Origin: Chiloscyllium plagiosum
Lineage: Eukaryota
NCBI RefSeq assembly: GCF_004010195.1
Contig: NC_057752.1
Span: forward strand, 3,838,726-3,894,799
Direction of reading: 5' to 3'
DNA: 56,074 bases
The position numbers were made by a program, and so were the translations under genes. Positions 1 through 56,074 of this stretch are shown here, in pieces. The notes under the pieces were generated by a model. The model was not told where the DNA came from. It worked only from the letters and a program-made list of their open reading frames with translations, and ran no database searches. How positions within the stretch are numbered: the stretch's first letter is position 1; each line of letters starts with the position of its first letter.

Positions 1-490
1 CTGACCACTTCAACTCCCCCTTCCACTCCACCAAGGACCTGCAGGTCCTGGGCCTCTTCCACCGCTAAATCCTAGCCACCCCACACCTGGAGGAAGAACG
101 CCTCATCTTCCGCCTTGGGACCCTGCAACCATATGGGATCAATGTGGATTTCACCAGTTTCCTCATCTCCCCTCCCCCCCCCCCTCCCCACCTCATCCCA
201 GATCCAACCCTCTAACTTGGCACCGCCCTCTTGAACTGTCTTACCCGTCCATCTTACTTCCCACCTATCTGCTCCACCCTCCCCTCCAACCTATCAACAT
301 CACCCCCCACCTGCATCTACCAACGCCTATCCAGCTCCCTCGCCCTCCCTCCTACTTATCTCTCAGCCCCCTCCACCGCCCCACCCTCCAACATTCCTGA
401 TGAAGGGATTATGGCCGAAACGTCGATTGTCCTGCTCCTCGGATGCTGCCTGATCTCCTGTGCTTTTCTGGCACCACACTTTCGGACTCA
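1..490 (+). mobile_element. Penelope-like retroelement 3' fragment (GIY-YIG C-terminus plus 3' UTR with hammerhead motif), family A
   Basis: Frame from nt 3 reads DHFNSPFHSTKDLQVLGLFHR*ILATPHLEEERLIFRLGTLQPYGINVDF, the typical C-terminal half of a PLE GIY-YIG endonuclease. A C-rich UTR and CTGATGA...GAAACGTC follow. Runs off the window start. Confidence 0.8.
397..424 (+). ncRNA. Minimal hammerhead ribozyme motif (core intact, stem II weakened)
   Basis: CTGATGA-A-GGGATTATGGCC-GAAAC-GTC. Stem II has two mismatches relative to GGGC/GCCC in the sister copies. Confidence 0.6.
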
Positions 491-865
491 ATAAAAGCTC
501 AGCTCAGCACACTGGCATGGGACTGACTGCTGTAAATTTCAAGAATGTGAGGCCATTCACAAATCACCAGATTTACATAAGGCGTCTGTTAAGTGGTTTC
601 TTCATACTGAGTTCCTGAACAAGAGATTTAAATGGGCTGTCATAGGAAGATTTACAAATTGATTCTGCTCATCTGCAGTTTACAGAAACCTTTAGATTTC
701 AGCATTAGACATCTTGACAAAATTATGTATTCTATCAGGACTACATTACACAAACTGTTTGAAACTATTGTTGTTGAATCAGACTCCGAGTTACACCTGG
801 ACCCAGGATTTTCCAGGACTCTGGGTATGATTTATGCACCAGTTAGTCACCCAGTGTAAAGGTTA

Positions 866-1102
866 TTAATTTAAAAAAACTTCAAAGGACGACATCTCTA
901 TAGCACATATCACTACCTCAGGATATTCCAAATCACTTTGCAGCCAATGACTGGTATCGGAAATGAGGCCACTGTTATTAAATAGGAAATGTGGCCCTGA
1001 AAATACACAGCAAATTCCCATAACATGATGATAATCAGAGCATTTTTTAATGGTTCGTTGAGGACTAAATATTTGTGACAGGGGATAACTCCCCTGCTCA
1101 TC
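866..1102 (-). mobile_element. SacSINE1/DeuSINE-like SINE fragment
   Basis: The reverse complement resembles the Deu-domain/3' part (GAGCAGGGGAGTTATCCCC...CATTGGCTGCAAAGTGATTTGG). Confidence 0.55.
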
Positions 1103-1114
1103 CACAAAACACAG

Positions 1115-1560
1115 GTGTCGTGGTAGTGTCATTGGACTGGTCAACTAAAGCCCCAGACTGATATTCTGAGGTGTGATTCCAAATGCCATTGATGAAGATG
1201 GCGACGTTTAAAAAGAATAAAGTCTGGAATTAAAAGGTGACATAATGGTACTATGTATCGCTGTTAATGGTGATAAAACCCCATCTGATTCACTTTTTTT
1301 TAATTGATTCATGAGATCTGGGCAGCGCTGGCTGGCCAGCATTTATTGCCCATCCCTTTGAGAAGGTGGTAGTGAGTTGCCTAATTGAACTGCTGCAGCC
1401 AATGTGCTATAGATAGACCCACCATGCCCTTCAGGAGAGAGTTAAATCCTTTAGGAAAGGAAATCTGGCGTCCCTACCTGGTCAGGCCTAAATGCAACTC
1501 CAGAAATATGGTTGACTCTTAACTGCCCTCTAAAGTTACCTAAAAAGTCACTCAGTTGTA
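1115..1560 (+). mobile_element. tRNA-derived SINE, interrupted by an antisense CR1-tail fragment (~1292-1440)
   Basis: Shares AAAACCCATCTGATTCAC...AAGGAAA..TG.C.TCC.TACCTGGTC.GGCCTA with the copies at 52710-53035 and 23350-23690. Confidence 0.6.
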
Positions 1561-1639
1561 CCAAACTATTCCAAAGGCTTAAAAAAAGGAACAAATCTGG
1601 ATTGACCACCCTACCTCAACCTAACCACAATGACCAGTC

Positions 1640-3130
1640 CTGCAAAGTCCTCCTTACCAACATCTGGGGGCTTGTGTCACAATTGGAAGAGTTGTCTTAC
1701 AGATGAGTCAAGCAACAGCCTGATGTTGTCATATTCACAAAATAACACCTCACAGAACATGCCCCAGGCACCATCATCGCCATCCCTGGATATGTCCTGT
1801 CGCACTAGCAAGACAGGAAGTTGTGGCACAATGGTACACAGTCGGGAGGGAGTTGCCCACTAAGTCCTCAACATTGATTCTGGACCCCATGAAGTCTCAT
1901 GGCAAGGAAACCTCTTGCTGATTATCACATCCCACAACTCCCTCAGCTGACGAATCAGTTCTCCTCTGTGTTGCACAGCACTTGGAGGAAGCGCTGAGAG
2001 TGGCAAGGGTGCAAAATATTCTCTGGGTGGGGAACTTCAATATCCAACACCAAGAGTGGCTTGGCAGCAACATTACTGATCGAGCTGGTTGACTCAGAAG
2101 GGATATATCTGCTACACTGGGTCTGGGGCAGGTGGTGAGAGCCAAGAAGGAAAAATTTATTTGACCTCATCTTGATTAATTAATCTGTTGCAGATCCATC
2201 TATCCACGACAGTATCAGTAGGAGTGACCACTGCACAGTCCTTGTGGAGACCAAGTCCTGCCTTCACATTGAGGATTCCTTCCACCATACTGTGTGGCAC
2301 TATCATCTGCTAAATGAGACGATCTTTGAACAGGAACTGAAGACTGGGCATCCATGAGGCACTGCGGGCCATAAAGAGCAGCAGAATTGTACTCCAGCAC
2401 AACCTGTAACCTCATGGCCTGGCATATCCCCCACTCAATCATTACCATCAAGCTAGGGGGTCAACCCTGGTACAATGGAGAGTGGGGGAGGGCATGCCTG
2501 GAGCAGCATCAGGAATACCTGAAGATAAGATGTCAACCTGGTGAAGTTACCAAACAGGACTACCTGCATGGCAAACAGCATAAGTAGCAAGTGGTAGACA
2601 GAGCTAAGTAATCCCACAACCGATGGATCAGATCCAAGCTGACAATCAATCCTGAATGGTGGTGGATAATTCAAACAATTAATAGGAGGGGGGAGAGGAG
2701 GAGGCTCCATACACATCTGAATCCCCAATGATTGGGGAGCCCAAAGCATCTGTGGAAAAGACCAGGCTAAATTATTTGCATCCGTTCACCCAGAAGTTCC
2801 AAGTGGATGATCCATCCCGGCCTCCTCCAGAGATCCCCAGCATCAAAGATCCAAGTCTTCAACCGATTCAAGTCATTCTACATGATATCAAGAAATAACT
2901 GAAAACTCTGGACACTACAAAAGCTATGGGCTCAACAACATTCCAGCAACAATGCTGAAGACTTGTGCTCCACAATGAGCCATGCCCCTAGGCTGCTTCA
3001 GTGCAGCTACAACACTGGCATCTACCTGATATGTCCTGTCACAAAAAGCAGGACAAATCCAATCTGACTTATTACCAGCCTATCAATCGACACACCGTCC
3101 GTAAAGTGATGGAAGGTGTCATTAAGAGCT
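1640..3130 (+). mobile_element. Decayed CR1-clade LINE ORF2 (AP endonuclease through start of RT)
   Basis: Motifs LLTNIWGLV, ILWVGNFNI and SDH, then YYQPI and KVMEGVI. Many stops and frameshifts. Colinear with the copy at 26935-30295. Confidence 0.8.
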
Positions 3131-3599
3131 GCCTGCATGATAGCGGCAGCCTTGTTGGGAGCTGCTATCATGCTAAACAGTGCAGGCAGCTCATCAGAGA
3201 GTCAGCAAGGTTAGCAGGGCTGGAAGGAGCTGTGCAAAAAAACTGAAAGCTCAGATCTCTCACCAGCTCAAGTAGGCAATTAAAAAAAAAAGTTTTAAGA
3301 TAAATAAACATTATTTGACTGCACGGCAGACTGACAACTGTGCATTTTTGTGTCCCAGACTGTTCAGTTTAGCAGAAATAAAGTTCAAAATTCAACTCTG
3401 AATTGGATAGTGTGGAATAAAGGGTTAATTATAGCACAGAATAGCTTTTCAATAAAACAAACTCAATGGATGAAATTTTCCCACCGTAGTCCCTCTTGGA
3501 ATAACGGGACCACATTTGGATGTGGAACCTAATGCACTGAGTTGTACGCTCAGCTCTTTACCAGACCAAACTAATTGGCATCCTGCCTCCAGGTTTCCT

Positions 3600-3790
3600 G
3601 ATGTTGGCATTCCCTGGCAAAGCATGCCTCCTTGGTCCACTGGAAAAGCGATCTACTTCTAGGAGACTGCACATATCAGCAGCAACTTGCATTGATAGCC
3701 TGGGGCTTCTGAGGCAGTGGTATTGCAGACAATTCAAGAGAGCTGATCCCCTACCTGTAGCCTCTGTGTTGAGGATTTCACCTTCTTCGA
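3600..3790 (-). mobile_element. PIF/Harbinger (HARBI1-like) transposase N-terminal relic
   Basis: ORF 3558..3833(-) contains YHCLRSPRLSMQVAADMCSLLEVDRFSSGPRRHALP, resembling the Harbinger pattern C.RRLRLSR..V..IC..L...L.....HALPV. Confidence 0.6.
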
Positions 3791-4231
3791 GCTGAATCTC
3801 AGTATCCATACCCTCTGCCCTGGGCAGGAACATGCATCTGAGGAAAGGCAGCTGGTATTGCTACTGGAGTTCCTCCTGCTGCTGTTAGAACAGGTCATGG
3901 TGATTTAGCTTTTGTTCAGGCCCCTCAGCAGAGGTGGGAAGTGGAGCTGCTACCATGCTGCAGTGATGGCACGCAACAAGGAGTCACAGCTGTACATGAG
4001 TGAAAATGCTAGACAGGTGAAGCACCTTTCAAAATGTTGGCAACTGCCAAGCATAGAGTCTGTCTGAGAGAAGGAGCAGTTTGAATAGGTGGTCATTTCT
4101 GGTGCCCTTCAGTATCACCTATCAAAGCTTTCCCAGTTCCACTGAAGAAGCTCTTCATGCTGTGCACTTATCTCAGTGACCCTGGCATCAGGTCAGAAAA
4201 CATGGCCCCTGGCTGGGAAATATAGGATGTG

Positions 4232-4342
4232 GATATTTTCTAATCAATCTGTTCAGAGATATTCTGGCACACCTATGGAACAGGTGGGACTTGAACCCAG
4301 GCCTCCTGGGTAGGGAAACCATCACTGTGCCACAAGAACATT
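4232..4342 (-). mobile_element. Short (~110 nt) tRNA-derived SINE
   Basis: B-box-like GGGTTCAAGTCC on minus and A-rich end (GATTAGAAAA). About a dozen related copies in the window. Confidence 0.6.
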
Positions 4343-5269
4343 CAAATCCAGGATTTGTGGTGAAAACAACTCATAATTGCCTTAATCAGCCTCAACGACT
4401 GCTGATTTACTTCATCCAACAGATCCAGCAGTTTCCCACTTGCCTCCAATCTGACACCAGGGAAAACCAGAAACAAGCACAACGGTACGGGATTCCAATC
4501 CAGTATCAATTTGCATGACTTCCCTGCCCCTGCTGACAATGGAAACCATGGCCACAAGGCTGAGGAAATTCCGACTAATGTGTTTGAAAGTGTTCAGCAT
4601 CGAAGAACCTTAGTAAAGCCCGTTTTCTTATTTGTTTTGCTAACAATTGATGTGATGATGTAAATCATATTGAAATTCGCTCGCCAGTTATTTCATTGTG
4701 ACTTAAGAGGTGATCCAGTTCCTTCCCTTCTCTCACATACACCTTTTTCTCCATGAAAACAAAGCCCTCTTAAGCAACAATCATTGGCAGCCGTTAAATA
4801 TTATGTGCCTGACAGAATGTGCAAAGTTGTTGACTATAGACAACAGTATTTGGCCTTAATGTCATATTTGTACCAGCTTTCAGACAACCTGCCAAGCCAA
4901 AGCTTCGGTTATACTCTTAAGAGAAGACCTCTAACAGCAAAAGATGCCATTTCTTAGTGATTAGCAGGAGAGAGTGAGTGGCAGCGAGAGAGAGACAGGA
5001 CACATGCAGCTTTAATCTTCAGAAGACTGCACTGATGTAAATAGTTCTGTTTACTGTTGTTGCTACAGCTGATGGCTAATGGAACCTTTACAGTCCCTAA
5101 CCCTATGCAGCATTTAAAACGCTTTAACATTTTACACAGATTTAGAAACTTGCAGGTTCGGTCACTGAGTCTGTGCTGAGTTAATGTGTCTGAGTGAGGT
5201 TGACAACAGGCCAGTATAATTAACTTTCAATGTTCCTGGGTTAGGCCAATGTGTTCACATAATTCTTTT

Positions 5270-5478
5270 TTTTTTGGGACTTGAACCTCCTTGCTCAGAG
5301 ATCGGGACATTACCATTGCATTACACAAGACCCACAGTGATCCTTTTCTTAAAACTAACCTATTTTTCTAATCAACCTGCACAGAGATGTTATTATGCAC
5401 CTCTGGAGCAAGTGGCACTTGAATCCAGACCTCTCTGTTCAGGAGTAGGGGCACTACCACTGCACCACTAGAGGCCCC
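5270..5478 (-). mobile_element. Tandem pair of the short tRNA-derived SINE
   Basis: Two head-to-tail copies containing ACTTGAA.C...CTCAGAG/TTCAGGAG...CA.TACCA.TGCA. Confidence 0.6.
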
Positions 5479-5523
5479 TTACTCACATGAATTTCAGAGA
5501 CAGACAGGACTAGTTATAGTCAA

Positions 5524-5755
5524 TTTTCACGCAGAGGGTGGTATGTGTATGGAATGAGCTGCCAGAGGAAGTGGTGGAGGCTGGTACAATTACAGCATTT
5601 AAAAGGCATCTGGATGGGTACATGATTAGGAAGGGTTCAGAGGGATATGGGCCAAGTGCTGGCAAATGGGACTAGATTGAGTTGAGATATCTGGTCGGCA
5701 TGGACGAGTTGGACCGAAGGGTCTGTTTCCATGCTGTACACCTCTATGACTCTAA
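5524..5755 (+). mobile_element. CR1-type (HER1-like) LINE 3' end
   Basis: Reads FTQRVVCVWNELPEEVVEAGTITAFKRHLDGY, then a 3' UTR ending CTCTATGACTCTA. Confidence 0.85.
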
Positions 5756-6524
5756 TTAGGCTGCTCACCACCAGGAACAGTGAGCTATTGGCTAACTTGC
5801 AGAAAGCAATTGCCAACCACCGAACTCTCAGAAGCTGGCATCTGGGCAAACAAGTATCAGAAGCCTCAGGAGAAAATTGGTAAGAAAGGGATTTTTTAAA
5901 CTCTTGCACTTGGATCATGCAAACATTAAAACACACTTTATGTTCTGCCATTCTACTTAGCTCAACTTTCAACACCTTGTCTCTTCTGTCTTAATCCATA
6001 AATGATTCATCAGGTTTTGATCCCTTGTTTCAGTTGAGTTACATTTGTAGTTCGGAATAGGAAGCAATTATCAGGATCACACAGTTACTCAGTATCTTGT
6101 TGACTCCTGCTGGAAGCAGATATGTGGGTAAACATGATGGCTCTATTGCAATAGTCTCCTAGATCATAGTAGTATTACTGAAAGATTAGCTGCTTGTATA
6201 AGGCTACTGAGGCCCACTTCTTTCCTGAGAACTGCACCTCCCTACATGAGAAAAAAGGTTCAAGGGGGTAATGTCTCTGCCTTTTAAAGCATTCATCCTG
6301 TCAATATTTAGTGTCTCCTGTCAATGTTCAGCCAGCAGGAAACTCTCCTCCCCGTTTGTTGGGAGGGATCAACCCTCCCACCCCGCCCCCTTCCCCACAC
6401 AGTTTGACCATTCACTATCAGAAAACAGAGAGCTAATAAAACTTTCTAAATGTATGTCAATAGGATCAAGTGATAAAATGTTAAGTACTTCACCTCGTGG
6501 TCTTTTGGGTAGACTCAAGCCCCA

Positions 6525-6640
6525 GGGCTCTTGTGGTGCAATGGTAGTATCGCCAACTCTGAACCAGGAGACATGGGCTCACATCTCACCTGTTTCAGAG
6601 GTATGTCATGGCATTCCTAAACAGATTGATTGGAAAAACA
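6525..6640 (+). mobile_element. Short tRNA-derived SINE
   Basis: GGGCTCTTGTGGTGCAATGGTAG head and AACAGATTGATTGGAAAAA end. Confidence 0.55.
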
Positions 6641-7929
6641 TTGAGCAGTCAAAATCCTTCAACCGTTCTGACACACTGTAAGATACATTTAGATCATGAT
6701 GGCCTCCTTGGTTGAATATACCATCTATACTAAACATCCCAAGGCAAATATGAAATTGGGTAAGGAGAAGATCGTTGGTGTCTGTGGAACTGTTCTCCAG
6801 TAAGGGTCAGAGCCTTCAAGAGGAAGGGGAGTAAACTGGGCAAGCAAAACCATATGCATTATTTCTTCGCCAATTTGCATTGTTCATTTGATGCTGACTT
6901 GGAGGACAAAGCTGGGTTTGTCAGTTCAGTGCCTCATGGAACAGATGCAGCTTAGGAAACCTCTTGGATAGCAGCCACTGACTTCAAATCAGAAGCATTT
7001 CCTCATAAAACAAAGCATTTTGCAGAGTTGACTGTTGCATTTCAGCCAGCCTTCTCTCGATCATTTCCCTCTACTCTTTTCAAACACTGCTCTAATTTCA
7101 TGCTATGAATATTCTACTAAACTGGTTAATTTGGTGTTTAAACAACACAAAATACTTACCTTGTTTTGACAGTGCAGTTCGATGTATTTGCATCAATGGT
7201 TAATGGAAGGGACAAACATCATGCTGCCTTTTGAATGAAGGATAAAATGGGAGTATTGACATAGATACACATTGGATGTATTTTGCTTATTCGGCTCTGG
7301 TGCAAAGTTACACCCAGTGGATTTTAGTTACGCATGGTAGTGGTTGGTTCACATGCTACATTAGAGGAGAGAGTTTATATGGTCATGCTTCTGACTCACT
7401 ATAAATATCTGAAGGCAGACCTCAGAAGGATCATTAATGGGCCACATTCGCTTCCATCGGCAATGTCTGGCCCCATCTGAAACCATTCATCTCTATATCC
7501 ATTATGCTTGAAACTCAATGTCAAGAATTTATTATGCTCCTTCAGACTTTTGGAAACTTCCGCAAGGTTACCTCAAAGTCACTTTTTTCTAATAACCATA
7601 ACCTTCCTTTATGTAGCACCTTTCACAAAATAAATCACTTTAAGGCACTTCATAAGTGATTATCAAATTAAATTTGTTACAAAGGGATATTTCAGTGTGA
7701 ACATGCCCAGTATCCCTACCATTTCTCCCAACTTAGATTCCCGGGACTCAATATCATTGTTGTTCTTTATTGCATCCTCAATGCCAATAATATCCTAAGA
7801 TCATCTGAATTATTCATGCTTTGTAGAATATCCATTGCACTACCCCGATATGATTCAGCTTGAGAACAATACAGATCTTTATAGGCAATAGTCTGAGTAA
7901 CCTTCCCTGAGTTTGTCACAGACAGTCAG

Positions 7930-8200
7930 GCTTACGTTTCAAGGTGAGAGGAGAGAGATTGAAAAAAGATAAGAGGCAAACTTTTTACACAGAGGCTGGT
8001 TCACATGTGGAATGAACTTCCTGAGGAAGTAGTAGACGTGCGCACAATTACAACATTCAAAAGATATTTAGATCAGTACATGAACAGGAAGGGTTTAGAG
8101 GGAGCAGGCAGTGGGACTAGTTTAGTTTGGGATTAGGGTCGGCCTGGACTGGTTGGACTGAAGGGTCTGTTTCCGTGCTGTATGATTCTGTGACTCCATC
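7930..8200 (+). mobile_element. CR1-type LINE 3' end
   Basis: WNELPEEVV motif and GAAGGGTCTGTTTCCGTGCTGTATGATTCTGTGACTC tail. Confidence 0.8.
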
Positions 8201-8469
8201 GCTGAGACTCAGTGACACAACAATTCATGTTGCAAAAGCCGAGGGAGTGGAAATGATGTGACAAACCAAAAAGAAGTGTCCAGCTGAGGTGTAAATAGCT
8301 GAATAGCAATCATCCAAATGCAGAGTAAAAGAATTAAAATGGTTTTTCAAGGTGTGAATGTGCATCGCATCAAGGATGGTTCCTGGCTGAGCCAAAATGA
8401 CCTGAATCTGGAAGTCCCAAACTTGAACCTACCATTTTCACCAGGGCAGGGAAGGAGGACAGGTTGCAT

Positions 8470-8580
8470 TTTGCACAAAGAAAAACAGAAATGGCTGGAA
8501 AAGCTCAGCAGGTCTGGCAGCACAACTGTGGAGAGGAATCAGAGTTAATGTTTCGGGTTGAGTGACCCTTCCACAAAACT
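8470..8580 (-). mobile_element. PLE-derived 3' UTR fragment with degenerate hammerhead motif
   Basis: Minus strand reads ...GGAAGGGTCACTCAACCCGAAACATTAAC...CTGCCAGACCTGCTGAGCTTTTCCAGC. Confidence 0.5.
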
Positions 8581-9324
8581 GCTTTGCAGTTTAGGGAAGC
8601 AATTGCACACGTTAAAGTACAGCTGCCTTCAGTCCGATCCAACCTAATGGGATGTCCTAAACATTAATTGCGTCCTTTCGACCTTTCAGGAGAAAGTCTA
8701 AAGTTTGTAGAGTCCTTTGAAGACATAGGGTACCTCTTGGATAGGTCCAGGGACACCTATAAGAAAGGCAGATTGCCATTTGGGAGAGGTCAAGTATCCT
8801 TTGGATTTGTTAAAAGTATAAAATCATCAGAACAGTCAAGTTCATAAGCACTATTAAGCTGTCAAGGCATTTAAATGTACTAGTCTTTAAATTTTTGAAA
8901 ATAACAGTGAAAACATATATCAGTGCTTTTTACTTCATGCTATCTGTTGACATAAAGGTTAGGGCAATCATTAAAGAATTTGTGCTGCGAGACTGATTTC
9001 ACAGTGGTATGTTGATTGGTTCACCGTTTGAGTGACAGCTTCCAATGCTTATGAGCTTTTTGAACTGGGCTATGAATACAAATATTTGTTTGAGAGGGGA
9101 TTGAGTGGTTGAAGGGTGTTAAATGTAGTGACTGGGATCTTGTCGATGAGAGTGCATTTTATTTTAATGCAGTGAATCTATCAATAAACACTTGGACCAT
9201 TATCTTGTTTCATCTCAGCACAGGTCCTGAGGTCTGCCCATGGTGGATATTGGGTGAGTTGGCAAGGAGGGCAAAGGTTGGTGGGTGGGCCAATGATTAG
9301 CATGAGTTGGTACTCAACTGGTAC

Positions 9325-9422
9325 TTCCTGATGAAGGGCTCATGCCCAAAACGTCGATCCTCCTGCTCCTCGGATACTGCCTGACTGGCTGTGCTTTTCC
9401 AGTGCCACCCTTTTTGACTCTA
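9325..9422 (+). mobile_element. PLE family A 3' UTR fragment with hammerhead motif (GAAA mutated to AAAA)
   Basis: CTGATGAAGGGCTCATGCCCAAAACGTC at 9328-9355, followed by the same tail as 425-490. Confidence 0.7.
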
Positions 9423-9914
9423 AGCTGGCACAGGGCCTACAAAGGACCATTGTGATGAGTAGAATGGCAGAGGTTGGCACATGAAGTATGAAGAGTTAAG
9501 GGGGTTGGGTAGAAGGGAATGAGGTGGCATGGGTTGACATGGAAATTTGGAGAGCTGTTTTTGTTCTTTTCTTTTCCAATACTGGGACAAGAGCACCAAG
9601 ATGGCCTTTCCCACAGCCAGCCCCCACAGATGGCAGCTGATCTGGCTGCTCCTTTTGGGGAGGGGGGTGTGATCTGATTCCTACGAGCCCCTGCCCACCC
9701 AAACAAAAACCGAAATCTCTGGGGTACTTTCTCCCAGATTGGGTTTTCGGATCTGGGAACTTACCTGAATCTGCGCTGCCAACTCAGGGTTTGAAAATGC
9801 AAGCTAAAATGTTTTCATATTCTGTTCCAATTTGATTGGGGAGATGAATTTTATTTTTGTACAGTAGTTTTATTTCTTCACTTGTTGCCTGTGGGACTCT
9901 GTTCCATTAAGCAC

Positions 9915-10705
9915 AAGGGCATTTGGCCCATATCCCTCCAAACCCTTCCTATTCATATACCCATCCAGATGCCTTTTAAATGTTGCAATTGTACCAGCCT
10001 CCACCACTTCCTCTGGCAGCTCATTCCATACATGCACCACCCACTGTGTGAAAAAGTTACCCCTTAGGTCCTTTTTAAATGTTTTCCTTCTCACCCTAAA
10101 CCTATGCTGTCTAGTTCTGGACTCCCCTACCCTGGGGAAACGACCTTGGCTATTCACCCTATCCATGCCCCTCATGATTTTATAAACCTATGGCTCAAAC
10201 CTTCCAACCCAGCAATATCCTTGTAAATCTTTTCTGAACTCTTCCAAGTTTCACAACATCTTTCCTGCAGCAGGGAGACCAGATTGAATGCAGTATTCCA
10301 AAACTGGCCTAACCCCATGTCCTGTACAGAGGAAACATGACGTCCCAACTCCTATATTCAATGCACTGATCAATAAAGGCAAGTGTACCAAACACCTTCT
10401 TCACTATCCTGTCTACCTGCAACTCCATTTTCAAGGAATATGAATCCACTCTCTTTGTTTGGCAACACTCCCCAGGACCTGACCATTAAGTGTAAAAGTC
10501 CTGCCCTGATGTGCCCTACCAAAATGCCGCACCTCACGTTAATCTAAATTAAACTTCATCTGCCAATCCTCTGCCCATTTGCCCATCTGATCAAGATCCC
10601 GTTGTACTCTGAGGTAACCTTCTTTGCTGTCCACTACATCTCCATTTCAGGTGTAATCTGCAAACTTATTAACCCCCACCTTCTATATTAACATCCAAAT
10701 AATTT
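9915..10705 (-). mobile_element. CR1-type LINE 3' portion (RT C-terminus)
   Basis: ORF 9870..10175(-) has RGNFFTQWVVHVWNELPEEVVEAG. The region near 10650-10670 reads KFADYT (decayed FADD). Confidence 0.85.
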
Positions 10706-10764
10706 ATCCTGTGGTGTCTCAACCAAGTGAATATTTTTTGTATAAACGATTACTGGTATGATTA

Positions 10765-10848
10765 CTTGGGTTGGGATATCTGGTCGGCATGGACGAGTTG
10801 GACCGAAGGGTCTGTTTTCGTGCTGTACATCTCTATGACTCTATGACT
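10765..10848 (+). mobile_element. CR1-type LINE tail
   Basis: GGACCGAAGGGTCTGTTT...CTCTATGACTCTATGAC. Confidence 0.8.
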
Positions 10849-11949
10849 TTATGGTAACAGACTATTTAACCATATGGAAGAGCATCAGGGCGTAGACTGA
10901 TCCTTAGCGAATGTCTATCTATGAGCACTTTCCAGAACGAGTGACTGGAGAGTAGACAAAAGCAGGGAATCCTGGCTTCTTTCTTTCTCACTTGATCTCC
11001 CAAGCCAAGGAGAACGGACAAACATGAGATTATTAATCAAATGTGATATGTTAAATGAACTCTAAGACTAGTACCCAAATCTGCTCCTGAAAAACCAAGC
11101 TTTAAATAGAGATTAAAGAAAGTTAATCTAGCAAATTATTTCATTTTCTTTTCTTAAAGAATTAAGGGCAATATGGTTTTATAAATTAAAAGAAAATTGG
11201 AGTTAAAATGAAACATAAATAAAAATAAATGGGAAATATTAGAAACAGTACTTATCTGTACTTTGCAACTTTAAAAGCCCCAAAAGATTATTTGAAATCC
11301 CTTTATGACAGTTTCTTGGATGCAGTTGAATGAACACCCATTACTGTCGTGAAGCATTATTTCCAACGTTCCTGCAGTGTAATTTCCTTAGTCTTTGCTA
11401 GCACGATGCATTTATCATGAGAAGTTAATGCAGGTAATATACCTGTCAGAGAAAAATATAAAAGAAATCCCAAATGCACAGAGGAGATAAGAAAGGAAGC
11501 TAAAAATGGACAACTCCTAATTCTGCGGTTGTAAGCAAGACCCAGGTGTTAGATTATAATCTTCCACTCGACAAAGATAATGCATTATAAGAGATTTTGG
11601 ACTGTGTAGTTTAAACCCCTGAAGAGCAAGCAGACCATTTAACAAAGGCTACCACTTTTCAAGAATTTACTTCAGCCTCCCTCGCTGATCTCAACATTGA
11701 TAAATGCAGGTAAATTATCAATAAACTGCTTATTTTTCATTTGAGTAATCTGCCTTAAGGAGGGCATTGTTAAGGAGGGAAAGCATTGTCTGGTGAGTGA
11801 TCAAATCTAAGTTGGCAATTAGACTCGTGCATTATGCAGTCACCACAGATAAGAGAACTCCAATGTCACAATGCACATCAGGAATGAACCAGGTTCAATT
11901 CTCAGACTGATAACTGGTCTAATTTAGGATGGTAATAGATCTACTTCAG

Positions 11950-12668
11950 TTCAACTCTGGCAGGTGGGTGCAGGGTGTAAAATTAGATGTGACGCCATGG
12001 GTAGCTTTCTTGACGCTACTTCCCCACCCTCAATCCTGCCTGATTTTACACTTGGTGGGGAGCCGTTGGGCAGTCTACCCACCCTTTGGACAATAGAGGT
12101 TCTTATGGTCAACTGCAGATTACTTATAGGCTTTTCCTCTGCCACCCTCCCCAACATAATTTTTCCCATGGCCAATAGAGAAAGGAACTAGGTTCGGAGG
12201 CCATTAGGTCCCACTCTCAGGCTACTGTTGAGAAAAGGAAAGTTTATCCTTTGGGGGCCTCCAGGCTCATCTGAGTCATCCCTTTGCCCCCATCAAGATC
12301 TGGATGCAGACAGACCAGGATTCTTGGAGGTTGGGATCTCCGAGCCTGGCCCCAACAAGACCTCTCTCCTCCCCCCCTCCCCGCTCCCTTATCTTTCCAT
12401 CTGGCTCCAGTGATGAACTTTACTGGGCACTGTATGTAGTCCCAGCAGCTCCCACGATATTGCTGGGACCACAAAGTTGCCAGCCAGTGGACTGACCAAA
12501 AGCTCTCAGAGGCAAGACGTCTCCAGTTGGTGGTGGAAGTCTTGTCCTGAGCCAATTCCTCCAAGTGTCAAAAGGCTGTGAGTAACCCTTTGGAGCAGGG
12601 GAGGCTGGCACTTGGGCTCTTTGCTGAGGGCACGAGGGATTCCTGTCAATCCATAAAATTCTGTCCAA
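11950..12668. repeat. GC-rich interspersed repeat, possibly a non-autonomous Harbinger-like relic
   Basis: Abrupt GC-rich block ending in TAAAATTCTGTCC, which resembles a Harbinger-type terminus. No coding motif recognised. Confidence 0.3.
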
Positions 12669-14282
12669 GGTTTATAAACCAACTGTCAATCTAGATCGGT
12701 TTGTGCTTGAAAAATATAGATTCATGGCTCTTAAGTCAGACATCTTGATTGTTAAGAGTTTATCTCAAGATTTATGGAATGATGGGGTTTACGTGTCTGT
12801 GTTTATATATTTGTATGTGCACACTCATATATGTCTGCATTTCTATGTTCATAGGTATTTCTATGTACATATATATTTTAGTGTACATGTACATGTGTAA
12901 CTGAAATGGCTGTGTGTGCATACTTGTATGCCTGTATATTTGGAAAGGCGGCTACAGAGAGAGAGAAAAACATGTTTGTAGTGTTTTTAAATGCACCATT
13001 GTGTATCAAAACGGAGCGGGGGAAAGAACACACTATTAACTCAGATGTCATGACAAATCGCAATCTAATTCTTCAAATAATTGTCACTTGTAGCATAGAA
13101 CCAAATCTGTGAGAATGAAGGCAGGGGAAGAAAAATATTGTTTTCTTTTTACATTTAAAGTATCAGTGGTCCTTTATTTTCTAGCTAGGCTTGATTTGCT
13201 CACTGCAGTTATCCATTCAGACATGATGCGGATGAGTGCTGGCCTTTGACCCCTTAGACCTGAATTCAAATTCAGCCTTGACTGAAAGGATTAAATTATC
13301 TCTCACTGCTGGCTCTCATTGTACTATCTGAATTAAAGTCTCAATCCAGTTTCGACTGAGCAGAGGGTCAGAGTACCACCTTGTACGCTGGTTTAAATTG
13401 GTAAACTTAATCAAGCCGCAGAGGGCTGTTGTTTTTTTTTGCCGACAAACAGAACCTGTTAAATTGGTGCATTTGGGAACGTTGCTCATGAGAGATAGGA
13501 CTGAAGCATATTGTTGGACAGAGCAGAAAAATCTATGCACTGCATCCAGTTCCACCCAATCTGTAAATGCTTGATGCTGACACTGGAGGCTGGATTTCAA
13601 CTTTTCAATGCACTGACAGCAGCAGGGAGGGGGTTGGGGAGCAGCAGTGGGTGGAGGAGCCAGAAGTAAGGGTAACATATTTGATTGTGGCTTTTTCTTC
13701 AATCACAGTCACTGCATTAGTATCTGACTTCAGGACTTCCTGCACAATTAGCATGAGCGAGCCTGATAATGATCCACATAAGTCTATTTGAGCTCAAGTA
13801 TCGAAAGGGATCCTGCTAGGTTGAAAGATGAAGGATTGGCCAGGAGTTTCAACAGACCAAGAAACTGTGGCAATGGATTCACAATGTTACAAGGTAGCAC
13901 CTCGCTTCACTTACGCCTCCCTGCTTCAAGGGCCCACTTGGAAGTTCCATTCACTGCTAACAGGAGGAAGAAGCTTGCCATCGAGAACAAGGTGTCATGA
14001 TTGAAAAGGTTCAAATGGGAGTAGACAATGCAGGGAAGGTGAATGGCATGGCACATTCAACTATGCACGTCTAACTCCACCCCAGCCCTCACCATTCTAC
14101 CTTCACAAACTTAATCCATCTTGCTGATGTGACATCAGTTTCAGTTTCTTTAACTCTCAAACACACATTTCCCACTTAAACGTCAGTCTCTGTGGTGCAA
14201 TTAGTTAGGGTGTTTGGATAAATTGGCAATTTCAGAGCATGCAGGGCTGACATTGCTGCCAGCTCCATCTGTCAATGTGCAT

Positions 14283-14535
14283 TGGGTCTTGTGGTAGTGC
14301 TCCTACCTCTGGGCCAGAAGGTTCAGATCCACCTGCCCTGGGTGTGTATCATAAGATATCCAATCAGGTTGATGAGAATAATTATACCAGTAACAAGCAA
14401 TCAGTGTGGCCTGGATTTTGAGGACTCTTCTGATGCTGTGTTCATGTCTCCACCTGTGAGCCAGGAAGGCCTGGTTTCAAGCCCTGTCAGTTCCAAAGAT
14501 GTGTTGCAACATGTGTGAACAGGTTGTTTAAAAAC
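14283..14535 (+). mobile_element. Tandem pair of the short tRNA-derived SINE
   Basis: Two decayed copies ending CAGGTTGATGAGAA and AACAGGTTGTTTAAAA. Confidence 0.5.
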
Positions 14536-14599
14536 TTTCCACTCAAGAACCCTCAAGTGGAAAGTGTTCTCTTCGCCAGCTGGGGAAAAGGGATGTCTT

Positions 14600-15152
14600 C
14601 CTGCAATTGTACAGGGTCTTAGTGAGACCACGCCTGGAGTACTGTGCACAGCTCTGGTGTCCTTATCTGAGGAAGGATATTCTTGCTATAGCGAGAGTGC
14701 AGCGATAGTTTACCAGACTGATTCCTGGGACGGGAGGACTGACGTATGAGGAGAGGTTGACTTGGTTAGTATTACATTCCCTCAAGTTCAGAAGAATGTA
14801 GCATTCTAACAGGACGAGATACGATAAATGCAGAAAAGATGTTTCTGATGACCGGGGAGGCCAGAATCACAGGGTCACAGTCTAAGGAGACGGGGTAGGC
14901 CATTTAGGACTGAGATGAGGAGAAATGTCTTCACCCAGAGTGTAGTGAGCTTGTGAGTTCACTCCTGTAGAAAGCAGGCGAGGTCAAAACATTGTATCAT
15001 TTCAAGAAGGAGTTAAGTATCACACTTGGGGCTAAAGGGATCAAAGGATATGGGGGTACAGTGAGAAGGGATTATTGAGTGTGATGATCATAATGAGTAG
15101 TGGAGCAGGCTTGAAGGGCCGAATGACCAACTCCTCCTCCTATTTCCCATGT
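14600..15152 (+). mobile_element. CR1-type LINE 3' end (second subfamily)
   Basis: LVRPRLEYCAQLWCPYL motif, RRNVFTQSVVSL, and 3' UTR GAAGGGCCGAATGACCAACTCCT. Confidence 0.8.
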
Positions 15153-15272
15153 GTTTACAAAAAAAAAGCAAACAATGCTTTCAGAACCAAGGCTGCTGCA
15201 TAGTTCTGAGAAAGACAAGCTAACATGTACTTGATAGCTGTCAAGACAGTTCATTGAGAAATTCTCAGACTC

Positions 15273-15995
15273 GAGGTTGTAAGTTTGTTCGCTGAGCTGG
15301 AAGGTTTGCTCTCAGACGTTTCATCACCATGCTGGGTAACATCATCAGTGAGCCTCTGTTGAAGCACTGGTGTTCTGTCCTGCTTGCTACTTATGTGTCT
15401 TGGTCTGTTCGGGTGGGTGATCCCCACCCCAGTTTTTTCTCTCAGAAGTTGGTAAATGGGGTCCAAATCAATGTGTTTGTTGATGGAGTTCCGATTCGAA
15501 TATGTAAATGACACCTTTGTCATCACAAAACGGAACAAATTAGAAGAAACCCACAAACACATAAACAACATCCTTACTGGTATAAACTTCACCAAAGAGG
15601 AAGAGAACAACTAGCCACCAAAATACAAGACCCGCTTTCACTAGTATCCTTACACACAGATGACGATGGACACCACTTCGACTGGCACAGCACATCCACC
15701 CTGGGACAGGCTAAACAGAGACATGCACGGGAATTCCTAGAAGCCTGGCATTCAAACCAGTACTCCATCAACAAATGCATTGATTTGGACCCATTTACTA
15801 ACCTCTCAGAAAACAAACCGGACGTGATGTCACCCACCCTAACAGACAGGTAAATAGAAAACAGGACAGAACACCAGCACTTCACGGAGGCTCACTGATA
15901 ATGTTACCTAGCATGGTGACAAAATGTCTGAGAACAAACCCACCAGCTCAGCAAGCAAACTTACAACCTGAACTACAAATCTCCTCAAAAACCGC
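15273..15995 (+). mobile_element. Penelope-like element family B with inverted left arm and 12-bp TSD
   Basis: 15273-~15500 is the reverse complement of the 3' end at ~15750-15970. RT fragment YVNDTFVITKRNKLEETHKHINNILTGINFTKEE and GIY-YIG tail AREFLEAWHS. Direct repeat ATTCTCAGACTC at 15261-15272 and 15996-16007. Confidence 0.85.
15315..15348 (-). ncRNA. Minimal hammerhead ribozyme motif (core intact)
   Basis: ctca-CTGATGA-T-GTTACC-cagcat-GGTGAT-GAAAC-GTC-tgag: stem I ctca/tgag, stem II GTTACC/GGTGAT, palindromic stem III ACGT, GUC triplet. Confidence 0.75.
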
Positions 15996-16054
15996 ATTCT
16001 CAGACTCTTTTAATTCCTTCATACTATTAATATAAGGTGTCATGCTGATTTCTT

Positions 16055-16925
16055 CCTCAGCTTTGTGTCGTCTGCAAACTTGAAGATATAAGATTTAATT
16101 CCCTCATCTAAATCATTAATATATATCGTGAATAACTGGTATCTTCACATTGATCCCTGCAGCATCCCACTAGTCAATGCCTGACACTCAGAAAAAGACC
16201 CACTTATTCCTACTCTCTGTATCCTGTCTGCTAGCCACTCCTCTATCCATGTCAGCACATCACCCCCAATCCCATGCACTCTAATTTTCCACACTAATCT
16301 CCAATGTGGGATCTTAGCAAAAGCCTTCTGAAAGTCCAAGTATGCCGCATTCACTGGCTCCACCTATCAGCTCCACTCGTTACATCCTCGAGGAATTCCA
16401 GTCATCTGACAAGCATGATTTATTTCCCCTTTGTAAATCCAAGCTGACTCTGTCTGATCCTGTCACTGTTTTCCAGGTGTTCTGCTATTAAATCTTTTAC
16501 AATGGATGTCAGCATTTTTTCCACAATCATTGTCAGGTTAATCAGTCTACAACTGCCAGTTTTCTCTCCACACTTTGTTTTTGAAAAGTGGGGATACACC
16601 AGCAACCTTCCAATCCAAGAAACTGTTTCAGAATCTATGGAATATTGAAAGATGACCACCAATGTATCCACTATTTCTAGGGCCCCTTCCTTCAGTACTC
16701 TGCGATGTAAATTATCAGGCTCTGGGAATTATCAGCTTTCAATTCTATCAATTTCTCTAACACCTTTTCCCAACTAATACTGACTGCCTTCACTTCCTCT
16801 CTCTCTCACCAGACCCTGTGGCCCTGAATATTTTTTGGGATGTTATTTGTATTCTCCTTTGTGAAGATAGGGCCAAAATATGTATTTAATTGGTATCTCT
16901 TTGTTCCCCATTCTAACTTCCCTAT
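16055..16925 (-). mobile_element. CR1-type LINE internal RT fragment
   Basis: AYLDFQKAFAKIPH (ORF 16145..16363), SQLGFTKGK, and KFADD near 16065-16080 on minus. Confidence 0.85.
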
Positions 16926-19009
16926 TTAATTGTGAACAAAGTTTTAATGTGCTCATTACCATTGGAAAGAGGCATATTCTCCTGTCTGGGGTTGTACTGC
17001 GTGACTACACTTAGCCACCTTAATTGAAATATGTGGATGTTTTTCCTCCTTCATTTCGTTGTTCATAATATACATGAATTTTCAGAACATGTTTCTAAAA
17101 TAAACACTTAAGAAAATAATATTCTACAATGATTTCTCTGTAATTAACTCGGTGGGCTCGCTCCATGTTTACAGCAGAGTGCTTTTGATCGAAACATACT
17201 CCGTTATTAACTGATGAACTGTTTGGCAAAAGCACTTGAGCTAAATATTTCTTTGTATATAATGTCAACCTCCACCAGAAAAAGGGAATGCACGTGGATT
17301 GTTGGTGTATTGCATCAGTTGTAGTGTTTATACAGTGCTGTCATTTTCTTTCATACAGTAAACATAGACTAGTCACAGGAATACTTAGAGTTGTGGAAAG
17401 GGGAGCGGAGATGAAAGTTTGAAGGGTAAATTAAAGAACGTATTGGTCTTGAAGGGAGTGCAGTCCGACCTACCAGGTTGATACCTGGATTCAAACACTT
17501 AAAATACATGGAGTGATTATACAAACCCGAGTTACACTCCTAAAATTTAGAAGACGAGAAAGTGATTTGATTGAGTTGTCAAGACATTAACAGGATCAAA
17601 TAAGATAGATACAAAGGATGCAACCTTCCCCTCACTGAAGATAGCGAAAAGGGGAAATAATTAAGCGATTTGACTGTGAAGAGATCCTTGCCACCTTACC
17701 AACTGTTTGCTGTGCAGAGATATCTGTACGGGGGCTTTCCTTTTTTTCAAACCTTCAACCAGAGGTAGTGACACTGTCATTGAGCCACAAAACCAGTTAA
17801 TTGGTTTTCTTGACTCAGCAGCAATTAAGGCCTTTAAATGTCCAATTAAACTCACCACCTCCCCGTTTTCCTGCCTTCCTTGGCAGGTGAGCAAAGTGGC
17901 TTGTTTCCAACTGGGTAACCAGGGCAACCTGCCTGCCAGGCTGGATAGGGGCCTTCATTTGCCCCAATCTGGGAGCAATTGGAGTTGCAGATGGGGACAA
18001 GGGGATAGGCCATGCTTCTGTTCCCTTAACCTCCCTTCTCCCCATTTGAAGCAAAAGGAAGAGACCAACCTTCATGCCATTGGATCCCCTGAAGAGTAGG
18101 CCTTGACCATGCTCTTTAGGATCTAGATGCTGCTGACATCTGATTGGCCGTTAGCCTCTGTTGAGCTGGGATGCCACGGCTAAGGCTTGCATTAGGTCGA
18201 AAGCTCACTGGTCAGCTGTTAACAAGCTGATTGCCTTACAATGTATTGGGATTTTGACACAGAACAAGTCTGCCCCACATCTAATCTGAAAAAGGAATAG
18301 TTGCATCCAGGAAAACTATTGTAGCTGGTTGGGGTGTCTAGGACCAGAAGCCAGAGTGTATAAAGCCAGGTCTTTCAGGAGTGAAATTAGGAGACAAATC
18401 TACTCATAAAAGATGGATTTTCTTTCCTCAAAAGTAAATTGATTAATTGTTCATTTTAAAATTGAGACTGAAGATTTTTGTTAACCATATTGAATGACAT
18501 GGGGCGACCGTGTATATCTCACGAAATGGCAGAACAAAATATTTTCTTATCACCCTGGTCATGTAAATGACTGAACAAACTAAAGAAATGAAATGGTCTG
18601 TTTTGATTTTCTTGCGTAATGGGTTTAATCACACTGGGTTGAGAGATACTCCATTCACTAAACGTGAAGACAATGGAAACCGTCTTCTGATTAGTATGGC
18701 AAGCAACATGTAAATTGCTTTGAAATTTATTGAGTCCACTATTTTATTAGAAGTATGAAATAGAAGAAATCTTCAGAAAGGCATTTGCGCTGCTCATGAT
18801 GAACAGTTAATTGATCCCGGGGTCCTGGAAAGTTTTTACATTCTCACGTGGATTGGCAAATTCGAACTAAAATGTTGTGAGTCTATCTCTACAAGCATTG
18901 AAACACAGAATCATCCCCCCCCCCAACCAAAAGGAAGTGTTTATCCAGAATTTTATTATATTGGGGCTCAGTGCTATCCACTCTGTTCAGTCAAACATTG
19001 AAAGACAGA

Positions 19010-19307
19010 AGCATAGAATCCCTACAGTGTGGAAGCAGGCTATTCAGCCCATTGAGTCCACACCAACCCTCCATAGAGCATCCCACCCAGACCTACCCCG
19101 TAATCTTGCATTTCCTGCACATCCGTGACACTATGGACAATTTAGCATGGCCAAGCCAACATGGGAAGAAACCGAAGCACCTGGAGGAAACTCAAACAGA
19201 CACAGAGAGAATGTGCAAACTCCACGCAGAGAGCTGCCCGAGGCTGGAATCGAACCAGAGTCCTTGGTGCTGTGAGGTAGCAGTGCTAACCACTGAGCCA
19301 CCGTGCC
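19010..19307 (-). mobile_element. HE1/V-SINE
   Basis: Minus strand GGCACGGTGGCTCAGTGGTTAGCACTGCTACCTCACAGC...GTGGAGTTTGCACATTCTC, i.e. tRNA head plus V-domain. Confidence 0.85.
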
Positions 19308-19540
19308 AAGAGGAGTGTGACTGTATCATCAAGAATGGAGATTAAAAACCGCTATCCACCCATAGTAAATTAACTATAAAGAATATCTTAAAACCATGTA
19401 CAGTAGCTTGACTGTTTTTTGTTTAGTCGAGTGTTTTTTAAACCCAGATTGCATACGATTTCACCCATATCAATAATTCTGGAACAACAGGGCCCAATAG
19501 AATGAATGCTCCATCTCCACCAACTATGCATAAAGAGTTT

Positions 19541-20203
19541 TGAGAAGGTTTGTAGCTCAGGTTGAGGTTCTGGATGTAGGTTTGCTTGCTGAGCTGGAAG
19601 ATTCATTTTCACACGTTTTGGCATCATACTAGGTAACATCTTCAGCCCACAAGCCCACCATCAGCTAACACCCACACAGCAGCTCGTGAATTTGAAAGAC
19701 CCTATACAGACAACAAGCAAAACTAATGCCATTTACAAAATACCGTGCAAGAACTGTAACAAACATTGGAAAAACAGGCAGAAAACTAGCCACCAGGATA
19801 CATGAACACCAACTAGCCACAAAACGACATGACCCACTCTCACTAGTCTCCTTACCTACAGTTGAGGAAGGACACCACTTCGACTGGGACAACACATCCA
19901 TCCTAGGACAAGCCAAACAGAGACTCGCACGAGAATTCATAGAAGCATGGCATTCCAACCGGAACATACTCAACAAACAGATTGACCTGGACCCGATTTA
20001 CCACCCCCTAAGAAAAAGAACAGGAAATGACATCACCACAGGAAACAACATCACAAACCCAAAGAAACCCAAACATATAAATAGAAAGCAGGAATCATCA
20101 GCAGTGCTTCATCCGGAGGCTCACTGAAGATGTTACCCTAGTACGGTGACGAAATGTCTGGAAATGAACCTTCCAACTTAGCGAGCAAACCTACAACCTG
20201 TAT
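19541..20203 (+). mobile_element. Penelope-like element family B (GIY-YIG) with short inverted arm and 11-bp TSD
   Basis: NAIYKIPCKNCNKH then (frameshift) IGKTGRKLATRIHEHQLATKRHD...AREFIEAWHS. 19541-19646 is an inverted 3' end. ATAAAGAGTTT at 19530-19540 and 20204-20214. Confidence 0.85.
20124..20158 (+). ncRNA. Minimal hammerhead ribozyme motif (near intact)
   Basis: tca-CTGAAGA-T-GTTACC-ctagtac-GGTGAC-GAAAT-GTC-tgg. Confidence 0.65.
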
Positions 20204-21556
20204 ATAAAGAGTTTGGATAATCTCAACCCAGCTCTTGCTGCATACAAATTCAAAGCACAAAACTGTCTATAGCCCCATATTAAATAACAATGCAATATTT
20301 CATTCCTTCTGTGAGCACACTGGTTATTAGGAGCAACTTCCCACATGTACTGCAGTGCATCCAAATAATTTAATCCGAAACATAATGTTAAACTATTTAA
20401 AACGATGCAGTAAAATGACAAACAAATACTGCAAAGGAAGTGAAAATACCCTTCGCTCATAGAGAATATGTTGAATGAGACTGTTTTCCCATCCTTGGTC
20501 TTTACATATATCTTGCATTCCCACCTTTACAATCTGTGTTTTCACTGACATAAACTCAGAAAGTTTGACTCAGCACCCAGTTCAAACCAAACTGCAAGAA
20601 TTCTACTGAGTTACTTATTCTACAGCCAATCACCCACTGCCAATAGTCAGAGGTGGTTGGCAAAATGTAGCTGATTGGTTTGTGCATTTGTGACCAGTCA
20701 TGGATGATACAGTGAGAAGTCTTTGAATTGTTGAAAGGGCAGGTGGTCTCTCTCTCTCTCTCTCCCCCTGTTAATCACCTATTACCAATAATTACCAATT
20801 GTCAGAGTAGTAAACACCTATCGCTTTCCAATCTTGCAAAAGCAGGCAAGTCTCCCTGAGCTGACTGTCTCTGAAAATAACTATTGTTGCTGTGCAGAGA
20901 AAGCATTTTTTTTAACATTATCATCTTGAGGTAGATCTGATGCTCAGGTATCCTTTGTCAGTCCATAGTATGAATGGTTGTGCTGCATGAAAGTGTTAGG
21001 TTCACTCGTGAATTTCCAATGGAGCTAGCTAGCATTACTCAGTTACTTTTCCCACCCCAACACCTTCAGTCATTATTCACAAGTAACGCATCATATTTGG
21101 AGAGAAGCTTTATTTACAGAGAGATTCATTTTGACCAATGCCACCTCTTTCTTGAGATGTGAGCCTCTTAGTGGTGAGGTCGTTGTTTCAATGTTTCAGC
21201 AATAGTAAATCCTACCAATTAAACCACCCTCAAATGAGAGCTGACAGATGTTATGAGAAACAATGGCATGGGAGGTTTTCCCTGCATTCAAGATTAAAAT
21301 GACTTCAGCCAAAGAGTGTCAATCAGGACCTATCCAATAGCAAAACAGAGGTGACTTAATTTGAAGGCTTTACACTGCTGAAGAGCTGGCATTAATGAAT
21401 CACTGTTGGCTTGAGCCGAAATCAAGATGCCTGCCTATTATCTAAACTTTCAGTTATTAAGCATGATTTGGAGATGCCGGTGTTGGACAGGGGTGTATAA
21501 AGTTAAAAATCACACAACACCAGGTTATAGTCCAACAGGTTTACTTGGAAGCACAC

Positions 21557-21586
21557 TAGCTTTTCGGAGTGACGCTCCTTCATCAG
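21557..21586 (-). ncRNA. Hammerhead motif, family C (one extra A after GAAA)
   Basis: cac-CTGATGA-A-GGAG-cgtca-CTCC-GAAAAG-CTA-gtg. Confidence 0.55.
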
Positions 21587-21612
21587 GTGATAGTGGAGGG
21601 CTCCACAATCAC

Positions 21613-21641
21613 CTGATGAAGAAGTGACACTCCGAAAGCTA
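21613..21641 (+). ncRNA. Hammerhead motif, family C (CUA triplet)
   Basis: cac-CTGATGA-A-GAAG-tgaca-CTCC-GAAAG-CTA-gtg: stem I cac/gtg, palindromic stem III AGCT, one stem II mismatch. Confidence 0.6.
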
Positions 21642-21771
21642 GTGTGCTTCCAATTAAACCTGTTGGACTATAACCTGGTGTTGTGTGATTTTTAACTTCA
21701 GTTATTAAGACATAGCAGGAAATCCTAACAGTACAGAGGCATCAACTATGTCACTGGCTGCTGAGAATCCT

Positions 21772-22212
21772 ATTCTGGATCAGTGGTGCTGGAAGAGCAC
21801 AGCAGTTCAGGCAGCATCAAAGGAGCTTTGAAATCGACGTTTCGGGCAAAAGCCCTTCATCAGGAATAAAGGCAGTGAGCCTGAAGCGTGGAGAGATAAG
21901 CTAGAGGAGGGTGGGGGTGGGGAGAAAGTAGCATAGAGTACAATGGGTGAGTGGGGGAGGAGATGAAGGGGATAGGTCAGGAAGGAGAGGGCAGAGTGGA
22001 TAGGTGGAAAAGGAGCTAGGCAGGTAGGACAAGTCTGGACAAGTCTGGACAAGTCATGGGGACAGTGCTGAGCTGGAAGTTTAGAACTAGGGTGAGGTGG
22101 GGGAAGGGGAAATGAGGAAACTGTTGAAGTCCACATTGATGCCCTGGGGTTGAAGTGTTCCGAGGTGGAAGATGAGGCGTTCTTCCTCCAGGTGTCTGGC
22201 GGTGAAGGAGGC
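21772..22212 (-). mobile_element. Penelope-like element family A 3' fragment
   Basis: Minus frame RHLEEERLIFHLGTLQPQGINVDFNSFLISP. Same layout as 1-490. Confidence 0.8.
21836..21863 (-). ncRNA. Minimal hammerhead ribozyme motif (best-preserved family A copy)
   Basis: CTGATGA-A-GGGC-tttt-GCCC-GAAAC-GTC: perfect core and perfect 4-bp stem II. Confidence 0.75.
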
Positions 22213-22635
22213 CACTTCATATAAAATAAATTGTTAAATCATGTAGAGATGGAGTAAAAAGTTAATTGATTAACTCAAGATGTATTTAGAGCTATCTTGC
22301 ACTACTGAAGACATTTCTAGTACAGTACTTTTCTTTACTAATCCCAACATTAAACCTTTTGACTATCTTTTGGTCCTCTTTAAAGATGATCCTTAAAATA
22401 TATCTCTGTTTTTGGTCACCGATCTCAATAGCTCCAGTTATGGCTCGGTGTCAAATTTTGCCTGGCAATCGCTTCCACAAAGCGCTTGGGACTTTTCCTA
22501 TGTTAAAGGCATTCTAGAAATAAAGGTTGTTGTAATACATGAACGTCAAAAAGCAGAAGCTGACAAAAATTTCAAAACAAACTGTTCCGACCCATTCAGA
22601 AAATTGCACTAATTCTCAAGGCCCACTATTCCTGG

Positions 22636-23100
22636 AGTCATAGAGTCATAGTCATAGAGATGTATAGGATGTATAGCATGGAAACAGACCCTTCGGTCCA
22701 ACCATGCCGACCAGATATCCCAACCCCATCTAGTCCCATCTGCCAGCACCCGGCCCATAGCCCTCCAAACCCTTCCTATTCATATACCCATCCAGATGCC
22801 TCTTAATGTTGCAATTGTACCAGCCTCCACCACATCCTCTGGCAGCTCATTCCATACATGTACCACCCTCTGCGTGAAAAGGTCTCTTTCATATCTTTCC
22901 CCTCTCACACTAAACCTATGCCTAAATCTAGTTCTGGACTCCCCGAACCCAGGGAAAAGACTTTGTCTATTTATCCTATCCATGCCCCTCATAATTTTAT
23001 AAACCTCTATAAGGTCACCCCTCAGCCTCTGACGCTCCAGAGAAAACAGCCCCAGCCTGTTCAGCCTCTCCCTGTAGCTCAAATCCTCCAACCCTGGCAA
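22636..23100 (-). mobile_element. CR1-type LINE 3' end
   Basis: ORF 22780..23100(-) LPGLEDLSYRERLNRLGLFSLE...WNELPEDVV, with ACTCTATG-type tail. Confidence 0.9.
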
Positions 23101-23349
23101 AGTTGATCATTTCATCAAAGTGCAGCTATGATCGCTCAACAAATGGCTCTACTAAATCAAACTCTAAACCCCTTTTACAATCACTCATACAGATTGTAAT
23201 AAACTCAGGAAGTCCAATCAAAAAGAACATCATTTATTGTTGAACATCAAAATAGAGCTTCCACTCACGGTGTATATAGGCGAGACCCAGCCTGGGACAA
23301 ACAGATCTGTCGATCCATTCCTGGGTCTGCTTTATTTTCTTAATGTTTT

Positions 23350-23690
23350 AAGTTCGCTCACAGAATGTGGGCATCTCCTGGCCTGTCCAACATTTATTCC
23401 CTATCCCTAATTGGTTAAGAGTCAACCCCATGGCTGTGGATCTGGAGTCACATGTAGGCCAGACCAAGTCAGGATGGCAGATTCCTTCCCTAAGGGACAT
23501 TAATGAACCAAATTAGGTTTTCTGACAATTGGCAATGGGATTCTTGGTCATCATTCGACCCTTAATTCCAAATTCTGTATCGAATTCAAGTTCCACCATA
23601 TCTGCTGTGGTAGAATTTGAACTCAGATCCCCAGAATATTTCCTGGGTCTCTGGACTAATAGTCCCATGATAATACCTCGAGGCAATTAC
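23350..23690 (-). mobile_element. tRNA-derived SINE with CR1-like tail
   Basis: Reverse complement of the family seen at 52710-53035. Confidence 0.7.
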
Positions 23691-23907
23691 CTCCTTTTAT
23701 ACCCAGAAGTACTCTTACACACAATTAAAAGTTTATTTTTTCCCCATCACCAAATCACCCATGGGTTTTTATTTCTATTAACCACCAGTGATAAATCACC
23801 CATCTTTCCAATTAAATAATTTACATACAAAGCCCATGAGGACAAACCTCCAAATGTGAGGGAGATGTAGGCGGAGCAGGAAGGGGCTCCTGGGCCTGCT
23901 TTATGGA

Positions 23908-24455
23908 TAGTTTCTAATCAGCCTGTTCAAAGAAGTCTATATGTCTATTACACACCTCTGGAGTTGGCAGGACTGGAACCTGGGTCTCCTGGCTCAGAGG
24001 TATATCTAAAACTCATCGTGAGTTCCCACTTCATGCGATTTGACAATGTGCTCCTTGGGCAAGTCAGACAGACTGTTTTAAATCAACCTGTTTGGAGCTG
24101 TTATTGCACACCTGTGCAGCAGGCAGGACTTGAACCTGGGCCTCCCGACTCAGAGGTAGACATTACCATTACAGCAAAATAGTCCTTTGGAAAAATGCGA
24201 CGTATTAAAGTTGCGGTTAGAAGCCAGCAGAATTGGCCAGTATCGAGATTGAACGTCTTAACATTGGTGTTATGAGCACCACGCCACTACCATCTGAGCT
24301 ATCTAGCCAATGGGCTGCCTGCTAATGGAGTTTGCTTTCCACTATATTTTCTAATCAACCTCTTCAGAGATACCATTACATTCCTCTGGAGCAAGTGGCA
24401 CTTAAACCCAGGTCTGCTGGCCAAGAGATTATTACCACTGGATCACAAGATTCTC
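23908..24455 (-). mobile_element. Cluster of three short tRNA-derived SINE copies (~23908-24000, 24075-24185, 24345-24455)
   Basis: Repeated TAATCA(A/G)CCT...CTCTGGAG/CTGTGCAG...ACT(T/G)(G/A)AACC motifs. Confidence 0.6.
24234..24308 (-). pseudogene. tRNA-Ile(AAU)-like relic with CAT at the anticodon position
   Basis: GGCTAGATAGCTCAGATGGTAGTGGCGTGGTGCTCATAACACCAATGTTAAGACGTTCAATCTCGATACTGGCCA aligns end to end with vertebrate tRNA-Ile(AAU) as I recall it. The T arm is decayed. Confidence 0.65.
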
Positions 24456-25114
24456 TGGGTCTGTTTTTTCTTTTAAATCTAGGAGTGCAATCCTACATAA
24501 GCAAATGTTTCTTTTTCCCCCCATCACCAAATCACCGTGACTTTTTTTTTGGTTGTAACTATTAACCACCACCAGTAAACCACCTGTGGTAACCAATTAG
24601 AAGTTTACATGCAAAGCCCATGAAGGGCAATGCAAATGATCAAAGTGAGGGAGGGGAAGGGAGAGGGCATCAATGATTGGTCACAATTGCACAAACCAAT
24701 CAGCTACATATTGTTGGCCAAATTTCAGTCTGCGCACACTCCTGACACTGTGCCATCTACAAACAGCTTCCCACATTATTTGAACAAAGCAGCAGTGTAA
24801 ACAGCACACACAGTGAGTTTCAGTAACTCACCTTTAGAAGTGCAACAATTCCTCTCACGGTCCTTTCTTTTCCCCCATTTTAGTCTACAATCAAAAATAC
24901 AGAAAATAACATGATGCAGTCTTTAAAAAGCTAACACAGACCCCAAAAGCTGCTAGCACTGAACATAGGTCTGTGGCATGTGAAAGTAAGTCAGAAATCA
25001 TTTTTTACTTCAATATCAAATATCAGGCCATCAATCACAATTATACACAGAATGCTTCACATTTTTGTTCTCTCAGTTCCTCCCTATACACTGAATCCAC
25101 CATCTGCTCTTCCA

Positions 25115-25380
25115 ACATAGAATCCCTTCAGTGTGGAAGCAGGCCATTCAGCCCATTGAGTCCATACCAACCCTCTGAAGAGAGCCCCACCTCCCTACCA
25201 TATCCCTGTATCCCTGCATTTCTTGTGGCTATTCCACCGAACCTGCATATCTTTGGACTGTGGGAGGAAACCAATACAGACATGGGGAGAATGTACAAAC
25301 TCCACTCAGACAGTCACCCAAATCAAACCCAGGTCCCCGGTGCTGTGACGCAGCAGTGCTAACCACTGAGCCACCATGCC
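25115..25380 (-). mobile_element. HE1/V-SINE
   Basis: GGCATGGTGGCTCAGTGGTTAGCACTGCTG head on minus. Confidence 0.8.
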
Positions 25381-25469
25381 ACTCTTGGTCGTGGTCGTTG
25401 TCCACATTGTCATCATAACTGCTTTTTATCGATTGTGTATAATCTTGATTATTTGAAGCCCCTGCATTG

Positions 25470-25790
25470 GTCCCTTGGAGGGCAAGACTGGGGTGTTAAT
25501 AATGGGAAATGAAAAAATGGCAGAGACTTTGAACAAGTATTTTGATTCGAGCTCCATAGTAGAATGGACAATAAGGTATCTCAAGAATATTAGACAATTA
25601 AGAGGCAAAAGGGAAGAACATCACAGTCACTTGAGGAAAAAGTGCTGGGAAAACTAATGGACAAAAAAAACTGACAAGTCCCCAGAATTGATGACTTGAA
25701 TTCCAGGGTCTTAAATAAAGTTGTATAGTATATGCATGATTTGTTCTCTTCCAAAATTCCTTAGATTCTGGAGAGAGTCCCGCAAATCTT
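25470..25790 (+). mobile_element. CR1-type LINE internal fragment
   Basis: MGNEKMAETLNKYF...DKSPE motifs of the CR1 ORF2 linker. Confidence 0.6.
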
Positions 25791-26542
25791 TACACTGTAA
25801 ATTAGACACTGCAATTTGGTGTCACAAGCACATTTTATAACATTATTATTAATAGCAGCAAAATGTAAAGAAAAAGAACCCAAAGCTAACTCCAAACTGT
25901 CCTGGACAGAGAATCTCCATTTGTCACTATCACTGGCTTTCTATTGCCAGCTATCTTGCTATCTGTGCAGCTGTTACATCAATGATACAATGAGAATTGA
26001 TCTTCTCTCAAGTCTCATTTGTGGAGCCTCATCAAATGCCTGCTGAAAATCCAAATAATTCCATTCAATGGATCTTTCTCACCCACTAACTTAGTCACCT
26101 TCTTAAAGAAGCCCACTGCATTTGTGAAGGATGATACGTGTCTGTTAAAACCATTCTGCCTTTTCCCCATGAACTTAACATGCTTCAGATCTATGTCAAT
26201 AGTATTGTGTAAGATACCCTATAGATTTTTTTAAAAAACAGGTGTCACTGGCTCAAGGCTAGAATCTGGTTTTTTTTGGATATTATAGCTTCTCATGCAG
26301 CTTTCTAGTTCTCAGATATAGCTCTTGTATTATGAAGCTTATTAAAACATTATCCAACCTCCTCACCTAGTCATCATTCGATTGCTTAAGATAACAGGAC
26401 ATAGCCTATCATTAAATACCCGATGGTAATCAAACACTTTGAGTCAAGACAGACCAGATGGACCACCTGGCATCAGAAACAACAACGGCAAACATAGCCT
26501 GGTTAAACTTGCAAAGTCCTCCTTGCCATCATACGGACATAA

Positions 26543-26905
26543 GAAACAGGAGCAGGAGTGGCCTACCTGACCCCTCCAGCCTGCTCCACCATTCACCAAG
26601 AGCATGGCTGATCCTTTCGAGGATTCAGCTCCACTTACCCGCCCTCTCACCATAATCCTTAATTCCTTTACTGCTCAAATATCTATCTGTGCCTTAAAAC
26701 CATTCAGTGAGGTAGCCTCAACTGCTTCACTGGGCAGGAAATTCCACAGATACACAACCCTTTGGGTTCCTCCTCAACTCAGGCCAAGATCTGGTCCCCT
26801 TTGACGCTAAGACCCCTAGATCTAGTTTCGCCCACCAGTGGAAATAACCTCCCTGCTTCTATCTTGTCTATTCCCTTCATCATTTTATATGCTTCTGTAA
26901 GATCA
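26543..26905 (-). mobile_element. CR1-type LINE 3' end
   Basis: Minus strand RVVYLWNFLPSEAVEA and tail CCACTCCTGCTCCTGTTTCTTATG. Confidence 0.75.
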
Positions 26906-27158
26906 CACCCCCATCATTCTTCATTCATCAGCTGATCTAATGCCAAAATTGGGAGAGATGTCCCATGTATTAGTCAAGCAGCTGCCTGACATAGACATCA
27001 TAGTTAAACTCATGGAATCATACCTTACAGACAATGTCTCAGACACCACCATCGCCATCTTTGGGTCAATCCTGCCCTTTGGCAGCACAGACTCAACAGC
27101 AGTGGCAGCACTGTGGAATACAGTTGGGAAGGAATTGCCCTGGGAGTCTTCAACGTTC

Positions 27159-27885
27159 GGCTGGTTTTTACCAGAAAATTAGCTAAGTGTCAATTTTGGG
27201 ATGTTTTGTGGGGGGTTTTCTGATTATATCTTCCCAAACCTACCTCAGTACCTATGTGTCAAGCCCCCAACCCCATTGTATTCTTCCACTCAACACAGGC
27301 TGCTGCTGGGACCTCCCTGGATTTCTGCCATCTGCACCACCTTTAAAACCAAGTTGTACACTGGGTCAGGCACTCTGCAGCTGCCCATCATAGTTCCTGT
27401 CAGTTGCCTCAGAGGGTAATTGTCACCCTACTTTACTGACAGGGACCTGGAGGTCCTGGTGGATTGGGAGGGGGGGGGGGGGGGGGAGGGGGGTGGAGAA
27501 TGTGTAGTCATTGCCCATGGAGTGTGCCCTGAGATGTTGGTGATTGACAAGGTCCAGACGAGCAAGCAGTGCTTTGGAGTCACAAGGTTACTGATCTGAC
27601 TTTCATGTTCGGAATTGTCTCCATCTACTTTCTATCCTGAGGATGGGAGAATGGGAATATCAATGAGGTCAGGTGATGTCACTATGAGATGTTAATATAT
27701 GCTGATCCATGGAAATCAGCCTCTCGCCGCTCACTAATGAGAATCTCATCTCACTGTTCAACACTCCTTTGGAAAATGCGACTTTTTGCTGTTGATGGTA
27801 GGAAGCTCCTTACAACTGATCCTACACGAGTTTCCCAACATTCTCACCAATGTCCATGTCCTTCAGGAGCTGGGAAGATTGGCAA
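27159..27885 (+). mobile_element. PIF/Harbinger relic with Myb/SANT-like ORF fragment, nested in the LINE
   Basis: PYFTDRDLEVLVD (~27426-27464), then KQC and, in another frame, HKVTDL (~27563-27598), resembling F.D.DLE.L.....QC.KK..DL. The LINE sequence stops at ~27158 and resumes at ~27890. Confidence 0.55.
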
Positions 27886-28552
27886 TACATCCCATAAAAT
27901 CTCTTGGCCTCAGGTCAAACGTGGGCAAGGAAAGCTCCCTCTCCCTCACATACTGCCCCCGCCCCCACCCCCAGCATTGGCTGATGAATCAGTACTCTTC
28001 CATGTTTAACATCATTTGGAGCAAGCATTGAGGGTGGCCAAGGTAAAGGATGTACTCTGGGTGGGAGATTTCAATGTCCACTCCAAATGTAGCTTGATAG
28101 CACCATTACAGATCGAGCTGGTTGGGTCCGAAAGGACATAGGTGCTAGACTGGGTCTGTGGCAGTTGGTAAGGGAACCAGCTAGAGGGGAAAAATATACT
28201 CTGACTCATCACCACCTATCTACCTGTCACATGTATATCCATCCATGACCGCACTGGCAAGAGTGACCATTACATAAGCCTTGTGAAGATGAAGTCACAC
28301 CTTCACACTGAGGAGATTTTCCATTGTGTTAGATGGCACTCCACAGTGCTAAATGGTGCAGACTATGAACACCTCTATCAACTCAAAACTGGAGATCCAT
28401 GAGTCACTGTGGGCCATCAGCAACAGTAGAATTGTATTCAATCACAGGCTGTAATGTCATGGCCCAGCATATCTTCCTCTTTACTATTACCATCAAACCA
28501 GGAGATCGACTCTGGTTCGATGGAGAGTGCAAGAGGGCATACCAGGAGCAGC

Positions 28553-28751
28553 GTCGAGAATGTGGTGCTGGAAAAGCACATCAGGTCAGGTAGCATCCGA
28601 GGAGCAGGAGAATCGATGTTCATCAGAAGGGCTTATGCCCGAAACGTCGATTCTCCTGCTCCTCGGATGCTACCTGACCTGCTGTACTTTTCCAGCACCA
28701 CACTCTCAGCTCTGATCTCCAGCATCTGCATGGCTCACTTTTTCCAAGTTG
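28553..28751. mobile_element. Palindromic PLE family A mini-element with 14-bp TSD
   Basis: Inverted arms ~28556-28620 and ~28643-28708. ATACCAGGAGCAGC at 28539-28552 and 28752-28765. The hammerhead remnant GAAGGGCTTATGCCCGAAACGTC starts at the inversion junction. Confidence 0.8.
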
Positions 28752-30449
28752 ATACCAGGAGCAGCAACAGACATATCTAAAAATGAGATGTTAATCTTGT
28801 GAAGCGACAATACAGGACTGCTTGTGCCAAACAGCACAATCAGCAATTGATAGACAGAGCCAACAGATTCCACAACCAATGTATTGGATCTAAGCTCTGC
28901 CATCCTGCCACATCCAGTCATGAATGGTGGTGAACACAATTAAATAGCTCACTGAAGGAGGAGACTCCACAAATATTCTCATCCTCAATGATGGGGAGTG
29001 CACCACATTCTTGATAAAAACACAGCTTAAATACTTGCACCTATCTTCAGTGAGAACTGCCGAATAGATGATCCATCTCAGTCTATTCCTGGTCCCCAGC
29101 ATTACAGATACCAGTCTTCAATCGATTTAATTCACTTCACATGATATCAAGAAACAACTGAAGGTTCTGGATACTGCAAAGGCTACGGGCCCTGACAACA
29201 TTCCAGCAAGTGTACTGAAGACTTGTGCTCCCAACCTTGCCGCTCCCCTAGCCAAGCTGGTCCAGTACAGTTACAACACTGACATCCAACCGACAATGGG
29301 GAAAGTTGCCCAGGCATGTTCTATACATAAAAAATATCGCCTGGATATATTTGATTAATTACTGCCCCATCGATCTGCATCAATCATCAGTGAAGTGATG
29401 GAAGGTGTCATCCACAGTGCTATCAAGCAGCACCTGCTCAGCAATAACCTGCTCAGTGACACCCAGTTTGGGTTCCACCGGGGTCACTCAGCTCCTGACC
29501 TCATTATAGCCTTGGTTCAAACATGGACAAAAGAGCTGAATTCCAGAGGGGAGGGGAGAGGGACAGCCCTTGACATCAAGGCTGCATTCGACTGAGTGTA
29601 GCATCAAGGAGCCCTAGCAAACTGGAATCAGTGGATATTGGAGGTAAACTCGCCGCTGGTTGGAGTCATACCTGGCATATTGGGAGATGGTTGTGGTTGC
29701 TTAAGGTCAGTCATCTCAGCTCCAGGACATCTCTTCTGGAGTTCCTCAGGATAGTGTCCGCGCCCCAACCATCTTCAGCTGTTTATCAATGATTTTCCCC
29801 CTCCATCATAAGGTCAGATGTGGGGATGTTCGCCGACAATTGCACAATGTTCAGCACCATTTGTGACTCCTCAGATACCGAAGCAGTCCATGTTCAAATG
29901 CAACAAGATCTGGACAGTGTCCAAGCTTGGGCTGACAAGTGGCAAGTAACATTCACACCACACAAATGCCAGGCTATGACAATCTCCAATAAGAGACACT
30001 CTAATCACCGTCCCATGACATTCAATCGTGTTATCATCATTGAATCCCCCACTATGAACATCCTGAGGATTACCATTGACCAGAAACTGAACTGAGCTCA
30101 CCACATAAACACAGTGGCTACAAGAGCAGGGTCAGATGCTAGGAATACTGCGGTGAATAACACCTCCTGACTCCCCAAAGCCTGTCCACCATCTACAAGG
30201 CATAATACAGGAGTCCGATGGAATACTCCTCACTTGCCTGGATGGATGCAGCTCCAACAACACTTAAGAAGCTTGACACCATCCAGGACAAAGCTTCTGC
30301 TGTCAAATGTTCAAATTCTTCCATAAATGTTGCATGGTGATTGGTCTGGTCAAAGTTCCTTCATGACTGAAAATGGTTTTGAGCTTCTGAACCTAATGAA
30401 ACTGGTTTGGAATCTACAAAGCAAATAGATGTTAATGCTGTCTGATTTT

Positions 30450-31520
30450 ATTTCTTATTCATTTATGGGATGTGGGTATCCCTGGCTAGGCCAGCATTTA
30501 TTATTTATCCCAAATTGCCCTGGAGAAGGTTGCGGGGTGAGTTGCCTTGTTGAACTGCTGCTATCTGTGTGGTGTGGGTGCATCCGCATTGTTATTAGGA
30601 AAGGAGTTCCAGAATTTTAATCCAGCGACACTGAAGGAACAGCGAGATATTTCCAAGTAGTGTGTGGGTGGTGGTCCCAAGTATCTGCTGCTCTTATCCT
30701 TCTCGGTGGTACTGGTTGTGTGTTTGGAAGGCGCTAGGTACTAATCAAGCAGGTTGCTTTGTCCTGGATGGGGTTGAGCTTCAGGAGTGTTGTTGGAGCT
30801 GCACCCATCCAGGGCAAGTGGGGAGTATTCCATCACACTCCTGACTTGTGCCTTGCAGGTAATGGACACGTTTTAGGGAGACAGGAGGTGAGTTGCTTGT
30901 TGCAGAATTCCTTACCTTCGACTTGCCCTTGTAACTACGGTAATTATATGGCTGGTATAACTCAGTTTCTGATCAGTGGTAATCCCAGGATGTTGACCAT
31001 GGGGAATTCAGTACTTAGGGTACCATTGAATGTCAAGAGGCGATGGTTAGATTGTCACTTGTTGGATACAGTCATTGTCTTGCACTTTTGTGGTGCAAAT
31101 GTTGCTTGCCACTCGTCAGGCCAAGCCTGGGATGGTATCCAGGCCTTGCTGCATGTGGGCACAGACTGATTCATGTCTAAGAAGTTGCGAATGGTGTTGA
31201 ACATTGTGCAATCATCAGCAAACATCCCCACTTCAAAGCTTATGATGAAAGTATGGTTATTGACGAAGCAGTTGAATGTGGTTGGGCCTCGGACTCTATC
31301 CCGAGAAACTCCTGTGGAGATGTCCTGGAGCTGAGATGACTGGCCTCCAACAGCCACTACCATTTTCCTTTTGCTACATATGACTCCAAGCAGAGGAGAA
31401 CCTCCATCCACTGACACCTATTTATTCCAGTTTTGCCACACTTGGTCAAATGCGGTCTTGATGTTAAGGGTAGTCACTCTCACCTCACCTCTGGTGTTCA
31501 GCTCTTTTATTGATGTTCAG
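30450..31520 (-). mobile_element. CR1-clade LINE 3' part, internally deleted
   Basis: ORF 31055..31417(-) VGMFADDCTMF...WQATFAPQKC, and tail GGGCAATTTGGGATAAATAATAAATGCTGGCC on minus. Confidence 0.85.
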
Positions 31521-31525
31521 ATCCA

Positions 31526-31762
31526 GACTTTTTTTTTAACACAGAGAGTGGTTCATGTGTGGAATGAACGTCCAGAGGAAGTAATGGATGTGGGTACAGT
31601 TACAACATTTAACAGACATTTGGATAAGTACATGAATCAGAAATGTTTGGAGGGATATGGGCCAAGTGCAGACAAGTGGGACTAGTTTAGTTTGGGATTA
31701 TGGGTGGCATGGAGTGGTTAGACCAAAGGTTTTGTTTCTATGCAGTATGACTCTGTCACTCC
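31526..31762 (+). mobile_element. CR1-type LINE 3' end
   Basis: TQRVVHVWNERPEEVM motif and TATGACTCTG tail. Confidence 0.8.
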
Positions 31763-33813
31763 ATATGAATTACAGACAACAAAAACAATATATGCTGGAA
31801 ATACTCAGAAAGTCAGGCAGTATTCACAGAAAAAAATAATCAACTTCATGAAATTATATTTAAAAGTTGTCAAAATGCAACTCTACTCCATCTCAATGTT
31901 ACTTGCTGTATGTTGTATAAATCCTTTGCATGGTTGAGAATCTTTCTTCCACAGACTTTTGGCTTTCTTTTACCTTCTTATAGCACTCTACTGCCTGACT
32001 GACTACCACTTTCACAGCTCATTTGTCTTTCTCGAACTCTAGTGTCAGCTATTAGTCAAAACTAACTACCTTCTCCCAGAATAGAATTTGCCAGCCTAAC
32101 TTGACATTGCTGACTTCAAATGAACAGGATTGTTACAGCAGCAATGAGATTAAACAGTCACTGGGATGTCAATGTGTCCATACGTGTCTTCAGGTCAGTG
32201 ATTTAGATACTGCATCTGAAAACTAATATATATGTGACAGCCCTGGTATACTATGTATTTAACCCTTTGACAGCTAGGTTTTTCTCAATACAAGCAGTTT
32301 TAATAAGGTTAAACTCCCATAAATGCATAGGTGGAAATTTCAAAATATGGCACTGACCTGACATTTATCCCCAAACAAGACCAAAAGGCTATTGGTTCTT
32401 CAGTTACCTCAACCCTGAGGTGAAGGACAGAAACCTTATCTGTCTGACATCAATTATAATTTGCTCTTTTGCCATTGTAAAGTGTTCAAATCTACATCTG
32501 AGGTGTCTATCTTGTCCATATTTTGTATTCGACACTTTAATGTCATGTCAGTTCCAGGTTTTGCATTTGACGCTTAGGGCAGTATCTAGTTGTTGTCAGT
32601 GGAAGAGTTTGGAGGAGGTAACCCCCAACCCCCCAACCCTTAGATCTTCTAGCAATTGTCTTAGGGACCTTTTTCCCCCCCCAAGACTATTGACTGAATA
32701 TGAGAAAATGGACACTGCTTGCAAAAGGGGAGAATGTACGTAGTGCTTGCAGCTTGGGAAAAGCAGATTTGGACATGCGGAAAGATGACAAGAGCGAGCC
32801 CTGGTCCAGCAAAGCAGCCAGTGAATTAAAGACCAATCATTGCGGTGCAGTCAACAGAAGGCAACATCAAAAAATGGAGGCTTATAAATACATCTGGCTT
32901 TGTGATTTTGGACAAATGAAGTAGAATCATGTTCCTTTGATTAATTTTATCCCTCCACTTTTCGTTTATGTGTTTGTGCATGTGTGTGTGCACATGTGTG
33001 GGTTTCTTAAATGGGGTAAAGCTTAAGTTATATAAATTCAAAACAATGCCCATTTACTTTTATTATTAAAGTTAAGAGTGTTAGAATAAATGGAGGATTT
33101 TTTTTGCTGAAGTAATCTGGTGAGATTTGCTTTCTCCTGGGTAGCTGTCAGTCACAGGTAAATTGGAATTTCCAGTAGTTTCATTAAATCTTCACATTTG
33201 TCACAACTCCAGGAATAGTGGGACTTGATTTCTACTATCACTACCTCAGTGGATCATAATGTAGGCACTTGATCAGGAACTGGCTGGGTATTGACTTCAG
33301 TGAGCAACTCTGTGCTGTATGGTCAGTCCCTTGGTCGCGCATGGATTAGTGTAGACTGAGAAACATGCCCCTCACCTCCAAGAACAACTGACAGCCTACC
33401 TGTCCTGGTTAACCAGCTGGGTAGGATGACTCTCTCTCATTTGGCATTTGCTTCAGATCAATTAGAGAAGGCCTATAAATGCTGGGCTTCCCAACAAGAT
33501 CACTAAATCTTTGAATAGATTTTAAAAAGTTTCCCTTTCACCTTTATGCCTCAATTTCATTTTAAGACTGACATTAGGGTCACTTGTTTGAAGGATATTT
33601 CCTGCTGTCTTTCACCAATATGTTATTCTTCAGGTTCTTTAATACATCAGTGCAAATACTTCACTTTATCCTTAAATTCTTTTTATTGATTCTATTTTCC
33701 TTTCTAATTCAATTATTCTGACACTGAAAGAATAAACCAGCATTTATATTGTAGCAAGATAAGGTCTGGGATGTTAACAGAAGCTTGTCCATACCAATGT
33801 CACAATCCCTTGT

Positions 33814-34890
33814 CTAGGAAGGCCTCACACTGATTTTCTCACACTTCTTCTGAGATACACACTGGGAAAAACATGATGCACTTTTAGCTCCAGTAAAGAA
33901 TTTCATAATTGAGTCTTCCAAGGCAGCAAAGATGATTGTGAAGACAATTCTGGAGGCAAGAAAATAAGGATTTCCCTCCCTGAGGAGGCAGGAAATTCTC
34001 TACCCACAGGTAGTGGTATCTCTTCCAAACTTGCTCCTCTGTAGACAATGACATCTTGGGATCATCATCATCAGAAATTAGGAGTGCACCATCATTAATA
34101 ATAGAATGAATTTGAGGATTCAAAGCAATTGATGCTCTTGGACACATACATGATGGTTTGCATCCATAGGATATTCCTGCAAAATATTCTGATCTGCAGA
34201 CCTAAACAATAGTTCAACATGAGGGTCATGTATTTCCTTTACAAAAGCCTCACCAGCAATATGAAGGGTAGCTGGAGGCAGAATCTCTTCAGATAGTTGC
34301 TGCATAGCTAACACTTCCATCTGATGCTCTTGGAATCTCTTTAACGCAGGATGGTTTTTGTGCAGTCTTGTACTGCAATAGGAGTACTTCCATTTGTGAG
34401 ACCATTTCTAATCTGTGAATCTCTCTGCATGGCTTCCTGTGTGACTGCTAAGACTAGACTTTTAGTTCAGCAGCTCTTTTAAGTATTTAGACTTCTTCAA
34501 CGCTTCTGTAATTTTAATAAGTTCAAGCTCCATTTGACACTCAGCTTTAAGCTTCCCAAAGGTTTCCTTCAACTCGAGAAGCTCTAGTTTGTACCTTTGC
34601 TGTTTCAGTAAAAAGAAACTAGAGTACTCCCACGGGGTATTGATGAGATTCAGTTGCAGACTTCAGCTGTCACTTATGCCAATTAACAATCTCTGAACAT
34701 TCAATATTGCCTCAATCCAATTTGGACTTCAGCATTTTACTTTCCATGGATAGATATTCATTGGTTGCTTGCAATTGTTGAAATACATTTTGGTGGGCTA
34801 CCTCATCTTGATATACATGCAACAATGTGCAAAGATTATGCTCCATACGGTTGATTTCTGCTAATGAGATGGGTAACACTGCCTTGAACA
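33814..34890 (-). pseudogene. CLIP1: Decayed CLIP1 (CLIP-170)-like coiled-coil segment joined to an unrelated C-terminal region
   Basis: Minus strand from ~34870 reads ISLAEINRMEHNL...EVAHQNVFQQLQATNEYLSMESKMLKSKLD*GNIECSEIVNWHK*QLKSATESHQYPVGVL*FLFTETAKVQT/ELLELKETFGKLKAECQMELEL. By eye it aligns almost without gaps to human CLIP1 as I recall it ([97 protein letters not shown]). Stops at 34712-14, 34670-72 and 34619-21; frameshift at ~34586. AATAAA on minus at 33682-33687. Confidence 0.7.
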
Positions 34891-34891
34891 T

Positions 34892-35747
34892 AAGGCATAG
34901 GAGTCAAAGAAAACCATTCAGTTCATTGAATCATTGTGGCTGATCTGATAATCCTCAACTCCACTTACCCACCTTTCCCCCATAACTCTTGATTCCCTTG
35001 AATCTATCTCAGCCTTAAATATTCCTAATGACACAGTCTTGACAATCTTCTGTGGTAAGGAATTCCACAGATTCACTACACTCTGGGAGAATAAGTTCCT
35101 CATCACTGCCTTAACGGAGGGAGCCCTTACTTGGAAATTATGCCCTTTGGTTCTCGATGCTCCCACATGGGAAACAGCCTTTTAGCATCTACCTACTCAA
35201 GCCTCCTAAGAAGCTTATATGTCGAACAAGATTGCCTCTCATTCTACTCAACTTCCCCTGCACACCCAGGGGCAGCCTAGTGAACATTCTCTGGACTGCC
35301 TCCAGTGTCAGTTTATCTTTTCTTAGATAAGGGGAGCAAAACCATTCACAGTATTCTCAGAATGACTTAACTGGAGTCTTGTATACTTTTAGCAAGACAT
35401 CACTATTTCTATATTCCATTCCCTTTTTGAGAAAGGCGAACAGTACATTTGTCTTCCCTATTACCTGCTAGATATCTGTGATGCATGCAAAGGAAGCCCC
35501 GAAACCCTCTCTGCTGCAACTTCCTACAATCCTTCTCGGTTGAAATTACATTCAGTTCCTCTATTCTTCTGCTAAAAGCATCACCTCACATTTTCCCACA
35601 TTATATTCCAGCTGCCAAGATTTTGCCCACTCTCTTAACCTGTCTGTATCTCTCTGGAGATTCTGTATCATCATTACCACTGACTTCTCAATTACGTTGT
35701 GTGACATCTGCAAACTTGGCGATAGCCCATTCACTTCCCTCATCCAA
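34892..35747 (-). mobile_element. CR1-type LINE 3' portion abutting the 5' end of the CLIP1-like segment
   Basis: KFADV, LQRDTDRLREWAKSWQLEYNVGKC and FSQSVVNLWNSLP. Confidence 0.85.
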
Positions 35748-35835
35748 GTCATAGAGTCATAGAGATGTACAGCACGGAAACAGACCCTTCGGTCCAACCT
35801 GTCCATGCTGACCAGATATCCCAACCCAATCTAGT
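35748..35835 (-). mobile_element. Young CR1-type LINE tail
   Basis: GTCATAGAGTCATAGAGATGTACAGC...GACCCTTCGGTCC on plus. Confidence 0.8.
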
Positions 35836-35929
35836 GAAACATGAACCATGAAACATGGCAGGACAATGCAGGCATAATCATGAGGCGATTCAGGCTGTGA
35901 GAATAACCCATCACTTTCTTTTTCCCTGA

Positions 35930-36152
35930 CCCTAGGCCTCTTGGCTCTGAAGTAGGGACACTACCACTACATAAGAACCCCTTCCCTTTTTATCTTTATT
36001 TTTGTTCTCCTTGTACTCTTTATGTTTCTTATATCCATTTGTCTTAAAAAAAACTATTCAGAGATGTTGCGACACACCTCGGGACGGGTGGGACTTGAAC
36101 CTGAGCGTCCTGGGTCAGAGCTAGGGACATGACCACTACATCACAAGAGCCC
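35930..36152 (-). mobile_element. Two short tRNA-derived SINE copies
   Basis: TAGGGACA..ACCACTACAT and GGGACTTGAACC motifs. Confidence 0.55.
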
Positions 36153-36229
36153 TTCCTCTTTTGCTTTTTTTAAGTTCTTTATTTCTTATATCCAGAGATG
36201 CTGAAGTCCAATGAGCATCACCTATTCTC

Positions 36230-36860
36230 AATCAACTCTGGAATAAGCTAACCTGTTTCAACCTTAAAGGAGTCTGCATTGCCAATTCTGACAACACTTG
36301 ACACTGGATCCAATTTAAAATTAGTTTTCCAGCCATTAACTATGATACTTGCACATCAGAATTCATCTTTTGGGTCTGTACAATCAGGGGACTTGAAATC
36401 CTACGGTCAGCCTGTTATATCCCCCAGCGAGAACGCTTCCTGTTCCTTATTATCCTCTAATGCACAGACACATACAAATTGTTGTGGTCTGTTTTTAACT
36501 TTTTGTGTTGCTGATCCATCTTATGATCTCTCTCGGCACTCCTGACCCTCTGTAATACTGGCTGGGCATAGCTCTCGCTGATGGGGTCCCTTGAAGGCAT
36601 CAACCACACCTTGTTTCTTTCAAAACTTTGCTGTTGGACTTTACGTGTGCCTTTATATTTGCCATTTCCCGAAAGACTTTAAAATTGCAGTAATCCCTTA
36701 TTCACTGTGGGCAATTGATCTTTCCAGTTTGTTGTGGTTCCTGCTTCACCCACAGCTTCCTGTCACTGTTGGGCTCCTCTTTGGGCTTGCCTCCACTTCT
36801 GAACATCAACAACCTTTATTAAGTAAAACTACAGACAGAAGATGGTAAGGTAGGGCATCT
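36230..36860 (-). mobile_element. Gypsy-type LTR retrotransposon gag/protease relic
   Basis: Across frameshifts: RCG*C../PHQRELCPA...C (zinc-knuckle region, ~36540-36611), then EAFSLGDI...DEF*CASIIVNGWKTNFKLDPVSSVVRI (~36284-36435), a decayed W.....VNG....FKLDTGA.V..I aspartic protease motif. Confidence 0.65.
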
Positions 36861-37779
36861 CCAGAACCCATCAGACCCAGGGTCCACATAATTTGACATC
36901 ATCCTGACGATACCTCCAGGGCTTGGTATCCCCGCTGGACACGTGTAATTACACACGCTGTCTCATACCCTACACCTGTATAAATAAATGCTAAATATTA
37001 CCTGGATGTTGTTTTTATTAGACATACAGAAACAAGAAAAAAAACCTACTTTTAATTAGAAGGAACTTTAATTGATTAATAATTGCCTCAATTAGTGTTC
37101 CAATGGTGAATTGAGAATGTTGCTTTGAAATTATTTGCACACTCCCTGCACTCCTCCTCTGTTGGTTATTCAGAATTGCTGGAGAACAGAATCTTTACAA
37201 TTAAAAGCATTTGTCCATTACAATTGACCAATTCTATTCGAACCCCCCGATGAAAGCTAACGTGTTTGAAACACAGCAAGATTTGAAGTTACTCTTTTCT
37301 CACTGTTTTAAGCTGATTTCTGTAATAAATCACCAGCGACCTCGTGCAAGTTTGGTAATAATACTGGGGACGGGATGGGGTGAGATTGACTTCTGAACGA
37401 AGTCAGTCAGGGTTAAGGCAACATTGAAGTAGGAATTGGATTCAGGCTGCCACATTGCTTAACATTTGCATGTGAGGCAGGAATTAAGGCAAACTCATGA
37501 ATATGAATGAAGCAGAGGTGCACCGCATCAGCTGCTACTTCCTGAAAAGCCTTTAATAATTAAACGCTACCTCCTTTCAACCGAGGGGGATTCAGCAAAG
37601 CAAGTAAATCCTGAATGTGAAAACATCTTCATCATTGGACAATATCAAAATTTCAACGGTTATGAAGCGGAAACCTTGCAGCATCTTCTTGGCAAAGAAA
37701 CTACTGCCGCTGTCTTATTGTACCTATTAATATTGCATTTGTATAACAGTGATGACTTCTAAACAAGGTGATAGAAAAA

Positions 37780-37985
37780 TAGAAAATAGGAGCAGGAGGA
37801 GACCATTTGGCCCTTCGATCTTGTTCCGCCATCCAACTCAGCATCATATTCCCAATTTCTCTCCAGATGCCTTGTGCCTGTGGTATCTAAAATATTATCA
37901 GTGTCTTTCTTGAATATAGTCGGTGACCCGGCCTCCTTCTGTCATCACAAATTCCACAGGTTGCCCATCCTCTGGGTGAAGAAAT
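37780..37985 (-). mobile_element. CR1-type LINE 3' end, old
   Basis: Minus strand FFTQRMGNLWNL and TCCTCCTGCTCCTATTTT tail. Confidence 0.7.
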
Positions 37986-38274
37986 TGGTGTCAGAGCAGC
38001 TGGTGACATCAAAACCAACATGGCCTCTAACTTTGTTTACAGCTGCATAGAACTCCAAGGTCCATGCATGGCAGTGAAGTCCCGCACTGAAAGTCACCAC
38101 CGCAATTGGCGTTGGCACTTCACGTGCCATGTGCGGACCCTCAGAGCGCAGCTTTGAGGGAATGCTGTTTGAAACCCAGTGAGAGAAGTAATTCCTCTCC
38201 ACGTCAGTTGAGGTGTTATGTTGTCATTGCCTAGAAGAGATTTGATGCCACCTTGCAACACAATTCTAAAAAGA

Positions 38275-38380
38275 TACTTTGCATTTATATAGGTGCCTTT
38301 CACCACCAGATATATCCCAAAGTGCTTTGCAATCATTGAAATACTTGAAAAATGTAGTCACTGTTGTAATGTAGGCAACA
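38275..38380 (-). mobile_element. SacSINE1/L2-type 3' tail fragment
   Basis: Minus strand CCTACATTACAACAGTGACTAC...GTGAAAGGCACCTATATAAATGCAA. Confidence 0.6.
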
Positions 38381-38831
38381 ATTAAATTTTAAAATACTTA
38401 TACAAACTTTAACTACATTTGGTTACGTCACACTGCACTCAAAGCAAACTTCAGTGAATAACTGCAGTTCAGGCAGCATCCGAGGAACTGCTGTGCTTTT
38501 CCAGCACCACTCTAATCTAAACTCTGGTTTCCAGTATCTGCAGTCATTGTTTTTACCTTCAGTGAACAACTGAAAGGCTGTCATTCTTTTCTGTACCTGC
38601 TCCAAATTACACTCCCTAGCTACTTACTCTATCCCTCCACCTGCCACAATCTGAAACCAACTTCCACAATCTTGGTGACATACTTGACCTCTCGATGAAT
38701 TTTGGCTCATCACTAAGACAGCCTACATTATGACGAAGGATCACAACCCTGGATCACCTATGAGCATGTTGAACTTTTAATGACAATGTGTTTTCTCAAA
38801 AGGAGACCTACAGCTAAAACAAATGACTAGC

Positions 38832-39227
38832 TTTGAACTATAGGGAGAGGCTGAACAGGCTGGGGCTGTTTTCCCTGAAGCGTCTGAGGTTGAGGAGTTA
38901 CCTTTATAGAGGTTTACAAAATCATGAGGGGCATGGTAGGATAAATAGGCAAAGTCTTTTCTCTGGGGCCGGGGAGTTCAGAACTAGAGGGCATAGGTTT
39001 AGGGTGAGAGGAGAAAGATATAAAAGAGACCTAAGGGGCAACTTTTTCACCTTACAATTGTAACATTTCAGAGGCATTTGGATGGGTATACGAATAGGAA
39101 GGGTTTGGAGGGATATGGGCTGGGTGCTGGCAGGTGGGACCAGATTGGGTTGAGATATCTGGTCAGCATGGATGGGTTGGACCGAAGGGTCTGTTTCTAT
39201 GCTGTACATCTCTATGACTCTATGACT
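38832..39227 (+). mobile_element. CR1-type LINE 3' end
   Basis: YRERLNRLGLFSL...RGNFFT and CTCTATGACTCTATGAC tail. Confidence 0.9.
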
Positions 39228-42070
39228 GATAATGTAAATTATGAGCAATGTAATTCAATGACTGTCTGGAAGGCCTGTGTGGTGTATCCTCAGCCTCATG
39301 GGAGATACTGGAATGTCACACCTGACAGGTGTCAAGGAAAGATCAAAGAGAATGACTTTCAATAGGGTCAAATGCACCCAAACATAACATGGGGCAAAGA
39401 GAGCAGGCTGGGTGGAAGACATTTTGTGTCTTCCCCTTTCAAGAATAGACAAGAATAAGGGTTAAAAACCACATTAAACCCTGATGTGTGTGTGCTACTG
39501 GGAGAAGATGCAAAAATCCCGAGTAATCCTTGCATTGTTTTTGTTGCTGTTTATGAAGTACTTTCAGATGTTTTAACATGATAAGTTTCAAAATAAGCCC
39601 TTGTATATCAGAACTGGGGAAGAGCCACTGCTGGCTTCCAGGGCAGGAGGTTTTCTTTGTAGTAGTAAGATAGTGGAGGTTGAATTCACTAGATCCAATC
39701 TTCAGGGAGGATCCACTTTTTGCTTGGATTGCCAACAACAGAGCCCCCAAAAAGCATTCCACTTACACCAGTATATAAGCTGAATACATGTAGTATTATT
39801 TTCCAACTTGCACCCAACACTTTCACAAAATGTGTGCTGCATCAGAGATAATGGAGCAGTGAAGGAAATGTTGAGTGCTTTACATTACTTTATTGTCGAG
39901 GTTACCACATAAAACCACATGGGTTCTATGCAGAGAGGGAACGTTTCAATTTGTCTGTGAAGGCATGACAATTTATTCCGATATTTACAGTTTACAGATA
40001 TTACATCTTGGTTTTCACACTATTTAACAGAAAGGAATTGAAGTTAATTCATGGCAAATTATCAGCTCTCTTGACTTCTAGTTTACAAGGTTTCTCCAGC
40101 CGACTAGCTACGTCACTCATTATTATCTACCAAATACAGTATTTCACCTCCCAGTTCAAATTAGCATAGAAAACAGAGCCTATTTATTACCGTAATTAAT
40201 CTGTATTACTATAAAATTCCAAATACCAAAGACTTTCCTATTCATAATCATTTCCCAAGACATTTAAACAGAATAAAAGCCCTTTTGTCTCACAATATCT
40301 CCACATTGCAGCATCTCAGTCAATTCTAATTGTAACCTTGAAAACACATTTTTGAACTCTCTAGCTATAAGTCAATCTTTGAATCCATTCCAGCCAATGA
40401 ACAACCAAACCATATTCGTGGCTTATTCCACCCCATCTAGCATCTCTTGGTACTTTCAGTCCCTCTTCAACAGCTGCACCACATCTTTGGCTTATAGAGT
40501 TCCTTTCCTTCCCTCTTCACTGGAGAGGATGAGTTCAATGAGGCCACGTATTTAGATACTGCAGAAATTACTTAGGTAAATTTTAAAATGGAAATGATCT
40601 CTGTTGCAATAAATTACTTCTCACCTGACATGGGATATGCTTTTCCCGTCCTAGATATCGCACTTGCTCATTTTGTCACTGCGTCGTTCTGCACACACCA
40701 ATGTATAGATGCTTTGGAAAACTGAAGTAGCCATTGAGATTGAGCAGAAACATGTTTCTGCTCAACCACCACTTGAAGACTGATGGACTCTCTTCAAGCT
40801 ATTTTTTTTCTCCTTATTCTTAAAGTATTCAAAATGGTGCCGTTTTGAGTTGACAAATGAAAGCTTTTCACTGTATCCTTCCTGTAAAATAAACGTGACA
40901 ATAAAATGAAAATCACTTGTCTCCAAGTGGAGGGCACCTAATAATCCTAGCAGGATACCCAGTCAGTTTCCCCTGGGTGGGGATAACTCCATGTGGGAAA
41001 TGCATACACCCAGGGTGAAGTCAACCGCCTCTGGGTTGCCACAATATCAAGCAACCCAACCAGCCTCCAGCCTGGAAATGAGTTGTTCCATAGGGATGAG
41101 ATGGGCCAACACAAAACAGCAGCGGTCTGGGCTGGTTTTACTGCAGCCTAGAGATGCACTTCTGTTCTTCCCAGCCTTGCACAAACTTACTGGTTGGTGC
41201 CTCCACAGCGAGAGCTTGCACATTCAGCCCTGCAAAACCCTAAAATGGCAACTGGGGTCCTATTGGATGTAAGAGGATGCGAAATTACATATTAAAATGT
41301 GTCATATCTGGCCACCCATTAGCAGTCCCAGGGGAAAGTTATCACAGCAATAGCAATGACAAAAATCATTAGGCTGGCAAGATGGACATTTTGCAAGGGC
41401 CTACAAACAACAGAGGATGAGTTAACCAAATAATGGTTTCATGATGCAGATTGATGAATACATTTTAGCCAAGACACCAGGATGAATTCCCCTGCTATTG
41501 TTATAAATAATAAACCCACCACAAGCTATTAACCCAGCCAAAGGGTTTGACCTGGAAGTGGTGGCAATTGGGAGGGTACTTTATTGTGGAGGAGGAGCAC
41601 TCCAGCATCATGTGGAGAGATAAGTAACTTAGCGTCTTTGTTGTAAGCAATTTGTCAGATTGGTTTTCTCTGAGTTAGCTAATCTTGGAGAAACGACTCC
41701 AGAAGGCTTTAGGCCCCACACCTAATGCAAACAATCCTAAGTGTGGGTAAAGAATTTCTGACTATTCTCCTAATGGCTTGTCATATGCATGCACTTGCAA
41801 GTCATCATTTTGAGGCCTCAGGTGCCCATACAACCGGCCAAAAACATGTGTTGTACATTCAAATGTTGCACAGCACCCATTTATCAGGTACCGTATGGAG
41901 CTGAAGGCCCCAAAATGTCAAGCTCATAAGTTATACGTCAATCACATTTTTTTATGACTCTAAATGGTAAAGGAGCTTTTTCATTTGCCCTATCTGAACA
42001 ATTCTGTAACAACCAAACAAAAAAATTGAATACTGCTTGCATGGGACTAATTCCCATATTCAACACTCAC

Positions 42071-42168
42071 CTGACCATTGATTCTTGTATAATATCTGAA
42101 TTGGCTGGTGCCACTTCAGTGATTGGATTACAATAAATACATGAAAAGACCAACACAACAAAAATAAC
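42071..42168 (-). other. Candidate 98-nt exon encoding a signal-peptide-like segment
   Basis: Acceptor TTATTTAATCAG| and donor CAG|GTGAGT. Frame 0 is open: VIFVVLVFSCIYCNPITEVAPANSDIIQESMV(R/S). Frame 1 is also open. No homolog recognised. Confidence 0.3.
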
Positions 42169-42496
42169 CTGATTAAATAATCACAGACATTCATACAGGC
42201 ACAAGGCACGTTGGAATACTGACTTGCAATATCTCAAAATTACAAACACAGTGCCTTTTTAAAGACTGATCGCATTTTAAAGCTACGGTTAAGCCACTGA
42301 CTAAGCATCATTTCCCACAATTCATGACTCATTCATAGGAGAGAAACTGTGCCTTCTAGCATTTAATTGTTCCATTATTTCCCTGATTAGGCCTGAATGG
42401 ACTCAATACTGTTACCGCAGTGTTCTTGTCAGTGTGTCAGTGACTCCTTCATATTGCAGAAGCATTTCATGCGAAAGCACGCTGTCATGCACTGGG

Positions 42497-42530
42497 ACTG
42501 ATGGTTGCCATGGTACCCAAACCATTTATA
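42497..42530 (-). promoter_or_regulatory. Possible TATA box plus initiator
   Basis: TATAAA at 42530-42525 and TCAGT at 42501-42497 (the A lies 31 nt downstream of the first T). Motif-level evidence only. Confidence 0.2.
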
Positions 42531-42811
42531 ATCCACAGAACCAGGGGCAGCAAGAGAAGACTCTGAATATTTCTGCCAACAGCTGGGCACTTGAGCCTCA
42601 GTGCAGAATGAAGCCCATCACCACCTTTTCAATGAGCATCAGGAGGGGCGCCAGAGGCTATCCTTGCTGGCAATGCCCACATCCCACATTCCTAGCATGT
42701 AGTAAGAGGGTGAAACACTGGGTATGGTCCAGCATGGAAGGCCTTACCTTTTTGAAGAATGCATATCAACAGAGAGTGTAAAACCTGCACCATCTGGTGA
42801 TATTTTTATAG

Positions 42812-42930
42812 GTTTTTTTTTAAATCAACCTGTTCAGGAGTACACTGATACATCTCTGCAACAGGTGAGACTTGAACCGAAGCTTCCTGGCTCAGGGGTG
42901 GGACACTACCACTGTGCTACACGAGCCATA
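42812..42930 (-). mobile_element. Short tRNA-derived SINE
   Basis: AATCAACCTGTTCAG...ACTTGAACC...GGGACACTACCACTG on plus. Confidence 0.6.
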
Positions 42931-43040
42931 TAGAATTACAGGCTGTAAAATAGTTATGATTCTTAAGTGATTGCCGAAGCAACAGCTAAAATGCAGTGTT
43001 GGGGAAGCCAAAGGAGTCTTTTTCAGGGGAAAGGGCTGCT

Positions 43041-43190
43041 CATAGAGTCATAGAGCTGTACAGCATGGAAACAGACCCTTCAGTCCAACCCGTCCATGCC
43101 GACCAGATATCCCAACCCAATCTAGTCCCACCAGCCAGCACCCAGCCCGTATCCCTCCAAACCCTTCCTATTCATACACCCATCCAATTG
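43041..43190 (-). mobile_element. CR1-type LINE tail
   Basis: CATAGAGTCATAGAG...AAACCCTTCCTATTCATAC. Confidence 0.85.
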
Positions 43191-43539
43191 CCTCATACCC
43201 CCCAGCCCAGAAAGAAAGAGTCCAGCAGGCTAATGGACCAGAAAGAGGCCTACTCCACAGCCATAGTGCACTACAGGGCAGGCTAAATTCCCCAATCAGA
43301 GAACTTCACTCCTCACTGGGGAGGTGATCCCACCCTGATTGATTGGCAGCTCCAGCAACACCAGAACTTGGTACCAGGCGCTGCTGGTACTGCAGGCAGG
43401 CCCACAAAATAAGACAGCATGGATTCTGCTGGGAGGTATGTCTGGGGTTTTGGTTTTAGGAGGATTTGAAAAATTTAGCAAAGGGTATTTTTCAGAGCAG
43501 GGGCAGGGGAAGGAAGGGATGCTATCTTCAAATAGGGTG

Positions 43540-43832
43540 CCATTGGCATCTACTTGACAATATGGAAAATTGTCAATGTTGCAACTGTACTGGAACTGGA
43601 GATGCAGCATGTTCTGGAGCACATGTCTTCAGTATTATGTCTGGAACATTGTCAAGGCCTGTAGCCTGTGCAGCCTCATCAGCCATTTCTTGATATCACA
43701 CAGAGTAAATCAAATTGGTTGAATATTGGCATCTGTGACCAGGAGACGGCTGAGATGGATCATCCACTTGGTACTTCTGCTTGAAGATGGATGAAAATGC
43801 TTCAGCCTTATCTTTTGCATTGTTGGGCTCCC
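43540..43832 (-). mobile_element. CR1-clade LINE internal fragment
   Basis: The reverse complement matches 29040-29310 (GATATCAAGAAA...GACAA..TTCCAG...TACTGAAGAC.TGTGCTCC). Confidence 0.7.
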
Positions 43833-43984
43833 CATTCCTTTCTCGAGACCTTGTAGCGGTTTGATAGAACTGAGAGGCTTATTAGACCATTACAGAGGGC
43901 CTGGCCACAATGTTGCATGCATTTCCATCAGTCTGGAGTGGATCAGAGTGAAATGGATGATTTTTTTATACAATACATGACAAT

Positions 43985-44672
43985 GGGGTGGCACGGAGAC
44001 TCAGTGATTAGCACTGCTACCTCACAGCACCAGGGACCTGTGTTCGATCCCAGCCTCGGGTCACTGTCTATGTGGAGTTTGCACATTCTCCCCATGTCTG
44101 TGTGGGTTTCCTCTGGGTGCTGCGGTTTCCTCCCACATTCCAAAGATGTGCAGGTTAGGTGAATTGCCCATAGTGTTCAGGGATGTGTAGGTTGGGTGTG
44201 TTAATCAGAGGAAATGTAAAGCAATAGAGTAGGGAAATGGGTCTGGGTGGGTTACTCTTTGGAGGTTCGGTATGGACTTGTTGGGCCAAATGGCCTGTTT
44301 CCACACTGTAGGGATTCTATGATGCAGTTATAACTAGCAAGGCCTCCTGTTATGGGAATCATGGTGATTCAGTGGTTAGCACTGCTGCTTCACAGTGCCA
44401 GGGACCTGGGTTTGATTCCAGCCTCGGGTAACTGTCTGTGTGGAGTTTGCATGTTCTCCCTGTGTCTGCATGGGTTTGCTCTGGGTGCTCTGGTTTCCTC
44501 CCACAACTCAAAGATGTGCAGGTTAGGGTGGATTGCCCACAGTGTTCAGGGATGTGTAGGTTAGGTGCATTAGTCAGGGGTGGATATCGGTCTGAGTGGG
44601 TTACTCTTCGGAGGGTCAGTATTGACTTGTTGGGCTGAAGGGCCTGTTTCCACACTATTGAGATTCTAATTC
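43985..44672 (+). mobile_element. Two tandem HE1/V-SINEs (~43985-44322 and ~44355-44672)
   Basis: Each has a tRNA head (CAGTG.TTAGCACTGCT), a V-domain (GTGGAGTTTGCA..TTCTCCC) and a GGCCTGTTTCCACACT tail. Confidence 0.85.
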
Positions 44673-44689
44673 TGGCTAGATATTCATCA

Positions 44690-44820
44690 TTAGCCTCGCC
44701 TTTAATTCCAGATTTTATTGAAATCAGATTTCACCATCTGCCATGATGAGATTTGAACTCGTGTCCCCAGAAAATTAGCTTGGAGGTTCTGGATTATCAG
44801 TCCAGTGACATTACCACTAC
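44690..44820 (-). mobile_element. tRNA-derived SINE 5' fragment
   Basis: Minus strand GTAGTGGTAATGTCACTGGACTGATAATCCAGA...GAGTTCAAATC. Confidence 0.65.
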
Positions 44821-45296
44821 CTCTCTTAGTTTAAGGGTCTCAGCCCCCTGCCACCACTGGAATTAATCCAGCTACAAACAAGCCTGTTGGCATGCTTCAT
44901 TCACAATAGCTGTGACCTTGCAGACTCGGGAGGAAGAGTGCTTGCTCAAACAAATACAACCAGTGCCTGAACGAGAAACTGGACTTCAGTCAGCGGTTCC
45001 CCTCTGTGAATCATCCCCTACCCCACGTTCCCCTGCAATCCCTGACATAAGAATCACTATGCTCCATCATTTACCTTTGTCTTGGACCCTCCAGAATCTT
45101 GGTCCTTCTGGAGTGCTCTTCCAGCAGCAGCCTCCGTGGCGCTGTTGAGCACAGTTCTTGTCAGATGCCAGCAACTCTCACAGGGCACGCCCAGATGGAC
45201 CTTCCCTGGAAAAGGTGGTAAGGGGTCGCTCACTAGCTCTCCAGTTGGCAAACAAGACCTCTGACATCGTAACAACCGTGTCTTTTTATTTCTCTG

Positions 45297-45485
45297 GGCA
45301 GCACAGTGGCTCAGTGGTTAGTAATACTGCCTCACAGGGCCAAGGGACCCGGACATGATTCCAGCCTTGGACAACTGTCTGCCTGGAGTTTGCACAGGTG
45401 ACAAAGGAGCAGCGCGCCAAAAGCTTGCGATTTCAAATAAACCTGTTGGACTATAACCTGGTGTTGTGTGATTTCTGACTTTGCA
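45297..45485 (+). mobile_element. Truncated HE1 SINE head followed by a family C PLE-related fragment
   Basis: GGCAGCACAGTGGCTCAGTGGTTAG head. From ~45398 a decayed hammerhead and AAACCTGTTGGACTATAACCTGGTGTTGTGTGATTT as in 21657-21692. Confidence 0.65.
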
Positions 45486-46690
45486 TAAATGGAGATGTAG
45501 CCTCCAACTAGTAGCTGATTAGTTTGTGGACTAGTGACCAGTTATTGATGACAAAGGCCCTCCACCTGCCAACAACTAATATGATAGGTTCTCAGGTAGT
45601 TGAACAGCCTGGGCCTGTGAACTAGATCGGATCTATGCAAGCTCAGGAGCTATTTTTGTTCTCCACAGGAAAACTCACTTTGAGCCTGAATAAATCAGTT
45701 TATTTTTCCTTCAGAAGTTGCTGCAAGTAGTGGCTTTTAGTTAAAAGAGTCTCTGACTTATTATCAGTGAAACAGTCATTCTGTGAATCCTGTAAACTAG
45801 TGGAAGCATCCAGAGAAGGAAGACTGAGAAACAGCATTCTTATTAGGACAAGAATTATCTCAGCAGATCCTGTGAATGGGGACTGCTGAACAGCTTTCCC
45901 AGATTTTCCTCTACCCATAACATCCTTCTTTTTCCCCTGCATGTGGTGACAGGGAGCTTATAAGGGGATTAGAGTTCTAACCAATAGACTTTTATGTCAA
46001 CGGTTCATAATTGTTTCACCAGAGTCTATTTACAAGTAATAACTAGTCATTCTTGTTAAGTACAGTAACCTGGTCTGTGCTTTCTGTCAACTTGGATCTG
46101 AAAGACAACTAGATTGGGGAATTCTATGTAGTTTAAAATCCTTAACTTTTGTGACAACTCCAGGAACAGTGGGGCTTAATTTCCTGCGCACCACCCTCGT
46201 GAGCTATGACTGACTCAACAAGGTTCTGTCTCACATTTTTATTCAAGGCAAAAACAGATATCTGATTCCTTACATAGATATGTCATAGTTTGTGCGAAGA
46301 TTTGTAGCTCGGGTGCTGGTTGTTGTGGTTCTGTTCGCCGAGCTGGAAGTTTTTGTTGCAAACGTTTCGTCCCCTGGCTAGGCGACATCATTAGTGCTTG
46401 GGAGCCTCCTGCGAAGCGCTTCTTTGATGTTTCCTCCGGTGTTTATAGTGGTCTGTCCCTGCCGCTTCCGGTTGTCAGTTTCAGCTGTCCGCTGTAGTGG
46501 TTGGTATATTGGGTCCAGGTCGATGTGTTTGTTGATGGAGTTTGTGGATGAATGCCATGTCTCTAGGAATTCCCTGGCTGTTCTCTGTCTGGCTTGCCCT
46601 ATGATAGTAGTGTTGTCCCAGTCGAATTCATGTTGCCTGTCCTATATAGTGTTTAGTGCAGTCCTTGCATAGTATTTTGTACACTACATT

Positions 46691-47492
46691 NNNNNNNNNN
46701 NNNNNNNNNNNNNNNNNNNNNNNNNNNNNNNNNNNNNNNNNNNNNNNNNNNNNNNNNNNNNNNNNNNNNNNNNNNNNNNNNNNNNNNNNNNNNNNNNNNN
46801 NNNNNNNNNNNNNNNNNNNNNNNNNNNNNNNNNNNNNNNNNNNNNNNNNNNNNNNNNNNNNNNNNNNNNNNNNNNNNNNNNNNNNNNNNNNNNNNNNNNN
46901 NNNNNNNNNNNNNNNNNNNNNNNNNNNNNNNNNNNNNNNNNNNNNNNNNNNNNNNNNNNNNNNNNNNNNNNNNNNNNNNNNNNNNNNNNNNNNNNNNNNN
47001 NNNNNNNNNNNNNNNNNNNNNNNNNNNNNNNNNNNNNNNNNNNNNNNNNNNNNNNNNNNNNNNNNNNNNNNNNNNNNNNNNNNNNNNNNNNNNNNNNNNN
47101 NNNNNNNNNNNNNNNNNNNNNNNNNNNNNNNNNNNNNNNNNNNNNNNNNNNNNNNNNNNNNNNNNNNNNNNNNNNNNNNNNNNNNNNNNNNNNNNNNNNN
47201 NNNNNNNNNNNNNNNNNNNNNNNNNNNNNNNNNNNNNNNNNNNNNNNNNNNNNNNNNNNNNNNNNNNNNNNNNNNNNNNNNNNNNNNNNNNNNNNNNNNN
47301 NNNNNNNNNNNNNNNNNNNNNNNNNNNNNNNNNNNNNNNNNNNNNNNNNNNNNNNNNNNNNNNNNNNNNNNNNNNNNNNNNNNNNNNNNNNNNNNNNNNN
47401 NNNNNNNNNNNNNNNNNNNNNNNNNNNNNNNNNNNNNNNNNNNNNNNNNNNNNNNNNNNNNNNNNNNNNNNNNNNNNNNNNNNNNNNNNNNN
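46691..47492. other. Assembly gap (802 N)
   Basis: Run of n characters. Confidence 1.
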
Positions 47493-47984
47493 ACTAATGT
47501 AGTGTACAAAATACTATGCAAGGACTGCACAAAACACTATATAGGACAAACAGGAAGACAGCTAACAATCCGCATACATGAACATCAACTAGCCACGAAA
47601 CGACACGACCAGCTATCCTTAGTAGCCACACACGCAGACAACAAGCAACATGAATATAACTGGGACAACACTACTATCATAGGGCAAGCCAGACAGAACA
47701 GCCAGGGCAGCTATCCTTTGTAGCCACACACGCAGACAACAAGCAACATGAATTCGACTGGGACAACACTACTATCATAGGGCAAGCCAGACAGAGAACA
47801 GCCAGGGAATTCCTAGAGGCATGGCATTCATCCACAAACTCCATCAACAAACACATCGACCTGGACCCAATATACCAACCACTACAGCGGACAGCTGAGA
47901 CTGACAACCGGAAGCAGCAGGGACAGACCACTATAAACACCGGAGGAAACATCAAAGAAGCGCTTCGCAGGAGGCTCCCAAGCA

Positions 47985-48018
47985 CTGATGATGTCGCCTA
48001 GCCAGGGGATGAAACGTT
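47985..48018 (+). ncRNA. Minimal hammerhead ribozyme motif (core intact, GUU triplet)
   Basis: gca-CTGATGA-T-GTCGCC-tagcca-GGGGAT-GAAAC-GTT-tgc. The mirror copy at 46361-46394(-) has CTAATGA. Confidence 0.7.
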
Positions 48019-49764
48019 TGCAACAAAAACTTCCAGCTCGGCGAACAGAACCACAACATAGATATGTCATACCATTCATTTATCCCATGTCACATTGGTT
48101 ACCCTGAAGAGTATAACCAATGGTGAGAATCCTTGGTGTAAGCCATTGACTGTGTTCCTCTAAAATAAAGACACTTCGACACATTGCAGGCAATTTTAAC
48201 CAAACCAATTCATTGGGATAGTGATGGAATCAGAGACAATGCTGCTTTTACAACCCACTTGGTTTTCGTTTTTCTTGATAAAGCTGGAATAAGTCACAAA
48301 TATAACAGATAGCTATCAACTCATGTGTCATTTATTCTCTCCTGCTTTCCACCTTATCCTGTCTCTTCGCATTCCCTGCCTCTGTACTTGTCATCAACTT
48401 GAAATGTTAACTTTTCTCTTGCCACCAATGCCACCTGGCCTGCTCAGAGTGTTTCCAGTATTTTCTGTTGTTATGATTCCAGCTGATGTTAATATTGGAC
48501 ACATCAGATCCCAGAGTGAAATCTGGCTTGTTAGATAATGAAACTTTTTTTTTTGGTATGGAGGTCAGTTACTGAACACATTCACAAGAGGCTGCCAATG
48601 TACTTTGAGCACAAAGCATAAAATGCGTATTAAATCAGAAGAAGATGAACTATATTACACAAGACAAAACAAAAGTTTGTTTAATATCTGCAGAACTATT
48701 CAAACTCAGCTCATCACTTCTAGGTCGTAAAACCTCATAAAGCAGGCACCACTCACAGAACGAAACTACACATGTCTTCCCCTTCTTAACATGCAAAATA
48801 TAAAGTCTAAATTCAACTTAAAGTTATACATCAATCTTAATGTTTTTACATCAAGGAGATGTTGTATTATTTTGGTCCCAAACTTAAGGAATATGAGTTT
48901 GATAAATGCAAGGCTTCATTCTGCATCACAAATAATTTAAAGGGTCATATTGTGTGGAGTGTAAATGTGGTGTTCCACATACTCCTGTGAATTTTGAATC
49001 AAGTGAGTTAGGTTAAAATTACCCCCATGGCGCAAAATAAAGTAATACAAGGTATATTGCAAACCCTGAGCATGCTACACATGCTCAACCATGCTTTAAA
49101 TCGTAAATTGTGGGGAAAGTGAATTATTAAACTGTAATCTGCTGGTGAACACAAATAGAGCTAGGAGATGGTCTGAATCAAAACAATGAAAAATATTTCA
49201 ATAGTATTGCATCATTGTCTGCTATAAATTCTGAATAAATGAACATGTTGTGCAAGCACAGTGAATGCATGTATAAAACCCTCCCTCGCTCATCGTGTAC
49301 TTCCTCATTATATAGAATTCCTGTAACCATGCTATTCCTGACTCAGGCATAAATCATTTCAAGTTAATGGTTTTCACTGCACAGCACACCAAGTGCTGTC
49401 AAACTGCTGCCTAATTTCATTCAGAGGCAGCAAAATACAGTGAATGCCTAATCTTTTACACAATCATATACTTTAGTAAAGGACCACATTTGGAATAATG
49501 GCCTTGTACTACAATAAAGCCTTTACAAGGCTATATGGCTGAACAGACTTAGGCAAAAGGAAAGATGAGGTCAGCTGGCCGAGATGCATTTCCTACTTTT
49601 ATGCAGAGTTTGTGGAAATTCCAAAGGGAACAGTGACCATCAGTCCACATTGTTTAACACCAGTTTGCCATTGTGCTGAGACACAAAGGTCCCTCCGGGT
49701 TCAACTTATAATAAGACTCCTAAGGAAATGGGTTCGCAACCATGATGGAAAATCACAAGTTTCT

Positions 49765-50560
49765 AACATAGGAACAGGAGTTGGCCATTCAGCCCCACAA
49801 GCCTGCTCTATCATTCAGTGAGGTCATGGTTGATCTGTGGCCTAACCCTTCATAGCTTTGCTTAATCTCAGAGTAGGCCCTTTAGTGCTAGAATCCCCAA
49901 CCAGTGGAAATAGTTTATCTTTCATAACCCCGTCTTTTCCTATTAATATTTTGAAGAGTTTGATCAGATCACCCCATAACCTTCTAAATTCTAGAGAAAA
50001 CAGATCTACTTTGTATTATCTCTCCTCATAATTTGAAGTCAGGTATCATTCTTGTAAACCTATGTTGTACACCCTCCAAAGCCAGTATATCCTTTCAAAG
50101 GTGTGGTGCCCAGATCTGCTCTCAGTAGTCCAAGTGAGGTCTAACCAGAGTTTTGTATATCTGCTGCATAATGTACTCCACCCTCTCGATATAAAGGCCA
50201 GCATTCCAATAGCTTTCTTGATTATTTTCTGTACTTGTTCATGACCTTTTAAAAGATCTATGTGTCTGAACCTCAAGTCTCTTTGGACATCCATGTCAGT
50301 TAACTTCAGCCCATCTAGGAAGTACCCCGATCTATCCATTCTTGGTCCAAAATGGATAACCTCACATTTGCTTACATTGGATTCCATATGACACAGTTTT
50401 GCCCATTCATTTCGTCCATGAATATCTCTTTGTAATTTTATGCTATCATCTACACTGTCTATAATGTCACTAACTTTGTGTCATTAGCAAATTCGGATAT
50501 ACTGTATGACTTTCTATACCAGTATTCAAGCCGTTAATAAATAACATGAATATTTGAGGT
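49765..50560 (-). mobile_element. CR1-type LINE 3' portion
   Basis: ORF 50046..50387(-) NVSKCEVIHFG...IIKKAIGMLAFISRG, and tail ACTCCTGTTCCTATG on minus. Confidence 0.8.
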
Positions 50561-51884
50561 CTGCAGTCACCTTCAGAACTGGAGATCCACAGGCACCAGC
50601 TACCTAATGGTCCCTCAGCTAATAGCTCAGTTTTCTACATGTCCATCTATCTTCAAAGCCATATGTTCCAACTACATTCATATCTATCACATTCCAAATC
50701 CCTTCTAGAGATTGCTACCCAAGTCCTATAATCCTTGTAAACCAGTTTCCTGTGAGAACTCTTCATCTGGCATCACTAACTTGGTGGACAAGCTTTTAAC
50801 CTTCTCAATTCTACACCCTGAAACCCCTTCCATTTCGTCCATTCACCTTGGAACATGTTAGCATATTAAAAGGTGTTATGCAAAGACATTGTTGTTTAGC
50901 ATAATGCCACTTGTGCAGCTAACCGCTCCGCAAGACAAAGAGACCAATAATGAGGGATCACAAAGGTAGAAGAGAAATTGCATTCTCAATTTTCTGTGCA
51001 CTTTTGGAACTATTACAATGCCAGATCTAGCGAGTGCCTGCTGCAGTAGACACAGAATCCCACTCAAAGCACATCTGGCACAAAAACTTATTTTAAGACC
51101 AGATGTGGCCTCTTAACTTGCACAACTGGACTGCACATTATGTATTGAAAAAGGAGAATATACATCAGTAATGGGGGCAAGAGCGCAGTTTTCATTCAGA
51201 TCATCTAATCATAAGAACAGGAGGAAACCTTTCAAGCTGATTCCATCATTCAATGAGACAATAGCTGATCAGTATCTGAACTCCAGCTACCTGGCTTGAC
51301 TGCATTTCGCTGAAATCCCTTATTCAACAAAAATCTCTTGATCTCATTTTCAATTGACCTTCAGCCTCATCAGCTTTTTGGAAGGAAAACGCTCCTGATT
51401 TCCACTTGCCTTCCATGTACAATCCTTTCTGACATCATCTTGAAATGCCTGGCTTTAATTTGAAGATGAAAGGTTGAAGCACATTGACACTTTCGGAGTC
51501 TTGCGCACCACTGTGGCCGCCTCAGTGCTAATGTTTAATGAACAGAAATGAATACTCCGCTTCTTATTCACCACAACGTTTTCAAATAATATGTACCGTT
51601 CAGGACCTTTTGTCTCATAAACAAAAGAAATTGGCCGTATTATTTTAAAATGGGTTACAACAAAGGATGAGATTTTAACTCACTCAAAACCCATTTATAT
51701 AGAGTTACAAACTGGAACCCCTTGCTTGGTGGTCATACATTTCCAAATAATTTTGAGATGTTTATCATGTCAACAAATGCAAAATAAATTGCTCAAAGGA
51801 TAATAATATAAAAGACTAAGAATACACAGTACACAATGATTTATATTTTCCATCTTGTAAAGTCAGAGAGCACGAAAGAAGATT

Positions 51885-52412
51885 GACCCTGCTATAGGAA
51901 GGAGATTATTAAATTGGTGAGGGTTTAGAAAAGATTGACCAGGACATTGCCAGGAAGGGAGGGCTTGAAATATAAAAATTGGTTGGATAGGCGGGGACAT
52001 ATTTCACTGGAGCGTAGAAGGTTGAGGGGGTGACCTTCTCGAAGTTTATAAAATCATGAGGGCTTATAAAATCAAGATAAATTGAATAGCAAGCATCTTT
52101 GCCCTCAGGTGCGTCACTTCAAAACTCGGGGAAATATTTTTAAGGTGAGAGGAGAAAGTTGTAAAAAAGGACATGAGAGACAACATTATTTACACAGAGT
52201 GGTTCATGTGTGGAATGAACTGCCAGAGAAAGTGGCGGATGCAGGTACAGTTAAAATATTTAAAAGACATTTGGATAATTTCACGAATGGGAAAGGTTTG
52301 GAGGGAAATGGGCCAAGTGCTGGCAGGTGGGACCAGTTTAGTTTGAGGACATGGTCGGCATGGACTAGTTAGACTGAAGGGTCTGTTTCTGTGCTGTATG
52401 CCTCTGTGACTG
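51885..52412 (+). mobile_element. CR1-type LINE 3' end
   Basis: HRVVHVWNELPEKVADAG and GAAGGGTCTGTTTCTGTGCTGTATG tail. Confidence 0.85.
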
Positions 52413-52449
52413 TAAATTAGCTACCAACTTGAGCTACAGCTGATGCTGA

Positions 52450-53760
52450 GAATTAACATTAATACTAAAGATTTAGCAGGAGGTGAAAATGCAAATAAGA
52501 GAACCTAAGAGGAACTATGAGAAAAGACTAGCAGAAAACACAAAGGGAAATTCCAAAGTCTTCTGTAGACATCTAAACAGTAAGAGAGTGGTCACAGGTG
52601 GAGTAGGGCTGATCACAGACCACATGGATGCAGAGGGCATGATTGAGGTGTTAAATTAATACTTTGCTTCCGTCTTTACAAAAGAGGAGGCTGCTGCCTA
52701 GACAACAGCTTTGTGGTATTATCTCGGACTGCATATCCAAAGACCCAAGTAATGTCTGGGGACCCGGGTTCAAATCCTGCCACGGCAGTTGGTGAAATTT
52801 GAATTCAGTAAAAATCTGGAAATAAAGAGTCCAATGATGATTATGGATTGGAGGAAAACCCATCTGATTCACTAATGTCTGTTAGGGAAGGAAACTGCCA
52901 TCCTTACCTGGTCGGGCCTACATGTGATTCCAGACCCATAGCAATGTGATTGACTCTCAACTGCTCTCTGGGCAATTAGGGATGGGCAATAAATGCTGCC
53001 TAGCCAGTGATGCTCTCACCCCTGAATAATTTGTTTTAAAAAGGCCACATTGACAGAATAGGAAGCTTGTCATGAGAAAGTTCAAACTTTATTAGGAAGG
53101 AAGTCTTGGATAGATTGTTGGCACTTCCGGTTGACAAAGCATCGAGATCGGATGAGATGCATCCAAGAGTTTGTGTAAAACGAGGGAAGAAATTGTGGGG
53201 ACACTGGCCATAATCTTTCAGCCTTCCTTGGACTCAGGGGAGGTGCCAGAAGACTAGAGAATTGTAAACATTACAGGCATGGTCAAGAAAGATTGTTAAG
53301 ATAATTGCAGCAATTACAGACTAGTCAGTTTAATTTTGGTGGTGGGGAAACTTCTAGAAGCAATTATTTGGGATAGAATTAGCAATCGCATGGAAGAAAG
53401 TGGATTGATTAGGAAGAATCAGCATGGAATTCTAAAGGGAAAATTGTGTTTAACTAACTTGCCAGAAATGTTTTGAAGAGGTAACAGAAAGGGGTGAAAA
53501 GGGTAATGCTATCGATGTGGATTTCCAGAAGTGGTTTAATAGAGTGCCAGACAACAGACATGTGAGGAAAATTATTACAAGGACAGGAGCAACATGGATA
53601 GAAAATTAACTGAGTGATAGGAAACAGAGTGTAATGGTCAATGGATACTATTTGTGCTGGAGAAAAGTTTGTAGTGGAGATCCCCAGGCCTCGATACTGG
53701 GTCTGGAGCTTGGTGTGCAGGGGACAATTTCGAAGTTTGCAAATGACACAAAACTTGAAA
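52450..53760 (+). mobile_element. CR1-type LINE internal fragment interrupted by a SINE (52710-53035)
   Basis: YFASVFTKE, NYRLVSL, NQHGI, DFQK and KFAND motifs in order. Confidence 0.8.
52710..53035 (+). mobile_element. tRNA-derived SINE with CR1-like tail, nested in a LINE
   Basis: B-box GGGTTCAAATCC and tail GGGCAATTAGGGATGGGCAATAAATGCTG. Confidence 0.8.
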
Positions 53761-53849
53761 AATTCTGTCTTCTGAGGAAGAGTGTGGAATTTCAAAATAT
53801 TTTACTCTTTAAAGAATTATCTAAGACAAGAACTCAAGATCCTAACCAC

Positions 53850-54050
53850 CCACTTCATAAAAAGAAGCCTTTCCTTGTGTCGCCATTGCTTCATTTTCCA
53901 ATCACCTTAAAGCAGCGTCCTCTGGTTGTCAAACTGTCCAACTATGGGAATAGTTTCTCCACTCTGTCCAGACCCCTCATGATATTGAACACCTCGATCA
54001 AATCTCCTCTCAACCTTTTCTTCTGCAAGGGGGAACGAGCCTAGCTTTGC
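53850..54050 (-). mobile_element. CR1-type LINE fragment
   Basis: Minus strand EKVERRFD / DLIEVFNIMRGLDRV...ETIP. Confidence 0.6.
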
Positions 54051-54404
54051 CTGTCTTCACTGGTGACGATTTCCTGAATTTGTTGAACTTCTTTCATAAC
54101 AACAGAGGTGTTCAAATGACTAGCGGTGGATGCCATGGAACATGCAGCCCCTCTGGCGATCCAACCTGTGCTTGCAGGGATAAATATTATTACAGAGCTT
54201 CAGAGGAAACCAGCGTACGGTAACAGAATAAGGAATACAGTTCCAGCTACATTTCCAACCCACACTCCATATCTCAGTATTACTGCATACAGGTTACTCA
54301 ATGCTTTGCCATATTTAAGGAACTGTTCCTTCTGATGGGAAGGTCCTAACGTCCCAGGCGTTGCTTCATTAGTGACATTCCATCAATTGTAATGATAGAT
54401 GGAA

Positions 54405-54545
54405 TCCCTCTCCCATTTATCTCTCCACCCCTGAGGCTCCCAGCCTCATTCCTGATGAAGGGCTCTGGCCCAAAACACCGATTTTCTTGCACCTCGGATG
54501 CTGCCTGACCTGCTGTGCTTTTCCAGCAACACACTCTCAACTCTT
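54405..54545 (+). mobile_element. PLE family A 3' UTR fragment with decayed hammerhead
   Basis: CTGATGAAGGGCTCTGGCCCAAAACACC at ~54452-54479 plus the family tail. Confidence 0.65.
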
Positions 54546-54599
54546 AGGGTGATTTTCCATCTTATATGGAAAAGCCATATACACACTGTGAATACAAGG

Positions 54600-55150
54600 T
54601 CAAAGGCGAGAGATCCTAAGTAACTCACCTCCTGTTTCCCCGAAACCTATCTACCATCCACAAGGCACAAGTCAAGAGTGTGATGGGATACAGTCCACTG
54701 ACCTGGATGGATGCAGATCCAACAATACTCAAGAAGCTTGACAGCACCCAGGGCAAACCAGCCTATCTGATTGACACCTCATCAATCACCTTCAACACTC
54801 ACTCCCCTCATCACCAATACACAGTAGCAGCAGTGTGTACCATCTACAAGATGCACTGCAGTAATTCACCAAGATTCCTTCAACAGCATCTTCCAAGCTG
54901 CAGTTCCCAGCACCTACCAGATCAAGAGCAGCAAAAGCAGGCAAACACCACCCCCTGCAGGTTCCCCTCCAAGCCACTCACCATCCTGACTTGGAAATAT
55001 CTCACTATCCCTTCACTGTCACTGGGTCAAAATCGTGTAACTCCCTCTATAACAGCATGGTGAGTATATCATACGAAACAAAGTTCAAGAAGACAGCTCA
55101 TTGTCACCTTCTCAAAGACAATTAGAGATGGGCAATAATTACTGGGCCAG
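54600..55150 (+). mobile_element. CR1-clade LINE 3' end
   Basis: STIHKAQVKSVMGYSPLTWM...YKMHCSNSPR and tail CAATTAGAGATGGGCAATAA. Confidence 0.8.
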
Positions 55151-55647
55151 AGCCTTGAAGGGAAGGGACAAACCCATGACAAAACAATTAATTAAAAGGG
55201 CTGTCACAAGTACAAGGGGCTGAATAGCTTTAGGAGTGCTATCATTTTTGATTCTATGAATCTCCGTGATTCCCTCTTGCCTGTTTGGCATATGAAAGAA
55301 CTCGGCACTCTTTGAAACGGCTGCATTGTAAATTGGAAATTTGTCTAACTTCACCTGCAGGCAATAGTCCCTGTCAACACAGCACGTGAGCAGCAGAACC
55401 CACACTGCACGCCTCTCATCTGCTGCTCCCAACCTCACTGTGGCTGGAACCTTCGGCAGAGTTTGGAATAAATTAACAGCACAGGTGTACAAGTCTAATT
55501 ATAACCCATTACCCCTGAATCATTATCTGCTACAGAGATCTTCATAAAATTAATTTTGTATTTGCTTTCAAGCCCTACAGCCACATAGCTGTGTATAATT
55601 TGATTTTACTTGGTTTCAAAATAAAAACGAGCATTCATTCATTTCAG

Positions 55648-55854
55648 GAGAAAGTGAGGACTGCAGATGCTGGAGATCAGAGTCGAGAGTGAGGCGCTGG
55701 AAAAGCACAGCAGGTCAGGCAGCATCCGAGGAGCAGGAAAATCGACATTCGGGCATAAGCCATTCCTGATGAAGGGCTTATGCCCAAAATGTCGATTCTC
55801 CTGCTCCTCAGCTGCTGCCTGACCTGCTGTGCTTTTCCAGCGCCTCACTCTCGG
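55648..55854. mobile_element. Palindromic PLE family A mini-element with 14-bp TSD
   Basis: Inverted arms ~55684-55760 and ~55775-55853. TTCATTCATTTCAG at 55634-55647 and 55855-55868. Decayed hammerhead at 55766-55793. Confidence 0.8.
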
Positions 55855-55868
55855 TTCATTCATTTCAG

Positions 55869-56074
55869 GAGAAAGTGAGGACTGCAGATGCTGGGGATCA
55901 GAGCTTAAAAATGTGTTGCTGGAAAAGCGCAGCAGGTCAGGCAGCATCAAAGGAGGAGAATCGAAGTTTCAGGCATAAGCCCTTCTTCAGGAATGAGGAG
56001 GGTGTGCCAAGCAGGCTAAGGTAAAAGGTAGGGAGGAGGGATTTGGGGGAGGGGCGTTGGGAATGCGATAGGTG
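55869..56074 (-). mobile_element. PLE family A 3' end inserted at the same target site; runs off the window
   Basis: Starts with the same GAGAAAGTGAGGACTGCAGATGCTGG tail. Hammerhead variant CTGAAGA-A-GGGC-ttat-GCCT-GAAAC-TTC at 55963-55990(-). Confidence 0.75.

Follow-up and report, generated by a model that had tools for sequence, protein, structure and literature searches.

Minimal hammerhead motifs in a 56-kb stretch of the Chiloscyllium plagiosum genome probably mark 3'-terminal pieces of Penelope-like elements

The window, by which we mean the whole 56,074-nt stretch of Chiloscyllium plagiosum DNA analysed here (NC_057752.1, positions 3,838,726 to 3,894,799), holds 18 pieces that we assign to the ends of Penelope-like elements (PLEs). 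They belong to four families, and each has a hammerhead motif at its core (Table 1). An earlier, sequence-only reading of this DNA had named 17 sites, and on inspection we found the motif at every one of them, correctly placed and with stem sequences, stem I pairs, palindromes and cleavage triplets rightly quoted. The 18th is an additional, partial copy at 55734-55774(-). The resulting density, about one per 3.4 kb, agrees with the earlier estimate of roughly one per 4 kb. That reading sorted the copies into three families; several families do exist, but their number is four: A, B (with a subfamily, B2), C and D, the last represented by the copy near 8550 (stem II GGGUC/GACCY). From the six copies it considered best, only 21836-21863(-) is fully canonical, each of the others carrying a defect (a broken stem II in 397-424(+), a stem II mismatch in 21613-21641(+), C11.1>U in 15315-15348(-) and 47985-48018(+), and C15.2>U in 20124-20158(+)).

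Table 1. Hammerhead-bearing pieces in the window, with their position, strand and supporting evidence
Feature	Position	Strand	Evidence
Family A stub, hammerhead 397-424; core letters intact, stem II broken (GGGA/GGCC)	389..477	+	R1 E 1.2e-09; BLAST 393-477; sequence
Family D hammerhead remnant; CUGANGA box lost, G16.2>A	8537..8584	-	R1 E 0.0032; sequence; intact D relatives L026, L032
Family A stub; G12>A (CpG decay)	9320..9408	+	R1 E 4e-08; BLAST 9325-9408
Family B piece carrying about 150 nt of sequence upstream of its hammerhead (15315-15348); C11.1>U sole defect; left arm of head-to-head pair	15274..15496	-	R1 E 2.4e-08; BLAST
Family B piece, right arm of pair with 15274..15496; G8>A, G12>A, C15.2>U	15762..15969	+	R1 E 4.9e-05; BLAST
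Family B remnant; stem II broken, G12>A; left arm of head-to-head pair	19572..19645	-	BLAST only, E 1.2e-10; no R1 match at E <= 10
Family B piece, hammerhead 20124-20158; C15.2>U sole defect	19957..20199	+	R1 E 1.4e-09; BLAST
Family C stub, left palindrome arm; one extra A after GAAA	21500..21598	-	R2 E 7.8e-16; BLAST
Family C stub, right palindrome arm, hammerhead 21613-21641; one stem II mismatch	21600..21698	+	R2 E 5.3e-15; BLAST
Family A stub, long-tail form; hammerhead 21836-21863, the window's only fully canonical copy	21759..21871	-	R1 E 6.3e-12
Family A head-to-head palindrome; right arm 28618-28701(+), reverse complement replaces CUGAUGA box; left arm tail only	28546..28717	.	R1 E 1.4e-06; BLAST
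Family C remnant; core box lost, G12>A	45394..45482	+	R2 E 0.011; BLAST 45404-45482
Subfamily B2 piece; G5>A; left arm of 98% inverted pair around N run	46321..46640	-	R1 E 1.4e-05; BLAST
Subfamily B2 piece, hammerhead 47985-48018; C11.1>U and subfamily-typical purine-purine stem II mismatch	47739..48058	+	R1 E 2.6e-07; BLAST
Family A copy with 36 nt more on its upstream side; G12>A, stem III lost	54417..54532	+	R1 E 6.9e-06; BLAST
Family A head-to-head pair; (-) arm 55693-55774 truncated inside hammerhead; (+) arm 55758-55844 with G12>A	55693..55844	.	R1 E 5.1e-10 (+ arm), E 2.3 (- arm); BLAST
Family A stub; C11.1>U, G16.2>U	55913..55998	-	R1 E 3e-11; BLAST

Two covariance models trained on copies from outside the window, R1 (16 copies of families A, D, B and B2) and R2 (6 copies of family C), found 16 of the 17 sites. 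R1 recovered 13 of them at E <= 0.0032, and R2 gave 21547-21594(-) and 21605-21651(+) at E < 1e-14 and 45394-45436(+) at E = 0.011. The remaining one, the family B site near 19612(-), was detected by BLAST only (77% over 74 nt, E 1.2e-10). The sequence-only reading had suggested a search with a motif descriptor or with the Rfam hammerhead models. A strict descriptor (CTGANGA, 0-1 nt, a stem II of at least 4 bp and GAAA) gave 5 matches on both window strands, compared to a mean of 0.195 and a maximum of 2 in 200 Markov-1 shuffles, and the Rfam models recognised none of the sites, even at E <= 10. Over 635,074 non-N bases the descriptor matched 49 times, with 47 matches falling in families A-D; the other 2 were orphans, a number close to the chance rate. 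Genome-wide, exact intact patterns numbered 18,219 for A, 14,834 for C and 918 for B, against 0 for the reversed-pattern controls.

The four families share the layout of the minimal hammerhead ribozymes (min-HHRs) described in the pseudo-LTRs of metazoan PLEs by Cervera and De la Pena 2014 (PMC4209133), from which the hallmarks checked here were taken: CUGANGA, one extra base, a stem II closed by a G-C pair, GAAA, and a loop-less ACGU/AGCU palindrome. The extra base after A9 was present in 49/49 strict matches, the 10.1-11.1 pair was G-C or G-U in 16/16 aligned rows, and 15.2-16.2 was palindromic. In helices I and II, which had changes on either side, 79.5% of the cells were paired compared with 64.0% in shuffles (0/500 shuffles as high), and doubly changed cells amounted to 29 versus 12.4. 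Stems I and II thus covary between families, as had been claimed from their differing but still pairing sequences. The sequence-only reading would have yielded to a core conserved no better than its flanks together with stems that do not covary. The outcome is split: within family A we did observe such a core, and between families the core is invariant. From A to D it is just the catalytic letters that never change; N7, loop II and stem sequences vary freely. Divergence from the majority base was 0.059 in the non-CpG core, 0.083 in stem II and around 0.05 in the proximal tail (non-polymorphic positions), and reached 0.16-0.28 at CpG positions. After insertion, copies decay neutrally within families, fastest at the CpGs built by the motif itself (C11.1-G12, C15.2-G16.2 and C17-G1.1). 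In the window, one of 18 copies is fully intact, four are nearly so and ten have lost invariant core bases. These copies are relics and do not make up a working ribozyme set. Among sampled family A copies, 20/97 are strictly intact, and intact D relatives lie at loci L026 and L032.

Regarding the link to PLEs, a first look across the genome gave 14,403 candidates for the GIY-YIG family; 150 were scored, and 47 of those match. At 11 of 20 genome loci, R1 found a same-strand hammerhead at most ~750 nt downstream of the GIY-YIG frame, when the R1 density in 600 kb predicts ~1.2 of 20 by chance (P = 5e-9). By BLAST, a stub lies downstream at 13 of the 20 loci (tail only in two); there is none downstream at the other seven, two of which end early. 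One frame of 403 aa that contains GIY-YIG matches, over the C-terminal half, a protein of 792 aa in which RVT_1 and GIY-YIG occur together (E 1.2e-15). The reverse transcriptase part of the local PLE copies is N in the loci examined, and hence the combined architecture is visible only through the homologue P0001. Within the window, none of the 49 frames of at least 100 aa is a PLE coding frame, the sole match being a weak RVT_1 at 29793-30095. The proposal of several families of PLE-type minimal hammerheads with an invariant core is supported, and the motifs are physically tied to GIY-YIG frames in this genome. Our main reading, with a probability of roughly 0.88, is that the window motifs are 3'-terminal pieces of PLE retrotransposons whose predicted min-HHR would cut RNA of its own element only as a dimer or with protein. 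The kind of element is already known and is very abundant in this genome; a literature search found no description of families A-D in any cartilaginous-fish-like genome.

The ends of the copies carry further information. Their 3' ends are bimodal in each family, at reference positions 121/145 (A), 223/234 (B) and ~128/164 (C), 11-36 nt apart, and the copy at 21759..21871(-) shares the end at 145 with 10 others. Of the family A pairs within 200 nt of each other, 19/20 are head-to-head and 0/20 tandem (P = 6e-11); within 1500 nt, same-strand tandem pairs make up 5/35. Both features, two 3' ends and head-to-head pairs, are described for PLEs in PMC3846280 and PMC11167929. From published PLE work, we infer that the reverse transcriptase may start within the tail and copy toward the hammerhead, that both cut target strands could prime, which would yield head-to-head pairs, and that the ribozyme might act, weakly, on PLE transcripts. 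Insertions are 5'-truncated, most commonly ~4 nt ahead of CUGANGA: 47/97 tail-detected family A copies begin at reference 37-42, that is, 4 to 0 nt before it. Simple random truncation does not explain so sharp a boundary, and this counts against the main reading.

One could argue that the 85-130 nt stubs are not truncated PLEs but a separate non-autonomous family, similar to SINEs or retrozymes, that has a short master RNA of its own and is moved in trans by PLE enzymes. The tight 5' clustering would fit, as would the large excess of stubs over coding pieces and the stub pairs at some loci: at L003 a single strand has two 95-nt stubs, 100% identical and separated by 406 nt, and at L001 and L002 there are pairs 2.0-2.1 kb apart, where visible frames lack a Pfam match. 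A 2026 preprint also argues that animal retrozymes come from PLE pLTRs (10.64898/2026.07.22.740005). However, at 11-13 of the 20 loci the same stub sequence stands immediately behind a GIY-YIG frame, the 5' boundaries form a continuum in which some copies extend further upstream (all family B window copies keep ~150 nt of upstream body), and tandem pairs are scarce. We consider this explanation unlikely, although it is compatible with the PLE reading rather than exclusive of it. Another view holds that what preserves the motif is a role in transposition other than catalysis, perhaps in dimerisation, at the junction or in protein binding, and that cleavage is incidental. It draws on head-to-head junctions lying at or inside the hammerhead, with cut-site-to-cut-site distances clustering at 45-52 and 66-75 nt. 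It also draws on the Poseidon PLE of Anolis carolinensis (PAc), for which Frangieh et al. 2024 (PMC11167929) report normal insertion of catalytic hammerhead mutants, cutting and extension of both target strands and a predicted protein dimer. The same paper reports cleavage of PAc RNA with protein present, and invariant catalytic letters amid freely varying N7, loop II and stems are the pattern expected for catalysis, which makes this view quite improbable.

The sequence-only reading went on to propose that the genome may hold a reservoir of active ribozymes, of which intact copies, dispersed as they are, could cut host pre-mRNAs. Exact matches to the intact motifs do run to tens of thousands across the genome, and repeats of these families occur in RNA reads on both strands. 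Nevertheless, reads span the predicted cut sites at depths of ~100-370 with no pile-up of starts or ends at any of them (in a ~2% sample of a poly(A) single-cell library, poorly suited to detecting cut ends), and so the idea is unsupported; unique parts of 15000-24000 had zero depth in the same sample. Since stem III has no loop, a second copy on the same strand is required, yet copies that lie close together nearly always differ in strand and would form a hairpin, not a ribozyme dimer. The scarcity of intact copies also stands against it, as do the poor cleavage of published min-HHRs even as dimers (PMC4209133) and a PLE hammerhead site in Anolis at which no reads start or stop (PMC11167929). 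We hold this proposal to be very improbable. As for chance resemblance in AT-rich repeats, to which the silence of the curated Rfam models might point, it is refuted by the shuffle, reversed-pattern and orphan-count controls and by covariation above both shuffled and slid controls, and its likelihood is negligible.

Compared with published min-HHRs (PMC4209133), the motifs are alike in the CUGANGA...GAAA core, the unpaired base between A9 and 10.1, the G10.1-C11.1 pair, the short helix I (2-4 bp) and the loop-less helix III. Helix II is also alike, with 4 bp in family A, 6-7 bp in B and 5 bp in D; for family C, relatives have 5 bp and the two window copies have 4 bp or a mismatch. The purine-purine mismatch or bulge of B2 recalls a D. 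virilis variant. As there, many families with compensatory changes coexist in one genome, and most copies are solo motifs left by truncated PLEs. The numbers differ: against ~4,000-9,000 in coelacanth and Xenopus, the three narrow patterns counted above alone give far more. With PAc and the Adineta vaga Penelope families (Arkhipova et al. 2013, PMC3846280), our elements share a hammerhead at the pLTR-ORF junction, inverted head-to-head pLTRs with palindromes at the junction, and a hammerhead site devoid of RNA read ends. Reverse transcription there starts at two nearby internal sites with an optional ~30-40 bp tail, comparable to our paired 3' ends. Our elements differ from them in having shorter tails behind the cut site (~53 nt in A, 29 or 40 nt in B) and in that most insertions are extreme 5' truncations stopping at the edge of the hammerhead. 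Non-LTR retrozymes and Schistosoma Sm-alpha-type hammerhead SINEs, for which the preprint cited above proposes a PLE origin, are likewise short non-coding retroelements whose type I hammerhead cannot form helix III without a neighbour. Retrozymes, in contrast, form tandem arrays with canonical loop-loop hammerheads and circular RNA, whereas here tandem same-strand pairs are rare and the motif is of minimal form. Finally, the tail of the family C stub at 21600..21698(+) contains AATTAAA, a variant of the AATAAA signal present in its relatives.

Both strands of the window were scanned with a strict descriptor (CTGANGA and GAAA, with 0-1 nt and a stem II of at least 4 bp between them), which gave five matches, against a mean of 0.195 and a maximum of 2 in 200 Markov-1 shuffles. 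The Rfam hammerhead models, a check proposed by the sequence-only reading, found nothing in the window: no family of any kind matched at the gathering score, and the 20 weak matches at E <= 10 include no hammerhead. These curated models presuppose a closed helix III or complete loops. Three weak matches to Rfam miRNA models (28584-28680, 21565-21634 and 55811-55948) are merely head-to-head palindromes. Given the lack of Rfam hammerhead matches, we trained covariance models of our own on non-window copies, with family C modelled separately because a joint MAFFT alignment of all families moved it by one column. The first model (R1), trained on 16 copies of families A, D, B and subfamily B2, recovered 13 window sites with E <= 0.0032, and the second (R2), trained on six family C copies, recovered three. 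Taken together, independent models recover 16 of the 17 sites claimed from sequence and homology recovers all 17, the motif being present at each of them; an 18th, partial copy was also found. Positions and states are collected in the table.

Hammerhead features in the window, with their state or the evidence that recovered them
Position	Strand	Feature
21836-21863	-	sole fully canonical copy
15315-15348	-	single change outside invariant letters, C11.1>U
47985-48018	+	single change outside invariant letters, C11.1>U
20124-20158	+	single change outside invariant letters, C15.2>U
21613-21641	+	single change outside invariant letters, stem II mismatch
397-424	+	doubtful, stem II cut to 2 bp
21586	-	doubtful, additional A after GAAA
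55990	-	doubtful, C11.1>U and G16.2>U
8537-8584	-	family D copy
21547-21594 (same copy as 21586)	-	R2 match, E < 1e-14
21605-21651 (same copy as 21613-21641)	+	R2 match, E < 1e-14
45394-45436	+	R2 match, E = 0.011
near 19612	-	decayed copy, recovered by BLAST alone
55734-55774	-	partial 18th copy

Four families emerged from within-window BLAST and from applying the descriptor to 635,074 non-N bases, made up of the window and 600 kb taken from four further contigs. Three of them, A, B and C, had already been recognized by the sequence-only reading, but the fourth, D, had not been set apart. Family A has a GGGC/GCCC stem II, an ACGU helix III and its cleavage site after GUC. Family B also carries an ACGU helix III, with GUUACC/GGUGAC in stem II, and its subfamily B2 shows GUCRCC/GGGGAC with a purine-purine mismatch. 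Stem II is GGAG(C)/(G)CUCC in family C, with an AGCU helix III and cleavage after CUA, and GGGUC/GACCY in family D, with an ACGU helix III and cleavage after GUU. Of the 49 strict descriptor matches, 47 fall in these families and two are orphans, a number close to the chance rate. Intact members of all four families present the core C3 U4 G5 A6 N7 G8 A9...G12 A13 A14, the A15.1-U16.1 pair and H17.

Regarding stems I and II, the covariation proposed earlier holds between families. In a 16-row alignment, 79.5% of the cells pair, whereas shuffles give 64.0% and none of 500 reaches that level; both partners are changed in 29 cells versus 12.4. When the partner is slid by 1-3 columns, pairing falls to 17-48%. 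The covariation score was 0.480 against 0.244 in shuffles, again with 0 of 500 as high, and slid partners gave at most 0.260. Changes on both sides were observed in six of the 11 pairs, in rows selected with a descriptor demanding stem II pairing; helix I lies outside the descriptor, and such changes appear in three of its four pairs. The loop-less palindromic helix III is 93.8% paired in the same rows, where the 10.1-11.1 closing pair (columns 17/34, alignment A2) is G-C in 10 of 16 and G-U in the other 6. Each of the 49 strict matches has an additional base separating A9 from stem II. The hallmarks of minimal hammerheads (min-HHR) given by Cervera and De la Pena (PMC4209133) are families rich in compensatory changes, a nucleotide placed between 9 and 10.1, conservation of the G10.1-C11.1 pair and a palindromic 15.2-16.2, and we find all four in the families of this genome. 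Judged by these sequence features, families A-D carry hammerhead motifs of the minimal PLE type. The palindromic helix III implies that they would act as dimers. Cofolding of six window copies gave generic extended duplexes only (ddG -2.9 to -8.6 kcal/mol), which do not decide on the dimer, and also let the CUGAUGA box pair with ACGUC in competition.

The link to Penelope-like elements does not come from coding sequence in the window, where a Pfam scan of the 49 frames of at least 100 aa found no PLE coding frame and a single weak RVT_1 match. This match, at 29793-30095(+), belongs to a different retroelement without hammerhead, and lies inside an inverted pair spanning about 2 kb (29520-31517), with arms set tail to tail and roughly 80-88% complementary. 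In the genome, the search for Pfam GIY-YIG gave 14,403 first-look candidates; of 150 that were scored, 47 matched. Among the 20 GIY-YIG loci listed, 11 have a same-strand hammerhead 50-750 nt downstream according to R1, and 13 have an A or B stub (a short hammerhead-plus-tail PLE end-piece) or tail according to BLAST; two of the loci without a stub break off early. By chance, about 1.2 of 20 loci would be expected (P = 5e-9), from an R1 density of 99 matches of at least 21.4 bits in 600 kb. A GIY-YIG open frame of 403 aa (locus L023) is 26% identical to a 792-aa protein over residues 503-791 of the latter (E 1.2e-15, database), and this homologue carries both RVT_1 and GIY-YIG. In the local PLE copies examined the RT part reads N, so that the PLE layout of a single ORF, in which a C-terminal GIY-YIG endonuclease comes after the reverse transcriptase, is seen only through the homologue and not in one local frame. 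A hammerhead in the terminal repeat next to an ORF, which is a PLE trait, is thus present at more than half of the genome loci listed, and the stubs that follow GIY-YIG frames confirm the PLE-type identity first assigned from sequence.

In the window, an 802-base run of N (46691-47492) separates two 98% identical inverted B2 arms, and similar runs lie beside or inside PLE pieces at L001, L002, L007, L010, L019 and L023 and all through the 600 kb sample. We also considered as full elements the same-strand A pairs of L001 and L002, which are 2.0-2.1 kb apart and show weak homology between the intervals of the two loci, and rejected them since their visible frames have no Pfam match; the intervals partly read N. 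At L003 (G000:C1:3867400-3869800), two 100% identical 95-nt A stubs lie on the same strand, 406 nt apart. These three loci, whose visible frames lack Pfam matches, may be non-autonomous units bounded by direct stubs.

To describe decay, we used 79 family A copies (69 of full length) located through the distal 27 nt of their tail alone, and measured divergence, as departure from the majority base, on the parts not used for detection. It was 0.059 at 10 non-CpG core positions, 0.083 at seven non-CpG stem II positions and around 0.05 at non-polymorphic positions of the proximal tail (0.113 over all 25), while CpG positions diverge 0.16-0.28 regardless of their role. According to these figures, individual copies decay neutrally and within family A the core is kept no better than its flanks, although between families it is invariant and the stems covary, as the sequence-only reading had it. 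Seven sites vary between subfamilies, with a minor letter above 25%: N7, a position in loop II and five in the tail. They make up 7 of 30 positions elsewhere, compared to 0 of 17 non-CpG positions of the core or stem II (Fisher P = 0.039). This pattern, together with the invariant core across A-D, points to a probable constraint on propagating lineages only.

All invariant letters are kept in seven of the 18 window copies, an eighth has a 1-nt insertion, and the remaining ten, with at least one letter lost, are dead, six of them carrying G12>A. The C11.1-G12 CpG is struck in nine of the 18. The conserved junctions of the motif are themselves CpGs, the first positions to decay, which accounts for the large share of dead copies. 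Strictly intact A copies number 20 of 97 in the 635 kb sample, and canonical helix III and H17 are also kept in 29 of the 49 strict matches. Hammerhead-bearing stubs occur at about 1 per 3.4 kb, and exact matches in the whole genome amount to 18,219 for family A (N7 = U, then GA), 14,834 for family C and 918 for family B, with 0 in each reversed-pattern control. Tens of thousands of stubs are still letter-perfect. The PLE-type minimal hammerhead is a known kind and it is the scale that stands out, showing how far the known association can expand in one vertebrate-sized genome. Our literature search found no description of families A-D in a cartilaginous-fish-like genome; a 2026 preprint (10.64898/2026.07.22.740005), which sampled one chondrichthyan for tandem retrozymes, may list related families in its supplements. 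For annotation, stubs should be masked as PLE ends rather than called ribozyme genes, and Rfam models miss them.

The BLAST end points show two preferred 3' ends per family, 11-36 nt apart: at 121-122 (62 matches) and 145 (10) in family A, at 223 (8) and 234-235 (9) in family B, and at 124-133 (19) and 160-165 (18) in family C. This agrees with PMC3846280 and PMC11167929, which describe for PLEs an optional tail and a pair of neighbouring sites where reverse transcription starts. Family A insertions are mostly 85-nt stubs, and 47 of 97 A copies detected by the tail alone start 0-4 nt ahead of CUGANGA. Just one of the 97 starts exactly at the cut site, so we discarded these insertions as a signature of in-vivo cleavage; cleaved RNA is not a common template, as reported for PAc, the Poseidon PLE of Anolis carolinensis. 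Among family A pairs within 200 nt, 19 of 20 are head-to-head, one is tail-to-tail and none is tandem (P = 6e-11), and the window holds six head-to-head pairs. Tandem arrays with a hammerhead in every unit, which yield circular RNA, are the trait of non-LTR retrozymes, whereas here only 5 of 35 A pairs within 1500 nt are tandem on the same strand. Head-to-head inverted pLTRs with palindromic junctions are a PLE trait described in PMC3846280, and for PAc PMC11167929 reports that both target strands are cut and extended, a reaction that would produce the head-to-head pairs found here.

One could go further and regard the minimal hammerhead as the symmetric joint of a two-ended insertion reaction, with catalysis secondary to dimerization, an idea to which we give little credence. 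The palindromic helix III would hold two template RNAs antiparallel, each would be copied from one cut target strand, and the two cDNAs would meet at the ribozyme. Such a reaction would yield the head-to-head excess among close pairs, junctions at or inside the hammerhead and single stubs ending 4 nt before the core. Models of PLE integration can usefully be constrained by the strong head-to-head bias and the constant 5' edge. As for catalysis, the RNA data came from raw poly(A) single-cell reads with the same species label, of which about 2% of the library was read, a weak test; another run, X19, had no reads that mapped. At 15000-24000 of the window, RNA depth was zero in unique parts and only repeats were covered, on both strands; 96% of the mapped reads run on into unlike sequence, so they derive from other copies embedded in other transcripts. 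At L018, where a PLE end carries an intact A hammerhead, stub depth reached 165 + 208. Neither there nor at 15000-24000 did these reads, from about 2% of a poly(A) single-cell library, show a pile-up of RNA starts or ends, and they run over the cut site. Efficient cleavage in steady-state poly(A) RNA is thus disfavoured, by a test that is weak given the library type, in agreement with what PMC11167929 reports for the Anolis PLE. The active reservoir cleaving host pre-mRNA, envisaged by the sequence-only reading, is unsupported.

The reads also revealed other features. At L018, 63 of them connect 1344, in the PLE frame region, with the last bases of the opposite-strand A tail (1820-1827); such an inverted junction must be present in other copies or transcripts. 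Other high-copy repeats lie beside stubs at 18913-20116 and 22525-23126, with heavy read and contig depth. Contigs from a sequencing run whose label names another organism span the A, B and C repeats at 15000-24000 of the window with at least 92% likeness and very high summed depth, so these families also occur in at least one related species. Finally, in the family C palindrome at 21500-21698, 148 reads carry non-templated A runs after 21673 and 157 carry T runs before 21528. These runs lie about 15 nt past an AATAAA-like signal in each C tail, and hence family C tails seem to be used as polyadenylation sites.

Follow-up and report, generated by a model that had tools for sequence, protein, structure and literature searches.

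A 235-base hairpin with two opposed hammerhead motifs in the genome of Chiloscyllium plagiosum, most likely a minimal PLE insertion

What is the short palindrome at 21449-21709 in this stretch of Chiloscyllium plagiosum DNA (56,074 nucleotides, called the window below), which carries a hammerhead motif on each strand? A sequence-only reading had assigned it to a repeat family, family C, and had taken it for a non-autonomous, retrozyme-like derivative of a Penelope-like element (PLE) that propagates as a unit. We analysed its anatomy, its neighbours in the window and family C in public sequence runs. The element is very probably two 5'-truncated end pieces of one high-copy family placed head to head. 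It most likely represents an ordinary PLE insertion in its shortest form, one that has probably been dead from the time it arrived.

The hairpin element is a palindrome of 235 bases, and the flanking direct repeat TTCAGTTATTAAG is exact over 13 bp at 21449-21461 and 21697-21709, as had been read before. Because the first 2 letters of this repeat also match the right-arm end, the duplication length is 11-13 bp; the 13-bp duplication is 77% A+T. Of 2930 random pairs of windows with comparable size and spacing, 2 shared a 13-mer. A contig of run X1 (record 1; the runs are described below) covers the left flank, the duplication and the start of the tail (21250-21484), and a contig of run X9 (record 24) covers 21675-21773 on the right with 1 differing letter. 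The inverted arms (21500-21598 and 21601-21698) are identical in 93 of 99 columns, with 5 substitutions and 1 indel, which bears out the inversion and makes the arms slightly longer than the approximately 90 bp first given. The left arm lies on the minus strand and its family match reaches 21603, while the right arm is a second end piece on the plus strand, without tail. The overlap of the arm ends gives a putative 3-nt microhomology at the inversion junction, common to both arms (21601-21603). The fold of the element has -171.4 kcal/mol (z = -20.5), which was equalled by 0 of 200 shuffles. The extension on the left arm alone, earlier estimated at about 35 nt, measured 38 nt (21462-21499, minus strand), and no ORF of at least 120 aa overlaps the element, as expected from its description as non-coding.

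Each arm carries one CUGAUGA...GAAA core in which an AGCU palindrome stands where helix III would be, and the two lie on opposite strands. The sequence-only reading of a hammerhead on each strand was right in this respect, with one lesion in each motif. The minimal type I motif on the plus strand (21610-21644, predicted cut after 21641) has an A-C mismatch in helix II at 21622, where G makes up 89% of X1 depth. The minus-strand motif (21554-21589, predicted cut after 21557) has an additional A in GAAA, which is absent from 78% of X1 depth. The family majority is therefore intact at both lesion sites. Rfam gave no hammerhead at gathering score in the window and none at E up to 10 in 21440-21900, so the hammerhead call rests on the sequence and on the description of minimal hammerheads in PMC4209133. 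Twelve weak Rfam matches, all to generic hairpin models and below their own gathering scores, were rejected.

Comparison of the window with itself revealed other inverted insertions, and six were examined in all: this element, two from family A and three from family B. Each of the six is flanked by a duplication of 11-16 bp, overhangs on one side by 25-41 nt and encloses 199-1768 bp, and three of the other five hold endonuclease sequence inside. One of the four frames scanned, in the interior of family B, gave a weak Pfam GIY-YIG match (E 0.0027, below the cut-off), and Pfam gave nothing on the family A open frames. The homolog search with the family B frame returned 12 proteins, all labelled carpet sharks; when 4 of them were rescanned, 3 matched the RT model and 2 also matched GIY-YIG weakly. 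Six insertions of the same build, together with the RT and GIY-YIG homologs of family B, indicate that the anatomy of the element is the usual look of PLE-type insertions here.

The family A hairpin at 28539-28765 has a 14-bp duplication, a right-side tail and an asymmetric centre, and no whole hammerhead core in either arm. The other family A hairpin (55634-56074) also has a 14-bp duplication, whose right copy is directly followed by the tail of another family A copy that seems to have used the same target; the longest direct match there is 40 nt as this tail follows, and the first 14 letters were taken as the duplication. A young family B insertion lies at 46272-48071, with 320-bp arms that have 6 differences, a 16-bp duplication and a 36-nt tail; about 100 bp are duplicated within its GIY-YIG-like frame, and an assembly gap interrupts the middle of the insertion. 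The inverted family B insertions at 15261-16007 and 19530-20214 are older, with duplications of 12 and 11 bp, respectively. On the minus strand, 73 bp to the right of the element, starts a family A end (21783-22238) that includes a hammerhead and body sequence and is unrelated in sequence to family C.

To the left of the young family B insertion, the window holds the one other family C piece found in it, a single decayed arm that ends at the short terminus (45404-45482, plus strand), for which both a tail and a duplication were searched and neither found. This arm is a 2-nt deletion variant and directly follows a repeat piece (together 45290-45482) that we take to be SINE-like. The earlier statement that no autonomous family C partner is visible in the window holds. 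A 16-nt motif of the upstream family C sequence was not found in the window, and a protein-coding parent of family C (RT or endonuclease) was found neither in the window nor in the scanned collections. Family C did not appear by exact pattern in metagenomes (25 nt), prokaryote genomes or viral contigs; one 20-nt pattern match (L001) had no further likeness and was rejected as chance. As no RT or endonuclease of family C was found, its assignment to the PLEs is drawn from anatomy and analogy.

To see the family beyond the window, four public runs were aligned to 21250-21785 at 85% likeness, the contigs of X1, X9 and X15 and the raw RNA reads of X21. The alignment took in 62,149 contigs from organism A, 66,693 from B and 10,837 from C, along with 2,445 raw RNA reads from A; family C is a very high copy repeat family. 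It has two fixed outer termini about 37 nt apart, the tail end at 21462-3 and the short end at 21497-9 with its mirror at 21696-7, and both were seen in three organisms. In X1, 405 loose ends lay at the tail end and 426 + 1003 + 282 at the short end, and the flanks beyond the termini are mutually unrelated and AT-rich (agreement 0.34-0.37). Since the loose ends pile up at two termini, the tail belongs to the family as such and is what lies between its two preferred ends. Loose ends of X21 run into upstream family sequence at the inner side of the arms (205 reads behind 21603, and 164 in front of 21601), which means that each arm is the truncated end of a longer sequence. The organism B contig over 21675-21773 and the 6 arm differences suggest an old insertion common to two species; 22 letters of this contig are on the element side, fewer than the 31 of the bridging rule.

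The sequence-only reading had proposed to tabulate inversion points and had named different points in every copy as evidence against a propagating unit. At least 589 joints were counted in the contigs (some in X1 and X9 uncounted), and 15 of them were listed. Fourteen of these 15 span the centre, each at a different position pair, and skip it by 38-134 nt, so that, judged on the listed joints, neither the centre nor the length is uniform across copies. The best-supported listed joint had a depth of 372 in 4 contigs (unique flank depth 8.5), and 450 joint entries carry letters between the two sides. Among the 14 listed centre-crossing joints, two whole hammerhead cores were kept in none, one core in 4 and no core in 10. 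No empty insertion site was among the listed joints (15 of 589). A joint shows only where a copy differs from the reference element, and copies with the same junction yield none; the listed joints represent shorter hairpins. The depth at 21607 was 2.8%, 2.0% and 5.1% of the depth summed with its mirror place in X1, X9 and X15, so copies with exactly this junction could make up at most about 2-5% of summed depth, a rough depth ratio and not a copy number, which still allows many copies.

This bears on the best-placed alternative, a small non-autonomous subfamily in which the 235-bp hairpin would be transcribed and re-inserted as a unit by the family protein. Such a subfamily could sit in the 2-5% of family depth that the bound leaves unexplained, its own copies would give no joint, some joints do recur in two or three organisms, and sequence other than their own can be mobilised in trans by the cis sequences of PLEs (PMC3846280). 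We nevertheless consider it unlikely. All 14 listed centre-crossing joints differ; at 21607, 164 of about 236 X21 reads continue into upstream family sequence and not into the mirror arm; folding predicts a sense arm hidden within a duplex; and the build is head-to-head, not tandem. That 0 of 24 listed pieces bridge the centre is weak evidence, because contigs break at hairpins. With all the listed inversion points differing, the earlier idea of a propagating retrozyme-like unit is left unsupported.

A slightly less probable alternative starts from a longer PLE insertion with an inverted end, whose interior was later deleted between 3-nt microhomologies. The microhomology at the junction and the longer inverted insertions in the window would agree with it, and microhomology-mediated deletions disable many Adineta Penelope copies (PMC3846280), but such a deletion would have to produce a near-perfect palindrome, short hairpins are common in both family C and family A, and extra letters are present at many of the joints. 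A MITE of the DNA-transposon type whose terminal inverted repeats are long, suggested by a short, non-coding, palindromic, duplication-flanked sequence of high copy number, is scarcely credible in view of ends that are asymmetric by 38 nt where symmetric inverted repeats at both duplications would be expected, two family termini, varying centres, a PLE-type hammerhead, and neighbouring PLE-type insertions with variable 11-16 bp duplications; the sequence-only reading had also preferred PLE retrotransposition over a MITE, and the tail, the duplication and the hammerhead agree with that choice.

We therefore return to the minimal PLE insertion. It draws directly on the observed anatomy, on the two fixed family termini, on inversion points that are scattered, on neighbouring families built alike and on the presence in a second species. 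For the mechanism, the Anolis PLE offers a model: its protein cuts and extends both strands and prefers AT-rich DNA, and two internal RNA start sites bound the tail; the RNA is needed to +172, initiation is at +111-118, and hammerhead cleavage is not needed (PMC11167929). By analogy, the family RT/GIY-YIG protein would nick an AT-rich target on each strand, with the nicks 11-13 nt apart, and so give rise to the duplication. Reverse transcription would start within the RNA at two sites, one 57 nt and the other 95 nt beyond the hammerhead cut, which would give the tail. Both cDNAs would then stop early, after about 100-140 nt, and might be joined via the 3-nt microhomology.

Whether the two arms come from two separately primed cDNAs or from fold-back copying of one cDNA is nearly balanced. 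We put two cDNAs at a little better than even, because fold-back would require a loop of 2 nt that folding does not predict, extra letters occur at many joints, and the arms differ in allele at family-polymorphic places (21592/21607 and 21572/21627). Fold-back, a little short of even, would fit the private variants common to both arms in 2 of 2 family A hairpins, compared with 9 of 34 unrelated pairs, which also point to one template; in PMC3846280, junction palindromes are read as self-priming. A small palindrome is built into the sequence at the inversion junction of the element; junctions could recur there as at a hotspot, which counts against our explanation as a whole.

As a minimal PLE insertion, the copy is likely unable to move again, since it is without family sequence beyond the start sites and its sense arm is predicted to be locked in a duplex of about 100 bp with the ribozyme unfolded. 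We propose that the two hammerheads are passengers of the family end piece.

Published PLE insertions, as described in the papers cited here, have much the same appearance. In Adineta, Penelope insertions have an inverted pLTR, a 31-bp tail and an 8-10 bp TSD (PMC3846280), an inverted 5'-truncated copy with a 30-40 bp tail is given as a general PLE feature (PMC8557442), and in Drosophila the PLE inverted repeats vary in size (PMC2377424). According to the same three sources, EN+ PLE insertions share with the element a head-to-head inverted 5'-truncated end, a one-sided 30-40 nt tail, a short duplication, a small palindrome at the inverted junction and an inverted-repeat size that varies among copies. 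The element itself shows a minimal hammerhead motif, the 38-nt one-sided tail, the variable-length head-to-head inverted copy and an AT-rich short duplication; direct pseudo-LTRs, which partial-tandem PLE copies form, are absent from this copy. It differs from EN+ PLE insertions in having no body or ORF, both halves being only about 100-140 nt, and its duplication (11-13 bp, 11-16 bp in the window) is longer than the 8-10 bp described for Adineta.

The family C motifs also resemble the minimal hammerheads of metazoan PLEs, which according to PMC4209133 have a type I core, an extra base before helix II, a G-C first pair of helix II and a loopless palindromic helix III. In Schistosoma such minimal hammerheads occur in pairs on opposite strands 100-700 bp apart (same source), whereas the two motifs of the element are only about 20 nt apart, have a helix II of 4 bp and a helix I of 3 bp, carry one lesion each, and are associated with a poly(A) signal 12 nt past the cut. 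Poseidon PAc from Anolis is like family C in that two internal starts define the tail and the targets are AT-rich. The ends lie within about 100 nt downstream of the hammerhead cut in both, at 57 and 95 nt in family C and at 85-92 nt for the preferred PAc site, a value we calculated from the numbers in PMC11167929. The PAc ORF starts in the hammerhead (same paper), whereas no ORF was found for family C.

The animal non-LTR retrozymes of bioRxiv 10.64898/2026.07.22.740005 are, like the element, short and non-coding, with a type I hammerhead, and they are PLE-derived, as the element most likely is. They are direct tandem repeats with one hammerhead per unit, whereas the element has inverted arms, a tail and a duplication, with the ribozymes on opposite strands. 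Same-strand direct tandem hammerhead units, which define a retrozyme, were thus not what we found. A route through circular RNA or monomer self-cleavage would meet the difficulty that the hammerhead is predicted to be masked in the hairpin.

The motifs point outward, so that the antisense arm is transcribed first on either strand. In folding of the full 261-nt RNA, all seven hammerhead pairs had a predicted probability of 0.000 on either strand, and forcing the hammerhead fold in the full hairpin cost 57.7 (plus strand) and 56.2 (minus strand) kcal/mol, compared with 10.0 and 4.4 kcal/mol in single arms. The ribozyme fold is therefore predicted to be masked by the antisense arm in read-through RNA of either strand, whose product would be a plain duplex of about 100 bp. 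A ribozyme-bearing hairpin RNA had been expected whichever strand is transcribed; read-through RNA would indeed fold into the hairpin, but the ribozyme in it is predicted to be unfolded. Only one sense hammerhead is present in each transcript, so that no transcript could be cut in a pair. Minimal hammerheads of this type were inactive as monomers in vitro (PMC4209133). Cofolding of two copies of each motif gave no clean hammerhead dimer with a program that does not model the core, and no pile of read starts or ends was listed for X21, whose poly(A)-primed library is a poor cleavage test.

The X21 reads, from a poly(A) single-cell run, gave a result on the 3' side of the hammerhead. Among its 2,445 reads, 924 listed loose ends were poly(A) or poly(T) runs (276 + 272 + 143 + 233), placed at 21670, 21673 and their mirrors, which are not among the listed loose ends of the DNA runs and where the reference sequence is not A-rich. 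Most of these reads are less than 95% alike to the locus, so they stem from other family copies and not from the locus of the element. The hexamer ATTAAA (21653-58, plus strand) starts 12 nt past the predicted hammerhead cut; its second letter is T or A in the family, which gives ATTAAA or AATAAA, and its left-arm counterpart is AGTAAA. Polyadenylation occurs about 30 nt past the predicted cut, at the family site 21670-73, which a GU-rich stretch follows (whole feature 21653-21693). A hexamer of this kind is present in 3 of 3 family C arms of the window and in 0 of 4 scanned arms of family A or B. We found no description of a PLE poly(A) signal in the literature searched; a hammerhead cutting just before a poly(A) signal is known from the Clec2 genes (PMC6765202).

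It is conceivable, though improbable in our judgement, that family C ends act as dispersed cassettes of ribozyme and poly(A) site, in which cleavage, by a dimer or aided by protein, would remove the poly(A) tail from the transcript at many shark loci, as in the Clec2 3' UTR hammerhead; use of the poly(A) site is seen in the reads, while cleavage and a regulatory role are hypothetical. If this were true, the AATAAA/ATTAAA signal would end the element's own RNA before the reverse-transcription start sites. A working family poly(A) site right after the hammerhead may matter for the annotation of shark 3' UTRs.

The single locus matters little, being an old and probably inert insertion of a sort described before. 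Taken together, minimal hairpins keep a record of where PLE insertion starts at its two sites and how the products are joined, which the PLE papers cited here call unresolved, and with so many copies a genome-wide comparison of arm against arm could separate twin priming from fold-back. We found no papers on these shark families or on stub-sized PLE hairpins; repeat databases were outside this search, and the family may already be catalogued there.

Two minor observations concern the proteins and the reads. Several annotated shark gene isoforms among the family B homologs (P0002, P0004, P0007-P0009 and P0011, e.g. MAP3K7, EYA3-like and WBP2-like) hold sequence from the endonuclease region of family B, a sign that pieces of the element may have been exonised or wrongly annotated. 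We make no claim of A-to-I editing from the difference counts, as the reads come from mixed copies and are not matched to one individual's DNA; in X21 the counts were A>G 35, T>C 23, G>A 35 and C>T 23. In X15, over the region 21460-21700, A>G (22) and T>C (15) outnumbered G>A (8) and C>T (9), a pattern that the DNA runs do not have, and this excess could be due to a younger family, subfamily differences or editing.
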